Part shown: positions 1 through 64,000 of the stretch, one piece after another
How the letters are laid out: every line of letters starts with the position of its first letter
How positions within the stretch are numbered: the stretch's first letter is position 1
NCBI GenBank assembly: GCA_963716195.1
Contig: OY970293.1
Coordinates: forward strand, 622,909-686,908
Direction: 5' to 3'
From: an uncultured Solirubrobacterales bacterium
Lineage (GTDB): Bacteria > Actinomycetota > Thermoleophilia > Solirubrobacterales > JBBDJG01
DNA length: 64,000 nt
The notes under the pieces: generated by a model
Databases searched by the model: none
Told to the model about the DNA's origin: nothing
What the model saw: only the letters and a program-made list of their open reading frames with translations
Program-made: the position numbers and the translations under genes

Positions 1-791
1 GTGCTCGTGCACGTGCCATCCGGGGCGGTCGAGCGCACGGCTAGCCCCAGGCCGTCCGGGTCGGCGCTCGAGTCGACCGTGATGGGGAAGGGACCGAGGC
101 GCTTCGGGAACGCTCCGACCTGGGTCTCGGCGCCGAGCTCACGTGCGACCGCCGCGCGTCCTTCGTCGGTGTCCGCGTACACGACCCGTTTCGCGCCCAG
201 CGCGACCGCGGCCGCCACCGCGTAGAGGCCGATCGAGCCCGGGCCCGCCCCGCCGACGACGAGCACGTCGGCGCCCGGCTCGCGTTGGAGCGCTGGCCCG
301 ACCGTCCGCCACCCGTCCGCGATGTTGTCGGACGCGCTCGCGACCGCAGCCGGCTCGAGGCTTTCCGGCACGGGAACGAGCATGTGGTCTGCGAATGGCA
401 CGGCCACCGTGTCCGACAGGAAGCCGCCCCACTGGTCCACCGCGGGGCCGAATCCATAGGTCGACATGAACCCGACACTCGTGCAGTTCGCGGTTCGGCC
501 GCGCCGGCATGCATCGCACGTGCCGCAGGAGATCTGGAACGGCACGGTTACGCGCTGACCAGGAAGGACGCCGGTCACGTCGTCGCCGGCGTCGACGACC
601 TCGGCGACGCACTCGTGTCCGAGCGCGAATGGGGGCGGGAACGGCGACGAGCCTTTGACGATGAGCGCGTCGAGATCGCAGGTCGCGACCGCTATGGGGC
701 GCACGAGGGCCGCCTGATCGGAGGGGAGGGACGGCGCTTTCACTTCTCTCCAGTCGACCTCTCTGGGACCGAGGTATTGCAGCTGCTGCAT
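1..791 (-). CDS. Zinc-dependent alcohol dehydrogenase (MDR family), runs off the window's left edge
   Basis: Manual translation from ATG at 791: MQQLQYLGPREVDWREVKAP...VRPIAVATCDLD...LGHECVAEV...PFQISCGTCDACRRGRTANC; Rossmann GGAGPGSIG; GGAG RBS upstream. Confidence 0.85.
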   Translation of the reverse strand, partial: MQQLQYLGPREVDWREVKAPSLPSDQAALVRPIAVATCDLDALIVKGSSPFPPPFALGHECVAEVVDAGDDVTGVLPGQRVTVPFQISCGTCDACRRGRTANCTSVGFMSTYGFGPAVDQWGGFLSDTVAVPFADHMLVPVPESLEPAAVASASDNIADGWRTVGPALQREPGADVLVVGGAGPGSIGLYAVAAAVALGAKRVVYADTDEGRAAVARELGAETQVGAFPKRLGPFPITVDSSADPDGLGLAVRSTAPDGTCTS

Positions 792-812
792 GGCGGCGCT
801 CCTCTCTAATGA

Positions 813-829
813 GTAGACCGGTCGTTATA
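813..829. promoter_or_regulatory. TetR (LmrA/YxaF-type) operator-like palindrome TAGACCGGTCGTTATA
   Basis: GACCGGTC dyad just upstream of the ADH start; resembles LmrA/QdoR boxes; next to a TetR remnant. Confidence 0.45.
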
Positions 830-840
830 CCGCGACCGTA

Positions 841-954
841 ACGCTCGAGGCCGCCACGATCGAAGGAGCACTTCTTCTCCCACGCTCGGAGCGCGACACA
901 GCACCGCTCTTCGCGCTCAAGCGCGAGCTCAAGCACCTGCTGCGACCGAGCTGA
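841..954 (+). pseudogene. C-terminal remnant of a TetR-family (LmrA/YxaF-like) repressor
   Basis: Frame reads ...AATIEGALLLPRSERDTAPLFALKRELKHLLRPS*, like the C-terminal IEGALLLAR...TAPL motif; no start codon or HTH. Confidence 0.55.
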
Positions 955-999
955 CGGCTTCCCCGCGCGGCGTCTTGCCCGGGTAGACTGGGCGCAACT

Positions 1000-1225
1000 A
1001 CGGTCGGTGGCCCCGCAAGGGCGCAAGTCGACGGTCTGTGGATCCAGAAAGGAACAGATCGCCGGCGCGTGAGGGAAGTCCGGTGCAAGACCGGCGCGGT
1101 CCCGCCACTGTGACCGGGAGCGTCCGCCGCACTCCGCGAGGAGGGCGATGGAAGCCACTGGGGAGCTGCGCTCCCTGGGAAGGCGCGGCGGAAGACCCGG
1201 AAGCCAGGAGACCTGCCCTGACCGA
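1000..1225 (+). ncRNA. Cobalamin (B12) riboswitch
   Basis: AGGGAAGTCCGGTGCAAGACCGGCGCGGTCCCGCCACTGTGA...GCCACTG...GGGAAGGC...AGCCAGGAGACCTGCC B12-box; TAGACT -10 at 984-989; upstream of B12 transport genes. Confidence 0.95.
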
Positions 1226-1258
1226 CGCCATGACAACCCTCGAGGAAGGGAAGGCTCG

Positions 1259-3091
1259 ATGAAAGGCAGGTTCATGTTGGCGGCGCTCGTCGCGCTGCTG
1301 GTGCTCTGCGCACCGGCGCTGGCGGCGCCGGCGACCGTGCAGCTGCGCGTCGAGGGCGCCAGCAGCACCATTTTCGAAGGCCCCGTGACGACCGACGGGA
1401 AGACGATCACGAAGGGACCCGGCTCGCTTGCGTGCGACGGCAGCGCTGCGACGCCGCCGCAGGGGCCCGGGCCGACGATGACGTCGGCGCTCGATGACGG
1501 TCTCGCTGCGGCCGGGCTGTCCTGGGAGGCTTCGTTCTTCAACGACTTCTTCATCTCGAGCGTCAATGGAGAAGCAAACGATTTCGCCGCAAACAGATTC
1601 TGGGGCTACGCGCTCAACGGCGTGGCGGTATCGGTCGGCGGCTGCCAGCAAACGGTGCAGCCGGGAGACGAGGTCCTGTACGCGTTCGACTTCTTCAGCC
1701 AAACGCCGCCAGACTTTCCAGCGAAGCCGTTGCTGAAGCTGGCGGGCCCGGGCAGACTGGCAACAGGTGCGCAGGCGGAGGTGGCCGTCACCAACAGCAC
1801 AACCGGAACCGCCTTCGCAGGCGCGACCGTGGGCGGCGAGCAGACAGACGCTGCGGGGAAGGCGAAGCTCGGCTTCCCGTCACCCGGCCTGGTGAGTCTG
1901 AAGGCCGAAGCGCCGGGTGCGGTTCGCTCCAATGCTCTCAAGATCTGCGTGTCCGCGGATGGCAACGGCGATTGCGGCGTGCCTCCCGAGCAGCTCGGGA
2001 CGCCGCGTACGTCCGGCGGCGTCAGGGACTCGAAGGCGCCAATCGCTCGCATCTCCGGCCTGCAGGACGGAAAGCACTACACCCGCGGTCCGCGCCTCTT
2101 GAAGGGCACCGCACGCGACGACGGCACCGGCGTCAGCATCGTCAAGCTGGCGCTGCGCCGGCACGTCAGCGGCCACTGCACCTGGTGGAGCGGGCGGCGG
2201 GAGCGGTTCGTGGGCAGCAACTGCCGCAAGAAGTTCTTCTTCGGGATCGGCAGCGATGCGAACTGGTCATACCAGCTCGCGCGTAGCCTGCCGCCGGGGC
2301 GCTACGTGCTCGACGTCAAGGCGTTCGACCGCGTGCGCAACCGCGACGAGAAGTTCGTGCGGGGGCAGAACCGGATTGTGTTCTACGTCGACGGGAAGAA
2401 AGCGGGGCGGGCCACTGCGGCCCGCTCCCGCGGTGCCCGGGTGAAGGTGATGGTGGTCGGGCGTGACGGCGACGTCCTGGCGAAGGCGCGCTCGGTGCGA
2501 GCGGCCGCCGCGAGGGTGCGCGCCTCAGGCCGGCGCTGCAAGGTGAACGCGTCGACTCCGCTCGCTGCGCTCGTGAAGGCCGGACTGCCGGTTCACGTCC
2601 GCGACTACGGCCGCTGCTCGAGGCGCAGCGGGCGCGACTCCGGGCAGCTGTTCGTCGATCGCATCGACGACGACCGCAACGGCGGCCAGGACGGCTGGGT
2701 CTACAAGGTTGGCCGGCGCGCCGGGAGCGCGGGAGCGGCCGATCCCGCCGGTCCGTTCGGCTCCGGCGCACTGCCCCGCAACGCCGAGGTGCTGTGGTTC
2801 TACTGCCTGCACACCGATGCGGCCGGCGGCTGCCAGCAGTCGCTGAGTGTTTCGTTCCCGGCCAAGAAGGCTCGCGCTGGGCAGACCCTGGGGGTGACCG
2901 TCCGTGGTTACGACAACGAGGGGCGCGGGCAGCCGGTTGCGGGAGCGCGCGTCGCGCTTGGTCCCGTCTCCGCGCAGACCGGCGCACACGGGAGGGCCAT
3001 CCTTACCCTGCCGCAGGCGGGCTCATATGTAGTGCAGGCGACAGCGAATGGGAAGGTGCCGTCGTTTCCGGTTGCCCTCACAGTCGTTTAG
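1259..3091 (+). CDS. Secreted protein with two DUF4430 (transcobalamin beta-domain-like) modules and Ig-like domains; probable B12-binding protein
   Basis: Signal peptide; FFISSVNG...FWGYALNG...VGGCQ...GDEVLYAF and LFVDRIDD...GWVYKVG...EVLWFY; first gene after the riboswitch. Confidence 0.75.
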   Translation: MKGRFMLAALVALLVLCAPALAAPATVQLRVEGASSTIFEGPVTTDGKTITKGPGSLACDGSAATPPQGPGPTMTSALDDGLAAAGLSWEASFFNDFFISSVNGEANDFAANRFWGYALNGVAVSVGGCQQTVQPGDEVLYAFDFFSQTPPDFPAKPLLKLAGPGRLATGAQAEVAVTNSTTGTAFAGATVGGEQTDAAGKAKLGFPSPGLVSLKAEAPGAVRSNALKICVSADGNGDCGVPPEQLGTPRTSGGVRDSKAPIARISGLQDGKHYTRGPRLLKGTARDDGTGVSIVKLALRRHVSGHCTWWSGRRERFVGSNCRKKFFFGIGSDANWSYQLARSLPPGRYVLDVKAFDRVRNRDEKFVRGQNRIVFYVDGKKAGRATAARSRGARVKVMVVGRDGDVLAKARSVRAAAARVRASGRRCKVNASTPLAALVKAGLPVHVRDYGRCSRRSGRDSGQLFVDRIDDDRNGGQDGWVYKVGRRAGSAGAADPAGPFGSGALPRNAEVLWFYCLHTDAAGGCQQSLSVSFPAKKARAGQTLGVTVRGYDNEGRGQPVAGARVALGPVSAQTGAHGRAILTLPQAGSYVVQATANGKVPSFPVALTVV

Positions 3092-3996
3092 CCGCGCTTG
3101 CCGCGCTTGTCGCCGCGATTGCGCTGGCAGGCTGCACGCTTGGTCCCGAGAACAAGGGCGCCGGCGCCACTCTGACCGTCACCCGCGACTTCGGCACGCG
3201 GGTGCTCGTGCGCGCGCACGACAAGGACTTGCCGAAGGGGGAGACGGCGATTCGCATCCTCCAGCGCCACGGCGACGCCGACACCCGCTACGGCGGTCGC
3301 TTCGTGAACGCGATCGAGGGCATCCGCTCCTCGAGCTCCGGCGACTCGCGGCGCGACTGGTTCTACTACGTGAACGGGATCGAGGCAGACGTCGGCGCGG
3401 CGGAGAAGCGCCTCTCGCCGAGCGACCGCGTGTGGTGGGACTACCACGACTGGAGCGCCGCCATGCGCACCCCGGCCGTGGTCGGCTCGTTCCCGGAACC
3501 CTTCCTGCACGGTGAGGAGGGCAAGCGCTTTCCGGTGCGGATCGACTGCGCTCAAGATGCGGCGGAGACCTGCGACCGCGTCGCGGATCGTCTCGATGCG
3601 GCCGGCATCGCGCCGAGCACCACGGCGCTAGGCGCTCCCGCGGGCAAGGAGGTGCTCCGCGTGGTCGTGGGCGAGTGGCCGGAGGTACGCGAGGACGCGG
3701 CAGCACGCCAGATCGAGCAGGGTCCCGCCAGGAGCGGCGTTTTCGCTCGCTTCGTCGCGGGGCCGGCGCTGGAGTTGATCGACGACCGTGGGCACGTTCG
3801 CCGGCAGCTCCGCGAGAACGCCGGTCTGGTCGCAGCGACCCGGTTCGAGGAGCAGGTGCCCACGTGGGTCGTCACCGGGACCGACGCAGCCGGCGTGGAA
3901 AACGCCGTTCGCCTGCTCGAAGAGAGCAAGCTACGGAACCGCTTCGCAGTGGCAAGCGACGGAACCCGCGAGCTGGCACTCCCGGTGCGACCATGA
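3085..3996 (+). CDS. DUF4430 lipoprotein (ECF-associated B12-binding protein); start codon unclear
   Basis: Lipobox IALAG-C; YGGRFVNAIEG...DWFYYVNGIEADVGAAE...DRVWWDY; no in-frame ATG/GTG/TTG near the signal peptide, so the start is approximate. Confidence 0.75.
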   Translation, partial: RLAALAALVAAIALAGCTLGPENKGAGATLTVTRDFGTRVLVRAHDKDLPKGETAIRILQRHGDADTRYGGRFVNAIEGIRSSSSGDSRRDWFYYVNGIEADVGAAEKRLSPSDRVWWDYHDWSAAMRTPAVVGSFPEPFLHGEEGKRFPVRIDCAQDAAETCDRVADRLDAAGIAPSTTALGAPAGKEVLRVVVGEWPEVREDAAARQIEQGPARSGVFARFVAGPALELIDDRGHVRRQLRENAGLVAATRFEEQVPTWVVTGTDAAGVENAVRLLEESKLRNRFAVASDGTRELALPVRP

Positions 3997-4907
3997 TCGG
4001 CCTCGCTCCCACCTACCGGCCGACCGGTAGTTCGCTGCACCGCACCCGCACGCCGGTCGCCATCGCGTACCTGGCGCTGCCCGCGCTCGTGGCGATCTGC
4101 TTCGACCATCCGCTCGTGCTCACCGCCGCACTCGCGGGCACGGCCGCAGCCGGGATCGCGGCCGGCGTCCGCCGGGAGCTGGCACGCGCAGCGCTGCTCG
4201 CGCTGCCCCTCGCGCTGTTCGTGTTGCTGATCAATCCGATCGTGTCGCAGCAGGGGTTGACGGTGATCGCGACCGGCCCCGTGCTGCCAGTGATCGGACC
4301 GCTCGATATCACGCTGGAGGCGGTCGCGTTCGGAGCTGTCGCGGCGCTCCGGGTGCTCGTGCTCCTGGTCGCGTTCGCGCTCTTCTCCGCCACGGTCGAC
4401 CCCGACGAGCTCTTGCGTCTGTTCCGGCGCGTGTCGTTTCGCTCGGCTCTCAGCGCATCGCTTGCGACGCGGCTCGTGCCCGTGCTCGGCCGTGACTCGC
4501 TGCGCTTGGCGGACGCGTATCGGCTGCGCGCCGCCGCGCCGGTGCCGGAGTCGGCGCGGTTCCCGCGCGTGCGGCGGGGGGCGACGCTGACGCGCGCGCT
4601 CGCAGCAGGCGCGCTCGAGCGCGCGGTCGATCTCGCGGCGGCGCTCGAGGTGCGTGGCTACGGGCTCGCCCGCCGCGCGCCCGCGGCGGCGCCGGCAGCG
4701 TGGTCGCGCGCCGACCTGGCATTCGGACTCGCGGCCGCCTGCGGGTGGGTGCTGATCATCGGCTCCGCCGTCGTGGGGGTCGCGCACTTCGAGGCCTATC
4801 CGCGCCTGGAGGCCGATGGCGGCCCGGCAACGCTCGCGCTGTCGGCGGCGATCGCCGGCGTGCTGGTCGCGCCGTTCGCCTTCCCAAGGCGCAGGAACGC
4901 GCGGTGA
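3993..4907 (+). CDS. ECF transporter transmembrane T component
   Basis: Multiple TM helices, ITLEAVAFG, ALERAVDLAAALEVRGY; ATGA overlap with the upstream gene. Confidence 0.85.
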   Translation: MIGLAPTYRPTGSSLHRTRTPVAIAYLALPALVAICFDHPLVLTAALAGTAAAGIAAGVRRELARAALLALPLALFVLLINPIVSQQGLTVIATGPVLPVIGPLDITLEAVAFGAVAALRVLVLLVAFALFSATVDPDELLRLFRRVSFRSALSASLATRLVPVLGRDSLRLADAYRLRAAAPVPESARFPRVRRGATLTRALAAGALERAVDLAAALEVRGYGLARRAPAAAPAAWSRADLAFGLAAACGWVLIIGSAVVGVAHFEAYPRLEADGGPATLALSAAIAGVLVAPFAFPRRRNAR

Positions 4908-6580
4908 GCGCTTCCCTCCTCAGCCTCCAGCGCATCTCCTACCGCTATCCCGGTGCGCGCGAATGGGCGCTGCGCGAGATCGACCTCGAGCTCGGCGAGG
5001 GCGAGCTCGTTCTCGTCGCGGGCGCGTCGGCGAGCGGCAAGTCGACGCTGCTTCGCACGGGCTCGGCGCTCATCCCGCACTTCCACGGCGGCGAGTTCTC
5101 AGGCCGGGCGCTCGTTGGTGGACTCGACACGAAGAACGAGGGACCCGCCGCAGTGGCCGCGGTCGCTTCATCGCTGTTCCAGGACCCCGAGGCCCAGGTG
5201 GTCATGAACGGGGTGCGCTCCGAGCTGGCGCTGCCGCTCGAGAACCGTGGCGAGCACCCGGCCGCGATTGCCCGCGCGGTCGAGGAGACTGCGATCGCAC
5301 TCGGCATCGAGGAGCTGCTCGAGCGGCCGCTGTACACGCTCTCTGGAGGCGAGCTGCAACGCGTCGCGCTCGGGGCGGCCGTTGTGACGCGCCCCCGCCT
5401 GCTGCTGCTCGACGAGCCCACGTCGCAGCTCGACCCGGTGGCGGGCGACGAGCTGATCTGGCAGCTGCGACGGCTGAACGAAGAGTGGGGGACGACGGTG
5501 CTGCTGTCAGAGCACCGGATCGAGCGCTGCCTCGCGGCCGCTGATCGTGTCGTTGTGCTCGCGCGCGGACGGCTGGCTTTCGACGGGACGCCGCGTGGGT
5601 TCGTCGGCTGGGCGGCTGCGCAGGCGCCGGAGCTTGCGCCGCCCGCCTCGCGCATGTGCGCGCTCGCCGGCATCGAGCCGCTGCCGCTCGGCGTGAAGGA
5701 CGCGCGGCGCGTCCTTGGCGAGCACGGTCTGCTCGTGCCGCCGGACGACGACGAGCCGCCACCGGCCGTTTTCGATCGCCCCCGGCGGTTCATGCGCAGA
5801 CGGCGCAAGACGGACGGCGAGCGCCTCGCCCTGGAGGGCGTGTGGCTCGAGTACGACGGCGAGGGGCGCGCACCGATCGAGGCGCTGCGCGGCGTCGACC
5901 TGACGTTCGGCGCGGGTGAAACCGTGGCGCTGCTCGGGCAAAACGGCGCCGGCAAGAGCACGTTGCTGAGGATCGCGGCCGGACTGCTCGAGCCCGGGCG
6001 CGGCCGCGTGCGGCGCGCCGGCGACGTTGCGCTCGTCGTACAGAACCCCGCCGACTACTTCCTGCACGAGCGCGCGAGCGACGAGCTTCCGCGCCGCTAC
6101 GCGCAGGCCGCCCTGGAGGAGCTCGGCCTGGCGGGAGCAGGCGACAGCGATCCGCGCGACCTGTCGGGTGGAGAGCGCCAGCGCCTCGCGCTCGCGATCG
6201 TGCTGGCCGGGCGCGGCCTCGGCGGCGGCGATGCGCCGGCGGTGATCGCGCTCGACGAGCCGACGCGCGGCATGGACCGCGCACGCAAAGTCGCGCTCGC
6301 GGAGCGGCTGCGCGCGCTCGCCGCCTCGGGAGCGGCAGTCGTCGTCGCTACGCATGACGTCGAATTCGCGGCCCGCGTTGCGGAGCGCTCCGTCCTGCTC
6401 GGGCGCGGAAGGGTGATCGCAGACGGACCCGCACGCGAGGTACTGTGCGGCGGGCGCTACTTCGCCACCGAGGTCGGGCGCGTGCTCGGCGCACAGGCGC
6501 GTGTCGTGCTACCCGAGGACGGCGCGCGGCTCTTGAGGGATCGCGCTACCGCTCCCCGTGCGAGCGAGGCGATCCGTTGA
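4904..6580 (+). CDS. ECF transporter fused dual ATPase (A-A')
   Basis: Two Walker A motifs (GASASGKS, GQNGAGKS), two LSGGE signatures, LDEPT motifs; GTGA overlap. Confidence 0.92.
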   Translation: MSASLLSLQRISYRYPGAREWALREIDLELGEGELVLVAGASASGKSTLLRTGSALIPHFHGGEFSGRALVGGLDTKNEGPAAVAAVASSLFQDPEAQVVMNGVRSELALPLENRGEHPAAIARAVEETAIALGIEELLERPLYTLSGGELQRVALGAAVVTRPRLLLLDEPTSQLDPVAGDELIWQLRRLNEEWGTTVLLSEHRIERCLAAADRVVVLARGRLAFDGTPRGFVGWAAAQAPELAPPASRMCALAGIEPLPLGVKDARRVLGEHGLLVPPDDDEPPPAVFDRPRRFMRRRRKTDGERLALEGVWLEYDGEGRAPIEALRGVDLTFGAGETVALLGQNGAGKSTLLRIAAGLLEPGRGRVRRAGDVALVVQNPADYFLHERASDELPRRYAQAALEELGLAGAGDSDPRDLSGGERQRLALAIVLAGRGLGGGDAPAVIALDEPTRGMDRARKVALAERLRALAASGAAVVVATHDVEFAARVAERSVLLGRGRVIADGPAREVLCGGRYFATEVGRVLGAQARVVLPEDGARLLRDRATAPRASEAIR

Positions 6581-8406
6581 GCTGGCAGGCCGCCAGCACG
6601 CTGCTCGTGCTCGCCGCGCTCGGGATCGGGTTCCTGTGGTACGAGCGCTCCCGCCCTTCGTCGAAGGTCGTCGCCGTCGTCGGCGTCATGGCGGCGGCCG
6701 CCGTCGCCGGCCGGGTGGTGCTGACGCCGATTCCCAACGTCCAGGCGACGACCGACGTGTGCCTCATCTCCGGCTTCGCGCTCGGCGCCGGGCCCGGTTT
6801 CGCGATCGGCGCGATCGCGGCGCTCGCCTCGAACTTCTTTCTCGGTCAGGGACCGTGGACTCCGTGGGAGATGCTGGGGTGGGGAGCGGCCGGCGTGCTC
6901 GGCGCGGCGCTCGCGGGAGCAGGGGTCCGGCCGCGCCGCGCGATCCTCGCGCTCGTGTGCGCGCTCGCGGGCCTGGCGTTCGGCGCGTGGATGGACCTCT
7001 TCACGCTGCTCAACTTCACCGCGGAGCGAACAGGCGACACCTATCTCGCGATCTCGGCGGCCAGTCTTCCCTTCAACCTGGCGCACGCGATCGGCAATGC
7101 CCTGCTCGCAATCGCTCTCGGGCCCGCACTGTTGCGACTGCTGACGCGTTACCGGCGCCGGTTCGAGGTCAGCTGGCGGCCGATCGAGGTGCCCGCTGCG
7201 ACGCTCGCGCTCACGGCGGCGCTTGCGCTGTTGCTTGTGGCCGCGCCGTCGGTCGTCGCGGCCGGCCCCCGCGACGCCGTTCGCTACCTGGAACGCGCGC
7301 AGAACAGCGACGGCGGCTTCGGCGGCGCGCCCGGGCAGCGCTCGAACCAGCTCATCACCGGGTGGACAGCGATCGGACTCGAGGCGGCGGGGCGCAATCC
7401 ACTCGACGTGCGGCGGGGAGGCCATTCGGCGATCGACTACATGCGTTCGGGGGCGGGCTCCTTGAAGGAGACGGGCGAGCTTGAGCGCACCATCATCGCT
7501 CTGCGTGGCGCCGGAGTGAGCGCGAGATTTGGCGGCAACGACCTGGTCGCCGCGCTCCTTCGCCGCCAGCGCGGCGACGGCTCGTTCGACGGGCTGGTCA
7601 ACTGGACCTCGTTCGGCATTCTGTCCCTGCGCGCAGCCGGACGCGCCGAACGTTCGCGACCGGTTCGCAGGGCGCGCAGCTTCCTGCTGTCGCAGCAGAA
7701 CGACGACGGCGGGTTCACATTCGGCGGCCGCGGCGGCGCCAGCGACGTCGACGACACCGGCTCCGCCCTGCAGGCGCTGGCGGCATCGGGCGGCCGGCGC
7801 TCGGGCGCAATCAAGCGCGCCGTCTCGTACCTGCGCGGCGAGCAGAACGACGACGGCGGCTTCGGGCAGCTCGAGGGCTCGCGGTCGAACGCGCAGTCGA
7901 CAGCATGGGCCGTGCAGGGCCTGGCGGCGGCCCGCCAGGACGCGCGGCGCTTCGGCAGCGGCCGCTCGCCGCTCGCGTATCTGCGTTCCCTCCAGAACGA
8001 CGACGGCAGCTTCCGCTACTCGCGCACCAGCGCGCAGACGCCGGTATGGGTGACCGCGCAGGCGCTTGCCGCGATCAAGCTGAAGGCGCTCCCGCTGAGA
8101 GCGCCCGCGCGCCGCGCGGTGCGGCAGGCGACCTCGCCAAACCACGCAGCAGGCAAGCCGTCACGCCGGGAGCGTGCGACACGGGACCGCGCCCCCGAAA
8201 GCACGGCGACCCCGCGCCCTCTCGAGGTGACGGCGCCGCCGCAGGCTCCACCCGCGACTGCAGCCGCCAGCCGCGACGCCGCCGAGCGCGGTTCACTTGA
8301 GGATGAAGAGGGGCCGGTTGCATCATGGGGCCCGCTGCTCGCCGTTGCCGTGGTTGCGTTGCTCGCTTGCATGGGGCTGAGGGCCCTGCGTTCCCGGCGA
8401 GCTTGA
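6577..8406 (+). CDS. ECF S component (CbrT-like) fused to a prenyltransferase/squalene-oxidase-repeat alpha barrel and a C-terminal TM anchor
   Basis: IPNVQATTD, SNFFLGQGPWTPWEM (CbrT-like), then five Q(N/R)xDG(G/S)F repeats; TTGA overlap. Confidence 0.85.
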   Translation: MSWQAASTLLVLAALGIGFLWYERSRPSSKVVAVVGVMAAAAVAGRVVLTPIPNVQATTDVCLISGFALGAGPGFAIGAIAALASNFFLGQGPWTPWEMLGWGAAGVLGAALAGAGVRPRRAILALVCALAGLAFGAWMDLFTLLNFTAERTGDTYLAISAASLPFNLAHAIGNALLAIALGPALLRLLTRYRRRFEVSWRPIEVPAATLALTAALALLLVAAPSVVAAGPRDAVRYLERAQNSDGGFGGAPGQRSNQLITGWTAIGLEAAGRNPLDVRRGGHSAIDYMRSGAGSLKETGELERTIIALRGAGVSARFGGNDLVAALLRRQRGDGSFDGLVNWTSFGILSLRAAGRAERSRPVRRARSFLLSQQNDDGGFTFGGRGGASDVDDTGSALQALAASGGRRSGAIKRAVSYLRGEQNDDGGFGQLEGSRSNAQSTAWAVQGLAAARQDARRFGSGRSPLAYLRSLQNDDGSFRYSRTSAQTPVWVTAQALAAIKLKALPLRAPARRAVRQATSPNHAAGKPSRRERATRDRAPESTATPRPLEVTAPPQAPPATAAASRDAAERGSLEDEEGPVASWGPLLAVAVVALLACMGLRALRSRRA

Positions 8407-8415
8407 GAGGAACCT

Positions 8416-8445
8416 GTTAGGGTGGCCAAATTAGGCAGCCCTAAC
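8416..8445. promoter_or_regulatory. Tandem IdeR/DtxR-type iron box
   Basis: GTTAGGGTGGCCAAATTAGGCAGCCCTAAC contains two TTAGG-N4-CC(T/A)AA cores forming a near-perfect inverted repeat, directly upstream of iron uptake genes. Confidence 0.75.
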
Positions 8446-8472
8446 GTCTTTGTCTCTCGCGTTCCCGGCCCA

Positions 8473-9570
8473 GTGCGCCTCAGAAAAGCCCGATCCTTCC
8501 AGCTCGCCCTGGCGCTCGTGGGCGCCATCGCCCTGACGTCGGCTTGTGGCAGCAACGGCGATGACAACGCGAGCTCGAATGGGGCGGCCGGAGCTGACCT
8601 CGGGGCGGTCAAGCGCTACCTCCTCCAGCACACTGAACGGCTCACCCGCGAGGTGGCCCAGATCGAGGCCGGCGCCGAGAGCTATTACCAACTCGCCAGG
8701 GCGGCGGATTTCAACTACCGGCGCCTCCTGGCGAGCGATCGTCAGCGGCTGCGGGATTGGATAGCGGACGCCCAGAACGATTTCCGGCGCGCCAACCCCG
8801 CGTATGAAGAGATGGAGGGCGTTGTCGCCGGTGTCCCCGAACTCGCGGACTACGACGTCATCATCGACGCCGGCAGCGACGCCAGCGACCCCGAGAACGC
8901 GGTTCCCTTCGACCTCGAGACTCCCGCGGGACGCACGCTGAAGCAGCCCGGAAACTTCAATTTCCTGATCGAGACCTCCGTGTTCGGCACGGAGCCGAAG
9001 TTCGCCGCGAAAGGGGTCAAGCCGGACCTCGACGGCGACGGGAACCTCGAGTTCGGCGAGGCACTGCCGGACGCCGACTTCTACGTCGCCGCGGCGCGCG
9101 AGTTCGCGCGCAACACCCGCGAGCTGGACAAAGCCGCGCGCAAATGGGAGCCGAACGAAGCGGATGCGTTCACGGCGCTGGTCGTGATGACCCCCACTAT
9201 GTCCGAGTACTTCGAGGCGTGGAAGCACTCCCGCTTCATCGCCGGCGATGAAGCGACCGAGAAGGCGTTCGTGGCTGCGTCCCGGCTGCAGGACATCGCC
9301 GACATCCTCGGTGGCCTCGTGCTCGTCTACGACAGCGTGCGGCCACTCGTGGCGACCGCCGACGCACAGCAGGCACGGCAGACGGGCGCCAGCCTGCGCA
9401 AGCTGCACTCGTTTGCCACCAAGCTGCGCGACACCGAGAGCGCAGGGCGCAAGTACACGGCCGAGGAGGCCGACACGCTCGGCTCGCAGGCGCAGGATCG
9501 TGCGGAGGCGATCGCCGGGCAGGTGAGCCAGGCGGCGGCCAAGCTCGACATCAAGGTGCAAGAGGGCTGA
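8473..9570 (+). CDS. EfeO/EfeM-like imelysin-fold iron-binding lipoprotein
   Basis: Lipobox ALTSA-C; RRANPAYEEMEGVVAG; acidic helical protein between the iron box and the FTR1 permease. Confidence 0.7.
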   Translation: MRLRKARSFQLALALVGAIALTSACGSNGDDNASSNGAAGADLGAVKRYLLQHTERLTREVAQIEAGAESYYQLARAADFNYRRLLASDRQRLRDWIADAQNDFRRANPAYEEMEGVVAGVPELADYDVIIDAGSDASDPENAVPFDLETPAGRTLKQPGNFNFLIETSVFGTEPKFAAKGVKPDLDGDGNLEFGEALPDADFYVAAAREFARNTRELDKAARKWEPNEADAFTALVVMTPTMSEYFEAWKHSRFIAGDEATEKAFVAASRLQDIADILGGLVLVYDSVRPLVATADAQQARQTGASLRKLHSFATKLRDTESAGRKYTAEEADTLGSQAQDRAEAIAGQVSQAAAKLDIKVQEG

Positions 9571-11957
9571 TGGCTTCGTCCAGGACTGTCCTGGCAGCGG
9601 TCCTGCTCGCAGCAGCCCTGGGCCCGCTCGCCGCTACGGCCGAGGGCAAGGGGGAGACACCGGCCTGGCGTGCGGTAGAGCAGGTGCGCGACGGCATGTT
9701 CGATGTGCAGGCGGCGCTGCTGCTGGACGAGCCGGCATCCGCGCGGCGGCTTGCGACGCGCGCGCGCTTGCGTTTCCGCGGACCAGCAGCACGCGAGCTG
9801 CGCGCCGCTGCGCCCTCGGCTTACGCCGACGCAAGGCGATCGCTCGATGCCGGTGTGCGAGCGGCCACCCGCGGGGACGAGGTCGCGCTTGCAGGGGCGC
9901 GCGGGCGCCTGCGCGCGGCGCTCTTCCAGGGCAGCTATGTCATCACGATCGCAGCGATCCGGCGCGGCGACGCGACGCGCGCGCGGCAGTGGCTGCTGGT
10001 GCGGGAGTTCCGTAAGGCGACCCGCTTCAGCCGCCTCGGTGTCGACGCCACGGTGGCGATACGCGATCTCGGCAAGGGTGAGGTCGACTCCGCCGATGCG
10101 GCTCTCGCCGTCAAGAAAGACCTGCTCGACGCCTACCAGGCGCGGTTGCTCGACGCGCTGGGTGACGCGGAGCAGGCCCATGAGCGTGGCTTCGACTCCC
10201 GCCTCGCCGAGACCGCCTCTATCGCGGCGGGCTACTGGAAGATCCTCGCACCCGAGTACCGGGTGCAGCGCGGGCCCAAGGCGGCCGCTGCCGCCGGGGT
10301 CGCTTTCACGCGTCTCGAACGCGAGGCACTCGCGGGTAGTGCCGGGCGCTTCGAGCACGCACGCCGGGGGGTGCTGCGCTCGCTGCACGCCTTCACCGCC
10401 GCTCCGTTCACCGCGGAGGAGCAGGCACGCCGCGCGCAGCAGCTGATCCGCTTTCTGGACCTGGTGCCCGTCGAGTATGGGCGGGGCGTAAATGACGGCC
10501 ACGTCACTGCGCAGTTCGAGATCGAGGAGGCGATTGCGTTTCGCGACGGCGCGCAGTCTGCCTTTTCCGACCTGGAGGCCGTGCTCGAGCGCCGCGATCC
10601 GCGGCGGACCGCGGTCGTGGCGAGCTCGCTCGACGCACTGAAGAGCGACCTCGAGCAGACGATCAGCCTGCGCCGGGTGGCACCCGAGCAGGAGATCGAA
10701 GCGGCGCACGATCGCGCCGCCAATGCCCTCGATTTCGTGATGCCGGAGCAATGGAAGGAATCCAGCAGCCAGTCCGACTTCGACCTCGTGTCGCTGACGC
10801 TCGACCGGATGGAGGCCGCGATCGGCGCGGGCCGGTGGGGCCAGGCGGAGCAGGCTCGCCTCGAGGCGTACGCGTTCTTCGAGTTCGGTCCCGAGCTGAC
10901 TTTGAGGTCCCTGGCGCCGTCCATCGCTTCCAGAGTCGAGGGGCTGATCTGGTTCGGAGCGGACGGGAAGCCGGGACTGGCGGCGCTGATCGCGAATCAC
11001 AGGCCGCGCCGCGACGAGCGAGAGACGCGCATCGCGCTCGACGAGGCGCTCGCCGAGGGCGCCGGCACGCTCGGGGACGGGACGACGACGACCACGGTCG
11101 TGATCAACTCCGCCGTGATCGTGTTCCGCGAAGGGCTCGAGGCGGTCCTCATCCTGGCGGCGGTGATGGCCAGCCTCACCGGCGCGAGCCAAGTGCGGCG
11201 CAAGCCGATGCTGATCGGCGCGGGGTTCGCACTCGTTGCCAGCGCTGTGACGTTCATGCTGGCGCAGACCGTCCTCACGTCGCTTGCACGCTACGGCGAG
11301 AAGCTCGAGGCGGTGGTCGGCCTGATTGCGATCGCGGTGCTGCTGCTCATCCTCAACTGGTTCTTCCATCGTGTCTACTGGACGCAGCACATCTCGAAGT
11401 TCCACAAACGGCGCCGGCGCCTGCTCGACATCGCGGGCGGCGGACTTGTGTCGGCGCAGGTGCTCGGGTTCGTCCTGCTCGGCTTCTCGACCGTCTACCG
11501 CGAGGGTTTCGAGACTGTCCTCTTCCTCCAGGCGCTCGAGCTCAATTCCGGGATGCTCGTCGTGCTCGAGGGAGTGTTGCTCGGCTTGGCGGCGGTGGCG
11601 GCCGTTGCCATCGTGACCTTCAAGCTCGAGCGCAAGTTGCCGTACAAGCGCATGCTGATCGCGACCGGGCTGCTGCTGACGCTGGTGCTCGTGATTATGG
11701 TCGGCAAGACGGCGCGCACCATGCAAGGAGTCGGCTGGTTGCCGATCACGCCCCTCGACCTGGACCTGCCGTACTGGGTCGGGCTGTGGCTGGGCGGTTT
11801 CCCGACGGTCGAGACCTTCAGCGCCCAGGTCGCGGCCGCGGTGCTCGTCATCGGTAGCTACCTCGTCGCGGAACGCATACGCCGGCCGCGCTCATCGCGA
11901 GCGCCCGCGCCCGCGGCCGCTACGCCCTCGAGGCATCCTGCATCCGCGCGGCACTAG
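9570..11957 (+). CDS. FTR1/EfeU-family iron permease with a large extracytoplasmic N-terminal domain
   Basis: VFREGLEAVL and VYREGFETVLF (two REGxE motifs); multi-TM C-terminal half. Confidence 0.9.
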   Translation: MASSRTVLAAVLLAAALGPLAATAEGKGETPAWRAVEQVRDGMFDVQAALLLDEPASARRLATRARLRFRGPAARELRAAAPSAYADARRSLDAGVRAATRGDEVALAGARGRLRAALFQGSYVITIAAIRRGDATRARQWLLVREFRKATRFSRLGVDATVAIRDLGKGEVDSADAALAVKKDLLDAYQARLLDALGDAEQAHERGFDSRLAETASIAAGYWKILAPEYRVQRGPKAAAAAGVAFTRLEREALAGSAGRFEHARRGVLRSLHAFTAAPFTAEEQARRAQQLIRFLDLVPVEYGRGVNDGHVTAQFEIEEAIAFRDGAQSAFSDLEAVLERRDPRRTAVVASSLDALKSDLEQTISLRRVAPEQEIEAAHDRAANALDFVMPEQWKESSSQSDFDLVSLTLDRMEAAIGAGRWGQAEQARLEAYAFFEFGPELTLRSLAPSIASRVEGLIWFGADGKPGLAALIANHRPRRDERETRIALDEALAEGAGTLGDGTTTTTVVINSAVIVFREGLEAVLILAAVMASLTGASQVRRKPMLIGAGFALVASAVTFMLAQTVLTSLARYGEKLEAVVGLIAIAVLLLILNWFFHRVYWTQHISKFHKRRRRLLDIAGGGLVSAQVLGFVLLGFSTVYREGFETVLFLQALELNSGMLVVLEGVLLGLAAVAAVAIVTFKLERKLPYKRMLIATGLLLTLVLVIMVGKTARTMQGVGWLPITPLDLDLPYWVGLWLGGFPTVETFSAQVAAAVLVIGSYLVAERIRRPRSSRAPAPAAATPSRHPASARH

Positions 11958-11969
11958 TAGGGTTAGCCG

Positions 11970-12503
11970 ATGCCCGCCAAACCATTCATAGACGCGCTCA
12001 ACGAGCAGATCGGCCGTGAGTTCGGCGCCGCACACCAGTACCTGTCGGTCGCCCTCTACTACGACAACCAGACTCTTCCACAGCTCGCGGGGTTCTTCTA
12101 CCAGCAGGCGCGCGAGGAGCGCGGCCACGCGCTGATGATGGCCCAGTACCTGCTCGACAGCGAGACTGAGCCCGAGATTCCGGCGATCGGCGCGCCGCGG
12201 GGCGGCTTCGCCGACATCGTCGAGCCGGTGCGGCTCGCGCTGGAGCAGGAGCGCGCCGTCACGGACCAGATCTCGGCATTGGTTGCGATCGCGCGGGACG
12301 AGAACGACTTCGTCAGCGAGCAGTTCATGCAGTGGTTCCTCAAGGAGCAGGTAGAGGAGGTCTCGACGATGTCGTCGCTGCTGGAGGTCACCGAGCGCAG
12401 CCGTGATCGCCCGATGGAGGTGGAGCAGTACATCGCCCGCGAGGGCGCGCGGCCCGCGGCAGAGGATCCGACCGCCCCGGAGATCGCGGGCACCACCCCG
12501 TAG
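11970..12503 (+). CDS. ftn: Non-heme ferritin
   Basis: LNEQIGREF, QAREERGHA, ALEQE, FMQWFLKEQVEE ferroxidase motifs. Confidence 0.93.
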   Translation: MPAKPFIDALNEQIGREFGAAHQYLSVALYYDNQTLPQLAGFFYQQAREERGHALMMAQYLLDSETEPEIPAIGAPRGGFADIVEPVRLALEQERAVTDQISALVAIARDENDFVSEQFMQWFLKEQVEEVSTMSSLLEVTERSRDRPMEVEQYIAREGARPAAEDPTAPEIAGTTP

Positions 12504-12770
12504 CCCTCCGTAGGGCAGACTCGCGTTTCCTGAACCGCACCGTGTTCAAGGCGATGCTGCGCGTTCTGGACGTCGCTCCGTTCGTGGCGGGGGAACGCAG
12601 GCGGTTCACGCGGCTCGATCCCGACGGACGAAGGAGGGACGGCCGTGACCGTGCGGCCGACCGGCGAGGACGCGTCCAGCGACGGAACCGGTGCGTTCGT
12701 GCCGCAGGAGGTCAGGATCGTGAACGTTCCCGGACAGACCACTAGCTGCGCACCGCCTCTTCCTCTATAT

Positions 12771-13100
12771 ATGTCCGCTGTGGCCGTGCAAGACGATGCC
12801 TTCAGGGACTTCGTGCTCGAGCAGCTGCGAGATCTGCCGGCGGTCGACTGCCGTTCGATGTTCGGTGGCCACGGGCTCTACCTCGGCGGTGACTTCTTCG
12901 CGATCGTCTACGACGACCGTCTCTACTTCCGCACCGATGACGAGTCGCGCGCGCGTTACCTGGAGCATGGGTCGCAGGTGTTCCGACCCAACGAGCGCCA
13001 GACGCTGAAGAGCTACTTCGAGGTTCCCGGCGACGTGGTCGAGGACCGCGAGCGCCTCGTCGACTGGGCGGCCGAGGCGGCCGCGACCAGGAGGCGGTAG
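12771..13100 (+). CDS. TfoX/Sxy N-terminal domain protein
   Basis: RSMFGGHGLY...FFAIVYDDRLYFR...SYFEVPGDVVED...WA. Confidence 0.88.
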   Translation: MSAVAVQDDAFRDFVLEQLRDLPAVDCRSMFGGHGLYLGGDFFAIVYDDRLYFRTDDESRARYLEHGSQVFRPNERQTLKSYFEVPGDVVEDRERLVDWAAEAAATRRR

Positions 13101-13103
13101 CCG

Positions 13104-14816
13104 GTGCGCACGCGGGCGGAGGCGCTTCAAAAGCTGACAAGCGAGCGCTACGACGTGGTCGTAATCGGCGGCGGGATCACCGGCGCGGGCGTCGCGTTCG
13201 ACGCGGCGACGCGCGGGTACTCGGTCGCGCTCGTGGAACGGGATGACTTCTCGTCCGGCACGTCGAGCCGCTCGTCGAAGATGGTGCACGGCGGGCTGCG
13301 CTATCTCCAGAACTTCGACCTCGGGCTCGTGCGGGAGGCACTCGTGGAGCGCCAGTTGATGGTGCGCCTGGCGCCGCACCTCGTCAAGCCCCTGCCGTTT
13401 CTCGTGCCGGGCTTCGAGGGCGCGCGCCCCGACATCCGGGTGGGCATGGCACTCAACATGTACAACGTGCTCGCCACCCGCCGCCGCAAGCACCGCCGGC
13501 GCGCCGAGCGCGAGGCGGCCGAGGAGGGTGCCGAGTATTGGAGCCCCGACCGCCACCGCATGGTGCCCGGCGAGGAGGTGCTCGAGCTGATGCCGGCGCT
13601 CGAGACACGCCATCCGACGTCCGCCTACCTGTTCTATGACTGTCAGACGGACGACTCGCGCCTCGTCCTGACGATCCTCGGCGAGGCCGAGCGCTTCGGC
13701 GCCGTGTGCCTGAACGGCAGCCCGGTGGTGGAGCTGATCGAGGAGGGCGGACGGGCGGCCGGCGTGGTGTGCGAGGAGGAAGCCTCAGGCGAGCGGTTCG
13801 CGATCGCGGCGGACAACGTCGTCAATGCGACCGGTGTGTGGGCCGACCGCATCCGGCCGGAGGAGCTGCGCGAGGAGGAGGACGTCCCGGTGATCCGGCC
13901 GAGCCGCGGGACTCACATCGTGATCGACCGCGAGCGGCTTCCCCTGCACGCTGCCGCGATCGTGCCCGCGGGGCAGGGGCGGACGATCTTCGCGCTGCCG
14001 TGGCTCGGGCAGACCCTGATCGGCACCACCGACAACGACTATGAGGGCGGGCTCGATCACCCGCAGCCCTCGCAGGAGGACATCGCCTACCTGCTGAAGG
14101 CGGTCAACCGTTTCTTCGATCGCGACTTCGGATTCGACGAAGTCGCCGGCGCCTATGGCGGCGTCCGCCCGCTGATCGCCGCCGGCGATCCGAAGAAGAG
14201 CGTCGACATCTCACGACGGGCCGAGCTGTACGAGACCTCGTCCGGCATGGTCACGATCACAGGGGGAAAGCTGACCACCTGGCGCCGGATGGCGAAGGCG
14301 GTCGTCGACCGCATCGCCGAGCGCGAGTTTCGCGACGCGCCGTGCCGTACGCAAGAGATCCCCCTCGGCTACCCGGTGGAGGCAACAAGCCTGGCGGCCG
14401 TGCCGGGAGTGGGGATGCAGGCGCGCGAGCACCTCGCCAACCGCTACGGCCTGTTCGCGGAGCGCGTGCTGAAGATCTGCGAGGAGCAACCGGCCCTGGC
14501 CGGGCGGATCGTGGAGCCGCTGCCGGACTTGCTGGTCGAGGCGGTCGTGGCGGCCCGCTTCGAGCAGGCGCGCACGGTCGCGGACGTACTGCTCCGCCGC
14601 ACGCGCGTCGGCTTGCTCGCAGCGCGCAGCCTGACCGACGACCCGGAGCCCGCCCGGCGTGTGGCGCAGGCGATGGCGCCCGAGCTCGGCTGGAGCGGGC
14701 GCGACGCTAAACGCGAGGGACAGGCGTGGCTGGAGGCGGCAGCGGCGGAAGGGCTGGTGCCGGAGGAACCCGACGTGACCCCGGAGCTACTCGACGAGGT
14801 CGAGACCAAGCGCTGA
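13104..14816 (+). CDS. glpD: FAD-dependent glycerol-3-phosphate dehydrogenase
   Basis: VIGGGITGAG, GTSSRSSKMVHGGLRYL, NATGVW, IGTTD, GGKLTTWR, LLRRTR. Confidence 0.93.
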   Translation: MRTRAEALQKLTSERYDVVVIGGGITGAGVAFDAATRGYSVALVERDDFSSGTSSRSSKMVHGGLRYLQNFDLGLVREALVERQLMVRLAPHLVKPLPFLVPGFEGARPDIRVGMALNMYNVLATRRRKHRRRAEREAAEEGAEYWSPDRHRMVPGEEVLELMPALETRHPTSAYLFYDCQTDDSRLVLTILGEAERFGAVCLNGSPVVELIEEGGRAAGVVCEEEASGERFAIAADNVVNATGVWADRIRPEELREEEDVPVIRPSRGTHIVIDRERLPLHAAAIVPAGQGRTIFALPWLGQTLIGTTDNDYEGGLDHPQPSQEDIAYLLKAVNRFFDRDFGFDEVAGAYGGVRPLIAAGDPKKSVDISRRAELYETSSGMVTITGGKLTTWRRMAKAVVDRIAEREFRDAPCRTQEIPLGYPVEATSLAAVPGVGMQAREHLANRYGLFAERVLKICEEQPALAGRIVEPLPDLLVEAVVAARFEQARTVADVLLRRTRVGLLAARSLTDDPEPARRVAQAMAPELGWSGRDAKREGQAWLEAAAAEGLVPEEPDVTPELLDEVETKR

Positions 14817-14819
14817 CGC

Positions 14820-14990
14820 AGCCGGTGGAGCTCATCGACGCGGAAGAACGGATCGCGGTGCTCGCAAACGTGCCGATGCGCGCTCAGGCCAGCGGTATCG
14901 CTTGTCTCGACGATGGTTGACGGCTTGATCATCCGGATCGAGGAGTACTACGACTACGACGAAGCCCTCGAAGCGGTGGGGCTGTCGGAA
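14820..14990 (+). pseudogene. Fragment of a SnoaL/NTF2-like gene with an internal deletion or frameshift
   Basis: PVELIDAEERIAVLANVPMRAQASGIA, then in another frame MVDGLIIRIEEYYDYDEALEAVGLSE; no N-terminus. Confidence 0.6.
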
Positions 14991-15025
14991 GACGTCCGCA
15001 CTTCCGCACTTCTGCCTAGGCCTAG

Positions 15026-15670
15026 TTATCTGCTCCGCATGCGGTACTTGATGTGCGTGACGCCCGGCGCCTCGACCGCGCGCACCTGCTCTAGCTCGAT
15101 GCCGGCGTCGCCGAGGTTGTCGAACAGCCTGGCACCGCCGCGCAGGAGGTTTGGAACGACGGAGATGTCCAGCTCGTCGATCAAGCCGGCGGCCAGGTAC
15201 TGCTGGGTGACGTTTGCGCCGCCTATGAGCATGACGTCCTCGTCGCCGGCCGCTGCCTTCGCCTGCTCCAGCGCGGGCTCGATCCCGTCGGTGACGAAGT
15301 AGAAGGTCGTGCCGCCCTTCATCTCCAGCGGCTCGCGTGCGTGATGCGTGAGCACGAACACCGGTGTGTGGTAGGGCGGATCGTCACCCCACCAGCCTTT
15401 CCAGGACTCGTCCCAGGGGCCCGGTCCACCGCCGAACATGTTGCGGCCCATGACGTAGGCGCCGATGTTCTCCAACCGCTCGGCGAGCACCGCGCTGCTG
15501 GCGTTCACCTCGCCGCCCTCCCGGCCATGCGACTCGCGCCACGCCGCGAGCGGAAAAACCCAATCGTGAAGCTCCTCGCCGCCGATCCCGAGCGGGTTCT
15601 CCTTGCTCTGCTCTGGGCCGGCTGCGAACCCGTCGAGCGACATCGTGATGTTGAACCTCAGCTTGCTCAT
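15026..15670 (-). CDS. RibD C-terminal/dihydrofolate reductase family protein
   Basis: ITMSLDGFAAGP, VMGRNMF, PVFVLTH, IGGA...AGLIDEL. Confidence 0.9.
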   Translation of the reverse strand: MSKLRFNITMSLDGFAAGPEQSKENPLGIGGEELHDWVFPLAAWRESHGREGGEVNASSAVLAERLENIGAYVMGRNMFGGGPGPWDESWKGWWGDDPPYHTPVFVLTHHAREPLEMKGGTTFYFVTDGIEPALEQAKAAAGDEDVMLIGGANVTQQYLAAGLIDELDISVVPNLLRGGARLFDNLGDAGIELEQVRAVEAPGVTHIKYRMRSR

Positions 15671-15780
15671 CGCACCTCCTCGTGCTGTGTTGGTCGGTGG
15701 CTCGGACCACCCATAGGACGGCCGGGAGGCGGGAAACTAATCGGACGACACCCTGAGGCGCGGTGTCGTGGCCTTCGTGT

Positions 15781-15871
15781 GGGCCGGATCCTCCCGCCTA
15801 TACCGGGAGGATCCGGCCCGCCCCGTTCGACTGGGCTGGTTTCACCGCGTATATGACGGTCAAAATGGCCC
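15781..15871. repeat. Two adjacent TATA-loop hairpins (REP-like or terminator)
   Basis: Perfect 16-bp stem GGGCCGGATCCTCCCG-CCTATAC-CGGGAGGATCCGGCCC (15781-15819) and imperfect GGGCTGGTTTCACCG-CGTATATGA-CGGTCAAAATGGCCC (15833-15871). Confidence 0.7.
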
Positions 15872-15913
15872 GCTCACAGCATGTCGCGCCGCGCCGGCGT
15901 GAGATGTCGGTCG

Positions 15914-16372
15914 TCAGGTGTTGCCGGCCGCGAACTCCGAGGGATCAGGGATCTCGATCGGGCCCTCCTTCGGCTGGCCGATCCGGAGGTGGTTGCCGAA
16001 CGGGTCGCGCAGGCCGCAGTCCGTGCCGTAGAAGCGCTCGGTCGGCTCCTCGGTGAACTCCACGCCCTTGGCGAGCAGCTCCTTGTAGGTCTTGCGGATG
16101 TCGTCGACCGTGAGGATGCCGGCCATGCCCATCGCTCCCTTGGTGACGAGCTCGCGGATCACCTCCGCGGTCGCCTCGTCGTGAGCGGGCGGGCCGGGCT
16201 TCTCGAGCAGGAGCTGATGCCCGGGATCTCCCGGCACGTTGACGGTCAGCCAGCGCATGAAGCCGAGATCGGCGTCGGTGTTGACCTCCATGCCGAGCCT
16301 CCCGACGTAGAAGTCGAGCGCCTCGTCCTGGTCCAGCACGTATACCTGTGTATGTGTGATTTGTTTGAGCAT
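15914..16372 (-). CDS. VOC/glyoxalase family protein
   Basis: VYVLDQDEALDFY...RWLTV...FYGTDCGLRDPFGN. Confidence 0.9.
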   Translation of the reverse strand: MLKQITHTQVYVLDQDEALDFYVGRLGMEVNTDADLGFMRWLTVNVPGDPGHQLLLEKPGPPAHDEATAEVIRELVTKGAMGMAGILTVDDIRKTYKELLAKGVEFTEEPTERFYGTDCGLRDPFGNHLRIGQPKEGPIEIPDPSEFAAGNT

Positions 16373-16382
16373 GGGCGCGATG

Positions 16383-16808
16383 CTAGCCATGCCCGGGTCG
16401 CTCCGCTTCTCCAAAACTGCTCGGTCTCGTCCACGCCTTTGCGAAGCAGGCGGGAACGGCCCGCAGATCCGCGGCCGCGTCCCGGTAGCTGGTCGGTGAC
16501 TCGCCCACGATCGCGCGGAACGTGCGGCCGAACGTGCCGAGGCTTGTGAAGCCGACGTCGAGGCAGATCTCCGTCACGCTGCGGTCGGTCTCGCGCAACA
16601 GGAACATCGCCCGCTCCACCCGCCGCCGCTGCAGATAGCGATGCGGCGTCTCGCCGAAGGTGGCGCGGAACGTGCGTATGAAGTGCGCCTCGGAGACGTA
16701 GGTGATCCTCGCGAGCGCCCGGATGTCGAGCGGCTTTGCGTAGTCGCGGTCCATCGCATCGCGCGCCCGCAGCATCCGCCGGTTGGTCTCCTCGACGGCG
16801 CGGCTCAA
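16383..16808 (-). CDS. AraC-family transcriptional regulator
   Basis: HFIRTFRATFGETPHRYL...SVTEICLDVGFTSLGTF. Confidence 0.92.
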   Translation of the reverse strand: MSRAVEETNRRMLRARDAMDRDYAKPLDIRALARITYVSEAHFIRTFRATFGETPHRYLQRRRVERAMFLLRETDRSVTEICLDVGFTSLGTFGRTFRAIVGESPTSYRDAAADLRAVPACFAKAWTRPSSFGEAERPGHG

Positions 16809-17053
16809 CGCGGGTGGAAGAACAGCATGAACCCCACCAGCGCGACGGCGCCGGCCGCGAGCACCAGCCCAGTCGAGATGCCGAGGATGAACATCGTGAA
16901 CACGCCCATCAGCACGAGCGGGAAGCCGACGCCATACGCGGGCCCGGCTGCCCAGGGCGAGCTCTTCTCGGGGAACGAGTAGCCGCAGCCCCTGCAGCGC
17001 GCCGCGCGTTCACTCACGCGCCTCTTGCAGCGGGGGCAGGTCTTCTTCGCCAT
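16805..17053 (-). CDS. Small zinc-ribbon membrane protein
   Basis: MAKKTCPRC...CRGCGY followed by two TM helices; GGAGG RBS; overlaps the AraC start. Confidence 0.65.
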   Translation of the reverse strand: MAKKTCPRCKRRVSERAARCRGCGYSFPEKSSPWAAGPAYGVGFPLVLMGVFTMFILGISTGLVLAAGAVALVGFMLFFHPR

Positions 17054-17078
17054 CGGCCCAGAGACTAACCTCCTGTTG

Positions 17079-17987
17079 ATGGCCTCCACCCCCGCACGCA
17101 GGCTCGTGCTCAGGGACCGCACGCTCGAGCTCGGAGAGCGGCCGCTGCTGATGGGGATCCTGAACGTGACGCCCGACTCGTTCTACGACGGCGGCGCCCA
17201 CCCCGACCTGGAATCGCGCGTGCGTCGCGGCGCGGCGCTGCTGGCCGGCGGGTCGGACCTGATCGACGTGGGGGGCGAGTCCGGCGTCACGACCGGACCT
17301 GCGGTCGATCCGCACGAGGAGATCGAGCGCGTGGCGCCGATCGTCGAGCGCCTCACCTCCGAGCTCGGCGCCGTCGTCTCCGTCGACACCTACAAGCCCG
17401 CGGTCGCCCGCGCGGCGATCGAGGCCGGTGCTTCGCTGATCAACGATCCGAGCGGGCTCATCGATCCCGGGGTGGCGGAGGTCTGCGCGGACATGGGAGC
17501 GGGGCTCGTGATCACTCACACGCGCGCGCGGCCGAAGCAGAAGCTGCCCGATCCCCGCTACGCCGATCTCGTCGAAGACGTGCGGCGCTTTCTCGCCGCA
17601 CGGATCGAGCAGGCGATCGCTCTCGGCGTCGAGGAGGACCGGCTGATGCTCTGCCTGGGACCGGACCTCGGCAAGGAGCCGGCCCAGACGATCGAGCTGT
17701 TGCGGCGGATGGAAGAGCTGCACGACCTCGGCCGGCCGCTGCTGCTCGCTGTCTCACGCAAGGACTTCGTCGGGGCGCTCGTCGAGCGGCCACCGCGCGA
17801 GCGCCTCGCCGGCACGCTCGCGGCCGTGGCCTACGTCACCGAGCGCGGCGCACACGTGCTTCGCCTCCACGATGTGGCCGAGGCACGTGATTTCCTGACG
17901 GTGTCGGCCGCGCTCGAAGGGAAGTCCCGGGTGCCGTCGCAGCTTCGACTTGCGGATGATCTAAAGCGGGAGGCTTCAACCGGATGA
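17079..17987 (+). CDS. folP: Dihydropteroate synthase family protein (divergent)
   Basis: MGILNVTPDSFYDGG, SVDTY, IND, SRK, RLHDV; atypical GGESGVT and CLGPDLGK. Confidence 0.85.
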   Translation: MASTPARRLVLRDRTLELGERPLLMGILNVTPDSFYDGGAHPDLESRVRRGAALLAGGSDLIDVGGESGVTTGPAVDPHEEIERVAPIVERLTSELGAVVSVDTYKPAVARAAIEAGASLINDPSGLIDPGVAEVCADMGAGLVITHTRARPKQKLPDPRYADLVEDVRRFLAARIEQAIALGVEEDRLMLCLGPDLGKEPAQTIELLRRMEELHDLGRPLLLAVSRKDFVGALVERPPRERLAGTLAAVAYVTERGAHVLRLHDVAEARDFLTVSAALEGKSRVPSQLRLADDLKREASTG

Positions 17988-18772
17988 GCGACATCCATTT
18001 CAAGATCGCCCACATCTCCGACATCCATTGCGGGTCGCCGCACTTCCAGCCCGACCTGCTCGAGCGCGCGATCGAAGAGATCAACGAGCTCAGCCCGGAT
18101 GTCACGATCGTCAGCGGCGATCTCACCACGGACGGCTTCCGGCCCGAGTACGAGCTTGCGCGGGAGTACCTGGGCTCGATCCGCTCGGAGGCATTGATCA
18201 TCGTCCCGGGCAACCACGACTCGCGCAACGTCGGCTACGTCCACTTCGAGGAGATCTTCGGGCCGCGCACCGCGATCATGCACAAGGACGGAGTGTCGAT
18301 CGTCGCCGTCGACTCCTCCGAGCCCGACCTCGACTTCGGCCAGATCGGGCGCAACCGCTACCCCTACATCGAGGAGGCGTTCTCACATCCCGCGGACCTG
18401 CGCATCTTCGTCATCCACCACCACCTGCTGCCCGTTCCGGGCACGGGCCGCGAGCGCAACATCGTCTACGACGCAGGAGACCTGCTCGAGGTCCTGATCC
18501 GCTCAGGCGTGGACATCGTCCTGTGCGGGCACAAGCACGTTCCATATGCCTGGAAGATCGAGGACATGTTCGTGGTATCGGCCGGCACGGTGTCGTCGCT
18601 TCGCCTCCGCGGTCACACCCGTCCCTGTTACAACGTGATCGAGATCGGGACCGATCGCGTGTACGTCTCTCGCAAGTACCCGTTCGACGTGCGCGAGCCG
18701 ATCGTCGAGTTCACCCCGGGCACGCCACACGAGTACCACAAGGCGGAGGCCTTCCGGGAAGGGGTTCGCTGA
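17984..18772 (+). CDS. Calcineurin-like metallophosphoesterase (CpdA/Icc-like)
   Basis: ISDIH, SGDLT, PGNHD, HHH, CGHKH. Confidence 0.92.
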   Translation: MSDIHFKIAHISDIHCGSPHFQPDLLERAIEEINELSPDVTIVSGDLTTDGFRPEYELAREYLGSIRSEALIIVPGNHDSRNVGYVHFEEIFGPRTAIMHKDGVSIVAVDSSEPDLDFGQIGRNRYPYIEEAFSHPADLRIFVIHHHLLPVPGTGRERNIVYDAGDLLEVLIRSGVDIVLCGHKHVPYAWKIEDMFVVSAGTVSSLRLRGHTRPCYNVIEIGTDRVYVSRKYPFDVREPIVEFTPGTPHEYHKAEAFREGVR

Positions 18773-18796
18773 CGCAAGCGCGCCGGCGTGTTGCCG

Positions 18797-20134
18797 ATGC
18801 GAGCCATTGCCCTCATAGACGGTGAGCACCACCCGGCGGTCGCGCGCGACGCACTCGCGCTGGTGGCGGCCGAGCACGACCTGCGCGAGGTGGTGTTCGT
18901 GGGCGGCGAGGAGAAGGTCGCCGACGCGGTGCTCGCGGACCCGGCCGCGCCCGGCCACTACGGGCGCGAGGTGTTGATCGCACCGGAGGATCCCGGCGCC
19001 GCGCTGCGCGAGGTCGCGGGTGGGGGTGCCGATGTTGTGATCGATCTGTCGGGTGAGCCCGTCCTCGGCGGCGATCGGCGGATGGAGCTCGCCAGTGTCG
19101 CGCTGTCGCTCGGGCTCGAGTACCGCTGCGCCGGATTTCACGTGGCACCGCCCCCGCGGGAGCGGGTGGACGCCACGCGCCCGGTGATCGCAGTGATCGG
19201 CACCGGCAAGCGCACCGGCAAGACTGCGCTCGCGGGTCATTACGCCACGGTGTTGAGGGATCGTGGGTACAGCCCGGTGATCGTCAGCATGGGGCGGGGC
19301 GGGCCACCCGAGCCGCAGCTCGTGCGGGCGGAGGAGCGACCCAATACGGCGCGCCTGCTGGAGATCGCGCGGAGCGGCGGGCACGCTGCGTCCGACTACC
19401 TCGAGGACGCCGTGGTCGCCGGTGTGGCCTGCGTCGGTTGCCGGCGCTGCGGTGAGGGACCGGCGGGCGAGGTGTTCGACTCGAACGTGGTCGAGGGTGC
19501 GCGGCTTGCTCTCACGCTCGACCCGGACCCGCTTCTCCTGGAGGGAAGCGGCGCGGCGCTGCCGCCCGTGGCCGCCGACCGCACCGTTTGCGTGACGACC
19601 GCGCAACGCGCGGGACGTGAAGCGCTGGGGTACCTCGGCCCCTACCGGCTGCTCTGCTCGGACGTGCTGGTCGTGTTCGGGGCGGAGGCGGTCGACGCGG
19701 CTGCGCTAGCGGACGTCAAGCAGCGGCTCGCCCGCTGGATCGCGCCGGAGTCGATCGTCGCGTGTGCGCTGGTGCCCGAGCCGCTCGGGCACATTGCGGC
19801 GGGGTCGCGGGTGGCGTTCTTCTCCACGTCGGAGGCGCACGAGGGGCCGTTGCGCGAGCGGCTGGAGCAAGCGGGCGCCGAGCTGTGCGTCGCTTCGGCG
19901 AACCTGGCGCGCCGCCGCCACCTCGAGCCCGATTTGGAGCTCGCAGCCCGTGAGCGCTGCGATGTTTATTTGACCGAGCTGAAGGCGGCTGCGATCGAGG
20001 TCGTGGCAGAGGAGGCCGAGCGCCTCGGTGTGCGCGTCGAGTTCGTGCGCAACCGCCCGCGCCCGCTGCCCGGGGAGCCCGATCTCGACGAGCGCCTGGC
20101 AAGGCTGTATGAGGAGGCCCTGACGCCGGCATGA
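18797..20134 (+). CDS. cpgS: Cyclic 2,3-diphosphoglycerate synthetase
   Basis: ALIDGEH-P, GGEEK, DLSGEPV, IGTGKRTGKT, MGRGGPPEP, HAASDYLEDA, GCRRCG, LEGSGAA, LTELKAAAI, matching archaeal cDPGS motifs. Confidence 0.88.
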   Translation: MRAIALIDGEHHPAVARDALALVAAEHDLREVVFVGGEEKVADAVLADPAAPGHYGREVLIAPEDPGAALREVAGGGADVVIDLSGEPVLGGDRRMELASVALSLGLEYRCAGFHVAPPPRERVDATRPVIAVIGTGKRTGKTALAGHYATVLRDRGYSPVIVSMGRGGPPEPQLVRAEERPNTARLLEIARSGGHAASDYLEDAVVAGVACVGCRRCGEGPAGEVFDSNVVEGARLALTLDPDPLLLEGSGAALPPVAADRTVCVTTAQRAGREALGYLGPYRLLCSDVLVVFGAEAVDAAALADVKQRLARWIAPESIVACALVPEPLGHIAAGSRVAFFSTSEAHEGPLRERLEQAGAELCVASANLARRRHLEPDLELAARERCDVYLTELKAAAIEVVAEEAERLGVRVEFVRNRPRPLPGEPDLDERLARLYEEALTPA

Positions 20135-21069
20135 ACGCGCACCGCCCGGATCGCATAATCGTGGTTCGCAGCGACTACGGCCTGCCGTACTCGAAGGGTC
20201 TGATGGCGCAGTCGATCATGGGTGCCGGCCTGTCGCCGGAGCGCTCGCACGGCATCGCGCGCAGGATCGAGCAACGCCTCGACGAGCGTGACGATCCCGA
20301 GGTGAGCGTCGAGGAGCTGCGTGCACTCGCCGAGCAGGTGCTGCTGGACGAGGAGGGCGAGGCGGTCGCCAAGCGCTTCCGTCAGTGGGGGCTGGCCGAG
20401 CGGGTGGCCCGGCCCGTAGTGATCCTGATCGGCGGCGTCACCGGGGTCGGCAAGTCGACGATCGCGACCCAGCTCGCGAACCGGCTCGCGATCACGCGTG
20501 TCGTCGCGACCGACCAGGTGCGCCAGGTCGTGCGCGCGTTCCTCTCGCGCGACTTCATGCCCGCGGTCCACTATTCGTCGTTCGACGTCGCGCGCCACAT
20601 CCCCGAACTGGGCGAGGGGCGCGACGCGACGATCGCCGGCTTCCTGCGCCAGGTGGCGGACATCGCCCCCGGCATCGACGCGCTCGTGGAGCGGGCGGTC
20701 TCCGAGCGCAGCCGGATCGTGATCGAGGGGGTCCACCTGCTGCCCGAGGTGCCGAGCGTGCGCCTGTGCAAGCAGGCCGTGACTGCCCGCGTGCTGATTG
20801 CGGTCACCGATGAGCAGGCTCACCGCTCGCATTTCCACATGCGCGGCATAGAGTCCGCGCGGCCGACCCGCCGCTACCTCGAGGCGTTCGACCGCATCCG
20901 CACCATGCAGGAGTACCTGATCGCGCGCGCCCGCGAGAGCGGCACGCCGGTCGTGGACGAGGGCAGCCTGGAGCCGGCGTTGACCCGGGTGATGGAGGTG
21001 GTGCTGGACGAGATCGCGGCGCAGACCGCCGACGCCGATCCCGGCGCTAAGGTGTTAGGGGAGCAATGA
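20131..21069 (+). CDS. pgk2: 2-phosphoglycerate kinase (ATP-cone + P-loop)
   Basis: LPYSKGLMAQS ATP-cone start; LIGGVTGVGKSTIA, TDQVR, IEGVHL, RYLEAF; coupled to cpgS. Confidence 0.88.
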   Translation: MNAHRPDRIIVVRSDYGLPYSKGLMAQSIMGAGLSPERSHGIARRIEQRLDERDDPEVSVEELRALAEQVLLDEEGEAVAKRFRQWGLAERVARPVVILIGGVTGVGKSTIATQLANRLAITRVVATDQVRQVVRAFLSRDFMPAVHYSSFDVARHIPELGEGRDATIAGFLRQVADIAPGIDALVERAVSERSRIVIEGVHLLPEVPSVRLCKQAVTARVLIAVTDEQAHRSHFHMRGIESARPTRRYLEAFDRIRTMQEYLIARARESGTPVVDEGSLEPALTRVMEVVLDEIAAQTADADPGAKVLGEQ

Positions 21070-21758
21070 GATTCTTCATCGACACGGGATCGGTCGCTGA
21101 GGTCGAGGAGATCGCCGCCTGGGGCATCCTGTCCGGCGCGACGACCAATCCGAGCCTGCTCGCCAAGGAAGAGGGCGACCCCGGCGACATCATCCGCCGC
21201 ATCTGCGATCTCGTGCGCGGTCCGGTCAGCGCAGAGGTCGTCTCCGAAGACGCGGCTGGGATGGTTGAAGAGGGCCGGGTCCTGAACGCGCTGCACGAGT
21301 ACACGATCGTGAAGGTCCCGTTCTCGTCCGAGGGTCTGAGCGCCACGCGGACGCTCGCGGACGACGGCATCACCGTCAACATGACGCTCGTGTTCTCCGC
21401 CAACCAGGCGCTGCTGTCGGCGCAGGCAGGCGCGGGCTACGTCTCCTGCTTCATGGGCCGGCTCGACGACATCTCGATCGACTCCGCCGCCGTGCTGGCC
21501 GAGATCGTCGAGGCCCTGCGTCCCGGCGGCACGACGGCCCAGGTGCTGGCGGCTTCGATCCGCCACCCCGAGCATGTCGTCACCGCGGCACAGCTGGGCT
21601 GCGAGGTCGCGACCGTGCCGGGCAAGATCTTCCGCCAGATGCTCCAGCACCCGCTCACCGACCAGGGGCGCGAGCGCTTCAAGAGCGACTGGGAGACGCG
21701 CCCCGAGTTCGTCGAGTGGCTGGAGGCTCTCGTGGCCAAGCAGCCCACCTCGGCCTAG
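21066..21758 (+). CDS. tal: Transaldolase/fructose-6-phosphate aldolase (short TalC/FSA type)
   Basis: FFIDT, GATTNPSL, VSAEV, VKVP, NMTLVFS, GRLDD, AASIRHP, HPLTD. Confidence 0.92.
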   Translation: MRFFIDTGSVAEVEEIAAWGILSGATTNPSLLAKEEGDPGDIIRRICDLVRGPVSAEVVSEDAAGMVEEGRVLNALHEYTIVKVPFSSEGLSATRTLADDGITVNMTLVFSANQALLSAQAGAGYVSCFMGRLDDISIDSAAVLAEIVEALRPGGTTAQVLAASIRHPEHVVTAAQLGCEVATVPGKIFRQMLQHPLTDQGRERFKSDWETRPEFVEWLEALVAKQPTSA

Positions 21759-23030
21759 ATGGCCCTCGCTTCCGAGCTGGAGGGCAAGAGCCTCGCCGAG
21801 CTCCACGAGCTCGCCGCGGCCCGCGGGGTGCCGGGCTTTCGCGCGCTGCGCCGCGCGGAGCTGATCGAGGCGCTCGGCGGAGGTGGCGAGAGCCACCCCG
21901 AGATCGACACGCTGGACGAGGCTCTGGACGAGCTCGAGGCCGAGGACGAGGCCGAGGACGAGGACGAGAGCGAGGAGTCCGCGGCGGCCGACGAACCCGA
22001 AGAGGAGGCCGAGACCGCCACCGGCGTGCTGGAGATCATGCCCGACGGCTTCGGCTTCCTGCGCGTGGAGGGATTCGGCCGCTCCCGGGACGACGTGTTC
22101 GTGACGCGCTCCCAGATCAGGGCGCTTGGCCTGCGGACGGGTGACGAGCTGACGGGCCCCCTGCGCCGGCGCCGGCGCTCGGAGCGCCACTCATCCCTCG
22201 GCGAAGTGAGCATGGTGAACGGCCGCGACGCAGACGACCTTCAGGACCGTCCCGATTTCGCCGAGCTGACACCCACGTACCCGAGCAACCCGTTGATGGT
22301 GGCCGCCGGCTCTGCCGATCTCGACCTGCGCATGCTGGACTTCGTGGCGCCGCCCGTCAAAGGCGCCCGGCTTTTGATTTCAGGCCCGCCGCGGAGCGGG
22401 ACCACGACGCTCATGCGCAGGCTGCTCGACGGCGTCGCGTCCGACGGGTCGGTGCTTCCGTTCGTAGTCCTGGTGGACGCGCGCCCTGAGGAGCTGGCCG
22501 ACTGGCAGCGCTCTGCCTCGTATCCGGTGTATGGCTCCGCGGCCGATGCAACGGCGGACACCGGAGTCGAGCTCGCGACCGTCACCCTCGAACGCGCGCG
22601 CCGGCTCGTCGAGCAGGGCGATGACGTCCTGGTAGCGATCGACTCCCTCTCACGCCTCGCTCGCACTCATGGGCTGGCGCGCTCTCGCGGTCGCGGCGAT
22701 GAACCGGGCACGGGGTTCCAGTTTGCGAAGCAGTGGTTTGCCGCCGGCCGCAACACCGAGGAGGGCGGCTCTCTCACGATCGTCGCTACCGCTCATGCCG
22801 CGGGGCCGCTGCACGAGGCGCTCGCGGACGTGGCGACCGCGGAGGTTCGGCTCGACGGCGACCTCGCCGCGGCGGGCAACGAGCCTCCGATCGACGTCAG
22901 GCTTTCGTTCACTCGCCCGGAGTCGCTGCTCGCCGGCCAGGCGGACGCGTTGCGCCGCCTGCATGCCGCGGTTCAGCCGCTACCGGTGCGCGAGGCCTGG
23001 CAGCACGTCGCGGACCAGGTCCGCGGCTAG
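21759..23030 (+). CDS. Rho-like protein with a degenerate ATPase domain
   Basis: Rho N-terminal helices, acidic linker, GVLEIMPDGFGFLR...LRTGD, DARPEE, IDSLSRLAR, GGSLTIVATA; Walker A reads GPPRSGTTT. Confidence 0.8.
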   Translation: MALASELEGKSLAELHELAAARGVPGFRALRRAELIEALGGGGESHPEIDTLDEALDELEAEDEAEDEDESEESAAADEPEEEAETATGVLEIMPDGFGFLRVEGFGRSRDDVFVTRSQIRALGLRTGDELTGPLRRRRRSERHSSLGEVSMVNGRDADDLQDRPDFAELTPTYPSNPLMVAAGSADLDLRMLDFVAPPVKGARLLISGPPRSGTTTLMRRLLDGVASDGSVLPFVVLVDARPEELADWQRSASYPVYGSAADATADTGVELATVTLERARRLVEQGDDVLVAIDSLSRLARTHGLARSRGRGDEPGTGFQFAKQWFAAGRNTEEGGSLTIVATAHAAGPLHEALADVATAEVRLDGDLAAAGNEPPIDVRLSFTRPESLLAGQADALRRLHAAVQPLPVREAWQHVADQVRG

Positions 23031-23034
23031 TGGC

Positions 23035-23505
23035 CTAGCGGCGGTACGCCGCCGGTTCCCAGGAGGGCTCCGGCGCGAGCTCGATCAGCTCGGAGTTGCG
23101 GTCGCGTTGCAGGTAGCCGAAGCTCTGCGTGTCTTCGCGGAAGACGATGTCGAGCTCGCCCTCCTTGACGCGCTGGTCGAGCCAGGCGCTGCGGAAGACG
23201 AGTCGGCGCAGCCAGTGCACGAGCGAGCGGTCGGCCGGGCCGACGAGCTCGAGCCAGCGGCGGTTGACGTGGTCGCCCAGGGGAGAGGCCGGCTCCCGGA
23301 TCTCGCCGTTGACGGCGAGGTTGACTAGGTCGTCGAGCTCCTCCTCGCTCAACCCGGGATCGACGAACCCCAGCTTGACGGCGGCCTGCTCGACGCGCTG
23401 GCGGAAGTCGTTCTCGTTGAACGTGAAGCGCAGCTCGCCGTACTCGAGCACGTAGTCGTCCCCTGACTCGTAGTTCCCTCGTCTCTTGGTTTCGTGCTCG
23501 GCCAT
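23035..23505 (-). CDS. Hypothetical protein
   Basis: 156-aa ORF with host-like codon usage (DDYVLEYGELRFTFNE...WLRRLVFRSAWLDQRV). Confidence 0.75.
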   Translation of the reverse strand: MAEHETKRRGNYESGDDYVLEYGELRFTFNENDFRQRVEQAAVKLGFVDPGLSEEELDDLVNLAVNGEIREPASPLGDHVNRRWLELVGPADRSLVHWLRRLVFRSAWLDQRVKEGELDIVFREDTQSFGYLQRDRNSELIELAPEPSWEPAAYRR

Positions 23506-23587
23506 ATGCTGTGCGCCTCGTCTCCCGTTCATTATCGGGCGCGAGGCGTCTTCATGTTACGACCATCTCCTTTTGCGAGGGGGAGCT

Positions 23588-24340
23588 ATGACAGATGCGT
23601 TGCAGGGAAAGGTTGCGGTGGTCACCGGCGCGACGTCCGGGATCGGCGAGGCGACGGCGAGGCAGCTGGCGCAGGCGGGAGTCGCCGTGGCGCTCGCGGG
23701 ACGCCGCGCCGAGAGGCTCGAAGCGCTCGCCAAAAACATCGAAAACGCCGGTGGCAAGGCGATTGCGGTCACCACCGACGTCACGAAGGAAGACGAGGCA
23801 AAGGCCCTGATCGAGCGCACGAAGTCGGAGCTCGGCAGGCTCGACATACTCGTCAACAACGCGGGGGTGATGTTGCTCGGACCGGTGCAAGATGCGGACA
23901 CCGAGGAGTGGCGGCGGATGCTGGACGTAAATCTGATGGGGCTGCTCTATTGCACGCATTCCGCGCTGCCGATCATGCGCGAGCAACAGTCCGGGCACAT
24001 CGTGAACGTGTCCTCAGTGGCGGGCCGCACGGCCAGCCTCGGCGTCGCCGTCTACAACGCGACCAAGTGGGGGGTGGTCGGCTTCTCGGAGGGGTTGCGC
24101 CAGGAGGTCCTCCATCTCAAGGTCCGCGTCACGGTGATCGAGCCCGGTTACGTGCTCACCGAGTTACAGGCTCACTCCACCAACCCGATGGCGAGAGCGG
24201 CGATCGATCAGATGGAGAAGGACACCGAAGCTCCGCTGCAGGCGCAAGACATCGCCGATGCGATCTACTTCGCGGTCTCCCGCCCGCAGCACGTGAACGT
24301 GAACGAGATCCTCGTGCGCCCGCTCGAGCAGTCGCGCTAG
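23588..24340 (+). CDS. SDR family oxidoreductase
   Basis: VTGATSGIG, LVNNAG, YNATK; GAGGGGAG RBS. Confidence 0.93.
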   Translation: MTDALQGKVAVVTGATSGIGEATARQLAQAGVAVALAGRRAERLEALAKNIENAGGKAIAVTTDVTKEDEAKALIERTKSELGRLDILVNNAGVMLLGPVQDADTEEWRRMLDVNLMGLLYCTHSALPIMREQQSGHIVNVSSVAGRTASLGVAVYNATKWGVVGFSEGLRQEVLHLKVRVTVIEPGYVLTELQAHSTNPMARAAIDQMEKDTEAPLQAQDIADAIYFAVSRPQHVNVNEILVRPLEQSR

Positions 24341-24343
24341 GAG

Positions 24344-24763
24344 TCAGCTCAGCCGCAGGCCGCCGTCGGTCGTGACGGTCCAGCGCGGGTTGTGGGCCAC
24401 CTCCCACGGGTGACCTTCCGGATCGATGAAGACGGAGCTGTAGCCGCCCCAGAACGTCTCTGCCGGCTCGCGGCCGATCGTGGCGCCGGCGGCGCGCGCC
24501 TCCTCGGTGACGGCGTCAACCGCTTCACGCGAGCCGACGTTGTGCGCCAGCGTCACACCGCCCCAGCCGCCGCCGTCCTCGACGCAGCTGTCCTCCGCGA
24601 GGCGCGAGCGGTCCCACAGCGCGAGCACCATGTCGCCGGACTGGAAGAAGACGACGTCGTCGCCGGGAGCGGCTCCCGTCTCCCAGCCGAGCGCTTCGTA
24701 GAAGCTTCGCGCACGGTCCAGGTCGCGCACGCCGAGAGTCACCAGTGTGAGTCGCGGTTTCAT
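24344..24763 (-). CDS. VOC family protein
   Basis: LVTLGVRDLDRARSFYEALGW...FWGGYS...DPEGHPWEVAHNP. Confidence 0.92.
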   Translation of the reverse strand: MKPRLTLVTLGVRDLDRARSFYEALGWETGAAPGDDVVFFQSGDMVLALWDRSRLAEDSCVEDGGGWGGVTLAHNVGSREAVDAVTEEARAAGATIGREPAETFWGGYSSVFIDPEGHPWEVAHNPRWTVTTDGGLRLS

Positions 24764-24782
24764 GCGCGCCTCCTCGCGTTCG

Positions 24783-24908
24783 CTACTGAGCCAGCTCGGC
24801 CAGCAGGGCCTCGATGTCCTGCTCGCTCCTTACTGCTTCGGGCAGCGGTATCCACGGCTTGTCCTCGGCCGAGTATGTGCGCGTCGGGTCCTCGTGCGTG
24901 GTTGCCAT
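24783..24908 (-). CDS. 41-aa small protein (below the ORF-track cutoff)
   Basis: MATTHEDPTRTYSAEDKPWIPLPEAVRSEQDIEALLAELAQ* preceded by a strong AAAGGAGGAGAG RBS. Confidence 0.6.
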   Translation of the reverse strand: MATTHEDPTRTYSAEDKPWIPLPEAVRSEQDIEALLAELAQ

Positions 24909-25022
24909 CTCTCCTCCTTTCGTTGCTTTACAGGAACGCTACTCGCCGCGGTGAGCAAACGCTAGAGGCGGCCGGAAGCACCAGCGCAGCCCTCCGGCCT
25001 CGGTTCACCGCGCGCGACGGAT

Positions 25023-25296
25023 GGGCATCGAAGGAGGGTGTGACGGAAGGTTTGCGAAAGGGCGCCACTTGCATGCGGGAGTGTTACGAGACGACCGATT
25101 CGTGAGGGGCCACTTAGCGGCTGTGCGGTTGGATGACCTATAGGTCATCCAAACGTTCACTCGCTGATTTGCGGTGTGACGGAGAGGTCGCAACCCTCGC
25201 AAAGCGCATAAACCTGCACGACGGCGTCGGTGTTTCGTTACCTCTCGGCCGGGTCGCTACACCGCACCCGCAATGACCCTCCCTCCTTCGGTGCCC
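25023..25296 (+). repeat. Inverted-end/CTATAG-hairpin element, long type, copy A
   Basis: Ends GGGCATCGAAGGAGGG / CCCTCCTTCGGTGCCC (15/16 inverted match); perfect 24-bp palindrome TTGGATGACCTATAGGTCATCCAA at 25129-25152; colinear with the reverse complement of copy B. Confidence 0.85.
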
Positions 25297-25346
25297 GGAC
25301 CGAAACGGCTTCCCGGCGCCACAAGGGAATCGCTACGGTTCAGCCC

Positions 25347-26387
25347 GTGCGCCCGACGATCAAGGCGGACAACCTGCTCGAGCGCATGGCGCTGCGGCTC
25401 AACCTCGCGCCGGCGCCGGTCGTGGAGGCGCTTTTCTATCCCGCGATCGCGCGCACCGTGATGGGCGGCGTGCGGCTGGGAGTGTTCGAGCGCCTGTGCA
25501 AAGGAGCGGCGACGGCCGACCAGCTCGCCTCCGAGCTCGAGTTGACCCCGGTCGGGGCGCGCTTTTTGCTCGACTCTTTGGCGGCCGCGGGCCACGTGCG
25601 CCGCGAGCGCGACACCTACTCGATCACCGACAGAGCGCGGCGCTGGCTCGATCCCGCTTCGGACCGGTACATCGGCACCTACATCCGACACACCTACGAC
25701 TACTGGGAGTGGTGGGAAAGCATGGAGCAGGTGATCCGGACCGGGAAGAGCTTCGAGATCCACGATTTCCCGCCCGATGACCCGAGCTGGGACGTCTATA
25801 TACGGGGACAGTTCGAGTTGGCGCGTCTGTCAGCGCCGGAGGTGGCGCGCGCCCTGCGTCTGCCGCCGAAGGCACAGTCGCTGCTGGACGTGGCGGGCGG
25901 CCACGGGTGGTTCTCGGCTGAACTCTGCCGGCGCCACGATGGCCTGCGCGCGACGGTCGTCGACCTGCCGGGCAGCGCGCGAGTGGGCCGGGAGATCATC
26001 GCCGAGGCGAGCATGAGCGATCGCGTGCGCCACGTCGAAGCAGACCTGACGACGGCGGAGCTCGGCGGGCCCTACGACGGCGCGCTCTGCTTCAACATCA
26101 TTCATCACCTCACGCCCGAGCAGAACTTCGCGCTCTTCCGGCGCATCCACGATGCGCTCGCGCCGGGCGGGACGTTCGCCGTGCTCGACCTGTTCACACA
26201 GCCGCAGGACAAACGCCCCGACGCGGCTGCCTTTCTCGGAATGTTCTTCTACCTCACCTCGGCGGCCGCGACCTACGGTCCCGAGGAGCTGTTCGGATGG
26301 CTCGACGAAACCGGGTTCGAGCGCCCGCGCAAGGTCAAGATCAGGCGGATACCGACTCAGACGTTGTACGAAGTACGGCGGAAGTAG
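25347..26387 (+). CDS. Class I SAM-dependent O-methyltransferase with a dimerisation domain
   Basis: LLDVAGGHG, VVDLP, FNIIHH, ALAPGG. Confidence 0.88.
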   Translation: MRPTIKADNLLERMALRLNLAPAPVVEALFYPAIARTVMGGVRLGVFERLCKGAATADQLASELELTPVGARFLLDSLAAAGHVRRERDTYSITDRARRWLDPASDRYIGTYIRHTYDYWEWWESMEQVIRTGKSFEIHDFPPDDPSWDVYIRGQFELARLSAPEVARALRLPPKAQSLLDVAGGHGWFSAELCRRHDGLRATVVDLPGSARVGREIIAEASMSDRVRHVEADLTTAELGGPYDGALCFNIIHHLTPEQNFALFRRIHDALAPGGTFAVLDLFTQPQDKRPDAAAFLGMFFYLTSAAATYGPEELFGWLDETGFERPRKVKIRRIPTQTLYEVRRK

Positions 26388-26388
26388 A

Positions 26389-27792
26389 TTGGCGCGGCTC
26401 GGGCACGTCGGTCGCTGGATTACAGACGGAGAACGCCGCGTCATTGTTTTGCACGGGTTCAACATCGTCAACAAGCTGCCGCCCTACGATCCGGCGGCGA
26501 TCGGATTCGACCGGCGTCACGCCGCGTTTCTGCGCGAGCACGGCTTCAACACGATCCGGCTCGGTCTGATCTGGAAGGCGATCGAGCCCGAGCCCGGCGT
26601 CTACGACGACGGCTATCTCGACCGCATCGCAGCGACCGTCGATGCGCTCGGCGCGGCTGGCGTGCACGTCCTGCTCGACTTCCACCAGGACATGCTGAAC
26701 GAGCGCTACAACGGCCAGGGCTTTCCCGACTGGGCGGCGCTCGACGACGGCATCAGGCCGTGGCCTGACGTCGGCTTCCCGGGCAACTACGCTGTGATGC
26801 GCGCGCTGTGGCGCGCCTACGACCACTTCTGGCGCAACGATCCCGGGCCGGGAGGCATCGGCCTGCAAGACCGCTACGCGCAGGCGTGGCGTCACGTTGC
26901 CGAGCGCTTCAGCGCGCACGAGGCCGTGTTCGGCTACGACATCTTCAACGAGCCGTTCCCGGGGTCGGCCGTGGTGCGCTCCGTGCGGCCCGGCGGCAAC
27001 GCCGACTTCGACCAGCTCCTGAGCGCGTTCACGCGCCGGGTCATGCGCGCGATCAGAGCAGTGGACCGCCGGCGGCTCGTCTTCTACGAGCCGAGTGCGC
27101 TGTTCGACTACGGCGTGGACACGCGCCACGAGGCCACGGGCGATGAAAACGCCGGCTTCAGCTTTCACGCGTATTGCATCGCCGCATCGCCCGGCATGCC
27201 CGGGTTGCGCGGTCCGCTCCAGGACGCCGCCTGTGGCAAGCAGGAACGGCGGGTCTTCGCCCTCGCCGACCGCCACGCCGGGCGCAACGACGAGGCGCTG
27301 TTGCTGTCCGAGTTCGGGGCGAGCGACGACGTGCGGCTCGTCAAGCGGGTGGCCGACATCGCCGACGAGCGCATGATCTCGTGGCAGTACTGGGCTTACT
27401 GGAATCGCGACCCCTGCTGCGAGCGCCCGCACGAAGGGTTGGTGCACGATCTCGGGCGGCCACCGGACGGGGACAACCTGAAGCAGGAAAAGCTCGACGC
27501 GCTCGCGCGCCCGTTTCCGCGCGCGGTCGCGGGCACGCCCCTGCGTTTCCGGTTCGATCCCGACGCGCACGCGTTCGAGCTGCTGTACTCGACCGCTCGC
27601 CCCGGCGGAGGCAGGTTCGATGCCGGGACGGAGACCGAGGTCTTTTTGCCGCCGCGCCGCTTCGGTCGCGGCTACGAAGTCGAGATCGGAGGTGCCGAGG
27701 TCGCCTCCGAACCCGATGCGCCGCTGCTGCGCCTGCGATCGGTGGCGGGAGCGGGCCGCGTCGCCCTTCGCGTCGTAGCGCAAGTCGGCTAG
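26389..27792 (+). CDS. GH5 endoglycoceramidase-like glycoside hydrolase
   Basis: LHGFN, GFNTIRLG, LDFHQD, YDIFNEP, FHAY, LSEFGA, RPFPRAVAGTP. Confidence 0.9.
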   Translation: MARLGHVGRWITDGERRVIVLHGFNIVNKLPPYDPAAIGFDRRHAAFLREHGFNTIRLGLIWKAIEPEPGVYDDGYLDRIAATVDALGAAGVHVLLDFHQDMLNERYNGQGFPDWAALDDGIRPWPDVGFPGNYAVMRALWRAYDHFWRNDPGPGGIGLQDRYAQAWRHVAERFSAHEAVFGYDIFNEPFPGSAVVRSVRPGGNADFDQLLSAFTRRVMRAIRAVDRRRLVFYEPSALFDYGVDTRHEATGDENAGFSFHAYCIAASPGMPGLRGPLQDAACGKQERRVFALADRHAGRNDEALLLSEFGASDDVRLVKRVADIADERMISWQYWAYWNRDPCCERPHEGLVHDLGRPPDGDNLKQEKLDALARPFPRAVAGTPLRFRFDPDAHAFELLYSTARPGGGRFDAGTETEVFLPPRRFGRGYEVEIGGAEVASEPDAPLLRLRSVAGAGRVALRVVAQVG

Positions 27793-27820
27793 ACTTCGCG
27801 CGGGCAATAGGGGAGGGACG

Positions 27821-30073
27821 ATGTTCCGTCGGATCGGTTGTTTGCTGGCCGTCGCAGTTGCAACGCTCGCTGCTGCTCCGCAGGCATTTGCGTTGCCGCA
27901 GCATCGCGCTGACGGCAACCTCAGCGAGTGGGTCGGCGACCCGACCTGGCTCTCGGGCGAGACGCGCATCTCGCGCGGCGAGCTGATCCACGACGACTGG
28001 CTGTACGACGACTACGGCGCCGACCTCGACCAGGCGTCGAATCCGCCTGTCTTCCGCAGCAACCTTGCCCCCACACGGGGCGACTACCGCTATCCCACGA
28101 ACACGGGGCGCTACGGCTACAACGCGGCCGACCTGCGGCAGTTCAGAGTGGCGGCCACGACCCGCGGGCTGCACTTCCTCGTGTACCTCCAGACGATGAA
28201 GCAGCGCGACGCCGCTGCGGTCACGGTCGCGATCGACGACCGGCGCACTCGCGCGAAGACGAGCGTGTGGCCGGACGGAGCCGGACTCAACACTCCTCTC
28301 TCCGACTACTACATAACCTTCTGGGGCACCGGCGGCGTGATCACCGAGTCCACCGGTTACCGGGAGCGGCTCCGGGCGCAGGCTGTCAACCTCGCCGAGA
28401 ACGCGATCGAGGTCGACGTGCCCTGGACAGCGATCCGCAACATGCGAGGCAAGGCGCGCATGTCGATCGTGACCGGACTAGCCAACCCCACGGCCGGCGG
28501 GTACATGAGCGTCCCGGCCGGGACGCCGACGGGCACGTCGCCCGGCGGCGGAGCACCTGGATCGACGGCCGTCTTCGACCTCGGGTTCGACTCCACCGAA
28601 GTCGCGACCCGCGCGATCGGAAGTCACTGGGGCGAGGAGCGGCAGTCCGCCGCACTGTCCACGCTCGACATCTCCGAATACGGCTACGACGTCGACATCG
28701 ACGAGCTGCGCAAGCACGGGTCCGACAACTACACGCCTCAGGCCGGCCGGTTCTACAACCGCATCTTCCGCTCGACACAGGACTTCGGGGAGGGGATCGA
28801 GACCAAGCAGGGCAGCCCCGGCGGCAGCCCCGAGCCGATGTTCCTCTCGCGCCACCAGCCCTACGGGCTCTACATACCGACCGGCTACACGCCCGGCACC
28901 CCGGCGCAGCTCCTGCTCAACGGGCACTCGCTCGACGTCAACCAGAACGAGTACGCCGTTGTGTCGCCCAACCTGTACAGCCAGCTCGGCGATCAGCGTC
29001 GCAGCATCGTGGTGACGCCGCTCGCCCGCGGCACCGACACGTGGTACATCACCTCGGGCTTCAAGGACGTGCTCGAAGCCTGGGACGACGTCAAGGCTCA
29101 CTACAACGTGGACGACGACCGCACGCACATCGGCGGCTACTCGATGGGTGGCTACATGACCCACAGGATGGGCCTCCTGATGCCGGACCAGTTCGCGAGC
29201 GCGATTCCCTACGTTGGTCCGCCGGCCTATCAGCTCTGGCCATACCCGAGCCCGCCGCAGCCGTCGAGCGACTACCAGGTCGCGGGCCAGACGAACAACA
29301 TCGTCTTCAACGGCCTCAACCTCCCGTACGAGATCAACAACGGCGCGGCAGACGAGCTCGTGCCGGTCGCGGGAGCACAGCAGCACGCGGCCACCTTCCA
29401 GCAGTTCGGCAACCCGCACCTGTTCTACCTGTATCCGTCGGCCGACCACTTCGCGCTGATCGTGGCCGACGAGTGGGGTCACACGCGGGACTGGATGAAC
29501 CAGAACTTCCGGCGCAACGAGACCCCGACCGAGGTGCGCTACAAGCGCTATCCGTCGATGGACCTGCCTCAGTACGGGCTGCGCTTCGACGGCGCGTACT
29601 GGGTGGACGACATGGTGGTGCGCACGCCCTCGAACACGTGCACGCCCGGAGACTCTTCCTGTGAGCAGTCGTTCGGCCAGGTCGAGGCCTACAGCCAGGG
29701 CTGGGGTCGCAGCCGCTCCGTCGCGACGAACGTGAGCTTCGCGTATCCCGGTCCGCCCTTCCCGGCGGACGTCCAGGGCTCGACCCGGTCGGACACCTCG
29801 GTCGTGCGGCGCGACTTCTTCGACGCCAGCCTGGTGAACCTGAGCGGGATCTCCTTCGACATGGCCAGGATGGGCATCAACACCGACGCGGTGATCGAGG
29901 GCCACCTGACGGTCGGTGGTGCCGGGCCCGTCACGGTCAAGTTGAAGGGCAGCTTCGGACCGGTGAGCGCGACGCTCGACGGCCAGCCCGTGGCGGTCAC
30001 CCCCACCGTGGACGGGATTCAGATGACCCTCACGCTCACCTCGCAGCATGACCTGGTCCTAACGCCCCAGTAG
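27821..30073 (+). CDS. Secreted alpha/beta hydrolase (S9/esterase-like) with an N-terminal DOMON-like domain
   Basis: Signal peptide; DGNLSEW, NAADL; QPYGLYIP; GYSMGG nucleophile; DELVP and ADHF as the remaining triad positions. Confidence 0.75.
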   Translation: MFRRIGCLLAVAVATLAAAPQAFALPQHRADGNLSEWVGDPTWLSGETRISRGELIHDDWLYDDYGADLDQASNPPVFRSNLAPTRGDYRYPTNTGRYGYNAADLRQFRVAATTRGLHFLVYLQTMKQRDAAAVTVAIDDRRTRAKTSVWPDGAGLNTPLSDYYITFWGTGGVITESTGYRERLRAQAVNLAENAIEVDVPWTAIRNMRGKARMSIVTGLANPTAGGYMSVPAGTPTGTSPGGGAPGSTAVFDLGFDSTEVATRAIGSHWGEERQSAALSTLDISEYGYDVDIDELRKHGSDNYTPQAGRFYNRIFRSTQDFGEGIETKQGSPGGSPEPMFLSRHQPYGLYIPTGYTPGTPAQLLLNGHSLDVNQNEYAVVSPNLYSQLGDQRRSIVVTPLARGTDTWYITSGFKDVLEAWDDVKAHYNVDDDRTHIGGYSMGGYMTHRMGLLMPDQFASAIPYVGPPAYQLWPYPSPPQPSSDYQVAGQTNNIVFNGLNLPYEINNGAADELVPVAGAQQHAATFQQFGNPHLFYLYPSADHFALIVADEWGHTRDWMNQNFRRNETPTEVRYKRYPSMDLPQYGLRFDGAYWVDDMVVRTPSNTCTPGDSSCEQSFGQVEAYSQGWGRSRSVATNVSFAYPGPPFPADVQGSTRSDTSVVRRDFFDASLVNLSGISFDMARMGINTDAVIEGHLTVGGAGPVTVKLKGSFGPVSATLDGQPVAVTPTVDGIQMTLTLTSQHDLVLTPQ

Positions 30074-30126
30074 GGGGCTGCCCGCTCAACCTTTCCCGGC
30101 CCACCGCCGATTGAGCGAGTGGGCCG

Positions 30127-31671
30127 ATGGACCGGGCGCAGACGGGAGAGCACTCGCTGGCTGTTGGGCGGCCATGGTCTCGGGTCGAGCGCCGTGCGCG
30201 CACGAGCCGGGAGCGGCTGGCCTGGTGGATGGCTGCGGAGCTCGCAGTCGACGTCGTCATGCTCGCGCTCGCCTGGGTCGGGTTCGACCGCATCTTCTCC
30301 GTCTCGCCGCAGCCGCCTGACCCGGCTGTCTGGCATTTGATCTTCTCGGTGCTCCTGATCGCCATGGTCGCCGCCCGGGGCTTCTACAGGCCGCGGCTAA
30401 GGCTGCAGACGCTCGACGACCTGGCCGTGCTCGCGGTCGCCGGCGCAGCCGCGGCGATGACCGTCATCACGGTGCGGGTCCTGCTCGACGAGAACCCCTA
30501 CACGACCTGGACCGTCCACTACTGGCTGTTTGCGGCCGGGCTGCTCTCGGTGGGCCGGGGCGGGCTTCACGTCGCGCAGGCAAATGCCCGCCGGCGGGGG
30601 GAGGCGGTGCGCCGCACCCTGATCGCCGGCGCGGGCAGGATGGGCCATCTCGTCGCGCGCAGGCTGCTGGACCGCCCGAACCTCGGGCTGCGACCGGTCG
30701 GCTTCATCGACAAGGAGCCACTCGACGTGGGCAGTGACTCGGTCGGCCTGCCCGTCCTTGGAGCCAGCTGGGACCTCGACCGCATCATCGCCGAGCACGA
30801 GGTGGAGCACGTGATCGTTACCTTCTCGACTGCTCCTCATCACGTCCTGCTGGCACTGGCCCGGCGCTGTCGCGAGCTCGGCGCGTCGGTGTCGATGGTG
30901 CCGCGACTGTACGAATTGGGGGGCCGGCGCGTTGTCGTCGAGCATCTCGGCGGAGTGCCGCTCGTGTCCGTCGACCCCGCGGATCCGAGGGGTTGGCAGT
31001 TCGCCGTCAAGTACACGGTGGACCGAGTGATCGCCGGCGTCTTGCTCACCGTAATGCTCCCGATACTGCTCGCTGTGACGGTCCTGATCCGCTTCAGGAT
31101 GGGATCGCCGGTCCTCTACCGCCAGCAGCGGGTCGGCCGCGACGGCAGGCGCTTCGAGATGCTCAAGTTCCGCACCATGAAGGGCGACCCGGCGAGCGAG
31201 GGCGAGGCCGACGCGGACTGGGCGCGCGAGCAGATCGGCGCAGACCCGCACGACCAGTGGCCCTCGGCGAGGCCTGGGGCGAGCGCTCATCGCGGCGACG
31301 GATCGGCAGACGACAGACGGACGCGACTCGGCCGCATCCTGCGTTTCTTCTCGCTCGACGAGCTGCCGCAGCTACTGAACGTGCTGCGCGGCGAGATGTC
31401 TCTCGTCGGCCCCCGACCCGAGCGCGCGAACTACGTGCAGCGTTTCGAGTCCGAGATCTACCGCTACGGCGACCGCCACCGCGTCAAGTCGGGCATCACC
31501 GGGTGGGCACAGGTAAACGGCCTGCGCGGCAAGACTTCTCTGGCGGACCGAGTCGAGTGGGACAACTTCTACGTCGAGAACTGGTCGCCATGGCTGGACG
31601 TGAAGATCGTGCTCCTGACGATCTGGTGCGTGGTGCGCGGCCAGCATGAGAAGGATCCGTACGAGCTCTGA
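30127..31671 (+). CDS. Polyprenyl-phosphate sugar phosphotransferase (WcaJ-like priming glycosyltransferase)
   Basis: TM N-terminus, LIAGAG, KFRTM, SLDELPQLLNVLRGEMSLVGPRPE, GITGWAQV. Confidence 0.93.
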   Translation: MDRAQTGEHSLAVGRPWSRVERRARTSRERLAWWMAAELAVDVVMLALAWVGFDRIFSVSPQPPDPAVWHLIFSVLLIAMVAARGFYRPRLRLQTLDDLAVLAVAGAAAAMTVITVRVLLDENPYTTWTVHYWLFAAGLLSVGRGGLHVAQANARRRGEAVRRTLIAGAGRMGHLVARRLLDRPNLGLRPVGFIDKEPLDVGSDSVGLPVLGASWDLDRIIAEHEVEHVIVTFSTAPHHVLLALARRCRELGASVSMVPRLYELGGRRVVVEHLGGVPLVSVDPADPRGWQFAVKYTVDRVIAGVLLTVMLPILLAVTVLIRFRMGSPVLYRQQRVGRDGRRFEMLKFRTMKGDPASEGEADADWAREQIGADPHDQWPSARPGASAHRGDGSADDRRTRLGRILRFFSLDELPQLLNVLRGEMSLVGPRPERANYVQRFESEIYRYGDRHRVKSGITGWAQVNGLRGKTSLADRVEWDNFYVENWSPWLDVKIVLLTIWCVVRGQHEKDPYEL

Positions 31672-31783
31672 GCCGAGCCGTCCGCGGCCCTGCTAGTCCC
31701 TCAGGATCGCGCGCCACATGTCCGCGATCCTCTCCTGTTGAAGCTCGTGGCGGCGGTTGGCTCGCTCATCCGCGGTAGCGTCC

Positions 31784-31945
31784 TCATCGCTTCCCCACCG
31801 CATGGGCGCCGGCCAGCGTCATGCAAATGAACTGATTGAGGCTCACGCCCTCCTGTTCCGGCCAGTACCAACCGCGCGTGCAGGCTGGTCGGTACGCGCA
31901 GCCGAAACTGGCCGCTGTACGGACGCTCCGGTTCCTCGCGCTCAG
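31784..31945 (-). pseudogene. Frameshifted HicB-family antitoxin remnant (RHH domain)
   Basis: ERPYSGQFRLRVPTSLHARLVLA, then in another frame EQEGVSLNQFICMTLA. Confidence 0.7.
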
Positions 31946-32310
31946 GTTCGGCCTGTCCGAGTCGGTTCTCGAAGCGGGGGGTGTCCTTGGGAAAGACTGG
32001 TTCCGACATCGGAACCGCAGGTGATACCGACGTCCATGCGACTGCTCCGTGCATGAGTGAACGGACGGCTTGACCAGGAGAACCAAAAAAACGCGGGGAC
32101 CATCGAGATTCCGAGGGACACCTTCGAGGGTGTGCTGGTACCACCGCTGGGACCGGCGGCGGTACCGGTTGCCCGGGAAGGCAAGGGGTAGGCCGAGGGT
32201 AGGTCCGTCCTCGCCGCGTCGCTCACGCAAATTCAAGTAAATCCGCGCCTCGCTCGATAAATGATCTGAGCGCTCACGGCCTCTAGCCGTGCCCGATCCG
32301 CGAGCGAGAC

Positions 32311-33402
32311 TTGACTCAGAGCAACGGCTCCAGAAAGCAGACGCAAGTGCTGGTCATCGACGACGACCAGGACATGACGCGCATGCTGGGCCGCGTGTTG
32401 GAGCGGGCCGGCTACGAGTGGACTCTGGCGACGACGACCGATCAGGCGTCCGAGCTGCTGCAGACCGGACAGTTTCCGCTTGCGCTTTCCGGGCTGGAGA
32501 CTCCGGGCGAGCGTAGCCTCGAGCAGGTTCGCCACGTGCTCTCGAACCATCCGGACGTCGCCCTCGTTGTCGTCAGTGCGATCGACGATCCCGAGTTCGC
32601 CCGGACGGCGCTCGAGTGCGGTGCCTACGGCTACATCATCGAGCCCTTCACGCCCAGCGAGCTCGAGATCGCCGTCGCCAATGCATTGCGCCGGCACCAC
32701 CTGGAGATCGAGAACCGGGCGCAGCGCCAGGCGCTGGAGCAGATCGTGAAGGTGCGCACCGCCGCGCTCGAGCGCTCGGCTCACCAGCTCAAGCTGACTC
32801 GCGAGGAAACCGTGCGCCGGCTCTCTCGCGCGGTCGAGTATCGGGACGAGGAGACCGGCAACCACACCGAGCGCATGAGCCGCTACTGCGCGCTGATGGC
32901 GCGCCGCACCGGGCTCGACCCGGAGTCCGTGCGGATCGCCAGCGCGCTGCACGACGTCGGCAAGGTCGCCGTTCCCGACCACGTGCTCCTGAAGCCGGGG
33001 ATCCTCAACGACGATGAGCGGCGCGAGATGGAGCGCCATACGGAGGTCGGCTACCGGATCCTCCACGGATCGGGCAGCTCGCTGCTCGAGCTCGGAGCCC
33101 TGATCGCGTGGACTCATCACGAGAAGTTCGACGGCTCGGGCTATCCGCGTGGCCTTGTCGCTCACGAGATCCCGCTCGAGGGCCGGATCGCTGCGGTCGC
33201 CGACGTCTATGACGCGCTCACGACCCATCGCCAGTACAGGCCCGCCTTCCCGGCCGAGAAGACGCTGGCGATCATGACCGCCGAGCGCGGAAAGCACTTC
33301 GATCCGGACCTGGTGGACTACTTCCTCGGCTCCATGGACGAGGTCACCGAGATCCAGCACTCGTACGCGGACGACTCTCGCGAGCCTGCGCTCACCGTCT
33401 AG
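32311..33402 (+). CDS. Response regulator with an HD-GYP phosphodiesterase domain
   Basis: VLVIDDD receiver; ETGNHTER, LHDVGK, HHEKFDGSGYPRG, ADVYDAL. Confidence 0.93.
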   Translation: MTQSNGSRKQTQVLVIDDDQDMTRMLGRVLERAGYEWTLATTTDQASELLQTGQFPLALSGLETPGERSLEQVRHVLSNHPDVALVVVSAIDDPEFARTALECGAYGYIIEPFTPSELEIAVANALRRHHLEIENRAQRQALEQIVKVRTAALERSAHQLKLTREETVRRLSRAVEYRDEETGNHTERMSRYCALMARRTGLDPESVRIASALHDVGKVAVPDHVLLKPGILNDDERREMERHTEVGYRILHGSGSSLLELGALIAWTHHEKFDGSGYPRGLVAHEIPLEGRIAAVADVYDALTTHRQYRPAFPAEKTLAIMTAERGKHFDPDLVDYFLGSMDEVTEIQHSYADDSREPALTV

Positions 33403-33547
33403 CCGGCGGGTGAGATTTCGGTCCGCGTCGGGGGCCTCGGCTAAAGCGGCGCCGGGGAGCTGACGATGGTTGCTCGCGGTGCCCTCCCCGAGCTCCACAG
33501 CGAACCATCGCGCTCCTGGCGAGCTGGCGGGGCGGGTGCGAGAGCTG

Positions 33548-34744
33548 ATGCAAGACGAGCGTGAAGGGTCACAGCGCATCGCTGCCCGAGACGGGCTGAG
33601 CGATCTACCCTTCCGCACGGCCTTCGCCGGCTGGCCGCACGGCATGGCCATCGTCAGTCTCGACTCGGGCATGCGTGGTCGCTTCCTGGAGGTGAACGAC
33701 GCGCTCTGCACGATCACCGGGCATTCGCGGGCGCACCTGCTGGCGAGCGGCTTTCCCGCGGTCGCGCACGAGGAGGACCGCGACCGCTACGACGAGTTCC
33801 TGCAGCGCTCCGTCTCGGGCGAGGCCGCCGCAGCCGAGCTCGAGGCGCGGCTGATACGGGCTGACGGCACGATCGCATGGACCCACCTGGACCTGTCCGT
33901 CGTACGGAACGACAAGGACTCCGTGCTCGGGGTGGCGGAGTTCCACGACACCAGTGCCGAACACGAGACCGAGGATGGCGACGCGGAATGGGTCGGCAGG
34001 ATCCGCCGCGCCCTGGAGCGCAACGACTTCGTGCTGTTTGCACAGCCCGTGATGGACCTTCGCACGGGAGAGTTCACACGCTCCGAGATCCTGCTGCGCA
34101 TGCGCGGCGAGGAGGGAACCAAGGAGCTGATCGCGCCCGGGGACTTCCTCGAGGTGGCGGAGCGAACGGACTTGATCGGCGACATCGATCGCTGGGTGCT
34201 GCGCGAGGTGATGCCACTGCTGCGCGCCGACCAGCAACTGTTCGTCAACCTCTCCGCCCGATCGATCGGCGACCTCAGCCTGACGGGTGACATCGAGGCA
34301 ATGCTGGGCGACCGCAAGATCGAGCCTGGGAAGCTGACGGTGGAGATTCCGGAGTCTGCCGCCGTGGAGGACCTGCAGGCCGCCCGCCTCTTCTCCGAGC
34401 GCCTGCACTCCACCGGATGTGCGCTGGCCCTCGACGACTTCGGCACCGGCTATGGCAGCTTCACCTATCTGAAGCACCTGTCGATCGAGTGCCTGAAGAT
34501 CGACATGCAGTTCATCCGCGACCTCGTCCACAGCGAGTCGGATCGCCGCGTGGTGCAATCCATCGCTCGCATCGCCGACGACTTCGGGATCGAAACGATC
34601 GCCGAAGGGGTCGAGAACGAGGAGACGCTTCAGCTGCTGCGCGAGTACGGGGTGAACTACGCCCAGGGCTACCACCTCGGGCGTCCCGCGCCTGCGCCGG
34701 AGCTGCGATCGAGCGTGGCGCCGCCGGGCGTAATGCCCGGCTAG
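33548..34744 (+). CDS. PAS + EAL c-di-GMP phosphodiesterase
   Basis: PAS fold; QPV, EILLR, VNLS, ALDDFGTGY, LKID, AEGVE, QGY. Confidence 0.92.
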   Translation: MQDEREGSQRIAARDGLSDLPFRTAFAGWPHGMAIVSLDSGMRGRFLEVNDALCTITGHSRAHLLASGFPAVAHEEDRDRYDEFLQRSVSGEAAAAELEARLIRADGTIAWTHLDLSVVRNDKDSVLGVAEFHDTSAEHETEDGDAEWVGRIRRALERNDFVLFAQPVMDLRTGEFTRSEILLRMRGEEGTKELIAPGDFLEVAERTDLIGDIDRWVLREVMPLLRADQQLFVNLSARSIGDLSLTGDIEAMLGDRKIEPGKLTVEIPESAAVEDLQAARLFSERLHSTGCALALDDFGTGYGSFTYLKHLSIECLKIDMQFIRDLVHSESDRRVVQSIARIADDFGIETIAEGVENEETLQLLREYGVNYAQGYHLGRPAPAPELRSSVAPPGVMPG

Positions 34745-34747
34745 CGC

Positions 34748-35092
34748 CTAACGCTTCTTGGCGTCGACAGCTCGCTGCAGTTGGGACTTGCTCATGTTCG
34801 AGCGTCCCTCGATGTTGAGCTGCTTCGCCTCGTTGTAGAGCTGGTCGCGCGTCCGTCCGCGCGGGCCGCTGCGGCCCGCGCGCCGGCCGCCGCGCTGTCC
34901 TGACGACATGTCGCGTGTCGACGTGCGCGAGCGGGTCCGCGACTCGCCCGACCGTGCGCGCTCCTTGTTCACGGTGCGCGCCGCGATCTCTTCCGCGCGG
35001 CCTTCCGATGCGCCGCGCTGCCTGGTGCTCTTCTTTATGTGCCCGTACTGACGAGCACGCTTCGTGCCTTTTTTAACGCCACGGGGTGGCAT
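34748..35092 (-). CDS. Basic stress-associated protein with a C-terminal Rho_N-like motif
   Basis: KRARQYGHIK...AEEIAARTVNKERARSGE...TRDQLYNEAKQLNIEGRSNMSKSQL. Confidence 0.8.
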   Translation of the reverse strand: MPPRGVKKGTKRARQYGHIKKSTRQRGASEGRAEEIAARTVNKERARSGESRTRSRTSTRDMSSGQRGGRRAGRSGPRGRTRDQLYNEAKQLNIEGRSNMSKSQLQRAVDAKKR

Positions 35093-35102
35093 CCGAGACC
35101 TC

Positions 35103-35162
35103 CTAGAACAGGATGATCAACAGGATGACGATTACCAGAAGTGTTCCGAGTCCGATGTACAT
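35103..35162 (-). CDS. 19-aa single-TM microprotein
   Basis: MYIGLGTLLVIVILLIILF* with an AAGGAGGTGA RBS. Confidence 0.7.
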   Translation of the reverse strand: MYIGLGTLLVIVILLIILF

Positions 35163-35240
35163 GGTTCACCTCCTTCTTCAGCCACGGCGTACCCGCCATC
35201 GGCCCTGGATATGCGGCGAAATGGTCTAGTTTTGATGCCC

Positions 35241-36110
35241 ATGGCATTGGACAGCGAGCTGTGGCAGCAGGCAGAAGCAGCCGCGCGCGCGGAGCGTGCC
35301 GGCGGGCGGCCGAGCGAAAACGTGCCCGTGGTGCGGGTGCGCGGCGCGGGCGCCGAGCGCGCCACCGATGTCGTGGCGGCCGAGGAACCACTCGAGATCC
35401 GCCTCCAGGGCGAGAGCGTGGCCGTCACGATGCGAACGCCGTCACCGGGGCATGACGTGGAGCTGGCGGTTGGCTTCCTGACAGGGGAGGCGATCGTCGA
35501 CGCGGCCGCCGTCGCGCGCGTCAGCGAGTGCCGGTCGCCCGGCGGAGATGGCGGCATTGCGGACGTGTGGCTCCGGCCCGGTTCGACTCCCGCGGACGGA
35601 TGGCAGCGCAGCTTCTATGCGACGTCGTCCTGCGGGATCTGCGGCAAGGCGAGCATCGACGCCGTCCGGCTTGCCGCTCCAGCGGTGCTGGATGGCCCCG
35701 TTATCGACCGCGAGCTGCTCAACGGGTTGCCGGGGACGTTGCGCGCCGGGCAGCAGGTCTTCGAACGCACCGGTGGGCTGCACGCGGCGGGACTGTTCAA
35801 CGTGCGCGGCCAGCTCGAGCTCTCGCGCGAGGACGTCGGCCGTCACAACGCGGTTGACAAGCTCGTCGGCCGGGCGGCGCTCGACGGGCGCCTGCCACTG
35901 GCGCGGAGCGTCCTGCTGGTGTCGGGGCGCGCTTCGTTCGAGATCGTGCAGAAGGCCCTGCTCGCGGGCATCCCGGTCGTCGCCGCTGTGTCGGCGCCCT
36001 CCGGCCTCGCGGTCCGCCTGGCGCGCGAGTCGAACATGACGCTGATCGGGTTCCTGCGCGACGGCGGCTTCAACGTGTATGCCGGGGACGAGCGCATCGC
36101 CGGCGCCTGA
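35241..36110 (+). CDS. fdhD: Formate dehydrogenase accessory sulfurtransferase
   Basis: EEPLEI, TMRTP, SSCGICG, FERTGGLHAA, EDVGRHNAVDK, SGRASFE. Confidence 0.95.
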   Translation: MALDSELWQQAEAAARAERAGGRPSENVPVVRVRGAGAERATDVVAAEEPLEIRLQGESVAVTMRTPSPGHDVELAVGFLTGEAIVDAAAVARVSECRSPGGDGGIADVWLRPGSTPADGWQRSFYATSSCGICGKASIDAVRLAAPAVLDGPVIDRELLNGLPGTLRAGQQVFERTGGLHAAGLFNVRGQLELSREDVGRHNAVDKLVGRAALDGRLPLARSVLLVSGRASFEIVQKALLAGIPVVAAVSAPSGLAVRLARESNMTLIGFLRDGGFNVYAGDERIAGA

Positions 36111-36217
36111 GCCCGGCCGGAAGTCCGCAAACTCCGCAGTTCAACTGTCCCCACCGTCTCTCGAGGCGGCTATATTCGCCCCCCGTGCCCGAACGCAGCA
36201 GGAAGGCTGCGGCTCCA

Positions 36218-37252
36218 ATGAGGCCGAATGCCGCTCTCATCTTTCTCGCCCTGACGGGTGCTTTTCTCACCGTGCTCGCCGCACCGGCAGCTGCGGCACC
36301 GCCCGTCGCATCCTTCACAGCCTCGCCGGAGTTCCCTCGCAGCTACGACCCCGTGTCATTCACGTCGACTTCGTCGGACCCCGATGGGGAGCCGATCGAG
36401 GTGACGGAGTGGGACCTCAACGCAGATCCCGACTTCGAGGTAAGCGGGGCGACGGCATCCCGAGCCTACTCGCGTTCCAACACGTATCTCGTGCGGCTGC
36501 GAGTCGTGGCAGGCGGGGAAGAGTCCATCGCCGAGGGCACGATAACGGTGCTGAACCGGCCGCCCGAGGCGTCGATCGCCGCCATCCCCAGCAACCCGCT
36601 CGTGGGTCAGGAGATGACGTTCGTGTCCACGTCGAGCGACCTGGACGGGTCGATCGGGGGCCAGGCATGGGACATGGACGGGGACGGGTTCGACGACGGC
36701 AGTGACATCTACGCCACGAGGATCTTCACCGCCCCGGGGCAGTACACCGTTCGCCTGCTGGTGATCGACAAGGAGGATCCGCCGGCATCCACGGTGGCCC
36801 AGGCGATGGTGATCGTGGCGGCCGGCGGCGGTGGCCAGGTCATCGGTGCATCCACCCTCCGCTTGATGGCCCCGTTCCCGATCGTTCGCATGGCAGGCCT
36901 TGTCCGACGGAAAGGGATCAGGCTGCGCCTGCTGACCGTCAACGCGCCGATAGGGGCATCGATCACCTTCCGTTGCAAGGGTCGTGGCTGTCCGTTCAAA
37001 CGCCGCACGCGGATCGTCAAGGCGCCCAAGAGGAAGAGCGCGAGTGGACTTCCCACCGCGGGCCAGGTGCAGATCCGGCGTTTCCCGCGGCGCATCGTTC
37101 GTGCGGGTGCGTTCGTATCCGTCTACGTCACAAAGCCCGGATCGATCGGCAAGTACACGCGTTTCCGTGTCCGCAAGGGCCGCCCACCCGCGCGTCGCGA
37201 CCGCTGCCTCCCGCCCGCCGGGACGTCTCCGATTCCCTGCCCCGGGAGCTGA
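36218..37252 (+). CDS. Secreted PKD-domain protein with a basic C-terminal domain
   Basis: Signal peptide; PPVASF...SSDPDG...WDL and NRPP...SSDLDG...WDMDGDG. Confidence 0.8.
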   Translation: MRPNAALIFLALTGAFLTVLAAPAAAAPPVASFTASPEFPRSYDPVSFTSTSSDPDGEPIEVTEWDLNADPDFEVSGATASRAYSRSNTYLVRLRVVAGGEESIAEGTITVLNRPPEASIAAIPSNPLVGQEMTFVSTSSDLDGSIGGQAWDMDGDGFDDGSDIYATRIFTAPGQYTVRLLVIDKEDPPASTVAQAMVIVAAGGGGQVIGASTLRLMAPFPIVRMAGLVRRKGIRLRLLTVNAPIGASITFRCKGRGCPFKRRTRIVKAPKRKSASGLPTAGQVQIRRFPRRIVRAGAFVSVYVTKPGSIGKYTRFRVRKGRPPARRDRCLPPAGTSPIPCPGS

Positions 37253-37262
37253 CGCGCTTGAA

Positions 37263-37318
37263 CTAGAGGCCTGATGCGGGTTCTCCGCACGCACGGCCAA
37301 CCCACATCAAACCTCTAG
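37263..37318. terminator. Hairpin between convergent genes
   Basis: CTAGAGG..TGATG.GGGTT / AACCC.CATCA..CCTCTAG imperfect stem. Confidence 0.45.
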
Positions 37319-39126
37319 GGCGTGAAGAGCGACTCGCGCAGGTAGACGCGCTCGTCCCCGCTCCCGCACGTTGGCGGGCAATTGGATCCGAACGCTCCGT
37401 CGGGTCCAGGGTCGATCAGGTTGATCCGCGTGAGCTGGAAGATCGACCGCCTGCCACCCTTGGCGAACCCGGGCAGCGCGGTGTCGGCGGTCGTGGACAG
37501 TGAGCATCTGCCGCCGAGGTCGGGATTGGCGGTTGCGGTGCATGCGACCGGGAGGCTGACGACCATGGCAACGGTGGCCGGCACACGCTCGAAGACTCCA
37601 CTGCGCCTGTCGGTCGTGAGCATGCTCAGCTGAAGCGCGGCAGTGCCCTGGAAGTCCGATCCGGCGCCGCCGGGGCACGGCGTGTTCGCCGTCACGCAGA
37701 GCACATCGGTCGCCTGCGCCGTGATGGCGATGTCGCCTTCATCCGGGGTGGTGCCGGTGTTGTCCGGTATGGCGATCAGTTTCACGAAGCCAGATCCGCG
37801 TCCAAGCGAAGACGTCGTGAGCGTGTTGGATTCCCTGTTCGGCGGTGTGCACGCTCCGAGCGCGAGAGGCGTGACGTGCACGGAGTTCGGGCTCGTGCAC
37901 GCCGCGTACCCCGGAGCAAGCGGCACGCGCACGGGGGTGCCGCTGCCAGGTCGCGGATAGGGCTCGATCTCCGTCACCTGGCGCACCTCCCCGACATTGA
38001 TCGCGACGTAGTAGAGGGCGCCTGGGGTGAAGATGACGTCCGTCGGCCCGCCGGCTCCAGTGACGAACTGGCTCACCGGCTCGATGATGTCGCTTCGCCC
38101 GGCATTGACGTCAGCGCGATAGATGTTGCTCGAGCTGTTGTCGCCGAAGAAGTAATCGCCACTGAACGGGCCGAAGCCGGCCGGGGCGAAGTCCCCGCCG
38201 ATGATCGTGCGCCCGAGGCTGCCGGTTCCGCTCAGCGGGTAGGTGAAGATGGGGGCAACGTCGTCCGGCTCGGTCATGCATCCGGGCGGCTCGGTCCCCT
38301 CGCAGCGAGGCCATGAGTAGTTGCCGCCGGCTATGACGATGTCGAGCTCCTCGAACGCCGACTGGCCGACGTCCCCGGCCCAGAGGCGGCCGGTCTGGTT
38401 GTCGAAGCCCATCCTGAACGGGTTGCGGAAGCCGTAGGCGAACACCTCGGGGCGCGCGCCTGGAGTGCCGGCGAACGGATTGCCCGCAGCGGGGGCGCCG
38501 GTCAGCTCGAGGCGCAGGATCTTGCCGTTCAGCGAGCCCAGGTCCTGAGCGTACGGGTTGGTCGAGGCGCCGGGGGGGCCACCGTCGCCGAGGCCCGAGT
38601 CGCCGACGCTGACGTACAACTTCCCGTCCGCCGGTCCGATCCGCAGTGTGCCGGCGTCGTGGTTGCCGTTGTCGGTGCGAATGCCGGTGAGCAGGACCGC
38701 GAGTGAGGACAGGTTCACCGTCGAGCCGGTCATCGTCACGCGGATGACCTGGTTGAAGCGCCCGACAGCGTCGGCGCAGGAGCCGCCGGCGTCGGCGGCC
38801 GAGCGGTACAGGTAGATGAAGCCGTTCGAGGTGAAGTTGGGATCGACCGCCACCCCGAGGAGCCCCATCTCGGAGGCGCTGCAGACCGGGATCGTGGCCA
38901 GAGTGGTCACCCCGGATCCGGTCGCGAGCTTGAGCGCGCCGCCCTTCTCGGTGATCAGCATTCCGCTGTTGCCGGGCAGGAACGCGATCGCGGTCGGGGC
39001 GCTCAGGCCCGTAGCGACGGCAACGTCCTCGAAGCCGCTCACGGGCGTGCCGGCCTTGGCGGCAGAGGGACCGGCGGCGAGGGCAAGACCGACCAGGAGC
39101 GTGGTCAGAACAGCTTTTGCACGCAC
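37315..39126 (-). CDS. Secreted PQQ-dependent sugar dehydrogenase (glucose/sorbosone DH family) with a Cys-rich C-terminal domain
   Basis: GLLGVAVDPNF, NHDAG, LYVSVGD, GKILR, YGFRNPFR, GDVG, GGNYSWP. Confidence 0.88.
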   Translation of the reverse strand: MRAKAVLTTLLVGLALAAGPSAAKAGTPVSGFEDVAVATGLSAPTAIAFLPGNSGMLITEKGGALKLATGSGVTTLATIPVCSASEMGLLGVAVDPNFTSNGFIYLYRSAADAGGSCADAVGRFNQVIRVTMTGSTVNLSSLAVLLTGIRTDNGNHDAGTLRIGPADGKLYVSVGDSGLGDGGPPGASTNPYAQDLGSLNGKILRLELTGAPAAGNPFAGTPGARPEVFAYGFRNPFRMGFDNQTGRLWAGDVGQSAFEELDIVIAGGNYSWPRCEGTEPPGCMTEPDDVAPIFTYPLSGTGSLGRTIIGGDFAPAGFGPFSGDYFFGDNSSSNIYRADVNAGRSDIIEPVSQFVTGAGGPTDVIFTPGALYYVAINVGEVRQVTEIEPYPRPGSGTPVRVPLAPGYAACTSPNSVHVTPLALGACTPPNRESNTLTTSSLGRGSGFVKLIAIPDNTGTTPDEGDIAITAQATDVLCVTANTPCPGGAGSDFQGTAALQLSMLTTDRRSGVFERVPATVAMVVSLPVACTATANPDLGGRCSLSTTADTALPGFAKGGRRSIFQLTRINLIDPGPDGAFGSNCPPTCGSGDERVYLRESLFTP

Positions 39127-39198
39127 GTTGGCAGGTTATACCCAGAGTTCGGCAGATGCCAGGCGGCGCCAACAACCCGATTCTGGGAAGATCGTGGT

Positions 39199-39636
39199 GT
39201 GGAGGAGGAGGGAAACGTGGGAGTGGTGCGTCGAGTCTTCGATGCGCTCTCGCACCGTGATGTGCCCGCCCTGCTGGAGCTGGCCGCCCCCGACATCGAG
39301 TTCTTCGCGCCCGCGACCGCCGCTTTGACGCGGCAGGGGCGCTCCTACCGTGGTCACGACGGGATCATGCGCTACATGCGCGACGTGGGGCGGGTGTGGG
39401 ACGAGCTGGAGCTGATTCCGACGTCGTTCTCCGAGTCCGGCGACGGCCAGGTGATCGTGAGGGGACGCCTGCGTGCCAGAGGCCGAAGCGGAGTCCTGCT
39501 CGACGAGCGGGCCAACTGGCTTGTCGAGTTGCACGACGGCAAGGTCGTTTGTTCGCGGCCGCTGGGCACCGCGGAGTCGGACACGGCCGAGCTGCAGGCA
39601 GCGGTCGAGCAGCAGGACGAGACAGCCCGAGCCTGA
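39199..39636 (+). CDS. SnoaL/NTF2-like protein
   Basis: NVGVVRRVFDAL...YRGHDG...GRLRARGRSG...DGKV. Confidence 0.8.
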   Translation: MEEEGNVGVVRRVFDALSHRDVPALLELAAPDIEFFAPATAALTRQGRSYRGHDGIMRYMRDVGRVWDELELIPTSFSESGDGQVIVRGRLRARGRSGVLLDERANWLVELHDGKVVCSRPLGTAESDTAELQAAVEQQDETARA

Positions 39637-40808
39637 CGACCGCCCCTGCCAGGCCAGCACGCGTCCGCTCTCGCAGTCCCGACAGCGAGCAGCGGGTCAC
39701 GCCGCTCGAGCTGTTCTTCGACCTCGTCTTCGTGTTCGCGCTGACTCAGGTCACCGGGCTGCTGGCCGCCGATCCGACGTGGGCGGGCTTAGGCCGCGGC
39801 TTGCTGATCCTGGCCGCGCTTTGGTGGGCGTGGGCCGCCTACTCGTGGCTGACGGATTCGGTTGACCCGGAGGAGGACGCCGCACGCGTGTCGGTGTTCG
39901 CGGCGATGACCGCGATGCTGATCGCCGCGCTCGCAGTGCCGGGCGCATTCGGCGGCGATGCGCTGCTGTTCGGATGCGCCTACTTCTTGGTGCGCGTGAT
40001 GCACATCGTCCTGTACTGGGTCGCCGCCAGAGACGATCCCACATTCCGGAGCGCGGTCGGTCGGCTGGCGCCCGGGGCGATCATCGGTCCCTCCCTGCTG
40101 ATCGTGGCGAGCGCGTTCGACGGCACCGCACAGGCGGCGATCTGGGGCGTTGCCCTTCTGATCGACTACGCCGGCGCGGCGCACGCACGCGGCGAGGGAT
40201 GGAACATCTCGCCGGCGCACTTCGCGGAGCGCTACGGGCTGATCGTGATCATCGCGCTCGGTGAATCGATCGTGGCGATCGGAGCGGGAGGTGAGCTCGA
40301 GCTCGGCGTCGGCGAGGTGCTCGCCGCGGTGCTCGCGATCATCATCTCGGCCGCTCTCTGGTGGGCGTACTTCGACGTCGTCGCGATCGTCGCGGAACGC
40401 AAGCTGACAGAGGCAACAGGTGCCGCCCGCACCGATCTGGCACGGGATTCCTACAGCTACCTGCACCTGCTCATGATCGCGGGCATCGTTCTGCTCGCGC
40501 TCGGGATCAAGAAGACGCTTTCGGGTGTCGACAAGCCGCTCGACACGATCCCAGCCGTTGCGCTCTGCGGTGGCGTCGCCCTCTACCTGCTCGGGCACAT
40601 CGCCTTCCGGCTTCGCAACGTGCACTCGCTCAACCCTCACAGGCTGGTCGCCGCCTGCGCGTGCCTGGCGCTGATACCGCTCGCGCTCGAGGCGGATGCG
40701 CTGGTGGCGCTGGCCGCGGTGACCGCAGTGTGCGTGATCCTGATCGTCTACGAGATGACCCGGTTTGGCGAGGCGCGGGCGCGGTTGCGGGCGTCGGCGC
40801 AGGGGTGA
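39633..40808 (+). CDS. ltrA: Low temperature requirement protein A family membrane protein
   Basis: RVTPLELFFDLVFV, HFAERYGLIVIIALGES, LWWAYF, YSYLHL; likely CTG start in a CTGA overlap. Confidence 0.88.
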   Translation: MTTAPARPARVRSRSPDSEQRVTPLELFFDLVFVFALTQVTGLLAADPTWAGLGRGLLILAALWWAWAAYSWLTDSVDPEEDAARVSVFAAMTAMLIAALAVPGAFGGDALLFGCAYFLVRVMHIVLYWVAARDDPTFRSAVGRLAPGAIIGPSLLIVASAFDGTAQAAIWGVALLIDYAGAAHARGEGWNISPAHFAERYGLIVIIALGESIVAIGAGGELELGVGEVLAAVLAIIISAALWWAYFDVVAIVAERKLTEATGAARTDLARDSYSYLHLLMIAGIVLLALGIKKTLSGVDKPLDTIPAVALCGGVALYLLGHIAFRLRNVHSLNPHRLVAACACLALIPLALEADALVALAAVTAVCVILIVYEMTRFGEARARLRASAQG

Positions 40809-40857
40809 TGCAATGAACCGCGGCGGCTGACCGCTTCCTTCAGGGCGTGCTTTTTAC

Positions 40858-41135
40858 GGACGGGCATCGAAAGGGGAGTGATCCCATGGCGCTCGGCTGA
40901 CGACCTAAGTGGGACGAGACATCGGCGTACCTGTGCGGACTTCTACGCTTCACGACCGTTTACGACATCCCCGTAACACCGCCAATCATCGAGTGGTCAG
41001 CTTGGGGGTCTATAGCCCCCTCAACTGACCACTCGACAGGTGGCCTCTCACAAATCGGTCACTTTGTCCCACACACGCACGCAAGACACGAGCTTCCGCA
41101 AACCTTTCGTATCACCCCCCTTTCGATGCCCGTCC
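40858..41135 (-). repeat. Inverted-end/CTATAG-hairpin element, long type, copy B
   Basis: 25-bp inverted ends GGACGGGCATCGAAAGGGGAGTGAT / ATCACCCCCCTTTCGATGCCCGTCC (24/25); central hairpin TCGAGTGGTCAG...CTATAG...CTGACCACTCGA at 40989-41036. Confidence 0.88.
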
Positions 41136-41160
41136 CTGCGGCCGTAAACGAGTACTGGTC

Positions 41161-42234
41161 TTACCCGGGCCCGGCCCCTCCATCCGCATGCATCTCCGCC
41201 ACGAGCCTTTCCCGCCGTGACGGCGGCTTGCCGGTTCGGAACTCCTTCCTGTACACGTCGAAGTCGGGGAGCTCGGCGAGGAACTTCTTCGCGGCCTCCC
41301 TGCCGGACTCGTAGAGCTTCTCTGCGCGCTTGCGGGACAGTCCGAACTCGGTCGTGCCCACGCCGAGCGTGGGGATCGGAATCGTACGGACGAAATTGTG
41401 CTCCTCGACATAGCGGCGGTCGCGTGCCTCGAACATCGTGAGAAGCATGCTCTTTCCGTAGTCGATCAGACCGCTGAACAGAATGCGCTCTCGGGCAGGA
41501 GGAGGCAGGCGGGCACCCAGCTGTAGGCCGGGGTCGTCCTCGACCAGCAGCAGCCCGAAGGTCCACCAGCGAGGATCATGGGGAACATCGAACGTCTCTA
41601 CGGGGAAGTTCGAGAGCAGCCCGCCGTCCACGAGCAAATGCTCCTTACGGATCGGGTCCGACGTCACGTGCCGCACGGGCTTGTAGAAGAAGGGGAGGCT
41701 CATGCTCATGCGCACTGCCGTTGCGATCGACATGTCGGCAGGCTCCATGCCGAGGTGCCCGGCAGATGGCGGCAAGGTCAACAGCCGCCGGCACGTGACG
41801 TCGGATGCGATCACGAGCGCCCGGTAGCGAAAGCGCTCCTCCACCTCGCCCGCGAAATCGGGATGGATCAGGTCAGCGAACGTGCGTTTTCCCTTCTCCT
41901 CCAGCAGGTCGCTCATCCGCTGCAGGAAGACGTTGCCCTCGTTGACGCCCTTGTGGAGGACGAGGCTCAACGGCTTGCCGACGAACGGCACCCTCGCTGC
42001 CAGTGTCGGGTCCTCGAGCGTGCGGAGATCGAGCGCGAGGGTGAGCTCGAATATCTCCTCGGGCGTATAGCCCGCGGCGAGCAGGGTGGCTGTGATTGCT
42101 CCGGCGGACGCTCCCGCGATCCGCTCGAACGTGTATCCGCGCTCGCGCAGGACCGCCGCGGCGCCGAGCAGGCCGATGCCTTTCACGCCTCCGCCTTCGA
42201 GCACGAGGTCGAGCTGTTTGGGGCCCCTCGCCAT
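41161..42234 (-). CDS. Patatin-like phospholipase
   Basis: EGGGVKG, GASAG, SMSLPFFY, VDGG. Confidence 0.93.
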   Translation of the reverse strand: MARGPKQLDLVLEGGGVKGIGLLGAAAVLRERGYTFERIAGASAGAITATLLAAGYTPEEIFELTLALDLRTLEDPTLAARVPFVGKPLSLVLHKGVNEGNVFLQRMSDLLEEKGKRTFADLIHPDFAGEVEERFRYRALVIASDVTCRRLLTLPPSAGHLGMEPADMSIATAVRMSMSLPFFYKPVRHVTSDPIRKEHLLVDGGLLSNFPVETFDVPHDPRWWTFGLLLVEDDPGLQLGARLPPPARERILFSGLIDYGKSMLLTMFEARDRRYVEEHNFVRTIPIPTLGVGTTEFGLSRKRAEKLYESGREAAKKFLAELPDFDVYRKEFRTGKPPSRRERLVAEMHADGGAGPG

Positions 42235-42236
42235 CG

Positions 42237-43736
42237 TCAGAGCCAGTAGCCGGACGCCAGCGCCCGCAGCGCGGTGATGCCCGGCGCGAAGAAGTAGCCG
42301 CCGCCACGCGTGTCCACGAAGGGTGACTCCGGCGCGGTGATGAAGTTGGGCGGCTTGCCCTGGATCGTCATCCTGCCCTGCCCGGGGACCTTTCCGGGGA
42401 CTGGGTAGAAGGCCTCGCCGGCTTCGAGCATGTCCTGCTCGCCGCCGAGCCAGAATGAATCGCCGTCGTTCAGCCAGTGCATCTGGACCAGCTCGAACTG
42501 ACGGGCGATGTTGGCCTGGAAGCAGACGAAGAGCAGGCCGCGCTCCTGATCGTCGCGCAAATTCGGGTCGAACAGCCCGCTGCGCTCGTGGTCCCGGGCG
42601 GCGGGATCGTAGGCGGGCGGACCGTACGGGACACCGCGCCTGATCAGGCGGTGGCGCCTGGTCAGCTGGCCATCGAAGCTCATTGCGTCCCGTGGATTGG
42701 CACGCCGCACGTGAGCGCCGAGCGGGCAGCGGTAACCGGTCGGATCCTGGCCGTAGCGAAAATGGTTGATGTGCTTGGGGTCGAGCTCCCAGTCCTGTCC
42801 GTCTGGACTGTCCGAACGCACCAATGAGCGCCCGTCCTGCCAGCGGCCGATCATCTTCGCCGCCAACCGGCGCTGCCGCTCGGCGATCGCCTCAGCCGTC
42901 AGCGGCTCACCCTCGGATTCCAGCTCCGGTATGGCCTTCTCGCGAAGATACTTGCGAAACGCGCTCACGTTTTGGCGCAACTTCCTGACCACCATGTACG
43001 AGCCGCTGCGCCCGAGCGGCGCAGCGGGTGCCGGAGGGCGCTCGCCGTCCTCCCCCTCGTAGCCGAGCACGAACTCGCCGGGCGCGACCGGTGACCAGTC
43101 GCCACCCTTCTGAGGCGTTCCCATGCCGTCCTTCGTATCGGGACCGGCGTTGCCGCGGATCGCCGGCTGCGAGAACCCGTCCGCAAACCCGAAGTGCTCG
43201 CGCGCGTACAGGTCGTCCGGACGATCAGGATGTACGAGCATGTCTATCGGCTGCTCGTAGCGCAGGACCAGGCCGGGCGTCGCTTCGATGCGCTCGGCCA
43301 GTTCATCCCAACACTCCTGCCGTCGCGCTTCGGTGCGGGCCATTACGGTCACGAGCATCTGCGGCTTCTTGAGACCTTTTTCCCATTTTTTTGGCCTGCT
43401 CTCACCGACGTCTCCGAGGCGCTTCGCGCGCTTGCGCATCCCCTCGCGGAACTCGGCCGGAAACCTGCCCAGCACCACCTCCGGGACACCAAGCGCTTTC
43501 AACCCCCGGTGCGTGAATGCGATGTTGAGCGTCTCCGTGGGCTTGACCCCGTGACGCCACGGGACGGCGGTCGTGACCCTTTCGCACAGCTCCGCGAGCC
43601 ACTCGCGGCCCGCCCTGGCGTCGTCGATGCGCACGAACAGGTGAACGCCGCAGGGAAAAGAGCGCCCGTAGCCACACAGGATGTTTCCCTGCAGGTCGCG
43701 CTGGTCGACCTGATGCCTGCGGAGCGAGCGGATCAT
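42237..43736 (-). CDS. Dyp-type heme peroxidase
   Basis: LQGNIL, EHFGFADGFSQP, GSYMVVRKLRQ, GAHVRRANPRD, HRLIRRGVPYG, QFELVQ. Confidence 0.9.
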   Translation of the reverse strand: MIRSLRRHQVDQRDLQGNILCGYGRSFPCGVHLFVRIDDARAGREWLAELCERVTTAVPWRHGVKPTETLNIAFTHRGLKALGVPEVVLGRFPAEFREGMRKRAKRLGDVGESRPKKWEKGLKKPQMLVTVMARTEARRQECWDELAERIEATPGLVLRYEQPIDMLVHPDRPDDLYAREHFGFADGFSQPAIRGNAGPDTKDGMGTPQKGGDWSPVAPGEFVLGYEGEDGERPPAPAAPLGRSGSYMVVRKLRQNVSAFRKYLREKAIPELESEGEPLTAEAIAERQRRLAAKMIGRWQDGRSLVRSDSPDGQDWELDPKHINHFRYGQDPTGYRCPLGAHVRRANPRDAMSFDGQLTRRHRLIRRGVPYGPPAYDPAARDHERSGLFDPNLRDDQERGLLFVCFQANIARQFELVQMHWLNDGDSFWLGGEQDMLEAGEAFYPVPGKVPGQGRMTIQGKPPNFITAPESPFVDTRGGGYFFAPGITALRALASGYWL

Positions 43737-44845
43737 TCGAGCAACTGCTTCTGTCGCAACTGATCGCGCAGTGCTTCGCCGCGCATCCCCTGCAGCTCGA
43801 CCGAGGCTTCGCCGAGTCGGTTCGCGATGTTCAGCGCCCACAGCACTTCCTCCACAGTTACCCCGTCGTAGGCGGCGACGGCCAGACCCTCTTTGACGAC
43901 GTGGTTGAGCAGGAACTGTTTGAGCTGCGCCGCGGTCTGGCCGTTGAAGCCGCACGGCCCCCAGATGCTCTTCACCCGCTCGCTACCCAGGTGTTCGTAG
44001 AGGTCGGTCAGGTACTTCGGCACGCAATCGTCGAACCAGGCCGAGAACATCAGATAGGAGGTCGGGTCCCGCTTCATCCTCGGCGGCGGCTTGAGGCTGT
44101 CCACGTAGGACCAGCGAGCGAAGTGGGTGGTCGGCGGAAAGTGATCGGGATCCTGTTCGAGGCGCTCGAACTCCTCGAGCATGTCGGTCCGCTGCGGTGA
44201 CTCGATCGCCGTCATCGCCGTGAACGACTTGGTGCTGGCATTCCGTCGCGGCGGGGGAGGGTCGTTGATCGCCTCGACCCGCTCGAGGAGCATCTCCCAA
44301 GCTTTGTTCAACCGCGCGGCGTCCGCTCGGTGGGCCTCGGCCTGGAACGCCGCGAGCAGCTCCTGCACCCGTAGGGCGGTTCGCACCACCTTGGTCGACG
44401 CCTGCGGATACGCGCTGTAGTGATGCAGGACGCGGGAGCGGTTGTCGTTCACGTAGTCGATGAACTTGCTCACCTTCTTCGGATCCGGCACGTCGTACGC
44501 GCCCCTCCCGAAGATCCCCCACGCCGCCCGCAGAGCGGTGGGCGCGACCATCGCGAAGGACTCGAGGTAGTGGTCCGTGTTGCCGTTGAAGTTCGATTCG
44601 AACACGAGGTAGGGCTTTTGCAGCCGGCCATTACCGCCGGGAGGAGTGCCCGGCTCGCGCTCGATCAACGACCAGCGCGCGATGTTGAGGATCGAGAGCC
44701 TTTTAAAGCTGCGCATGCCGAACCTCGCATAGCGCGGCGCGAACCACGAGAAGTAGAACCGGAGCCACCATCCCCACGACGTGTGCACCGGCGCGATGGT
44801 CGACAAAGCGACCGAATAGCCCTTGCGGTGGCGCTCCACGACCAT
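43733..44845 (-). CDS. Dyp-associated hypothetical protein with an internal duplication
   Basis: Repeated NIARWSLI...YLVFESNFNG and HFARWSYV...YLMFSAWFDD; 4-bp overlap with the Dyp gene. Confidence 0.7.
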   Translation of the reverse strand: MVVERHRKGYSVALSTIAPVHTSWGWWLRFYFSWFAPRYARFGMRSFKRLSILNIARWSLIEREPGTPPGGNGRLQKPYLVFESNFNGNTDHYLESFAMVAPTALRAAWGIFGRGAYDVPDPKKVSKFIDYVNDNRSRVLHHYSAYPQASTKVVRTALRVQELLAAFQAEAHRADAARLNKAWEMLLERVEAINDPPPPRRNASTKSFTAMTAIESPQRTDMLEEFERLEQDPDHFPPTTHFARWSYVDSLKPPPRMKRDPTSYLMFSAWFDDCVPKYLTDLYEHLGSERVKSIWGPCGFNGQTAAQLKQFLLNHVVKEGLAVAAYDGVTVEEVLWALNIANRLGEASVELQGMRGEALRDQLRQKQLLE

Positions 44846-44987
44846 TTCAGGCCGACCCTATCCGCGTTCCGCGGCGGATACAACGCGTGGGCGGCGCGAA
44901 CTAGACTCCTGCAAAAGGAGGTTTTTGTTGGGGGGGTCAAATGACGCCAGCTTCGGGAGGCATGCAACTCCCGACGCACCGGTTCCG

Positions 44988-47900
44988 ATGGTGGACCGGT
45001 TCAGAGAGCTCGCGGAGCTCGAGGCAGCACTCGCGGACGCCCGGACGCGACACGGTCGCGTGATGCTGCTCTCCGGGGAGCCCGGCATCGGCAAGACGCG
45101 GCTCGCCGAGGTGGCTGCAGAGGTCGGCGCCGCGAAGCACATGCTCGCGCTCTGGGGGCGGTCGTGGGAGACGGCGGGTGCGCCCGCGTACTGGCCCTGG
45201 ACGCAGCTCCTACGCACTTTGATCTCGACGCGCGACACTGCCAGGCTCGAGCTCGAGGTCGGCAGCGGCGCACGCTGGCTGGCCCAGGTGCTGCCCGAGC
45301 TGTGCGACCTCCTGCCCGGCACGGTCGCGAGCTCGCAGGCGTCCGAGAAGGCGCGCTTCGCGATCTTCGATGCGGTCGCCTCCTTCCTGCGCCGCGCAGC
45401 GGCAAGCGACCCCCTCGTGATCGTGCTCGACGATCTGCACGCCGCCGATCCGGCTTCGCTGCTGCTGCTCGAGTTCGTGGCGCGCGGCATCGCGGACTCT
45501 CGCATCCTGCTGCTCGGGACCTACCAGGAGGCGGCCGCGCGCCGGCGCCCGGAGGTCGAGAAGCTGATCGGTTTGCTCAGCCGCCAGACCCCGACCATCT
45601 CGCTCGGAGGGTTCGAGGAGGAGGATCTCGCGCTGCTCGTCGAGTACCGGACGGGCGGACGCTGGTCCCCGGAGCTCGTCAAGGCGCTGCACCGCGCTAC
45701 CGAAGGCAACGCCTTCTTCACGAACGAGCTGATCGGGCTGCTCGCGGCAGAGGGAGAGATCAAGCCGACCATCGATGCGCGCGGCGAGCACCATTTTCCG
45801 CTGCCTGACACGGTGCGGGAGACCGTGCGGCGGCGCTTCGAGCCGCTCGATGCCGGCACGATCGCAGCGCTCGAGGCGGCCGCCGTGATCGGGCGGGAGT
45901 TCCGCACCAGCACCGTCGAGCGCGTGACAGGCGAACCGGCGCTCGATCACATCGACGCCGCGGCTTCGGCCGGCCTGGTGCGTCCCGTTCAGGGGACGAT
46001 CGATCGGCACCGGTTCACCCACAACCTGATCCGCGAGACCCTGTACGCGGAGTTGGCAGCCTCGCGCCGCGTCGACCTTCACCGCGCCGTGGGCGAAGCG
46101 CTCGAGGCCGTCTACGGTGAGGATCCGGAGCACTACGCCGAGCGCGCACACCACTTCGCCGAGGCGGCGAGCGCGGGCTATGCGGACAAGGCGCTCGAGT
46201 ACGCGAAGAAAGGAGCGCGCGAGGCCGTGCGGCTGTATGCATACGAACAGGCCGCCGAGCTCTACCAGCTCGCTCTCGACGCCGCTCAGCTGCTCGAGCC
46301 AGATCCGGAGCGCAAGGCGGAGCTCATGCTCGCAATGGGCACGGCCCGCCGCGGCGCCGACCAGCTGGGGGCGACCGAGACGCTGCTCGCAGCGGCGGAG
46401 GCGGCGCGCGGGCTCGATGATCCTCGCCTGTTCGCCGAGGCCGCGCTCGCAGTGCGTGCGTTCTTGCGCGGGGCGGGTGTGGTCAGCGACCAGCCCAGCG
46501 CTGTGTTGACGGAGGCGCTCGAGCGGCTGGAGGGGGGAGACCCTGCGCTGCGCGCGCGCGTCATGGCGCGGCTTGCCACCTGTCAGTACTACTGGCCCGG
46601 CTCGGACTCCCGGCGCAACACGCTGGTCGAGGAGGCCGTGAACCTTGCGCGGGGCCTGGACGATCCGGCGACGCTTGCGCACGTCCTCAGCAACGGCCAG
46701 TTCGCGACCGGTTCGGCGGACACGATCGAGCGCGACCTGGAGTGGCTCAACGAGTTGCTGGAGCTCGCGCGACAGATCAGGGATCCCGACGTCGAGCTTG
46801 CGGCGCGCAATCGCCAGATCGACGCCCTCATCGAGGTCGACGACGTACCGGCAGCAGGCGCCGCCGTGCGCGAGATGGAACGTTCGATCACCGAAAGCTC
46901 CGATCCCCGCACGTACGGGTACCTGTGCGTGCAGCGCGCCCGGCTGGAGATCATCGCGGGGCGGTTCGAAGCGGCCGAGCGGCTGAACGCGGAAGCGTCC
47001 GGCGAGGGCCTGCGGTTGCGGGACTCGCTCCTGATCGGGCTGGCCCGCGACCAGATCTCGGCGCTGCGCTGGTGGCAGGGACGCTTCGAGGAGGTCGAGG
47101 CGCGGGTGCGCGAGCTGGCGACCCAGCACGTCTTCCTGACGTGGCCAACGGCGCTCGCGCTTCTTCACTACGACAACGGGAACCTGGCCGAGGCTCAGCG
47201 CCATCTCGAGCAGGTCACGATCGAAGAGCTGAGCGACATGCGCCGCTACAACGACTGGCTGCTGGAGATGGCTCTGCTGGCCGAGCTGTGTTTCCGCCTC
47301 CGTGACGGGCCACGCGCCAGGAGCATCTACGAGCAGCTGGCGCCGTACGCCGGATACAACGTGATCTCGAGGCAGGCGGCGTTCCTCGGCCCGGTCTCCC
47401 ACTACCTGGCGCTTCTTGCCGCAACCCAGGACGACGTCGAGCTCGCCCTGGAGCACCTCGGACAGGCTCGCGATGCGGCTGCGCGCCTCGGCTCTCCGGT
47501 CGTGCTGATGCGGGCCGAGCTCGCGGAGGCGGACGTGCTCAGCAGACGTGACCAGCCCCAGGATCGCGACCGCAGCGTTGAGCTGCTCGCCGACGTCGCG
47601 CGGATCGGCGAGGAGCTTGGCCTAGAGCGCGTCGTCAAGCAGGTACGCGAGCGCCTCGACGGGCTCGGGGGCGCCCCGCCCGCAGCGCCCGCGGTCCTGG
47701 CCGACGGCGACGTGGCCGCGTCGCTGTGCCGTGAGGGCGACGTGTGGGCATTCGGGTTCGAGGGCCGCTCGGTTCGCGTCCGCGACGGCCGCGGCGTGCG
47801 GCATCTCGCCGTCCTGCTCGCAAATCCGGGAGTCGAGGTGCACGCGCTCGAGCTCGCCAGCCCCCAGGGGAGCGTCGAATCTGGAGCGGCCGGCCGCGGC

Positions 47901-48302
47901 GATGCCTCGCTGCGGGTGTCCGCAGACGACGCGGGTCCTGCGCTCGACGCCGAGGCGAAAGAGGCTTACCGCCGCCGCGTCGAGGAGTTGCGGGACGAGA
48001 TCGAGGAGGCGGAGTCGTTCAACGATCCCGAGCGGGCGGCGCACGCCCGCGAGGAGATGGAGTTCCTGGCAGGTGAGCTGACGGCCGCCGTGGGGCTTGG
48101 GGGGCGCGATCGCAAGACTGCGTCGAGCGCCGAGCGTGCACGCGTGAGCGTGACCAAGGCGATTCGCGCGCTGATAAAGAGGATCGGCGACCACGACGCC
48201 GCACTCGGGCGTGAGCTCGAGGCTACGGTCCGCACCGGCACGTTCTGCGCGTACGAGCCCGATCCGCGGCGCCCCACGGACTGGCGGATCGATGCAGGAT
48301 GA
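44988..48302 (+). CDS. STAND-like AAA ATPase/TPR transcriptional regulator
   Basis: SGEPGIGKTRL, IVLDDLH, EGNAFF, FTHNLIRE; C-terminal REGDVW...ERARVSVT...VRTG domain. Confidence 0.85.
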   Translation: MVDRFRELAELEAALADARTRHGRVMLLSGEPGIGKTRLAEVAAEVGAAKHMLALWGRSWETAGAPAYWPWTQLLRTLISTRDTARLELEVGSGARWLAQVLPELCDLLPGTVASSQASEKARFAIFDAVASFLRRAAASDPLVIVLDDLHAADPASLLLLEFVARGIADSRILLLGTYQEAAARRRPEVEKLIGLLSRQTPTISLGGFEEEDLALLVEYRTGGRWSPELVKALHRATEGNAFFTNELIGLLAAEGEIKPTIDARGEHHFPLPDTVRETVRRRFEPLDAGTIAALEAAAVIGREFRTSTVERVTGEPALDHIDAAASAGLVRPVQGTIDRHRFTHNLIRETLYAELAASRRVDLHRAVGEALEAVYGEDPEHYAERAHHFAEAASAGYADKALEYAKKGAREAVRLYAYEQAAELYQLALDAAQLLEPDPERKAELMLAMGTARRGADQLGATETLLAAAEAARGLDDPRLFAEAALAVRAFLRGAGVVSDQPSAVLTEALERLEGGDPALRARVMARLATCQYYWPGSDSRRNTLVEEAVNLARGLDDPATLAHVLSNGQFATGSADTIERDLEWLNELLELARQIRDPDVELAARNRQIDALIEVDDVPAAGAAVREMERSITESSDPRTYGYLCVQRARLEIIAGRFEAAERLNAEASGEGLRLRDSLLIGLARDQISALRWWQGRFEEVEARVRELATQHVFLTWPTALALLHYDNGNLAEAQRHLEQVTIEELSDMRRYNDWLLEMALLAELCFRLRDGPRARSIYEQLAPYAGYNVISRQAAFLGPVSHYLALLAATQDDVELALEHLGQARDAAARLGSPVVLMRAELAEADVLSRRDQPQDRDRSVELLADVARIGEELGLERVVKQVRERLDGLGGAPPAAPAVLADGDVAASLCREGDVWAFGFEGRSVRVRDGRGVRHLAVLLANPGVEVHALELASPQGSVESGAAGRGDASLRVSADDAGPALDAEAKEAYRRRVEELRDEIEEAESFNDPERAAHAREEMEFLAGELTAAVGLGGRDRKTASSAERARVSVTKAIRALIKRIGDHDAALGRELEATVRTGTFCAYEPDPRRPTDWRIDAG

Positions 48303-48336
48303 CAATGACGTTCTGCCAGCCGGGTAGATTGCGACC

Positions 48337-49338
48337 GTGACGACTCCAAAGGACGCGGTCGAAGCGATCACGAATATCTCCGGCCGCTTCCCGGGCTGCC
48401 GCCCGGCGCACGCGAAGGGGACGATCTGCTCCGGCTACTTCACGCCGACGCCGGAGGCCGCGGAGCTGACGCGGGCGCCGCACATGCAGGCAGGCAGGAC
48501 GGAGGTAACCGTGCGGTTCTCGAACATCGTGGGGGATCCCCAGCGCCCGGACCCGAGCAAGCAGGTCCGGGGAATGGCGACGCGGTTCCACCTCGACGGG
48601 GACTCGCACATGGACGTCGTCGCCATCACGCTTTCGCGATTCTCGTCGCGCAACCCGGATGACTTCGTAGCGCTCAACCGCCTGGCGAGCAAGCAAGGTG
48701 GTCCGATCAAGAGGGCCCTGAACTGGACCCGGTTGGCGCTCTTCCTGACCAGGCACCCCGAGGCTGTGCGGACGCTGCTCGAGACCACGGTCTACGCCCC
48801 GCGCGCTGCGAGCTATGCGACCTGCCGTTACAACGCTCTCCACTCGTACAAGTGGATCGACGCCGACCAGCGCGAGCGCTACGTGCGCTACAGCTGGCTC
48901 CCGGCTGAGGGGGAGAAGAAGCTGTCACGGCGCCAGGCGCGCGGACTCGACCCTGACTTCCTCCAACGACAGCTGCGCTCGCGCCTTGGCCGCACGCCCT
49001 CACAACCCTTGCGGTTCCGCCTCCAGCTGCAGCTCGCCTCGGTGGACGACATGATCGCGAACCGGGTTTCGGACCCGACCGCGGTGTGGCCCGGTAAGCA
49101 GGGCGAGATCGTGACGGCGGGCGCGGGAGACAGGCGCAATCGCCTTGTGACCGCCGGACTGTTGGAGCTGGATTCGATCTGGAACGGAGAGCCCTCGGGC
49201 GCGGGCCTGGCACCCTTCAACGTGGTGCCGGCGGTGGACGGGATCGAGCCCTCGGACGACAAGACGCTGTCCTTCCGGCCCGCGGCCTATCAGCTGTCGT
49301 TTGAGATCAGGACAGGCGCTAAGGTGGGCGACACGTGA
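48337..49338 (+). CDS. Catalase-related heme protein (SrpA/mini-catalase type)
   Basis: RPAHAKG distal His, VRFSN, RGMATRF, DPTAVWP, FRPAAY proximal Tyr. Confidence 0.85.
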   Translation: MTTPKDAVEAITNISGRFPGCRPAHAKGTICSGYFTPTPEAAELTRAPHMQAGRTEVTVRFSNIVGDPQRPDPSKQVRGMATRFHLDGDSHMDVVAITLSRFSSRNPDDFVALNRLASKQGGPIKRALNWTRLALFLTRHPEAVRTLLETTVYAPRAASYATCRYNALHSYKWIDADQRERYVRYSWLPAEGEKKLSRRQARGLDPDFLQRQLRSRLGRTPSQPLRFRLQLQLASVDDMIANRVSDPTAVWPGKQGEIVTAGAGDRRNRLVTAGLLELDSIWNGEPSGAGLAPFNVVPAVDGIEPSDDKTLSFRPAAYQLSFEIRTGAKVGDT

Positions 49339-50255
49339 CCCTCGCAAGCCGTATCGGCAACCTGCTCGGCATCCTCCTTCCGGCCGCGGGCCTCGTGCTC
49401 GCGATCGTGCTGTTGTGGGGCAGCCTCGTCGGCATCGAAGCGCTGGCGATCACTGCGGCGATGTATTTCCTCACCGGCGGACTCGGGATCAGCGTCGGCT
49501 TCCACCGCCTGTTCTCGCACCGCTCATACGAGGTAGTGCGCCCGGTGCGCTTCGCACTCGCTGCGCTCGGGACGATGGCGATGATGGGACCGATCGTCAG
49601 ATGGGTCACGAACCACCGCAAGCACCACGCCTACACCGACGAGGAGGGCGACCCTCACAGCCCGCACTTGAGCCGAGGCAACGGCATTCGCGGCGCGATA
49701 TCAGGGCTCTGGCACGCCCACGTCGGCTGGATCTTCACCGACGAGCGCGCATCGCCGGAGCGCTACGCGCGCGACCTGATCGCCGATCCGGTCGTGATGT
49801 TCGTCCAGCGCACGTCGGCGCTGTGGGTCGCGCTCGGCCTTGCGCTTCCCTTCGCCGCCGGCTGGGCGATTGGCGGAACGCTCGAGGCGGCGCTGATCGC
49901 GCTGCTGTGGGGTGGAGCAGTACGGATATTCCTGGTCCACCACGCCACGTTCTCGATCAACTCGCTCTGCCACTTCGCCGGCCGCCGCCGCTTCCCCACG
50001 GAGGACGAGTCCCGAAACCTTGGCTGGCTCGCGCCCCTCTCGTTCGGCGAGTGCTGGCACAACAACCATCACGCCTTCCCGACGTCTCCCTTCCATGGCC
50101 TGCGCCGCCGAGAGCTCGACCCGGGCCGGGCCGTGATCCGGGCCCTGGAGCGGCTGGGCCTGGCCTGGAACGTGAAGCGCGTTCCCCCGGAGCGGCAGCA
50201 GGCGAGGCTCGAGGGCTCTTCGGTGGCGCCGGGCGTCGCGCCCTTTTCGCGCTGA
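49335..50255 (+). CDS. Membrane acyl-CoA (delta-9-like) desaturase
   Basis: His boxes HRLFSH, HRKHH, HNNHH; DPHSP; GTGA overlap with the catalase-like gene. Confidence 0.93.
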   Translation: MTLASRIGNLLGILLPAAGLVLAIVLLWGSLVGIEALAITAAMYFLTGGLGISVGFHRLFSHRSYEVVRPVRFALAALGTMAMMGPIVRWVTNHRKHHAYTDEEGDPHSPHLSRGNGIRGAISGLWHAHVGWIFTDERASPERYARDLIADPVVMFVQRTSALWVALGLALPFAAGWAIGGTLEAALIALLWGGAVRIFLVHHATFSINSLCHFAGRRRFPTEDESRNLGWLAPLSFGECWHNNHHAFPTSPFHGLRRRELDPGRAVIRALERLGLAWNVKRVPPERQQARLEGSSVAPGVAPFSR

Positions 50256-50262
50256 AGCCCGG

Positions 50263-50950
50263 GCATCAAAGGGGTAGGAGGGAAATCCCGCACCTTTACT
50301 CGGCCTGTCACGGGATCCGCGTCAACCATCCCGAGGCTGACACGGAAGACTCCCTCCTTCGATGCAGCAGTTGGTCCCTAGGGGCGGTCGCGCGCATCTG
50401 ACGAGGCACCGAAGGGGGGTGACGCTCGGAGGTCTGCCTTTTGGGAGCCCCTCGGATGGAACGATGCACTTTCGGGATGGGGTCCCCGTTGCTGTCGCTC
50501 TAATGCCGCCTATGGGGGCCAAAGCTTGCATGCTGCCGAGAGCGCATCACGGATCCCGCGTCAACCATCCCGAGGCTGACACTGAAGGCTCCCTCCTTCG
50601 ATGCAGCAGATAGTCCCTCCGTCCGGCTTCGCGCTATCGACGAGGCACCGAAGGGGATGGTGGAGGTCAGCCCTTCGCGAGCCCTTCGCGTTGAACGATG
50701 CACTCTCGCGATTAGGCCCCGATTGCTGATGTAGTTATGCCGCCTATAGGGGCCGAAGCTTGCATGCCCCCGAGAGCGCATCACCAATCCCGCGTCACCA
50801 TCCCGAGGCTGACACTGAAGGCTCCCTCCTTCGATGCAGCAGTTGGATCCCGCGGTCCGGGTTCACGGCTTTCGTGGTCACCGCAGGGTCGTGTCCCGAG
50901 GTCCGCCTCCTGCGAGCCCTTCGGATTGAACGTGACACTCTGGCGATCGT
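50263..50950 (+). repeat. Tandem array of short-type inverted-end/CTATAG elements (~233-239 bp period)
   Basis: Units 50263-50365 (internally deleted), 50406-50604, 50645-50837 and a partial unit at ~50877-50950; shared CGCGTCA(A)CCATCCCGAGGCTGACAC.GAAG.CTCCCTCCTTCGATGCAGCAG in the first three. Confidence 0.9.
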
Positions 50951-51070
50951 GGCAGCGCGTCGATCGTCCCGAGACCCACGCAAAGCCGCAAACCCCCCGC
51001 AAAAAGGCCAGATCCGCCTCTGTAACGGCCAGGTAACGATGTTCCACGCCATTTCACGCCTCTTAGGCAA

Positions 51071-53800
51071 ATGGCGCAACAGAGTGCAGATCAGCGAAGC
51101 ACGGACGGCTCGGGCACGGGCCGCACCACCGAGGGGGAGCTGCGAGCGATCATCGAGGCGCTCGGGAAGCGCGAGCTCCAGCTCGCCCAGGCCCAGCGGA
51201 TCGCCCACATCGGGAGCTGGGAGTGGGACATCGCCCCGGACCGCGTTGCCTGGTCCGACGAGCTGTACCGGGTCTTCGGCGTGGATGGCGACAGCGCTCC
51301 GTATGACTACTCGGGCTACGTCTCCCTGATCCACCCCGACGACCGCGATCAAGCTGAGGCGGAGATCGCCTGCGCTCTCGCCGAGGGAACGGCATTCGAG
51401 TTCGAGCATCGCATCGTGCGTCCTGACGGAAGCGTCCGGATCGTGCACTGCCACGGCGAGGTGGTCAGGGACGCCGAGGGCGTTGCCCAGCAGATGTTCG
51501 GCACTTGCCAAGACGTCACCGATCGGAGGCGGTTGGAGGAGGACAGCGCGCGCTTCTGGAGCCTGTCGCTGGACCTGCTCACGATCGTCGATGCCGACGG
51601 ACGAATCGAGGCGGTCAATCCGGCCCACCGTCAGCTGCTCGGTTACGAGGCCGGCGACCTGGAAGGTCGCCTGTTTGCGGATCTGGTCCATCCTGAGGAC
51701 CGAGCCCGCAGTCTCGAGAAGCTGAAGCGGCTCGTTGGGGGCGGTCCGGAGACGGCCGACTACGAGGTGCGGGTCAGAGCCAGGGACGGCTCTTACCGCA
51801 CCCTCCTTGCAAGCGCGCGCTACAGCGCACAGCAGGGTCTTGTCTACGCCGCAGCCAAGGACGTGACCGAGCGCAGGCGCGCGGAGGCGCAGGTCGAGCT
51901 GGAACGCGAGCTGGCGGTCGCGATCGGCGAAGCGAGCAGCTTCGAGGGTGCGCTCGGATTGGCGCTGTGCGTCATCTGCGAGCGCACCGGATGGGTGATC
52001 GGACAGGCCTGGATGCCCGCCGAGCACGGCTCGTACCTCGAGTGCAGCAGTCCCTGGCACTCGCAGCTGGAGCGGCTCGAGCCGTTCCGGCGTCGCAGCG
52101 AGGAAATGACGTTCGGGCCCGGGGAAGGGCTGCCGGGGAGGACCTGGTCGACCAAGCGGTCCATCTGGATGGCGGACGTGCGTTCAGACCCAGGGTTCGT
52201 GCGTTCGCAGATCGCCCGCGAGGTCGGGATCGGCGCCGGTCTCGGCGTCCCCGTCCTCGCCGGCGATGAGGTCGTGGCGGTGCTCGAGTTCTTCGTGCCC
52301 GAGGCCTGCGCGGAGGACGAGCAGCTGGTCGGGCTCGTGTCGGCCGCCGCGGCTCAGCTCGGTTTCCTCGTTCGCCGCAAGCAGGCCCAGGAGGCGTTGC
52401 GCACGAGCGAAGAGCGGTTCCGGCTGATGCTGGAGAACGTGCGCGAATACGCGATCTTGATGCTCGACGCGAGCGGCCACGTCGCCAGCTGGAATCCGAG
52501 TGCCCAGCGCATCACCGGCTACAGCGCCGACGAGATCGTCGGGTACCACATCTCCCGCTTCTACCTGCCCGAGGACGTTGCCGTGGGCGAGGCGGACCGG
52601 GAGCTCGAGCGGGCGATGGAAGAGGGCCGCAGCGAGCAGTCCGGCTGGCGGGTGCGCAAGGACGGCCTTCAGTACTGGGCCACCGTCGTCATAGCCGCGC
52701 TGCGCGACGACGCCGGCGAGCTGCGCGGATTCAGCTACGTCACGCACGACAGGAGCGAGCAAAAGCAGGCCGAGGAAGAGCTGCACAGGCTGTCCGCGAT
52801 CGTCGAGAACTCTGACGACGCCATCATCGGCACCACGCCCGAGCGCAGCATCGTCACCAGCTGGAACCGCGGCGCCGAGCGCCTGTTCGGCTACTCGGCG
52901 CGCGAGATGATCGGCCGGCCGGTGACGGCGGTCGTCCCGCCCGAGGAGCTGGCGGCGCTGAGTGACGCTCTCGACGGTCTGCGCGCCGGCAAGCGCCTCG
53001 ATCAGGTAGAGATGCAGGTACTGCGCCGCAACGACAGCCGCGTTGACGTGTCGTTGACGATCTCGCCGATCCGGCGCATGACGGGGGAGCTGAGCGGAGT
53101 GTCGCTGATCGCGCGCGACATCACCGAGCGCAAGCGGTCGCAGCGCACGCTGGAGCAGGCGCTCGGCACCTACCTCGACGCCGACGTTGCCGAGCACATC
53201 CTCAGGCACGGTCCATCGCTGGCGGGCGAAGAGGTCGACGTCAGCATGATGTTCGTCGACATACGCGACTTCACCGCCTTCGCCGAGCGGTTCGAGCCGG
53301 CTGAGGTGGTCGAGACTCTGAACCAGTTGTTCGAGCTCGCCGTGCCCATCATCGAGGAGCACGGCGGTCACGTCGACAAGTTCGTCGGCGACGGCCTGCT
53401 GGCCGTGTTCGGCACGCCGCAGCCGGAGCCCCGCCACGCATGCCACGCGCTGATGGCGGCGCTGGAGATCGAACGCGCCGCCGGTGAGCGCTTCCAGGGC
53501 GATCTCGAGATCGGGATCGGCGTTGACTCGGGCCGCGTGGTGGCCGGCAACGTGGGCGGCGGCGGCCGGATGGACTTCACCGTCATCGGCAGCGCGGTCA
53601 ACACGGCCTCACGCGTCGAGGCAGCCACGCGCGAGACCGGCGACACGCTGTTGATCACCGAGGCCACGGCACGCCGCGCGGGCGACTGCGGGGTAGTGCT
53701 CGAGAAGCGCTCGAACATCCTCCTCAAGGGCAAGAGCCGCGCGATCCCGCTGTACGCCGTGCTCGGTTCGCCAAGCGGACGCGACGATGAACGCCGCTGA
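51071..53800 (+). CDS. Multi-PAS/GAF class III adenylate/guanylate cyclase
   Basis: Four PAS domains, GAF (GEGLPG), MFVDIRDFT, KFVGDGL, FTVIGSAVNTASRVE, LKGK. Confidence 0.92.
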   Translation: MAQQSADQRSTDGSGTGRTTEGELRAIIEALGKRELQLAQAQRIAHIGSWEWDIAPDRVAWSDELYRVFGVDGDSAPYDYSGYVSLIHPDDRDQAEAEIACALAEGTAFEFEHRIVRPDGSVRIVHCHGEVVRDAEGVAQQMFGTCQDVTDRRRLEEDSARFWSLSLDLLTIVDADGRIEAVNPAHRQLLGYEAGDLEGRLFADLVHPEDRARSLEKLKRLVGGGPETADYEVRVRARDGSYRTLLASARYSAQQGLVYAAAKDVTERRRAEAQVELERELAVAIGEASSFEGALGLALCVICERTGWVIGQAWMPAEHGSYLECSSPWHSQLERLEPFRRRSEEMTFGPGEGLPGRTWSTKRSIWMADVRSDPGFVRSQIAREVGIGAGLGVPVLAGDEVVAVLEFFVPEACAEDEQLVGLVSAAAAQLGFLVRRKQAQEALRTSEERFRLMLENVREYAILMLDASGHVASWNPSAQRITGYSADEIVGYHISRFYLPEDVAVGEADRELERAMEEGRSEQSGWRVRKDGLQYWATVVIAALRDDAGELRGFSYVTHDRSEQKQAEEELHRLSAIVENSDDAIIGTTPERSIVTSWNRGAERLFGYSAREMIGRPVTAVVPPEELAALSDALDGLRAGKRLDQVEMQVLRRNDSRVDVSLTISPIRRMTGELSGVSLIARDITERKRSQRTLEQALGTYLDADVAEHILRHGPSLAGEEVDVSMMFVDIRDFTAFAERFEPAEVVETLNQLFELAVPIIEEHGGHVDKFVGDGLLAVFGTPQPEPRHACHALMAALEIERAAGERFQGDLEIGIGVDSGRVVAGNVGGGGRMDFTVIGSAVNTASRVEAATRETGDTLLITEATARRAGDCGVVLEKRSNILLKGKSRAIPLYAVLGSPSGRDDERR

Positions 53801-53857
53801 GGAGCGTTGCTTCGGGACCCGGCAGCGTTGACCAACCAGCCAGTATCCTCGGCCCTC

Positions 53858-55249
53858 GTGGCCGCGGCGCCTCCACCTGTCAGCTCGAACCCGCTGCGAC
53901 TGCTGTGGCAGGACTGGCGCGCGGACCGGCGGGCGCAGGTCGCGTTCCCGCCAGGGGACATGAACTTCAGCCTCGCGCGCATGCGCCGGTTCGATCGCGA
54001 CCCGCTCTCGCTACTCGTCGAGTGCTACGAGCGCTTCGGACCGATCTTCACGCTCAGGATCTTTCACCACAACGCGGTCTTCATGCTTGGACCGGCGGCC
54101 AATCACTACGTGCTGGTCTCGCACGCGAAGAACTTCGTCTGGCGCACCGGCCACTTCCGCGACCTGACTCACCTGATGGGGGATGGACTGCTCACGATCG
54201 ACGGCGCCTTTCACCGCACTCATCGCAAGCTGATGCTGCCCGCCTTTCACAGCGAGCAGATCCGCGCCGCCTCAACCGTGATGCAGGAGGAGGTGGACCG
54301 GGCGATCACCGACCTGCGGCCGGGCGAGATCGTCGACGTCTACGGCTGGACGCGGAGCGTCGCCCTGCGAGTCGCGATGCGAGCGCTGTTCGGATTCGAT
54401 CCCGACGCCGCCCGCGCCGGCGGCATGAATGCAGCCGAGGAGTTCGAGTCCGCGCTCTCCTTCTATGCGCACGACTTCCTGCTCCAGATGCTGCGCGGCC
54501 CGCTGACGCCGTTTTCGCGGCTCGTGCGTTCGCGCCGCCGTCTCGACGAGCTCGTCTACGCGGAGATCGACCGCCGCCGCCGGACGGGGGAACGCGGGAT
54601 GGACGTGCTGTCGCTGCTGCTCGACGCCAGCGACGAGGAAGGCGAGTCGCTCGAGCGCCGTCACGTGCGCGACGAGGTCATGACGCTGCTCTTCGCGGGC
54701 CATGACACGACCACGTCGACGGTCGCGTTCATGTTCTACGAGCTGTCGCGCAACCCGGAGGTGCTCGACGACCCGAGCATCTCCGTCGAGATGATCCTCG
54801 ACGAGACCCTTCGCAAGTACCCGCCGGCCTACATCGGCCCGCGCCGCGTCGTCGAGGACTTCGAGTTCAACGGGTACACGGTCCCCGGTGGGGCGCACCT
54901 GTCGTACTGCTCCTGGGCGAGCCACCACCTGCCGGACGTGTTCCCGGAGCCGGAGGCGTTCAGGCCGCACCGTTTCAGCGAGGAGGCCAAGGCGGCGCTG
55001 CCGCTCGGCGCGTACGTGCCATTCGGCGGCGGTTCGCGCACCTGCATCGGAATGCGGTTCGGCCAGGCGGAGATCGCGATCATCGCCCGCGCGATCCTCG
55101 AGCGCTACAGGCTCGAGCTCGTCCCGGGTTACGAGCTCAGCATCAGGCACGCGCCGACGATCTCACCGCGCGAGGGAATGCCGATGCGAGTGGTGCCGGC
55201 GGAGCGCCCGGCGGCCGTGCTCGCAGGCGCCGCGCAAGCGGCGGCGTAG
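53858..55249 (+). CDS. Cytochrome P450
   Basis: FAGHDTT, ETLR, FRPHRF, PFGGGSRTCIG; start may instead be 53807. Confidence 0.93.
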   Translation: MAAAPPPVSSNPLRLLWQDWRADRRAQVAFPPGDMNFSLARMRRFDRDPLSLLVECYERFGPIFTLRIFHHNAVFMLGPAANHYVLVSHAKNFVWRTGHFRDLTHLMGDGLLTIDGAFHRTHRKLMLPAFHSEQIRAASTVMQEEVDRAITDLRPGEIVDVYGWTRSVALRVAMRALFGFDPDAARAGGMNAAEEFESALSFYAHDFLLQMLRGPLTPFSRLVRSRRRLDELVYAEIDRRRRTGERGMDVLSLLLDASDEEGESLERRHVRDEVMTLLFAGHDTTTSTVAFMFYELSRNPEVLDDPSISVEMILDETLRKYPPAYIGPRRVVEDFEFNGYTVPGGAHLSYCSWASHHLPDVFPEPEAFRPHRFSEEAKAALPLGAYVPFGGGSRTCIGMRFGQAEIAIIARAILERYRLELVPGYELSIRHAPTISPREGMPMRVVPAERPAAVLAGAAQAAA

Positions 55250-55257
55250 AGGCGGGC

Positions 55258-56343
55258 TCAGGTCCGGTGGCCGGCCTGCGCCGCGGCCGGCGGCTGCTCC
55301 AGCTCGTGCCACGGTGAGTCGTCCGCCGTTGCGCCGGCCCCGCGACGCTTCGCGCGGTACAGCGCTTGGTCCGCCACGCGTGTGAGGTCGTCAAGCGTGT
55401 GCCCGTCCCGATCGTATATCGCGACGCCGAAGCTGATGCCGACGCGGGTCGCGCCCACATACGTGTGGTCGCGTACCGCGTGCCGAATCCGCTCCCCGAT
55501 CTCCCGCGCTCCTTCCTCGTTCGTGTCGGGCAGGATGATCGCGAACTCGTCGCCGCCGACGCGGGCCGCAACGTCCACGGCGCGCAGCTCCGAGGGCAGT
55601 CGCCTGCCGAGCTCGGTGAGCGCCGCGTCTCCCGCGACATGGCCCAGGCGGTCGTTTATCTGCTTGAGGTGGTCGAGGTCGGCGAGCAGGAACGCGAACG
55701 GGCGCTCGGTGCGGATTGCCCTCCCGACCTCCTGGGCGAAGTGCTCCTCGAAGGCAAGCCGGTTCGGCAGCCCCGTGAGGCGGTCGGTGCGGGCCGCTCG
55801 CTCGAGGTCGGCGACGAGCCGGGCGATCCGCGCGCTCAGCATGCTCACGACGATCGCCGAGCCGATCACCAGTCCGATCGTGCTGAGCCAGCGGCTGACG
55901 CCGATGGCGCCCGGGTCGATTGCGATCAGCGTGATGGCGTACGCGAGTGCGATCAGGCCGGCCTGCAACGTCGTGGCCAGCGGTCCGAGGAAGTACGCCG
56001 CGTACAGGACCACCCACAGGTAGTACATCTCGTCGCCACCTGCCGGGCCGCCGTGGCGCTCGCCGTTGAACAGCAGGGCGAGCGAGATGAGCACCGTCCC
56101 GGCCGCGACCACGGCGTGGAAGACCCAGCCCGGGAGCCGCTCCGCACGCGCCCTCAGCAGCGCGGCCATCAGCCCGGCAGCGCCGGCTACGGCGGCGAGC
56201 CCGGCCTCGTCCACCTCGGGCTGGTGCGGAAGGACGAGCCCGGCCATCGTGACAAGCGAGGCGCCGCCGAACAAGAGCGCGCCGAAGCGCGCCATTTGGC
56301 GGCGATGGGCAACCGTGCCTGCCTGTCCCGACGCTTCCCGCAT
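55258..56343 (-). CDS. Membrane diguanylate cyclase
   Basis: TM N-terminus; TDRLTGLPNR, DLDHLKQINDRLGHVAGD, RVGGDEF. Confidence 0.92.
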   Translation of the reverse strand: MREASGQAGTVAHRRQMARFGALLFGGASLVTMAGLVLPHQPEVDEAGLAAVAGAAGLMAALLRARAERLPGWVFHAVVAAGTVLISLALLFNGERHGGPAGGDEMYYLWVVLYAAYFLGPLATTLQAGLIALAYAITLIAIDPGAIGVSRWLSTIGLVIGSAIVVSMLSARIARLVADLERAARTDRLTGLPNRLAFEEHFAQEVGRAIRTERPFAFLLADLDHLKQINDRLGHVAGDAALTELGRRLPSELRAVDVAARVGGDEFAIILPDTNEEGAREIGERIRHAVRDHTYVGATRVGISFGVAIYDRDGHTLDDLTRVADQALYRAKRRGAGATADDSPWHELEQPPAAAQAGHRT

Positions 56344-56386
56344 CTTCCGGGACAGGTATCGGCCTGCCGTGGTCCGGTCTGAAGAA

Positions 56387-56536
56387 TCACCTCCGGAAGA
56401 AGACGGCCGCGCCTACTCCGGCCAGGAGCACGCCGGCCCAGAAGATGCCCTGGGCGCCGGAGGCGCCGCTGACGGCCCAAGCCATCAGCACGCCGATCAC
56501 GATCAGCGGCAATCCGACCTCCCACCGCCAGCGCAC
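56387..56536 (-). CDS. Small two-TM membrane protein
   Basis: MRWRWEVGLPLIVIGVLMAWAV...IFWAGVLLAGVGAAVFFRR. Confidence 0.55.
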   Translation of the reverse strand: MRWRWEVGLPLIVIGVLMAWAVSGASGAQGIFWAGVLLAGVGAAVFFRR

Positions 56537-56618
56537 GGTGGTGCGGCCGGCCGGTTCCCGGAAGCCACGCTTGCGGGTATCGCGCAGGCGACGCACGGCT
56601 CTCCTATCGTACGGACGC

Positions 56619-57926
56619 ATGCCGGCCCGCGGCATCCTGTTATGCGCGACGATCGCGTTCGGCGCGTTCGCGTCCGCATCGGCGGTGTCCGGCGACAGCT
56701 CGTCGATCGCCGGCCGGTCGGTGCGGGACCGGCAGATCGTCGCCGTGCGATCGGGCGACGCGAATGCACGCACGCGCGTACTGGTCGTCGGCTCCATCCA
56801 TGGCAACGAGACCGCCGGTCACGCGGTCGTGCGGCGCTTGCGCGCGCTGCGGCCGCCCGGTGGGGTGGCATTGTGGACGGTGCGCAGCGTGAATCCCGAC
56901 GGCGTCGCAGCAGGGACCCGTCAGAACGCTCGGGGCGTGGACCTGAACCGCAACTTCCCGTATCGCTGGGGAAGGCAAGGCGAGCCGTTCAGCACGTTCT
57001 ACTCGGGACCGCGACCACTTTCCGAGCCGGAGTCGCGCGCGGTGCGCACACTGGTGAGGAAGGTACGTCCAACTTTGACGATCTGGTACCACCAGGCACT
57101 GCGACTGGTCGATCTCGGCAGCGGCGCCGACCGTGCGCTGGTGCGCGCGTATGCGCACCGGGTCGGACTGCCCGCCCGCATGATCGGCTTCCTGCCGGGG
57201 GTCGCCACGCGCTGGCAGAACAGAAGCTTCCCGGGCACCAGCGCCTTCGTTGTGGAGCTCCCCGCCGGTCCACTGTCTGCGCGCCAGGCAAAGCGCCACG
57301 CCCGGGCGGTACTCGCGGTCTCGCGCCGCGCCGCGCGCGCGAGCGCCGTCGAGCCACCGCCGGTGCGCCAGCACCGGATCCCGTTCGGCGCGCAGCGAAA
57401 GCGAGACATGCGGCGGTATGCGCGTCGCCACTACGGGATCGACGACTACCGGCTGAAGAAGCCGCGCGTGATCGTGCTGCACCTGTCCGTCACCGACACC
57501 GCGCAGCAGGTGTTCAACACGTTCGCGCCCAACAGGCCCGACCCGGAGCTCGGGGAGCTGCCGGGCGTTTGCTCCCACTACGTCATCGATCCGCGTGGCC
57601 ACATCTCCCAGCTCGTGTCGCTGCGCATCATGTGTCGCCACACGGTCGGGCTCAATTACACGTCGATCGGAATCGAGCACGTCGGCCGCCGCGAGTCTCA
57701 GGTTTTCGGCCACCGGCGCCAGCTACGCGCTTCTCTACGGCTCGTGCGCTGGCTCCAGTCCCGCTACGGCGTCCGCACGCGCAACGTGATCGGGCACAAG
57801 GAGAGCCTGCGCAGTCCCTACCACCGCGAGCGCGTGCGCCGCCTGCGCACCCAGACTCACGGCGACTTCCCGGCGGTGGACGCTAGCCGTTACCGGCGGC
57901 TGCTGGGACGCCTACCCAATCCCTAG
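56619..57926 (+). CDS. Secreted fusion of an M14 (MpaA-like) carboxypeptidase and an Amidase_2 N-acetylmuramoyl-L-alanine amidase
   Basis: IHGNE, NPDG, RQNARGVDLNRNFP, SEPES; then VIVLH, SHYVID, CRHTVGLNYTSIGIE, VIGH. Confidence 0.85.
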   Translation: MPARGILLCATIAFGAFASASAVSGDSSSIAGRSVRDRQIVAVRSGDANARTRVLVVGSIHGNETAGHAVVRRLRALRPPGGVALWTVRSVNPDGVAAGTRQNARGVDLNRNFPYRWGRQGEPFSTFYSGPRPLSEPESRAVRTLVRKVRPTLTIWYHQALRLVDLGSGADRALVRAYAHRVGLPARMIGFLPGVATRWQNRSFPGTSAFVVELPAGPLSARQAKRHARAVLAVSRRAARASAVEPPPVRQHRIPFGAQRKRDMRRYARRHYGIDDYRLKKPRVIVLHLSVTDTAQQVFNTFAPNRPDPELGELPGVCSHYVIDPRGHISQLVSLRIMCRHTVGLNYTSIGIEHVGRRESQVFGHRRQLRASLRLVRWLQSRYGVRTRNVIGHKESLRSPYHRERVRRLRTQTHGDFPAVDASRYRRLLGRLPNP

Positions 57927-59751
57927 CCCGCGGGCGCGGGCGCGGGGCGGGAGGCTCGTCCCTGTCCCTGCGCGCGACGCGGCCCACTCCCCAGGCGAGC
58001 GTGCCGAGCAGGAGCGCGAACAGTCCCAGGACGACAAGCGATGCGCCGCCCCAAAGCCAGCTCGGAACGCCGAAGTCGCGCTCACGCTGGAGGATCTCCG
58101 CATCTGCCTGGACCGGGCGTGTGACCGACGCCGGCGCGGGCACCTCGGCGGCCGGGATCGCCGGGTCCGCCGGCAGGAACACCGGCACGCCCAGCACCTG
58201 GCGGCCGTTCTGGAGCCGGATGATCGACTTCCAGTCGCCGTGCACTGGGATCGGCTCGGTCGTGCGGTAGACGCCTTCTCCGATCCGCTTCAACTTGTCA
58301 ACGTGCAGTCCGCCGCCCTGCCACGCTGTCGCCGTGATCCAGGCCGGGCTGTCGGCGAGCGTGGGAGGGTCGAAGCGGACGACCGCATTTGCCTCGCGTC
58401 CCTTCGCGGGAGAGTTTTCATCGGTGAGCACGAGCGTCGCGCGCGCACCGCTGGGGTCGCTCGTCATGACGCCGGCAGCCACCGAGACGCCGATGGCGCA
58501 GATCGAAAGGACGGCGATCGCTCGAGCGAGCCCAAGGCGCGGGAGCTCTCCCCGCAGCCCGAGCGCGAGCAAAGCACCGAGCAGGCCGGCGGCGATGCCA
58601 GTAACGGTCGCGCCGAGCAGTGCCTCGGGCAGGATGTCGGCGTTCCACGGCAGGCGGTAAGCGATCTGTGTCCAGCCCCATTCCGCGCCGAGTCCGACCG
58701 TGCCGATCAGCGCGCCGCTCGTCGCTCCGACGGCGAGCGGACGACCGGCGAACGCAAGTGCCGCTGCCTCGACCAGCAGTGCCTCAGCGAGGTAGAGCGG
58801 GATGGCCGGCGTCGTCTCTCCGATCACTGGCCCAACGAGCAGGCTGACCGCGCCGCGCGTGACGATGAAGAAGAGCGCGGCGCCGATCGCACCGCCGCGC
58901 CCGATCCACAGCCGGGCGGCGACGAGCGCGACACCCGCCGCACCGGCGATCAGCAGCGGCTGCAGGACGAGCCGGTACTGCGGCACGCCGAAGTCGAACT
59001 CCGCCTGGAAGGTCGAGAGGCCGATCAGCAGGCCACCGAGCAGGCCGACACGGCGGATGGACGCCACCATCCGCGGGCCCGAGCGGAGGCGGGGTGTTCC
59101 CTTGCGCGAGCGCATGCCCTCGGCGAGCAGCACGCACTGCCCGATCAGCGACAGCCCCGCGCCGCCGATCAGCATCAGGTGCGTCGGGCCCCAGAGAGTG
59201 ACGTCCTGCCCGAACAGGCGGTGCCACACGTCGTCGAGGGGGAACGCGACCAGCGCAAAGGCGCCGCAGGCCGCCGTCAGCACACCGCCGATGGGCGCGT
59301 ACCAGCCCGGCGCGATGCGGATGCCGCCGCCGGCGGGCCGGTCGCCCTTGGGGAGCACGATTGCCAGGACGCCAGCAGCGAACACTCCGAACAGCCCGGC
59401 GAGGATGAAGTAGTGCGCCGGGTTGGCGAGGGGGCCCGGGTCGCGGCCCTGGTCGATGTGCAGGGCGATGTCCCAGTACATCCCGAGCAGGGCGACGTTC
59501 AGGGCGAGTCCGGCCACGGTGCCGGGGAAGGCGGCCCACCCCGGCAGCCCGGATACGCGCTCGAAGAAGGCAGCGATGCGCGCCAGCAGGTTGATCCGGC
59601 CGGTGCGGTGTCCATGCGCGAGTACGAGCAGCGCGCCCGTCGCGATCGAGGCGCCGCCGGTCGCGATCGCCACCTGAAGCGGTTCGGCGCCGCCGGCGGG
59701 CTTGGCTTCGGCGAGCGGGAGAAGGAGCGAAGCGACGGCTTGAGAAATCAC
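57883..59751 (-). CDS. Multi-TM hypothetical membrane protein
   Basis: WDIALH...NPAHY and DDVWHRLFGQDVTLWGPTH His/Trp motifs; more than 12 hydrophobic segments; GGAGG RBS. Confidence 0.8.
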   Translation of the reverse strand: MISQAVASLLLPLAEAKPAGGAEPLQVAIATGGASIATGALLVLAHGHRTGRINLLARIAAFFERVSGLPGWAAFPGTVAGLALNVALLGMYWDIALHIDQGRDPGPLANPAHYFILAGLFGVFAAGVLAIVLPKGDRPAGGGIRIAPGWYAPIGGVLTAACGAFALVAFPLDDVWHRLFGQDVTLWGPTHLMLIGGAGLSLIGQCVLLAEGMRSRKGTPRLRSGPRMVASIRRVGLLGGLLIGLSTFQAEFDFGVPQYRLVLQPLLIAGAAGVALVAARLWIGRGGAIGAALFFIVTRGAVSLLVGPVIGETTPAIPLYLAEALLVEAAALAFAGRPLAVGATSGALIGTVGLGAEWGWTQIAYRLPWNADILPEALLGATVTGIAAGLLGALLALGLRGELPRLGLARAIAVLSICAIGVSVAAGVMTSDPSGARATLVLTDENSPAKGREANAVVRFDPPTLADSPAWITATAWQGGGLHVDKLKRIGEGVYRTTEPIPVHGDWKSIIRLQNGRQVLGVPVFLPADPAIPAAEVPAPASVTRPVQADAEILQRERDFGVPSWLWGGASLVVLGLFALLLGTLAWGVGRVARRDRDEPPAPRPRPRARDWVGVPAAAGNG

Positions 59752-59795
59752 CCTGTACCTCCAAGTGGAGCGATACCCTGACCTGATCGTCGGAA

Positions 59796-59825
59796 ACCGT
59801 ACCATCATTTGATGTCGCATGTCAA
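59796..59825 (-). promoter_or_regulatory. Sigma70-type promoter with a dyad in the spacer (possible MerR operator)
   Basis: TTGACA-N18-TACGGT on the minus strand; CATCA-TT-TGATG inverted repeat at 59803-59814; divergent merR gene. Confidence 0.55.
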
Positions 59826-59841
59826 GGTGTAGAGTCCATCC

Positions 59842-60606
59842 GTGACAAAGGACGCCGAATCCGGCGCCGAGGCGCTCACGATCGACGAGCTGGCCCGAAG
59901 GGTTGGCATGACGGTTCGGAACGTGCGTGCACACCAGTCGCGCGGGCTCCTGCCGGCGCCCGAGATTCGCGGCCGCACGGGCTTCTACGGGCCCGAGCAC
60001 ATCGCGCGGCTGGAGCTGGTGAAGGACCTCCAGGCGGAGGGCTTCAACCTGGAAGCCATCAAGCGCATCGTCGAGAGCTCGCCCGGCACCTCATCCGCCG
60101 AGATCCTTCACTTCACCCGCGCGCTGGCCGAACCCTTCGGCGACGAGCAGCCGGAGGTCATCGATCTGGACAGCTTCAGGGAGCGATGGGGCAAGCAGGC
60201 AACGCCGGAGGCGCTTGCCCGCGCAGAGAAGCTGGGCTTCGTGAGACCGCTCGGCCGGGACCGCTTCGAGATCCTGAGCCCGCGTCTAGAACGCGCCTCG
60301 CAGGAGTTGGCGGAGCTCGGCGTCCCGCTCGAGACGGCGCTGGACGTCACCGCGACCCTGAAGCGCCACGGCGCTGCCGTCGCCAAGGCATACGTGCAGC
60401 TTTTCCTCGACCACATCTGGCGCCCGTTCGAGGAGGCCGGCGAGCCCGAGGAGCGCTGGTCCGAGGTGCGCGACGCGCTCGAACGCCTGCGGCCGCTGGC
60501 GGGCGAGTCTCTGGTCGCCGTCTTCGGGATCGTGATGACGCGGGCCGTCGAAGAGGCACTGGAACGCGAGCTGGCGCGGATCGGGCGGGGGAGCGCGAAG
60601 GCGTAG
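59842..60606 (+). CDS. MerR-family transcriptional regulator
   Basis: LTIDELARRVGMTVRNVRAHQSRGLLP...YGPEHIARL...GFNLEAI. Confidence 0.92.
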   Translation: MTKDAESGAEALTIDELARRVGMTVRNVRAHQSRGLLPAPEIRGRTGFYGPEHIARLELVKDLQAEGFNLEAIKRIVESSPGTSSAEILHFTRALAEPFGDEQPEVIDLDSFRERWGKQATPEALARAEKLGFVRPLGRDRFEILSPRLERASQELAELGVPLETALDVTATLKRHGAAVAKAYVQLFLDHIWRPFEEAGEPEERWSEVRDALERLRPLAGESLVAVFGIVMTRAVEEALERELARIGRGSAKA

Positions 60607-60635
60607 CTCCTTTGCCGGTCTCGCCCTTTTCACGG

Positions 60636-60830
60636 GCACCGAAGGGGTGATGTTCCGGCGTTTCCTTCAGTGCGCTCATCGCGCTGAAGTTCGCACTCTC
60701 GCGATGGGCGTCCACTTGCGGATGTAGTTATGCCGGCTATAGGGGCACAATCCTGCACGCTGCCGGGGGCCGATCACGGGTTCCGCGTCAAGCATCCCGA
60801 GACAGCGCCGCGGACGCACCCGTTCGGTGC
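60636..60830 (+). repeat. Short-type inverted-end/CTATAG element, copy D
   Basis: Ends GCACCGAAGGGGTG / CACCCGTTCGGTGC (13/14); shares GCACTCTCGCGAT, GATGTAGTTATGCCG.CTATAGGGGC and TCCGCGTCAA.CATCCCGAG with the 50.3-50.9 kb array. Confidence 0.88.
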
Positions 60831-60866
60831 AGAAGTCCCTTGGCGCCGATCGCGCGGCGATCAGAC

Positions 60867-63485
60867 CTACGGCGCCGGCGTCTTCGAGTCGATCGAGCGC
60901 AGGTAGTCGACCACGGCGCGGCGGTCGCGGTCGTTTGGTAGACGGTCGGCTACCTTGCCGTTCTGCGTGCGGTGCTTCACGTTGTTGACGACGCAGGCGA
61001 GGGTCTCGCAGGCGCCGTTGTGGTAGTAGGGCGGCAGCACGTTGAGCCCGAGTAGCGACGGAACGTTGTAGCCGGTGCCCCTGCCGTCTCCGTTGTAGTC
61101 GATGCCGAGCGCGTCGGGCGCCGCGCCTGCGGCGCCGGCCGCGTTCAGGGCGGCCGTAGCCTTCTCGACCCCGCCGATGTTGTTGGCGAGCGGGTTGCCG
61201 GCATTGGTCACGCCGAGGTTGAACGAGCCGATGTCGCGCAGGAAGCGGTTCAGGTACTGGTTGGGAACCGGCGCGCCGATCGTCGCTGCGGGCGAGGTCT
61301 CGGTGAAGATCTCAGTGCCGGCCGGCGGTGAGGGGAAGTCCTTGGTGCTGAGCGTGAACTTGCCACCGACGTGGCAGGTTGTGCAACCGGCCTGCACGAA
61401 CAGCGTGTGGCCCTTCGTGACCTGGGATTTCGACAGCCGGTTGCCGACGCCCTTGCTGGTGGACGCGCCTCGCGGTGTCCGGACGGCGCGCCGGACCCAT
61501 TCCCGCAAAGCGGTCATCGCCGGCACCGCCCTGTTGCTGCCCGGGAGGGTGAGGGTCAGCTGGGCCCTCTCGGCGTTCGACTTGGCGAACGCGTTGATCA
61601 CGCACGGCGCGAAGTTGACGTCGCCGTTGTCGCCGATCAGCAGTCCGTGGTTGGGATCCTGGACGCTCGTCGCCGGTGGTGGCACCTGACACGGCAGCGC
61701 GGCGGCGGCGGCGAGGTTGCCGGGTCCCGAGACGGTGCGAACGTTGATCTCGAAGTCCTCGACCTCGTCGAAGATCGCCGAGTAGTTGAGGACGCGCTGC
61801 TCGTTCTGGTTGTTCGGGTTGAAGCTGGCGTTCAGCGGAACCGACTTCCTGGGCCCCGTGCCGAACTGCCACACGATGCCGTCGGTGAGCCCGCGAAAGT
61901 GACAGCTAGAGCAGGTCTGCCAGCCCTCGGACGACAGGCGCTCGCTCGTGGACACGCCGGCGCCGGCAGGCCGGTTGAAGTTCCCGCGCGAGGAGAAGAA
62001 CATCTCCGCCCCGACCTCGACCAGCTCGTCCTGCGATCCGGGTGCGGACAGCGGCGCGGTGCGGATCGCGGCGATCACCCTGTCGGTGGTGAGATCGACT
62101 ACCGAGACGTTGCGCGAGACGAAGTTGAAGGTGTAGGCGCGCGTGCCCTTCTTGTTGATCACGATCCCCTGCGGGTTCTTTCCGGCAGCGTCGCCGCTCG
62201 TCACCGGGTTGGCGGGATCGTTCAGGTCGATGTAGCGCGTCGTGTCGCCGTCGGTGGTGAAGCTCAGCTTGCCGTCGGCGGCGACGTTCACCTTCACGAG
62301 CAGGTCGCTGCCCGAGGAGATCGCATAGGCGGCGCCTGGACCGCTCTTGTTGGTGAACGCGATCCCCCACAGGTTCGCGAAGAAGAGCTTCTTCTTACCG
62401 GGCTCCGGATCACGCGCGCCGAGGTGGAGGTTGAGGAACTTGTTGGCTCCGGTGTCGATCGGCGCGCCGCTGCTGACCCCGTCGAGCACGTTCACGAAGG
62501 CCTGGGTGTCGACGTTGAAGCGGAGCGGCCCGCTCGGTGATGCCGCGATGCTCGGCACGTAGGCCTGGTTGCCGTGGATCACGACGCTCTGCATCTGGTT
62601 CGGGAACGCGGAGGTCGGGTCCGGCGCGCCGTCACCGGTGGAGTCGACCGTGAAGCCGGTCACCTGGGGACCGATCGTGATCCTCTGCGCCGGCCTGTAG
62701 CCCTTGATCCGCTTCGACTTCGTCTTGATGTTGAGCCGGCAGACGACCCCTTCCTTTCCGTTGTCGTCTGCCTGCCGGCCACCCGCGCGGGTGAAGGAGA
62801 GGAAGGCGGTGACGTAGAGCCGCTTGCTGTTCTTGGTGACGGCGAGACCGCGCGGCTGGAAGCGGCGGCTGCGGTCGGGGTCGTTGCAGACGCTCTTCTG
62901 CAGATTGACGTGGCCGATGATGTGCGGGCCCTTAGACCGCTTGGACTTCTTCGAGCGGCGACCACGGCGGCTCTTCGACTTCTTGGCGCGGGTGGCGTCG
63001 ATCACCGTGATCGTGTCCTGGCCGCTGTTGGCTACGAAGACGCGCCGCCCGTTGGGTGAGACCACGATGTTCCACGGCTCCGCGCCCGTGCGCAGGCTTC
63101 CCCTCTTCGCCACCTTCTTGTCGGGCTTGCCGCGCAGCTTGCTCGACGTTGCCTTGCTGATCCTGATCACCGTAACGGTGCCACTGGCCGCGTTCGCGAC
63201 GTAGGCGTAGCGGTTGTTCGGGTCGAGCGCGATGCTTTGGGGCTCGTCGCCGACCTTGATGCGCCCGATCAGCCGGTTCGTCTTGGTCGAGATGATCGTG
63301 ACCGCGTCGGCGCCCGGATTGACCGACCACACATACTTGCCGTCCGCGGAGAGGGCGATCGGACTCGAGTACGTGGGCCCCGAATAGCGGCGGGCGCCGG
63401 CGACGGTGGGGAGGAGGAGCGACAGGGCGGCGACCAAGACTATGCCGCCGAGCGCATGGCGGGCGATCCTCCGTCTCGTGGTCAT
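60867..63485 (-). CDS. Secreted YVTN beta-propeller protein with a di-heme cytochrome c (peroxidase-like) domain
   Basis: Signal peptide; VGDEPQSIAL, AYVANA, VFVANSG repeats; CSSCH and CTTCH; VPSLLG...PPYYHNG. Confidence 0.85.
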   Translation of the reverse strand: MTTRRRIARHALGGIVLVAALSLLLPTVAGARRYSGPTYSSPIALSADGKYVWSVNPGADAVTIISTKTNRLIGRIKVGDEPQSIALDPNNRYAYVANAASGTVTVIRISKATSSKLRGKPDKKVAKRGSLRTGAEPWNIVVSPNGRRVFVANSGQDTITVIDATRAKKSKSRRGRRSKKSKRSKGPHIIGHVNLQKSVCNDPDRSRRFQPRGLAVTKNSKRLYVTAFLSFTRAGGRQADDNGKEGVVCRLNIKTKSKRIKGYRPAQRITIGPQVTGFTVDSTGDGAPDPTSAFPNQMQSVVIHGNQAYVPSIAASPSGPLRFNVDTQAFVNVLDGVSSGAPIDTGANKFLNLHLGARDPEPGKKKLFFANLWGIAFTNKSGPGAAYAISSGSDLLVKVNVAADGKLSFTTDGDTTRYIDLNDPANPVTSGDAAGKNPQGIVINKKGTRAYTFNFVSRNVSVVDLTTDRVIAAIRTAPLSAPGSQDELVEVGAEMFFSSRGNFNRPAGAGVSTSERLSSEGWQTCSSCHFRGLTDGIVWQFGTGPRKSVPLNASFNPNNQNEQRVLNYSAIFDEVEDFEINVRTVSGPGNLAAAAALPCQVPPPATSVQDPNHGLLIGDNGDVNFAPCVINAFAKSNAERAQLTLTLPGSNRAVPAMTALREWVRRAVRTPRGASTSKGVGNRLSKSQVTKGHTLFVQAGCTTCHVGGKFTLSTKDFPSPPAGTEIFTETSPAATIGAPVPNQYLNRFLRDIGSFNLGVTNAGNPLANNIGGVEKATAALNAAGAAGAAPDALGIDYNGDGRGTGYNVPSLLGLNVLPPYYHNGACETLACVVNNVKHRTQNGKVADRLPNDRDRRAVVDYLRSIDSKTPAP

Positions 63486-63583
63486 GTGGGACTCATGCTT
63501 CAGAGAGGACGTCGAAAGGCCGACACTCTCACAGCCGATATCCCGTGTCAACGAATCGGCAACCTTCTCACCCCGTTCTCCAT

Positions 63584-63889
63584 TCATTCACCGGCTCGAG
63601 GCGGCCCGTCCGGCAGGGCGTCGAGCTGGCGCAGCAGCTCGATCGCTTCGGCCCGCAGGCCCGAGTCCAGCTCGCGCCAGTCACCACGGGAGAGCTTGCC
63701 GGTGCGATAGTCGAGCTCTGCCTCCCTGATCTCGCGCAGCTTGGCCTCCTTGGCGGCTTCGAGCTCGGCGCGCTCCGCGCTCGCGCTGCTGTCGGCGTCG
63801 GCGCTCGCCCCGCTTGCATCGGACCAGAGCGGCGCGGCGATCACCACCACGACTATGGCCAGCACGACCAGCACGAGCACCACGTCCAT
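63584..63889 (-). CDS. CcmI-like small membrane protein
   Basis: N-terminal TM, then LEAAKEAKLREIREAELDYRTGKLS.GDW.EL. Confidence 0.7.
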   Translation of the reverse strand: MDVVLVLVVLAIVVVVIAAPLWSDASGASADADSSASAERAELEAAKEAKLREIREAELDYRTGKLSRGDWRELDSGLRAEAIELLRQLDALPDGPPRAGE

Positions 63890-63905
63890 CGCTATGAGTT
63901 CTAAA

Positions 63906-64000
63906 TCAGGCCCGGCCGAGCTCGCGCGCGAGCCGCGCTGAATAGGCGGCCTTCACGCGCCGGGTCGCCCCGGTGGGCGGCGGCCAGAGCGTGATCAGAC
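63906..64000 (-). CDS. 3' end of a probable CcmF heme lyase (partial)
   Basis: ...LITLWPPPTGATRRVKAAYSARLARELGRA* upstream of the CcmI-like gene; called mostly from context. Confidence 0.5.
   Translation of the reverse strand, partial: LITLWPPPTGATRRVKAAYSARLARELGRA

Follow-up and report, generated by a model that had tools for sequence, protein, structure and literature searches.

A three-gene cassette for a probable cyclic 2,3-diphosphoglycerate cycle, set within an older gene block in Solirubrobacterales

A six-gene region in DNA of an uncultured Solirubrobacterales bacterium contains a functional unit of three genes, not six, which encode a metallophosphoesterase, a homologue of cyclic 2,3-diphosphoglycerate (cDPG) synthetase (CpgS) and a homologue of 2-phosphoglycerate kinase (2PGK). 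We consider it probable that this metallophosphoesterase-cpgS-2PGK cassette runs a cDPG cycle, set within an older housekeeping block of glpD, folP, fsa and rho. The cycle would be a small one off lower glycolysis/gluconeogenesis, in which the 2PGK homologue would convert 2-phosphoglycerate to 2,3-diphosphoglycerate (2,3-DPG), CpgS would use ATP to close the cyclic pyrophosphate and form cDPG, and the soluble binuclear metallophosphoesterase would reopen or dephosphorylate cDPG, returning carbon and phosphate to the pool. Here cDPG might act as a turned-over buffer of phosphate, carbon and energy, or as a stress solute in a non-thermophile. We infer the substrates, cDPG as the product, the phosphoesterase as its hydrolase and the physiological role.

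Six plus-strand open reading frames occupy positions 17025/17079 to 23030 of the window, the 64,000-nucleotide stretch that was analysed (Table 1). The frame of the DHPS paralog opens with a TTG codon at 17025. The cpgS start is a GTG, and an alternative ATG at 18797 gives a 445-aa form identical to protein P0001. ATGA overlaps join folP to the phosphoesterase gene, cpgS to 2PGK and 2PGK to tal; the TAG stop of tal directly abuts the ATG of rho, and a gap of 15 nt separates the phosphoesterase stop from the GTG of cpgS. With this layout the region is predicted to form a single tightly packed transcription unit. The six overlapping genes reported in a preliminary description of this DNA are real, with junctions as given there, and the family assignments of all six proteins lie far beyond chance in profile and PDB searches. 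Its label of ‘actinobacterium’ is also correct, as the closest relatives are Solirubrobacterales/Thermoleophilia MAGs.

Table 1. Genes of the six-gene region, with positions in the window
Gene	Position	Strand	Remarks
DHPS (FolP) paralog	17079..17987	+	First gene of the predicted transcription unit; TIGR01496 262 bits
Metallophosphoesterase	17984..18772	+	PF00149 72 bits; partner of cpgS/2PGK
cpgS, cyclic 2,3-diphosphoglycerate synthetase homologue	18788..20134	+	PDB 8ORK/8ORU E 7e-69
2-phosphoglycerate kinase homologue (ATP-cone + P-loop kinase)	20131..21069	+	NF003259 275.6 bits
Short transaldolase / fructose-6-phosphate aldolase (TalC/FSA type)	21066..21758	+	TIGR00875 246.9 bits
Rho-like, degenerate ATPase site	21759..23030	+	TIGR00767 242 bits; Rho_RNA_bind 82 bits

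In a PDB sequence search, residues 5-439 of the 448 in the CpgS homologue aligned to residues 6-447 of 8ORK (E 7e-69), a match along the whole length of the Methanothermus fervidus cDPG synthetase structure that takes in both its unique N-terminal domain and the P-loop domain at the C-terminus. With a profile built from 13 bacterial CpgS homologues, the match to the M. fervidus enzyme reached E 2e-98, and the identical protein P0001 and the nearest Atlas clusters carry precomputed PF27272 (CpgS_N) annotations. As described in the available text of PMC10690619, 2,3-DPG is contacted in the M. fervidus synthetase by K145, R146 and E45, the last of which comes, with K46, from the partner subunit; T150 and D208 are Mg ligands, and E305, T353 and E404 contact ADP. 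The equivalents of E45/K46, K145/R146, K149/T150, D208, T353 and E404 in the bacterial alignment (E42/K43, K141/R142, K145/T146, D203, T347 and E397, in the same order) are invariant in all 13 homologues, as is the Walker A motif GTGKRTGKT, which contains K141/R142 and is shared with M. fervidus. The counterpart of E305, E300, is present in the CpgS of the window and variable among the 13. All named 2,3-DPG and Mg contacts and two of the three named ADP contacts are therefore conserved in the bacterial set.

The 2PGK homologue, the single such gene in the genome, matches NF003259 over positions 5-296 of the 306 in the model (E 5e-82). Pfam places an ATP-cone at residues 12-85 (31.8 bits, cut-off 25.8), followed from residue 97 by a P-loop domain, with GGVTGVGKST as Walker A; the N-terminal cone suggests control by adenylate level. 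Unlike the archaeal kinases, the bacterial protein stays under the equivalog cut-offs, with 275.6 bits against 343 for NF003259 and 284.6 against 603 for NF008994. The same 2PGK model also matches in Thermus and Deinococcus, from which, to our knowledge, cDPG has not been reported. A PDB search with the 2PGK homologue gave no matches, and thus no solved structure for comparing substrate contacts. Judged from their sequences, cpgS and 2PGK are well-preserved, unbroken counterparts of the archaeal genes for cDPG synthesis, and they keep the active-site residues. The identities first proposed for the two genes therefore stand for CpgS end to end and for 2PGK over its full length, with the qualification that the kinase falls below the NCBIfam equivalog cut-offs.

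Co-occurrence was followed in one fixed set of 81 genomes of the class. Of these, 43 carry cpgS, and 2PGK is found in exactly the same 43. An ortholog of the phosphoesterase (at least 57% identity, adjacent) is present in 42 of the 43 cpgS-positive genomes, G046 being the one without it, and in none of the 38 cpgS-negative genomes. In the 76 loci where 1 kb or more is visible, 2PGK follows cpgS in every case and the phosphoesterase gene lies upstream of cpgS in 73. The coupling to a phosphoesterase first proposed is thus real and conserved; the gap between its gene and cpgS exceeds 500 nt and is occupied by unrelated genes in 13 of 74 loci. Gene order is likewise conserved in relatives. The earlier statement that cpgS homologs occur in ‘a few bacteria’ understates their spread, as the gene is present in 176 of the 301 genomes sampled from the phylum; the cassette is common and already machine-annotated.

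The phosphoesterase matches PF00149 (Metallophos) well over the cut-off of 21.5 bits and has all of the metal motifs of the family (DxH, GD, GNH[D/E], H, GH, GHxH). Residues D13, H15, G45-D46, G76-N77-H78-D79, H145/H146, G182-H183 and H185 are invariant in 29 orthologs, which share many invariant arginines besides the metal ligands. The folds nearest to its AF2 model (pLDDT 84.6) are those of the class III cyclic-nucleotide phosphodiesterase Rv0805 and the glycerophosphodiesterase GpdQ (PDB 3IB7, 2HY1, 3D03; Foldseek E 1.5e-14 to 6e-13). The binuclear metal motifs are the same, but the phosphoesterase is only 21-23% identical to these enzymes, is set apart by invariant loops rich in arginine, and keeps a constant genomic association with cpgS/2PGK. 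It is more conserved (56-78% identity) than cpgS (41-66%). The subfamily also occurs outside the cassette: the same genome has, in a tkt-pgl-ROK kinase operon, a 49%-identical paralog that keeps 60 of the 69 invariant residues, the arginines among them, and this paralog also occurs in two cpgS-negative genomes.

In Methanothermobacter, according to the available part of a review (PMC1224877), cDPG serves to store carbon and phosphate, and a hydrolase distinct from the synthetic enzymes, membrane-bound and inhibited by K+ and Pi, converts it to 2,3-DPG. The phosphoesterase sequence has no hydrophobic segment and is therefore unlike the archaeal hydrolase as described there. Our literature search found no gene assigned to cDPG hydrolase activity. 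On the strength of its genomic coupling, the phosphoesterase is a candidate cDPG (or 2,3-DPG) hydrolase.

The remaining genes of the region belong to an older block, comprising glpD (upstream), the DHPS paralog, the short transaldolase/FSA and the Rho-like gene, which is present with or without the cassette. Seven regions from genomes of the same order that give no cpgS, 2PGK or phosphoesterase match keep flanking genes, arranged as glpD-fsa-rho, glpD..folP-fsa-rho, folP-rho or glpD-rho. In the cassette-less genomes L086, L087, L088 and L092 fsa adjoins rho, and L088-L090 have the same type of DHPS paralog. Conversely, the folP paralog is missing from 37 of 69 cassette loci, and fsa from 43 of 64. 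Of the 64 loci in which at least 2.5 kb are visible after 2PGK, 26 continue with glpX, 21 with fsa and then rho, 14 with rho and three with none of these. In other lineages glpX or a canonical rho comes after the cassette, and in other families of the class it is found upstream of a Rho that is canonical and scores highly. This backbone test, which separates the flanking block from the cassette, is new here.

The preliminary description had read the six genes as one synthesis, turnover and effector module, with the atypical DHPS, the transaldolase and the atypical Rho as metabolic partners or effector of cDPG. Overlapping or abutting frames do link all six, folP adjoins the phosphoesterase gene in 33 of the 34 loci having both, a hexose-phosphate enzyme gene (glpX or fsa) comes directly after 2PGK in 47 of 64 loci, with rho following in 35 of these 64, and the active sites are altered in the DHPS paralog as well as in the Rho-like protein. 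The persistence of the flanking genes as neighbours in cassette-less genomes of the order, however, leaves such a module unsupported, and together with the many loci in which the cassette lacks folP or fsa, its position upstream of canonical Rho in other families and the Rho-like gene being at the ordinary rho locus, it makes a six-gene module very improbable. For annotation, this means that the unit is three genes, and that membership of the operon is no reason to give the folP paralog, fsa and rho-like a cDPG label.

Within the cassette itself, the chemistry might differ from that of the methanogens. The trio could act on a related but distinct substrate, with the kinase phosphorylating another 2-hydroxy or phospho acid and the CpgS homologue forming, in place of cDPG, another cyclic or linear anhydride that the phosphoesterase would serve. 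Such a shift would fit a kinase homologue that is under its equivalog cut-offs and has no PDB match with which to compare substrate contacts, a bacterial cpgS with no more than a distant relationship to the characterised enzyme (236 bits), and a close phosphoesterase paralog in a pentose-phosphate/sugar kinase operon. Yet every 2,3-DPG and Mg contact named for M. fervidus is invariant in the bacterial CpgS set, kinase and synthetase are strictly paired (43 of 43 genomes) and the kinase has the architecture of the archaeal model end to end, and we regard a different substrate as unlikely. It is also conceivable that the relevant end product is 2,3-DPG, serving for instance as a cofactor or regulator, with CpgS and the phosphoesterase buffering its level and cDPG not accumulating. 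A hydrolase conserved with the synthetase fits a rapidly cycled pool, and the ATP-cone of the kinase suggests regulated flux, but an ATP-consuming synthetase kept in 176 of 301 sampled genomes would be costly for mere buffering, which renders this reading quite unlikely.

The cDPG cycle that we prefer would use the same two enzyme families and domain architecture as the pathway of Methanothermus fervidus and Methanothermobacter (PDB 8ORK, 8ORU), as far as the available portions of PMC10690619 and PMC1224877 describe it. In the former, cDPG is given as exclusive to hyperthermophilic methanogens, whereas the host here is a bacterium whose relatives’ MAGs are of fen, palsa, groundwater and soil-type origin. 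A further difference from the methanogen pathway is that the bacterial cpgS and 2PGK overlap and are joined to a soluble metallophosphoesterase (42 of 43 class genomes). If cassette bacteria do make cDPG, its textbook distribution is wrong by a whole domain, and the origin of the relatives that carry the cassette means that the role of the compound needs rethinking; the phosphoesterase would be a concrete candidate for the enzyme of cDPG breakdown. More tentatively, it is possible that cDPG, instead of being a thermoprotectant confined to methanogens, is a metabolite common among non-thermophilic Actinomycetota of soil and groundwater. A 2PGK under adenylate control would make it together with CpgS, and the cassette phosphoesterase, which would become the first gene assigned to cDPG breakdown, would release it, with the trio as a phosphate, carbon and energy buffer wired into gluconeogenesis.

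Two proteins of the flanking block had been called atypical. The Rho-like protein does not reach the TIGR00767 cut-off of 509 bits, although it has a Rho RNA-binding domain (PF07497). Its Walker A reads PPRSGTTT against PPKAGKTT (GTT for GKT), with loss of the Walker-A lysine, and VDARPEE replaces IDERPEE (DAR for DER), with loss of the catalytic glutamate. Comparable decay of the ATPase site is found in 36 of 45 aligned Rho homologues, and the Rho cut-off is reached by none of the 14 genomes of the order of the window. A search of the genome for other Rho proteins found none; as the only Rho homologue, the Rho-like gene therefore occupies the ordinary, ancestral rho locus. The label of an atypical Rho is thus apt in view of the degenerate site, and that of an additional effector is not borne out. 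In its available text, PMC11347177 reports that two Actinomycetota, Conexibacter woesei and Baekduia soli, have no functional Rho, only Rho-like sequences, and the 14 genomes, none with a Rho at cut-off level, resemble them in this. The sequences described there consist only of N-terminal together with RNA-binding domains, whereas here the ATPase domain is present and alignable. Also new here is the finding of a genome whose only Rho homologue has lost both the Walker-A lysine and the catalytic glutamate. The order-wide decay raises questions about transcription termination in these high-G+C bacteria and about the role of the retained protein.

The name of atypical DHPS is likewise justified. 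The paralog passes TIGR01496 (cut-off 162.6 bits), and a second, canonical DHPS elsewhere in the genome, 44.6% identical to it, scores better at 330 bits. Loop 2 of the paralog reads GGESGVTTG against GGESTRPG, and CLGPDLGK replaces DPGIGFGK. The loop-2 T-R-P and the D-P-G-x-G-F-G-K blocks are features that we take to belong to working DHPSs, with roles in pterin and pABA binding. Compared with FolP proteins, including Mycobacterium tuberculosis FolP2 (PDB 2VP8), the paralog shares the full-length DHPS fold and keeps the blocks MGILNVTPDSF, SVDT, LIND, SRK and RLHDV, but the replacement of loop 2 (TRPG) and of the GFGK block is common to the whole paralog group. A profile of the paralog ranks ordinary DHPSs (275 bits) above FolP1 (217 bits) and FolP2 (210 bits), and we therefore rejected the paralog as a FolP2 ortholog. 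The short transaldolase/FSA passes TIGR00875 marginally (cut-off 245.95 bits) and scores 168 bits with TAL_FSA (Pfam); a second, long transaldolase is encoded elsewhere in the genome.

The conserved unit at this locus consists of three genes, encoding a metallophosphoesterase, CpgS and a 2PGK homologue. The 448-aa CpgS protein returned no match in our local Pfam and NCBIfam libraries, which do not include the newer CpgS_N family (PF27272); precomputed matches to that family exist for the identical protein in the database (P0001) and for the nearest Atlas clusters. Against the M. fervidus synthetase structures for cyclic 2,3-diphosphoglycerate (cDPG), 8ORK/8ORU, the window protein matched over residues 5-439 with E 7e-69; a third deposited cDPG synthetase, 9SXB, was also matched (E 6e-67), and a profile built from 13 bacterial homologues reached E 2e-98. 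The M. fervidus active site, as given in the accessible text of PMC10690619, comprises 2,3-DPG contacts (K145, R146, plus E45 from the other subunit), Mg ligands (T150, D208) and ADP contacts (E305, P335, T353, E404). Alignment to 8ORK places the equivalents in the window protein at K141, R142, E42, T146, D203, E300, T347 and E397, all of which except E300 are invariant across 13 bacterial sequences; P335 of the paper has no placeable equivalent, the 8ORK sequence as counted having F at that position.

An ORF scan of the window found six consecutive plus-strand ORFs, and both the ATGA overlaps claimed in the preliminary description and the abutment of tal on the Rho-like gene were confirmed (see table). 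The phosphoesterase stop precedes the GTG start of cpgS by 15 nt, and an alternative ATG start would yield the 445-aa version that P0001 represents in the protein database. Minus-strand genes part glpD from the operon, so that the transcription unit begins at folP. As folP lies within 100 nt after glpD in 25 of 30 relatives' loci, these minus-strand genes are a lineage-specific insertion that severed glpD from the operon. The G+C content stays at 66-73% with no compositional break, and a search of 14000-24500 for known RNAs, including riboswitches, gave zero matches at E <= 0.1. One promoter-like site (minus strand, 0.4 expected) and four terminator-like sites (2.9 expected) were predicted, none of them informative.

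Coordinates of features in the window and in compared genomes
Feature	Location	Strand	Remark
glpD	window 13104-14816		upstream of unit, beyond minus-strand genes
RibD_C, glyoxalase, AraC-type regulator and zinc-ribbon genes	window 14913-17122	-	between glpD and folP
Six consecutive ORFs	window 17025-23030	+	
folP (DHPS) paralog	window 17079-17987	+	
folP/phosphoesterase overlap	window 17984-17987		ATGA
cpgS start	window 18788		GTG
cpgS alternative start	window 18797		ATG
cpgS/2PGK overlap	window 20131-20134		ATGA
2PGK/tal overlap	window 21066-21069		ATGA
Rho-like gene	window 21759-23030	+	ATG at 21759 immediately after tal stop TAG
Phosphoesterase paralog	G000:C1:1806448-1807197 = L096:7380-8198	-	window's own genome
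glpX	L038:12192-13217		relative's locus
glpX	L049:12233-13207		relative's locus
PPDK_N-domain ORF	L097:5141-7981	+	genome G046 of the class (contig C23)
rho with in-frame stops	G024:C4:511221-512441		2 TGA; genome of the class
rho with in-frame stop	G060:C39:2897-4279		1 TAA; genome of the class

CpgS is widespread. Clustered at 90%, its homologues in the protein database number more than 5,053, most of them already named cDPG synthetase by JGI, and at 50% there are 174 clusters (E <= 1e-30). At least 580 species genomes match two bacterial-type CpgS peptide patterns; the best 80 of these belong to Solirubrobacterales, Thermoleophilaceae, Gaiellales, other Actinomycetota and Candidatus Aquicultor MAGs, with fen, palsa or groundwater named in several of their titles. 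Of 301 genomes sampled evenly across the window's phylum, 176 have cpgS at E <= 1e-20, a tally that takes in 11 unpublished genomes, all cpgS-positive (165/290 without them).

Coupling of the three genes was read from tblastn searches of the window's proteins against the best-80 loci, with a minimum of visible flank applied per count. Of the 76 loci with at least 1 kb visible, all have 2PGK after cpgS, and 73 have the phosphoesterase upstream in the same orientation (it was not seen in L013, L014 and L026). The gap between phosphoesterase and cpgS is <=100 nt in 59/74 loci and >500 nt in 13/74. Genes inserted there in eight Thermoleophilaceae loci are heterogeneous, mutually unrelated and uninformative (a two-component system, AbiEi-like, reductase/desaturase, glyoxal-oxidase-like and polyketide cyclase genes, and several without a family). 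Conservation among the three is highest for the phosphoesterase, at 56-78% identity to the window protein (cpgS, 41-66%). Across a fixed set of 81 class genomes, cpgS occurs in 43, 2PGK in exactly those 43, and an adjacent phosphoesterase ortholog (>=57% identity) in 42 of the 43 and in none of the 38 cpgS-negative genomes. The sole exception, G046, carries a 946-aa ORF with a PPDK_N (pyruvate phosphate dikinase ATP-binding) domain directly upstream of cpgS-2PGK-glpX-rho.

The preliminary description had proposed that all six genes form one module of cDPG synthesis, turnover and effector functions; the comparison with relatives does not bear this out. All three cassette genes are absent from every one of the 13 genomes sampled from the window's own order (97-100% complete), and the rho regions retrieved from seven of these (L086-L092) retain the flanking genes: glpD-fsa-rho in L086, L087 and L092, glpD..folP-fsa-rho in L088, glpD..folP-rho in L089, folP-rho in L090 and glpD-rho in L091, with FolP of the paralog type. 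Conversely, 37 of 69 cassette loci lack the folP paralog, and fsa is missing from 43 of 64. Rho downstream of cpgS is common elsewhere in the class: by hand comparison of coordinates, another 30 cpgS-positive genomes have their best Rho match 1.3-3.0 kb downstream on the cpgS strand, giving 31 of 43 with G000, the window's own genome. Twenty-nine of the 30 matches are above the cut-off, the match in G056 is split, and three of the regions (L093-L095) were directly inspected. Taken together, the persistence of the backbone without the cassette, the cassette without folP or fsa, and rho downstream elsewhere indicate that the flanking genes are independent of the cassette, which occupies an old gluconeogenesis/rho locus but was lost from some lineages. 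Identity to the window declines in parallel with taxonomic distance for cpgS, fsa and glpD, a pattern consistent with vertical descent.

At least 2.5 kb beyond 2PGK was visible in 64 loci. The gene that comes next is glpX in 26 of them and rho in 14; in 21 it is fsa, with rho behind it, and three loci have none of these. This census combines direct inspection of two loci with a glpX count. The glpX gene (class II fructose-1,6-bisphosphatase, ~355 bits) stands where the window has fsa; it directly follows 2PGK in L038, L049 and 24 further loci, from Gaiellales-type and other Actinomycetota, and by ORF coordinates overlaps 2PGK in L038. In Bacillus subtilis, tal and glpX are presumably also near rho.

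The comparisons above establish homology, conserved active sites, co-occurrence of the three cassette genes and independence of the backbone; the substrates, product and role of the cassette we infer. In the best-supported reading, the 2PGK homologue and CpgS would make cDPG from 2-PG and the phosphoesterase would turn it over, the whole sitting within a housekeeping operon. The 2PGK homologue aligns with positions 5-296 of the 306 in NF003259 but, at 275.6 bits, stays under that model's cut-off (343); it has an ATP-cone (residues 12-85), and a PDB search gave no solved-structure match. The phosphoesterase is of the calcineurin-like metallophosphoesterase family (72 bits, Pfam), and six of six metal-binding motifs are invariant among 29 orthologs, as are R81, R95, R123, R156, R158, R207 and R209. 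Its AlphaFold model (pLDDT 84.6, pTM 0.86) is nearest in fold to Rv0805 (E 1.5e-14, 22% identity), with GpdQ and the purple acid phosphatases following; ESM Atlas matches carry generic cluster names only. The natural reading is a candidate hydrolase of the cyclic pyrophosphate, or else a 2,3-DPG phosphatase. Three points count against its being specific. The window's genome has a 49%-identical paralog that ends an operon of transketolase, a 6-phosphogluconolactonase-type gene and ROK kinase and that retains 60 of 69 invariant residues, all seven arginines included, and in two cpgS-negative genomes a paralog of this type is the only copy. Moreover, the archaeal cDPG hydrolase activity is described as membrane-bound in the available portion of PMC1224877, whereas no hydrophobic segment was found in the window phosphoesterase.

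The cassette genes are already machine-annotated. The abstract of PMC10690619 places cDPG exclusively in hyperthermophilic methanogens, and the literature searched (top-ranked papers only in its taxon-ranked part) yielded no report of cDPG or its genes in bacteria; the term 'diphosphoglycerate' is absent from the Gaiella occulta genome paper. New here are a presence/absence test that tells the cassette apart from its backbone, a census of the genes downstream, a paralog of the phosphoesterase and an account of how the Rho ATPase site has decayed.

Among the flanking genes, the short transaldolase/FSA just exceeds TIGR00875 (246.9 bits, cut-off 245.95). The DHPS scores 262 bits against TIGR01496 (cut-off 163), and a better DHPS, 44.6% identical to it, lies elsewhere in the genome (330 bits). 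Across the paralog group, loop 2 reads GGESG(V/R)T.. in place of GGESTRPG, and (D/C)-x-G-P-D-(F/L)-x-K replaces the D-P-G-I-G-F-G-K block. Loss of ordinary DHPS activity is plausible from these replacements, because we take the two regions to form the pABA/pyrophosphate site. Orthology to mycobacterial FolP2 was ruled out, as ordinary DHPSs outrank 2VP8 by single sequence and by profile. Genomes that lack the cassette still keep the paralog beside rho/fsa.

The Rho-like protein scores 242 bits against TIGR00767 (cut-off 509) and is the genome's only Rho homologue, the next matches being ATP-synthase-like genes at 27 bits. Compared with T. maritima Rho, the Walker-A lysine is gone (PPRSGTTT versus PPKAGKTT; GTT for GKT), as is the catalytic glutamate (VDARPEE versus IDERPEE; DAR for DER). 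In aligned rho ORFs of L006-L095, GK[TS] and DER are both kept in 9 of 45 homologues, and one or both are lost in 36, in lineage-specific ways. Rho is above the cut-off in 37 of 81 class genomes and in 0 of 14 of the window's order, where the top scores range from 81 to 254 bits. The ATPase domains of the canonical proteins share 80% identity on pairwise average, those of the degenerate forms 48%. This finding is partly in print already: the accessible part of a 2024 survey lists Conexibacter woesei and Baekduia soli (Solirubrobacterales) with only Rho-like sequences (PMC11347177). In two genomes of the class, G024 and G060, the rho gene that lies downstream of the cassette is canonical apart from in-frame stops, which may be assembly errors or mark pseudogenes.

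Follow-up and report, generated by a model that had tools for sequence, protein, structure and literature searches.

Dispersed hairpin repeats in a Solirubrobacterales genome and their likeness to the starts of AbiEi-DUF559 genes

The window, a stretch of 64,000 nucleotides from the genome of an uncultured Solirubrobacterales bacterium, holds repeated elements with inverted ends at four places, which raises the question of whether these are mobile DNA or RNA genes and from what they derive. The initial annotation saw selection acting on structure and offered two readings: a MITE/REP-like single-stranded DNA element mobilised in trans, for example by an HUH enzyme, or a multi-copy structured noncoding RNA (ncRNA). 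We find that the long and short elements are old noncoding DNA repeats and not RNA genes. On balance, we trace them to the 5' control region of AbiEi-DUF559 genes; the copies would have multiplied long ago and would now be drifting.

Repeat copies in the window and the genome

Searches with nhmmer recovered repeats at all four places where the initial annotation had put them: two long copies, a tandem array of four units, and a solo short copy (Table 1). The whole genome (G000; 3.88 Mb, one contig) contains more than 130 copies, with about 81 loci of a long family (about 275 nt; 51 full length, 30 truncated) and 51 units of a short family (about 205 nt) in 28 loci, so that the proposed division into two subfamilies holds genome-wide. 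The short-family units form head-to-tail arrays with a period of 232-239 nt.

Table 1. Repeat elements and central hairpins located in the window
Feature	Position	Strand	Context and evidence
Long-family copy A, ~280 nt	25018..25297	+	Divergent intergenic region; nhmmer 213.7 bits, E 2.7e-63, model positions 4-277
Central hairpin of copy A	25116..25165	+	Apex CTATAG 25138-25143; covariance model R1 105.2 bits
Long-family copy B, ~281 nt	40858..41138	-	Between convergent genes; nhmmer 228.6 bits, E 7.9e-68; colinear with A
Central hairpin of copy B	40988..41037	-	Apex CTATAG 41010-41015; R1 103 bits
First array unit, internally deleted	50263..50369	+	Left end GGGCATCAAAGGGG fused to right ~95 nt of a short unit; nhmmer model positions 112-207 at 50275-50369
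Full short unit 1 of array	50401..50608	+	ATG 50503-50505, CTATGG 50510-50515; nhmmer 190.1 bits
Full short unit 2 of array	50640..50841	+	ATG 50737-50739, CTATAG 50744-50749; nhmmer 188.4 bits
Last array unit, left ~78 nt only	50876..50951	+	nhmmer model positions 4-81, E 1.3e-09
Solo short-family copy D	60634..60834	+	Between convergent genes; ATG 60730-60732, CTATAG 60737-60742; nhmmer 144.3 bits

As annotated, copy A aligns colinearly with reverse-complemented copy B along the full length (72% identity over 177 nt by BLAST), and the apical stems of the two differ yet both pair. The elements end in the terminal inverted repeat GGCAYCGAAGGGG and its inverse, with the terminal pairs being identical in 46-50 of 50 copies. 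No open reading frame is kept across copies, again in agreement with the annotation; in the short units the frame from the ATG is open for a median of 35 codons, with stops at variable positions. The elements are mainly intergenic, are frequent downstream of gene ends, and lie between convergent genes at 32 of 80 loci, compared with 19.5% of all gaps (p 2.5e-5).

The median pairwise identity among copies is 65-70%, reaching at most 80% between full-length members of the long family and 90% between short units (91% for one pair that includes a truncated copy). There are thus no young copies, and movement is not observed. None of 40 relatives yields a BLAST match to the repeats, and the covariance model R1 gives 87 matches in this genome (hits on both strands included) versus 0-12 in each relative. 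The family is absent from both genomes of the same genus (G001 and G002), where the intergenic gap at the site of copy A is about 55-60 nt versus about 430 nt here. The annotation had suggested a search for empty sites; the upstream gene differs, so that this site is not a clean one.

Covariation in the central hairpin

The central hairpin of the long family changes on both sides at 15 of its 22 pairs, with 87% of cells paired. Over the whole tested structure (37 pairs) we count 93 double-change cells; the shuffles give 31, and none of the 500 attains 93. The central hairpin does covary, as the annotation had seen. The palindrome arms measure 20-23 nt, and conservation is highest in their lower stems (CTGAA.A.TT / AA.T.TTCAG). 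Of 50 full long copies, 26 have CTATAG as the apex hexamer and 4 have an ATG within it. The short family has the CTATAG/CTATGG motif with only 2-3 flanking pairs by eye, and RNAalifold predicts no hairpin capped by it. This is a caveat on the capped central hairpin that the annotation gives to all but the deleted and partial units. The terminal arms show no covariation; at their Y/R position, C·A mismatches occur in 12 of 50 copies.

Hairpins at the starts of AbiEi-DUF559 genes

The long-family HMM matches the 5' end of a gene elsewhere in the genome (C1:3563734-3564606; E 1e-12, model positions 102-192) and also a frameshifted paralogue (E 1.4e-4), and the short-family HMM picks up the gene at 3361675-3362526 at its start (E 2.7e-9). 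The first of these genes has the left-end motif GGCACCGAAAGGG 88 nt upstream and its ATG in the 3' foot of the hairpin. These AbiEi-DUF559 genes, present in 33 of 41 genomes, carry hairpins of 40-50 nt at their starts. At 16 of 30 gene loci from this genome and its relatives across the order (one of the 16 from the unpublished genome G004), an in-frame ATG, GTG, or TTG lies in or beside the loop of the upstream hairpin, and among loci with at least 55% identity the start codon is so placed in 12 of 15. R1 matches directly upstream of the start at 10 of 30 loci at E<=1 and at 5 of 30 at E<=0.01.

The repeat core is homologous to the starts of AbiEi-DUF559 genes, and the relation of the central CTATAG/CTATGG hairpin to the 5'-end hairpin of genes with AbiEi-like and DUF559 parts is new. 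The homology is confined to the hairpin (about 50-90 nt) and the end motif of 11-13 nt, and the outer arms of the long elements have no match in any gene. The end motif is uncommon upstream of the genes in relatives (6 of 30 loci with one mismatch allowed); reversed control patterns gave 6 matches over the 37 loci scanned, at any position in the loci. In some genes the inverse of the end motif falls inside the coding sequence, at three different positions of the protein, which counts against the derivation.

The polarity runs from gene to repeat: the genes are widespread, with DUF559 or AbiEi-DUF559 matches in 32 of the 40 relatives, at 2-19 per genome, and R1 matches are concentrated in this genome. 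Against the derivation stands that both same-genus genomes have AbiEi-DUF559 genes with hairpins and lack the repeat expansion. A second, separate genome (G041) contains 163 end-motif matches versus 16 for the control pattern, an element that shares the ends and bears its CTATAG loop on another stem, and a gene with the left end followed by a hairpin carrying ATG in its loop. This genome is an independent replicate of the element/gene pairing.

In the reading that we favor, the parent genes would have carried the terminal-type motif GGCAYCGARGGGGG followed by a palindrome of 40-50 nt with the start codon in its loop (C-C/T-ATG-G). The repeats would have retained both motif and palindrome and would end in the inverse of the motif, with the start ATG mostly decayed to ATA, giving the CTATAG apex. 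Multiplication would have taken place long ago in the lineage of this genome, with the copies settling mainly between genes, especially convergent ones, and drifting since. The hairpin would accordingly be inherited from a start-codon hairpin, or inverted-repeat operator, whose stem varies between paralogues, and this origin accounts for strong base-pair covariation in a noncoding repeat without any RNA function. It replaces the selection on structure that the annotation had seen in the pairing.

The encoded protein as a candidate enzyme

The protein combines the Pfam domains AbiEi_4 and DUF559, the latter a Vsr-like nuclease. The N-terminal part of its structure model (pLDDT 90) matches AbiEi (PDB ID 6y8q) and Rv2827c (1zel), and the C-terminal residues, about 98 in number, match the catalytic domain of the Vsr-like (EDxHD) homing endonuclease I-Bth0305I (PDB ID 3r3p; target-normalised TM-score 0.83, rmsd 2.8 A). 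Across 28 sequences, residues D220, D233, and H238 never vary and E231 hardly does. The likeness to I-Bth0305I is one of predicted fold, and the gene here differs in being multi-copy and chromosomal, in lying outside any intron or intein, and in encoding an AbiEi-type DNA-binding module of its own.

Proteins of the DUF559 and AbiEi-DUF559 kinds occur very widely and have no assigned role. We know of no DUF559 protein that mobilises DNA, and at the level of listings the DUF559 literature gives no treatment of these proteins as mobile or mobilising. AbiEi proteins bind 23-bp inverted repeats at their own promoters (PMC7319586). The system here shares the fold with AbiEi and Rv2827c over the N-terminal two-thirds of the protein, and its inverted repeats, with arms close to the 23 nt described there, likewise overlap the start of the gene, with a putative operator role. 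It differs in that the AbiEi-like module is joined to a nuclease within one protein, where AbiEi has a DUF1814 toxin as its partner, and in that the repeat is contiguous, with a loop of only 4-8 nt, and has more than 100 copies scattered over the genome.

Since the core hairpin would be a copy of the nuclease gene's own start-codon hairpin, the predicted nuclease is the best candidate for the past spreading enzyme. We tentatively propose that the AbiEi-DUF559 protein itself would bind the palindrome and end motifs and have cut or copied the elements in trans, as has been proposed for RAYT and REP sequences. With similar reserve, AbiEi-DUF559 genes with their start-codon palindrome may be the autonomous form of a class of mobile element for which we found no published description, a "REPtron" with a Vsr-like enzyme in place of HUH. 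Such a protein would recognise the palindrome and GGCAYCGARGG motifs and would copy its own cassette and miniature noncoding derivatives around actinobacterial genomes. If true, the 130-odd repeats would be the fossil trace left by a single burst of this kind, and the REP-RAYT idea would extend to a second enzyme fold. The tie between repeat and start hairpin offers a testable function for these proteins, which would be sequence-specific nucleases provided with dispersed recognition sites of their own.

Some loci show what we take as signs of gene movement. The syntenic site in both same-genus genomes lacks the gene region (gaps of 105 and 114 bp versus 1.6 kb here), although a second gene also lies within the extra 1.6 kb, so that it is not a clean single-cassette insertion. 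Most close loci have a hairpin at the gene start, and 4 of 14 have another past the stop codon; in this genome only the upstream hairpin is present. Of the 14 close loci, 3 are located 55-147 nt after a tRNA gene.

Other origins of the repeats

Bacterial MITEs and foldback repeats include Correia/NEMIS, ERIC/IRU, RUP, and Nezha. The elements resemble these in being short, noncoding, multi-copy, and intergenic, with inverted ends and a long imperfect foldback, and in differing in presence between relatives. They could be a standard MITE, mobilised by a DDE transposase of the usual kind that this genome has since lost, which took on its gene-start likeness through capture by the founder or by landing beside such genes. 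Size, ends, intergenic placement, the enrichment between convergent genes, and old age all fit, as does the lack of a genic counterpart for the outer arms, but we consider this origin unlikely. In agreement with the annotation, a scan for target-site duplications (all boundary offsets, lengths 2-10, 50 copies) gave nothing above permuted flanks, although the copies are old and a short duplication could have decayed. No pair of element ends encloses a transposase gene in the genome, and the resident insertion sequences (an IS30-type, a second rve-type, an IS1595-type, and one DDE_Tnp_1 element) have other ends. The annotation had advised looking for a transposase or nuclease gene flanked by the same ends, and all that was found with a gene is a left end, upstream of an AbiEi-DUF559 gene. 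Head-to-tail arrays and a core homologous to a gene start further set the repeats apart from these MITEs. The start-codon hairpin is general in the genes, also in genomes without repeats, and chance capture leaves the matching pairing in G041 unexplained.

The host might instead retain the repeats as binding sites, whether these serve AbiEi-DUF559 proteins as operators or decoys or form some other protein-DNA architecture, with copy number mattering for regulation or chromosome structure. The arm length and conserved lower stems of the palindrome would suit the 23-bp sites of AbiEi-type proteins, and half-sites that track protein specificity would resemble base-pair covariation. However, the absence of the family in the genus, the low median identity, the truncation of 30 of 81 long loci, and the interruption of some copies by insertion sequences suggest neglect and not maintenance, and make this explanation improbable.

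A structured ncRNA family or cis-acting mRNA elements, with the long hairpins serving as stabilisers, terminators, or small-RNA genes, is more improbable still. Folding energies favor the modelled strand over its complement (mean -127.0 versus -118.8 kcal/mol; 39 of 50 copies), G:U is commonest at 18 of 108 consensus-fold pairs, copies often follow gene ends, and the hairpin would be transcribed in the parent genes because the start codon lies in it. The strand asymmetry, however, traces to a single founder and counts as one observation. The repeats match no Rfam family, as the annotation had asked to be checked; the only match in the window is a cobalamin riboswitch located elsewhere, and permissive searches over copy A and the array gave nothing below E 2. 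Orientation relative to neighboring genes is balanced (18 same versus 17 opposite), and departures at consensus Watson-Crick pairs are G:U in 276 and A:C in 330 cases, showing no excess of G:U. Together with the C·A mismatches and missing covariation of the terminal arms, these results speak against the ncRNA option of the annotation and show DNA-level rather than RNA-level behavior.

A REPIN/REP-like single-stranded DNA element moved by an HUH enzyme (RAYT or IS200-type) would explain a palindromic core with compensatory changes and hairpins that attract insertion sequences, but it is refuted for this genome, barring an HUH enzyme outside the reach of PF01797, and retains only a minimal probability: Y1/RAYT (PF01797) has 0 matches in the 96%-complete single contig while six control genomes match, TnpB (PF07282) has 0 matches, element orientation shows no replichore bias, and the elements are about 10 times the length of REPs. 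The same absences reject an IS200/IS605-derived element (PATE). What stands of the annotated reading is a dispersed, structured, noncoding repeat of the MITE/REP kind with a covarying hairpin.

REPs are hot spots for the insertion of insertion sequences, and the palindromes here have likewise taken in insertions of at least two IS families. Among known systems, REPtrons and REPIN-RAYT systems (PMC3333891, PMC8266576, PMC3733652, PMC3479197) come close. Here as there, a dispersed palindromic repeat is paired with a nuclease gene that carries the palindrome, at its own borders in REPtrons and at the gene start here, with a second one after the stop at some close loci; in both, the stems change by compensatory substitution. 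They differ in the enzyme, the candidate here being AbiEi-like and Vsr-like (DUF559) and not HUH Y1, and in the elements, which measure 205-275 nt with inverted end motifs as opposed to REPs of 20-40 nt; in addition, the palindrome here has the start codon of the gene in its loop.

Repeat copies in the window and in the genome

Repeats are present at all four places of the window where the initial annotation had put them (see the table). Profile searches seeded with the window copies were iterated across the genome under study (G000), a single contig (C1) of 3,879,407 bp with 67.6% G+C. The long form yields 159 strand-hits representing 81 loci, of which 51 hold a full-length copy of about 275 nt; the short form yields 51 units, and 36 of these span the full length of about 205 nt. 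Short units are held by 28 loci, 13 of which are head-to-tail arrays of two to four units with a period of mostly 232 to 239 nt. The sequence GGCAYCGAAGGGG stands at the start of long and short forms alike, with its inverse at the close. The short units, solo ones included, have a common stretch of about 10 nt, CGGCTTCGC, at both borders, which would be compatible with growth in tandem or with insertion at a core that is repeated.

Coordinates of the repeat copies in the window and of other features discussed in the text
Feature	Location	Strand	Remark
Long copy A	window 25018-25297	+	profile search
Long copy B	window 40858-41138	-	profile search
Array unit, internally deleted	window 50263-50369		
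Array full unit	window 50401-50608		
Array full unit	window 50640-50841		
Array left fragment	window 50876-50951		
Short copy D	window 60634-60834	+	
Cobalamin riboswitch (RF00174)	window 1072-1214	+	67.6 bits; at the start of a long ORF, 1148-3091
Youngest long pair	G000:C1:703300-703576 and 709093-709281		inverted, 5.5 kb apart
IS30-family IS	G000:C1:823621-824859, 1532505-1533743, 1772327-1773561		1,235 bp; three identical copies
IS1595-family insertion	G000:C1 ~2112186-2114827		2.64 kb
rve-type IS	G000:C1:723300-724351, 3218600-3219651, 3089460-3090511, 3851951-3853002		~1,052 bp; four near-identical copies

Structure and covariation

The long-form profile also hits the long copies in reverse orientation, with about half the score, indicating that the whole element is an imperfect foldback, and its consensus folds into one long rod. 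The structure test and a covariance model (R1) were limited to the central 112 positions of the long form, which hold 37 pairs. The inner hairpin is composed of 22 pairs; both partners vary at 15 of these, and pairing is kept in 87% of the hairpin's cells. Across all 37 pairs, double changes amount to 93 cells compared to a shuffled mean of 31, a value attained by none of 500 shuffles, and the signal is lost once the partners are slid by 1 to 3 columns. The excess of double changes over the shuffles shows that the covariation first noticed between copies A and B is general across the long family. The apex reads CTATAG in 26 of the 50 full long copies, and 4 of the 50 have an ATG within it. For the short form, the CTATAG/CTATGG motif described previously is present, but a hairpin capped by it is not predicted by RNAalifold.

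The repeats as DNA or as an RNA gene

The initial annotation considered two origins, a MITE/REP-like element and a multi-copy structured ncRNA. Folding favours the modelled strand over its complement by about 8 kcal/mol, and does so in 39 of the 50 copies; this asymmetry is founder inheritance and counts as a single observation. Rfam contains no family for the repeats at gathering thresholds, and a permissive search with copy A and the array returned nothing below an E value of 2. Gene context was taken from our own crude gene caller (3,126 genes, which occupy 81% of the genome). Long loci are intergenic in 80 of 81 cases, and 32 of them lie in gaps between convergent genes (40%; the share among all gaps is 19.5%, p = 2.5e-5). 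Of the loci whose neighbouring genes share one direction, 18 are oriented with them and 17 against, showing no bias, and no replichore bias of repeat orientation was found.

In an RNA made from one strand, G:U departures are expected to be tolerated and A:C departures are not. At 90 consensus Watson-Crick pairs, the departures in individual copies are G:U 276 times and A:C 330 times. The Y/R position in the terminal arms reads C·A in 12 of 50 copies and U·G in 6 of 50, so that these arms do not covary. Reading frames are not conserved across the repeat copies. From the null result in Rfam, the lack of orientation and replichore bias, the tolerance of A:C, the non-covarying arms, and the unconserved frames, our conclusion is that the repeats have evolved at the level of DNA; the ncRNA option is not supported.

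Relation to the starts of AbiEi-DUF559 genes

The repeats are best accounted for as miniature derivatives, now decaying as a family, of the 5' control region of the AbiEi-DUF559 gene, which encodes an AbiEi-like DNA-binding module fused to a Vsr-like nuclease. G000 has seven DUF559 matches, of which four bear on the repeats, and DUF559 forms the C-terminus of the homologues in G000 and in a further relative, G007. Upstream of one gene (C1:3563734-3564606), the left-end motif GGCACCGAAAGGG is followed by about 40 nt and a 50-nt hairpin with the apex TTATAG, whose 3' foot CGATG gives the start codon. The long-family profile matches this upstream region with an E value of 1e-12, and it also matches at a frameshifted paralogue (E value of 1.4e-4). 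The start of another paralogue is matched by the short-family profile (E value of 2.7e-9), the repeat sequence GTTATGCCGCCTATAGGGG corresponding to ATG CCG CCT AGA GGG of the gene, and a further paralogue carries its own TTATAG-capped hairpin in the 5' region.

Members of the protein family occur in 33 of the 41 genomes of the order, including G000, and each of the 32 relatives that have the family shows 2 to 19 matches. At 16 of 30 fetched loci, including L236 from the unpublished genome G004, a hairpin stands at the start of the gene, and its loop contains or adjoins an in-frame start codon (ATG, GTG, or TTG); the count is 14 of 30 at a script hairpin score of at least 8. The 15 loci with an identity of at least 55% contribute 12 of the 16. 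The model R1, which was built from the G000 repeats alone, matches directly upstream of the start at 10 of the 30 loci with an E value of at most 1 and at 5 of the 30 with at most 0.01. The lower stem CGCTGAAG...CTTCAGCG is common to the loci, and the upper stem varies by locus. The homology between repeats and genes extends no further than the end motif and the hairpin; for the outer arms of the long form, the genes contain no match.

Genes of genomes without the expansion commonly carry the hairpin, and the repeats occur only in G000, with a separate set in the genome G041. The derivation therefore runs from the genes to the repeats. On this reading, the CTATAG/CTATGG cap represents the context of the start codon, C-C/T-ATG-G, in which the ATG has mostly decayed. 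A search of the available literature found no description of a pairing between such repeats and AbiEi-DUF559 genes.

The protein and signs of mobility of its gene

The protein structure was modelled from 28 sequences with a mean pLDDT of 90. Residues 1 to about 190 match the AbiEi antitoxin (PDB ID 6y8q; E value of 1.4e-5) and Rv2827c (PDB ID 1zel), and the last 98 or so residues match the catalytic domain of the homing endonuclease I-Bth0305I (PDB ID 3r3p) with a target-normalised TM-score of 0.83 and an rmsd of 2.8 Å. Residues D220, D233, and H238 show no variation, and E231 shows almost none. A sequence search of the PDB found no relative. AbiEi and Rv2827c are described in PMC7319586 as binding 23-bp inverted repeats at their own promoters, and the arm length in that description matches the hairpin seen here.

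There are signs that the AbiEi-DUF559 gene is itself mobile. The gene region of G000 is absent from the syntenic site in both same-genus genomes, where gaps of 105 and 114 bp stand against 1,595 bp; the extra DNA in G000 also holds a small opposite-strand ORF, a putative CBS-domain gene. At 3 of 14 close loci, the gene lies 55 to 147 nt downstream of a same-strand tRNA gene, and a second hairpin copy follows the stop codon at 4 of the 14. The AbiEi-DUF559 nuclease is the most likely, albeit unproven, mobiliser of the repeats.

AbiEi-DUF559 genes with a start hairpin follow same-strand tRNA-Ser, tRNA-Lys, and tRNA-Ala genes at distances of 55 to 147 nt at loci L225, L227, and L231 (genomes G009, G029, and G002), respectively.

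A second set in the genome G041

An end-pattern scan across species genomes gave mostly chance singletons among the matches listed, and R1 matched one of the 44 loci from among them that were tested. This locus, L171 in G041, is a 274-nt element with the ends of the repeats and a CTATAG loop, whose stem is completely different. The 6.7-Mb genome G041 has 163 matches to the end motif, compared to 16 for a control pattern. Here, a left end lies 49 nt before a gene that has its ATG in the hairpin loop and encodes an AbiEi_4 domain with a restriction-endonuclease-type C-terminus. An exact copy of the inverse end motif, the 11-mer CCCTCGATGCC, is also found within four of the seven G041 AbiEi-DUF559 genes (loci L255-L258), always in the frame S-L-D-A and at three different protein positions, which is too frequent for chance; weaker versions occur in two G000 genes. 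A 5.3-kb G041 stretch between two exact end motifs was rejected as an element because it holds housekeeping genes.

Age, spread, and empty sites

The median pairwise identity is 65% for the long and 70% for the short form, with maxima among full copies of 80% and 90%, respectively. The youngest long pair, one member of which is truncated, is 91% identical over 182 nt. BLAST detects the long form in none of the 40 relatives. R1, with 87 matches in G000 (hits on both strands counted), gives 0 to 12 weak matches of 29 to 40 bits per relative. In the two same-genus genomes these matches number 0 and 3, and the 12 full-model matches in G009, which belongs to another genus, represent a diverged sister family.

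No clean empty site was found at the window copies; two further 20-kb stretches were too rearranged for the comparison. At copy A, the intergenic gap is about 430 nt in G000 versus about 55 to 60 nt in both same-genus genomes; this is not a clean empty site, as the upstream gene differs there. The flanks of copy B lie on different contigs of the same-genus genome G001, and the window copies other than A sit at synteny breaks.

The array (window 50256-51070) lies exactly at such a break: its three upstream genes are colinear with G001 and the relative G011, where the downstream gene is not beside them.

Rejected mobilisers and resident insertion sequences

The MITE/REP-like idea was right in kind; its proposed mobilisation by an HUH enzyme is unsupported, as G000 contains no Y1/RAYT domain, and neither TnpB nor an IS630-type DDE transposase is found in G000. 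Seven rve matches represent two IS types with three and four copies, and there is one DDE_Tnp_1 gene; the ends of the resident ISs are unrelated to the repeat ends, excluding them as partners. End motifs were paired over distances of up to 8 kb, and the pairs proved to be split or neighbouring elements with no transposase between them. No target duplication was found at any boundary offset.

The rve-type IS has CTAG insertion sites and no relation to the repeat family. The IS1595-family insertion, with DDE_Tnp_IS1595, a zinc ribbon, and extra ORFs, interrupts a long-element hairpin at its apex, where 10 bp, GAGGGGTCTA, are duplicated. The IS30-family element encodes a 386-residue ORF product (HTH_38 and rve). 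Each of its three copies has entered an element-type hairpin at the apex, immediately 5' of a CTATAG-type loop, and is accompanied by a 3-bp duplication. This element appears to have the palindrome of the repeats as its preferred target.
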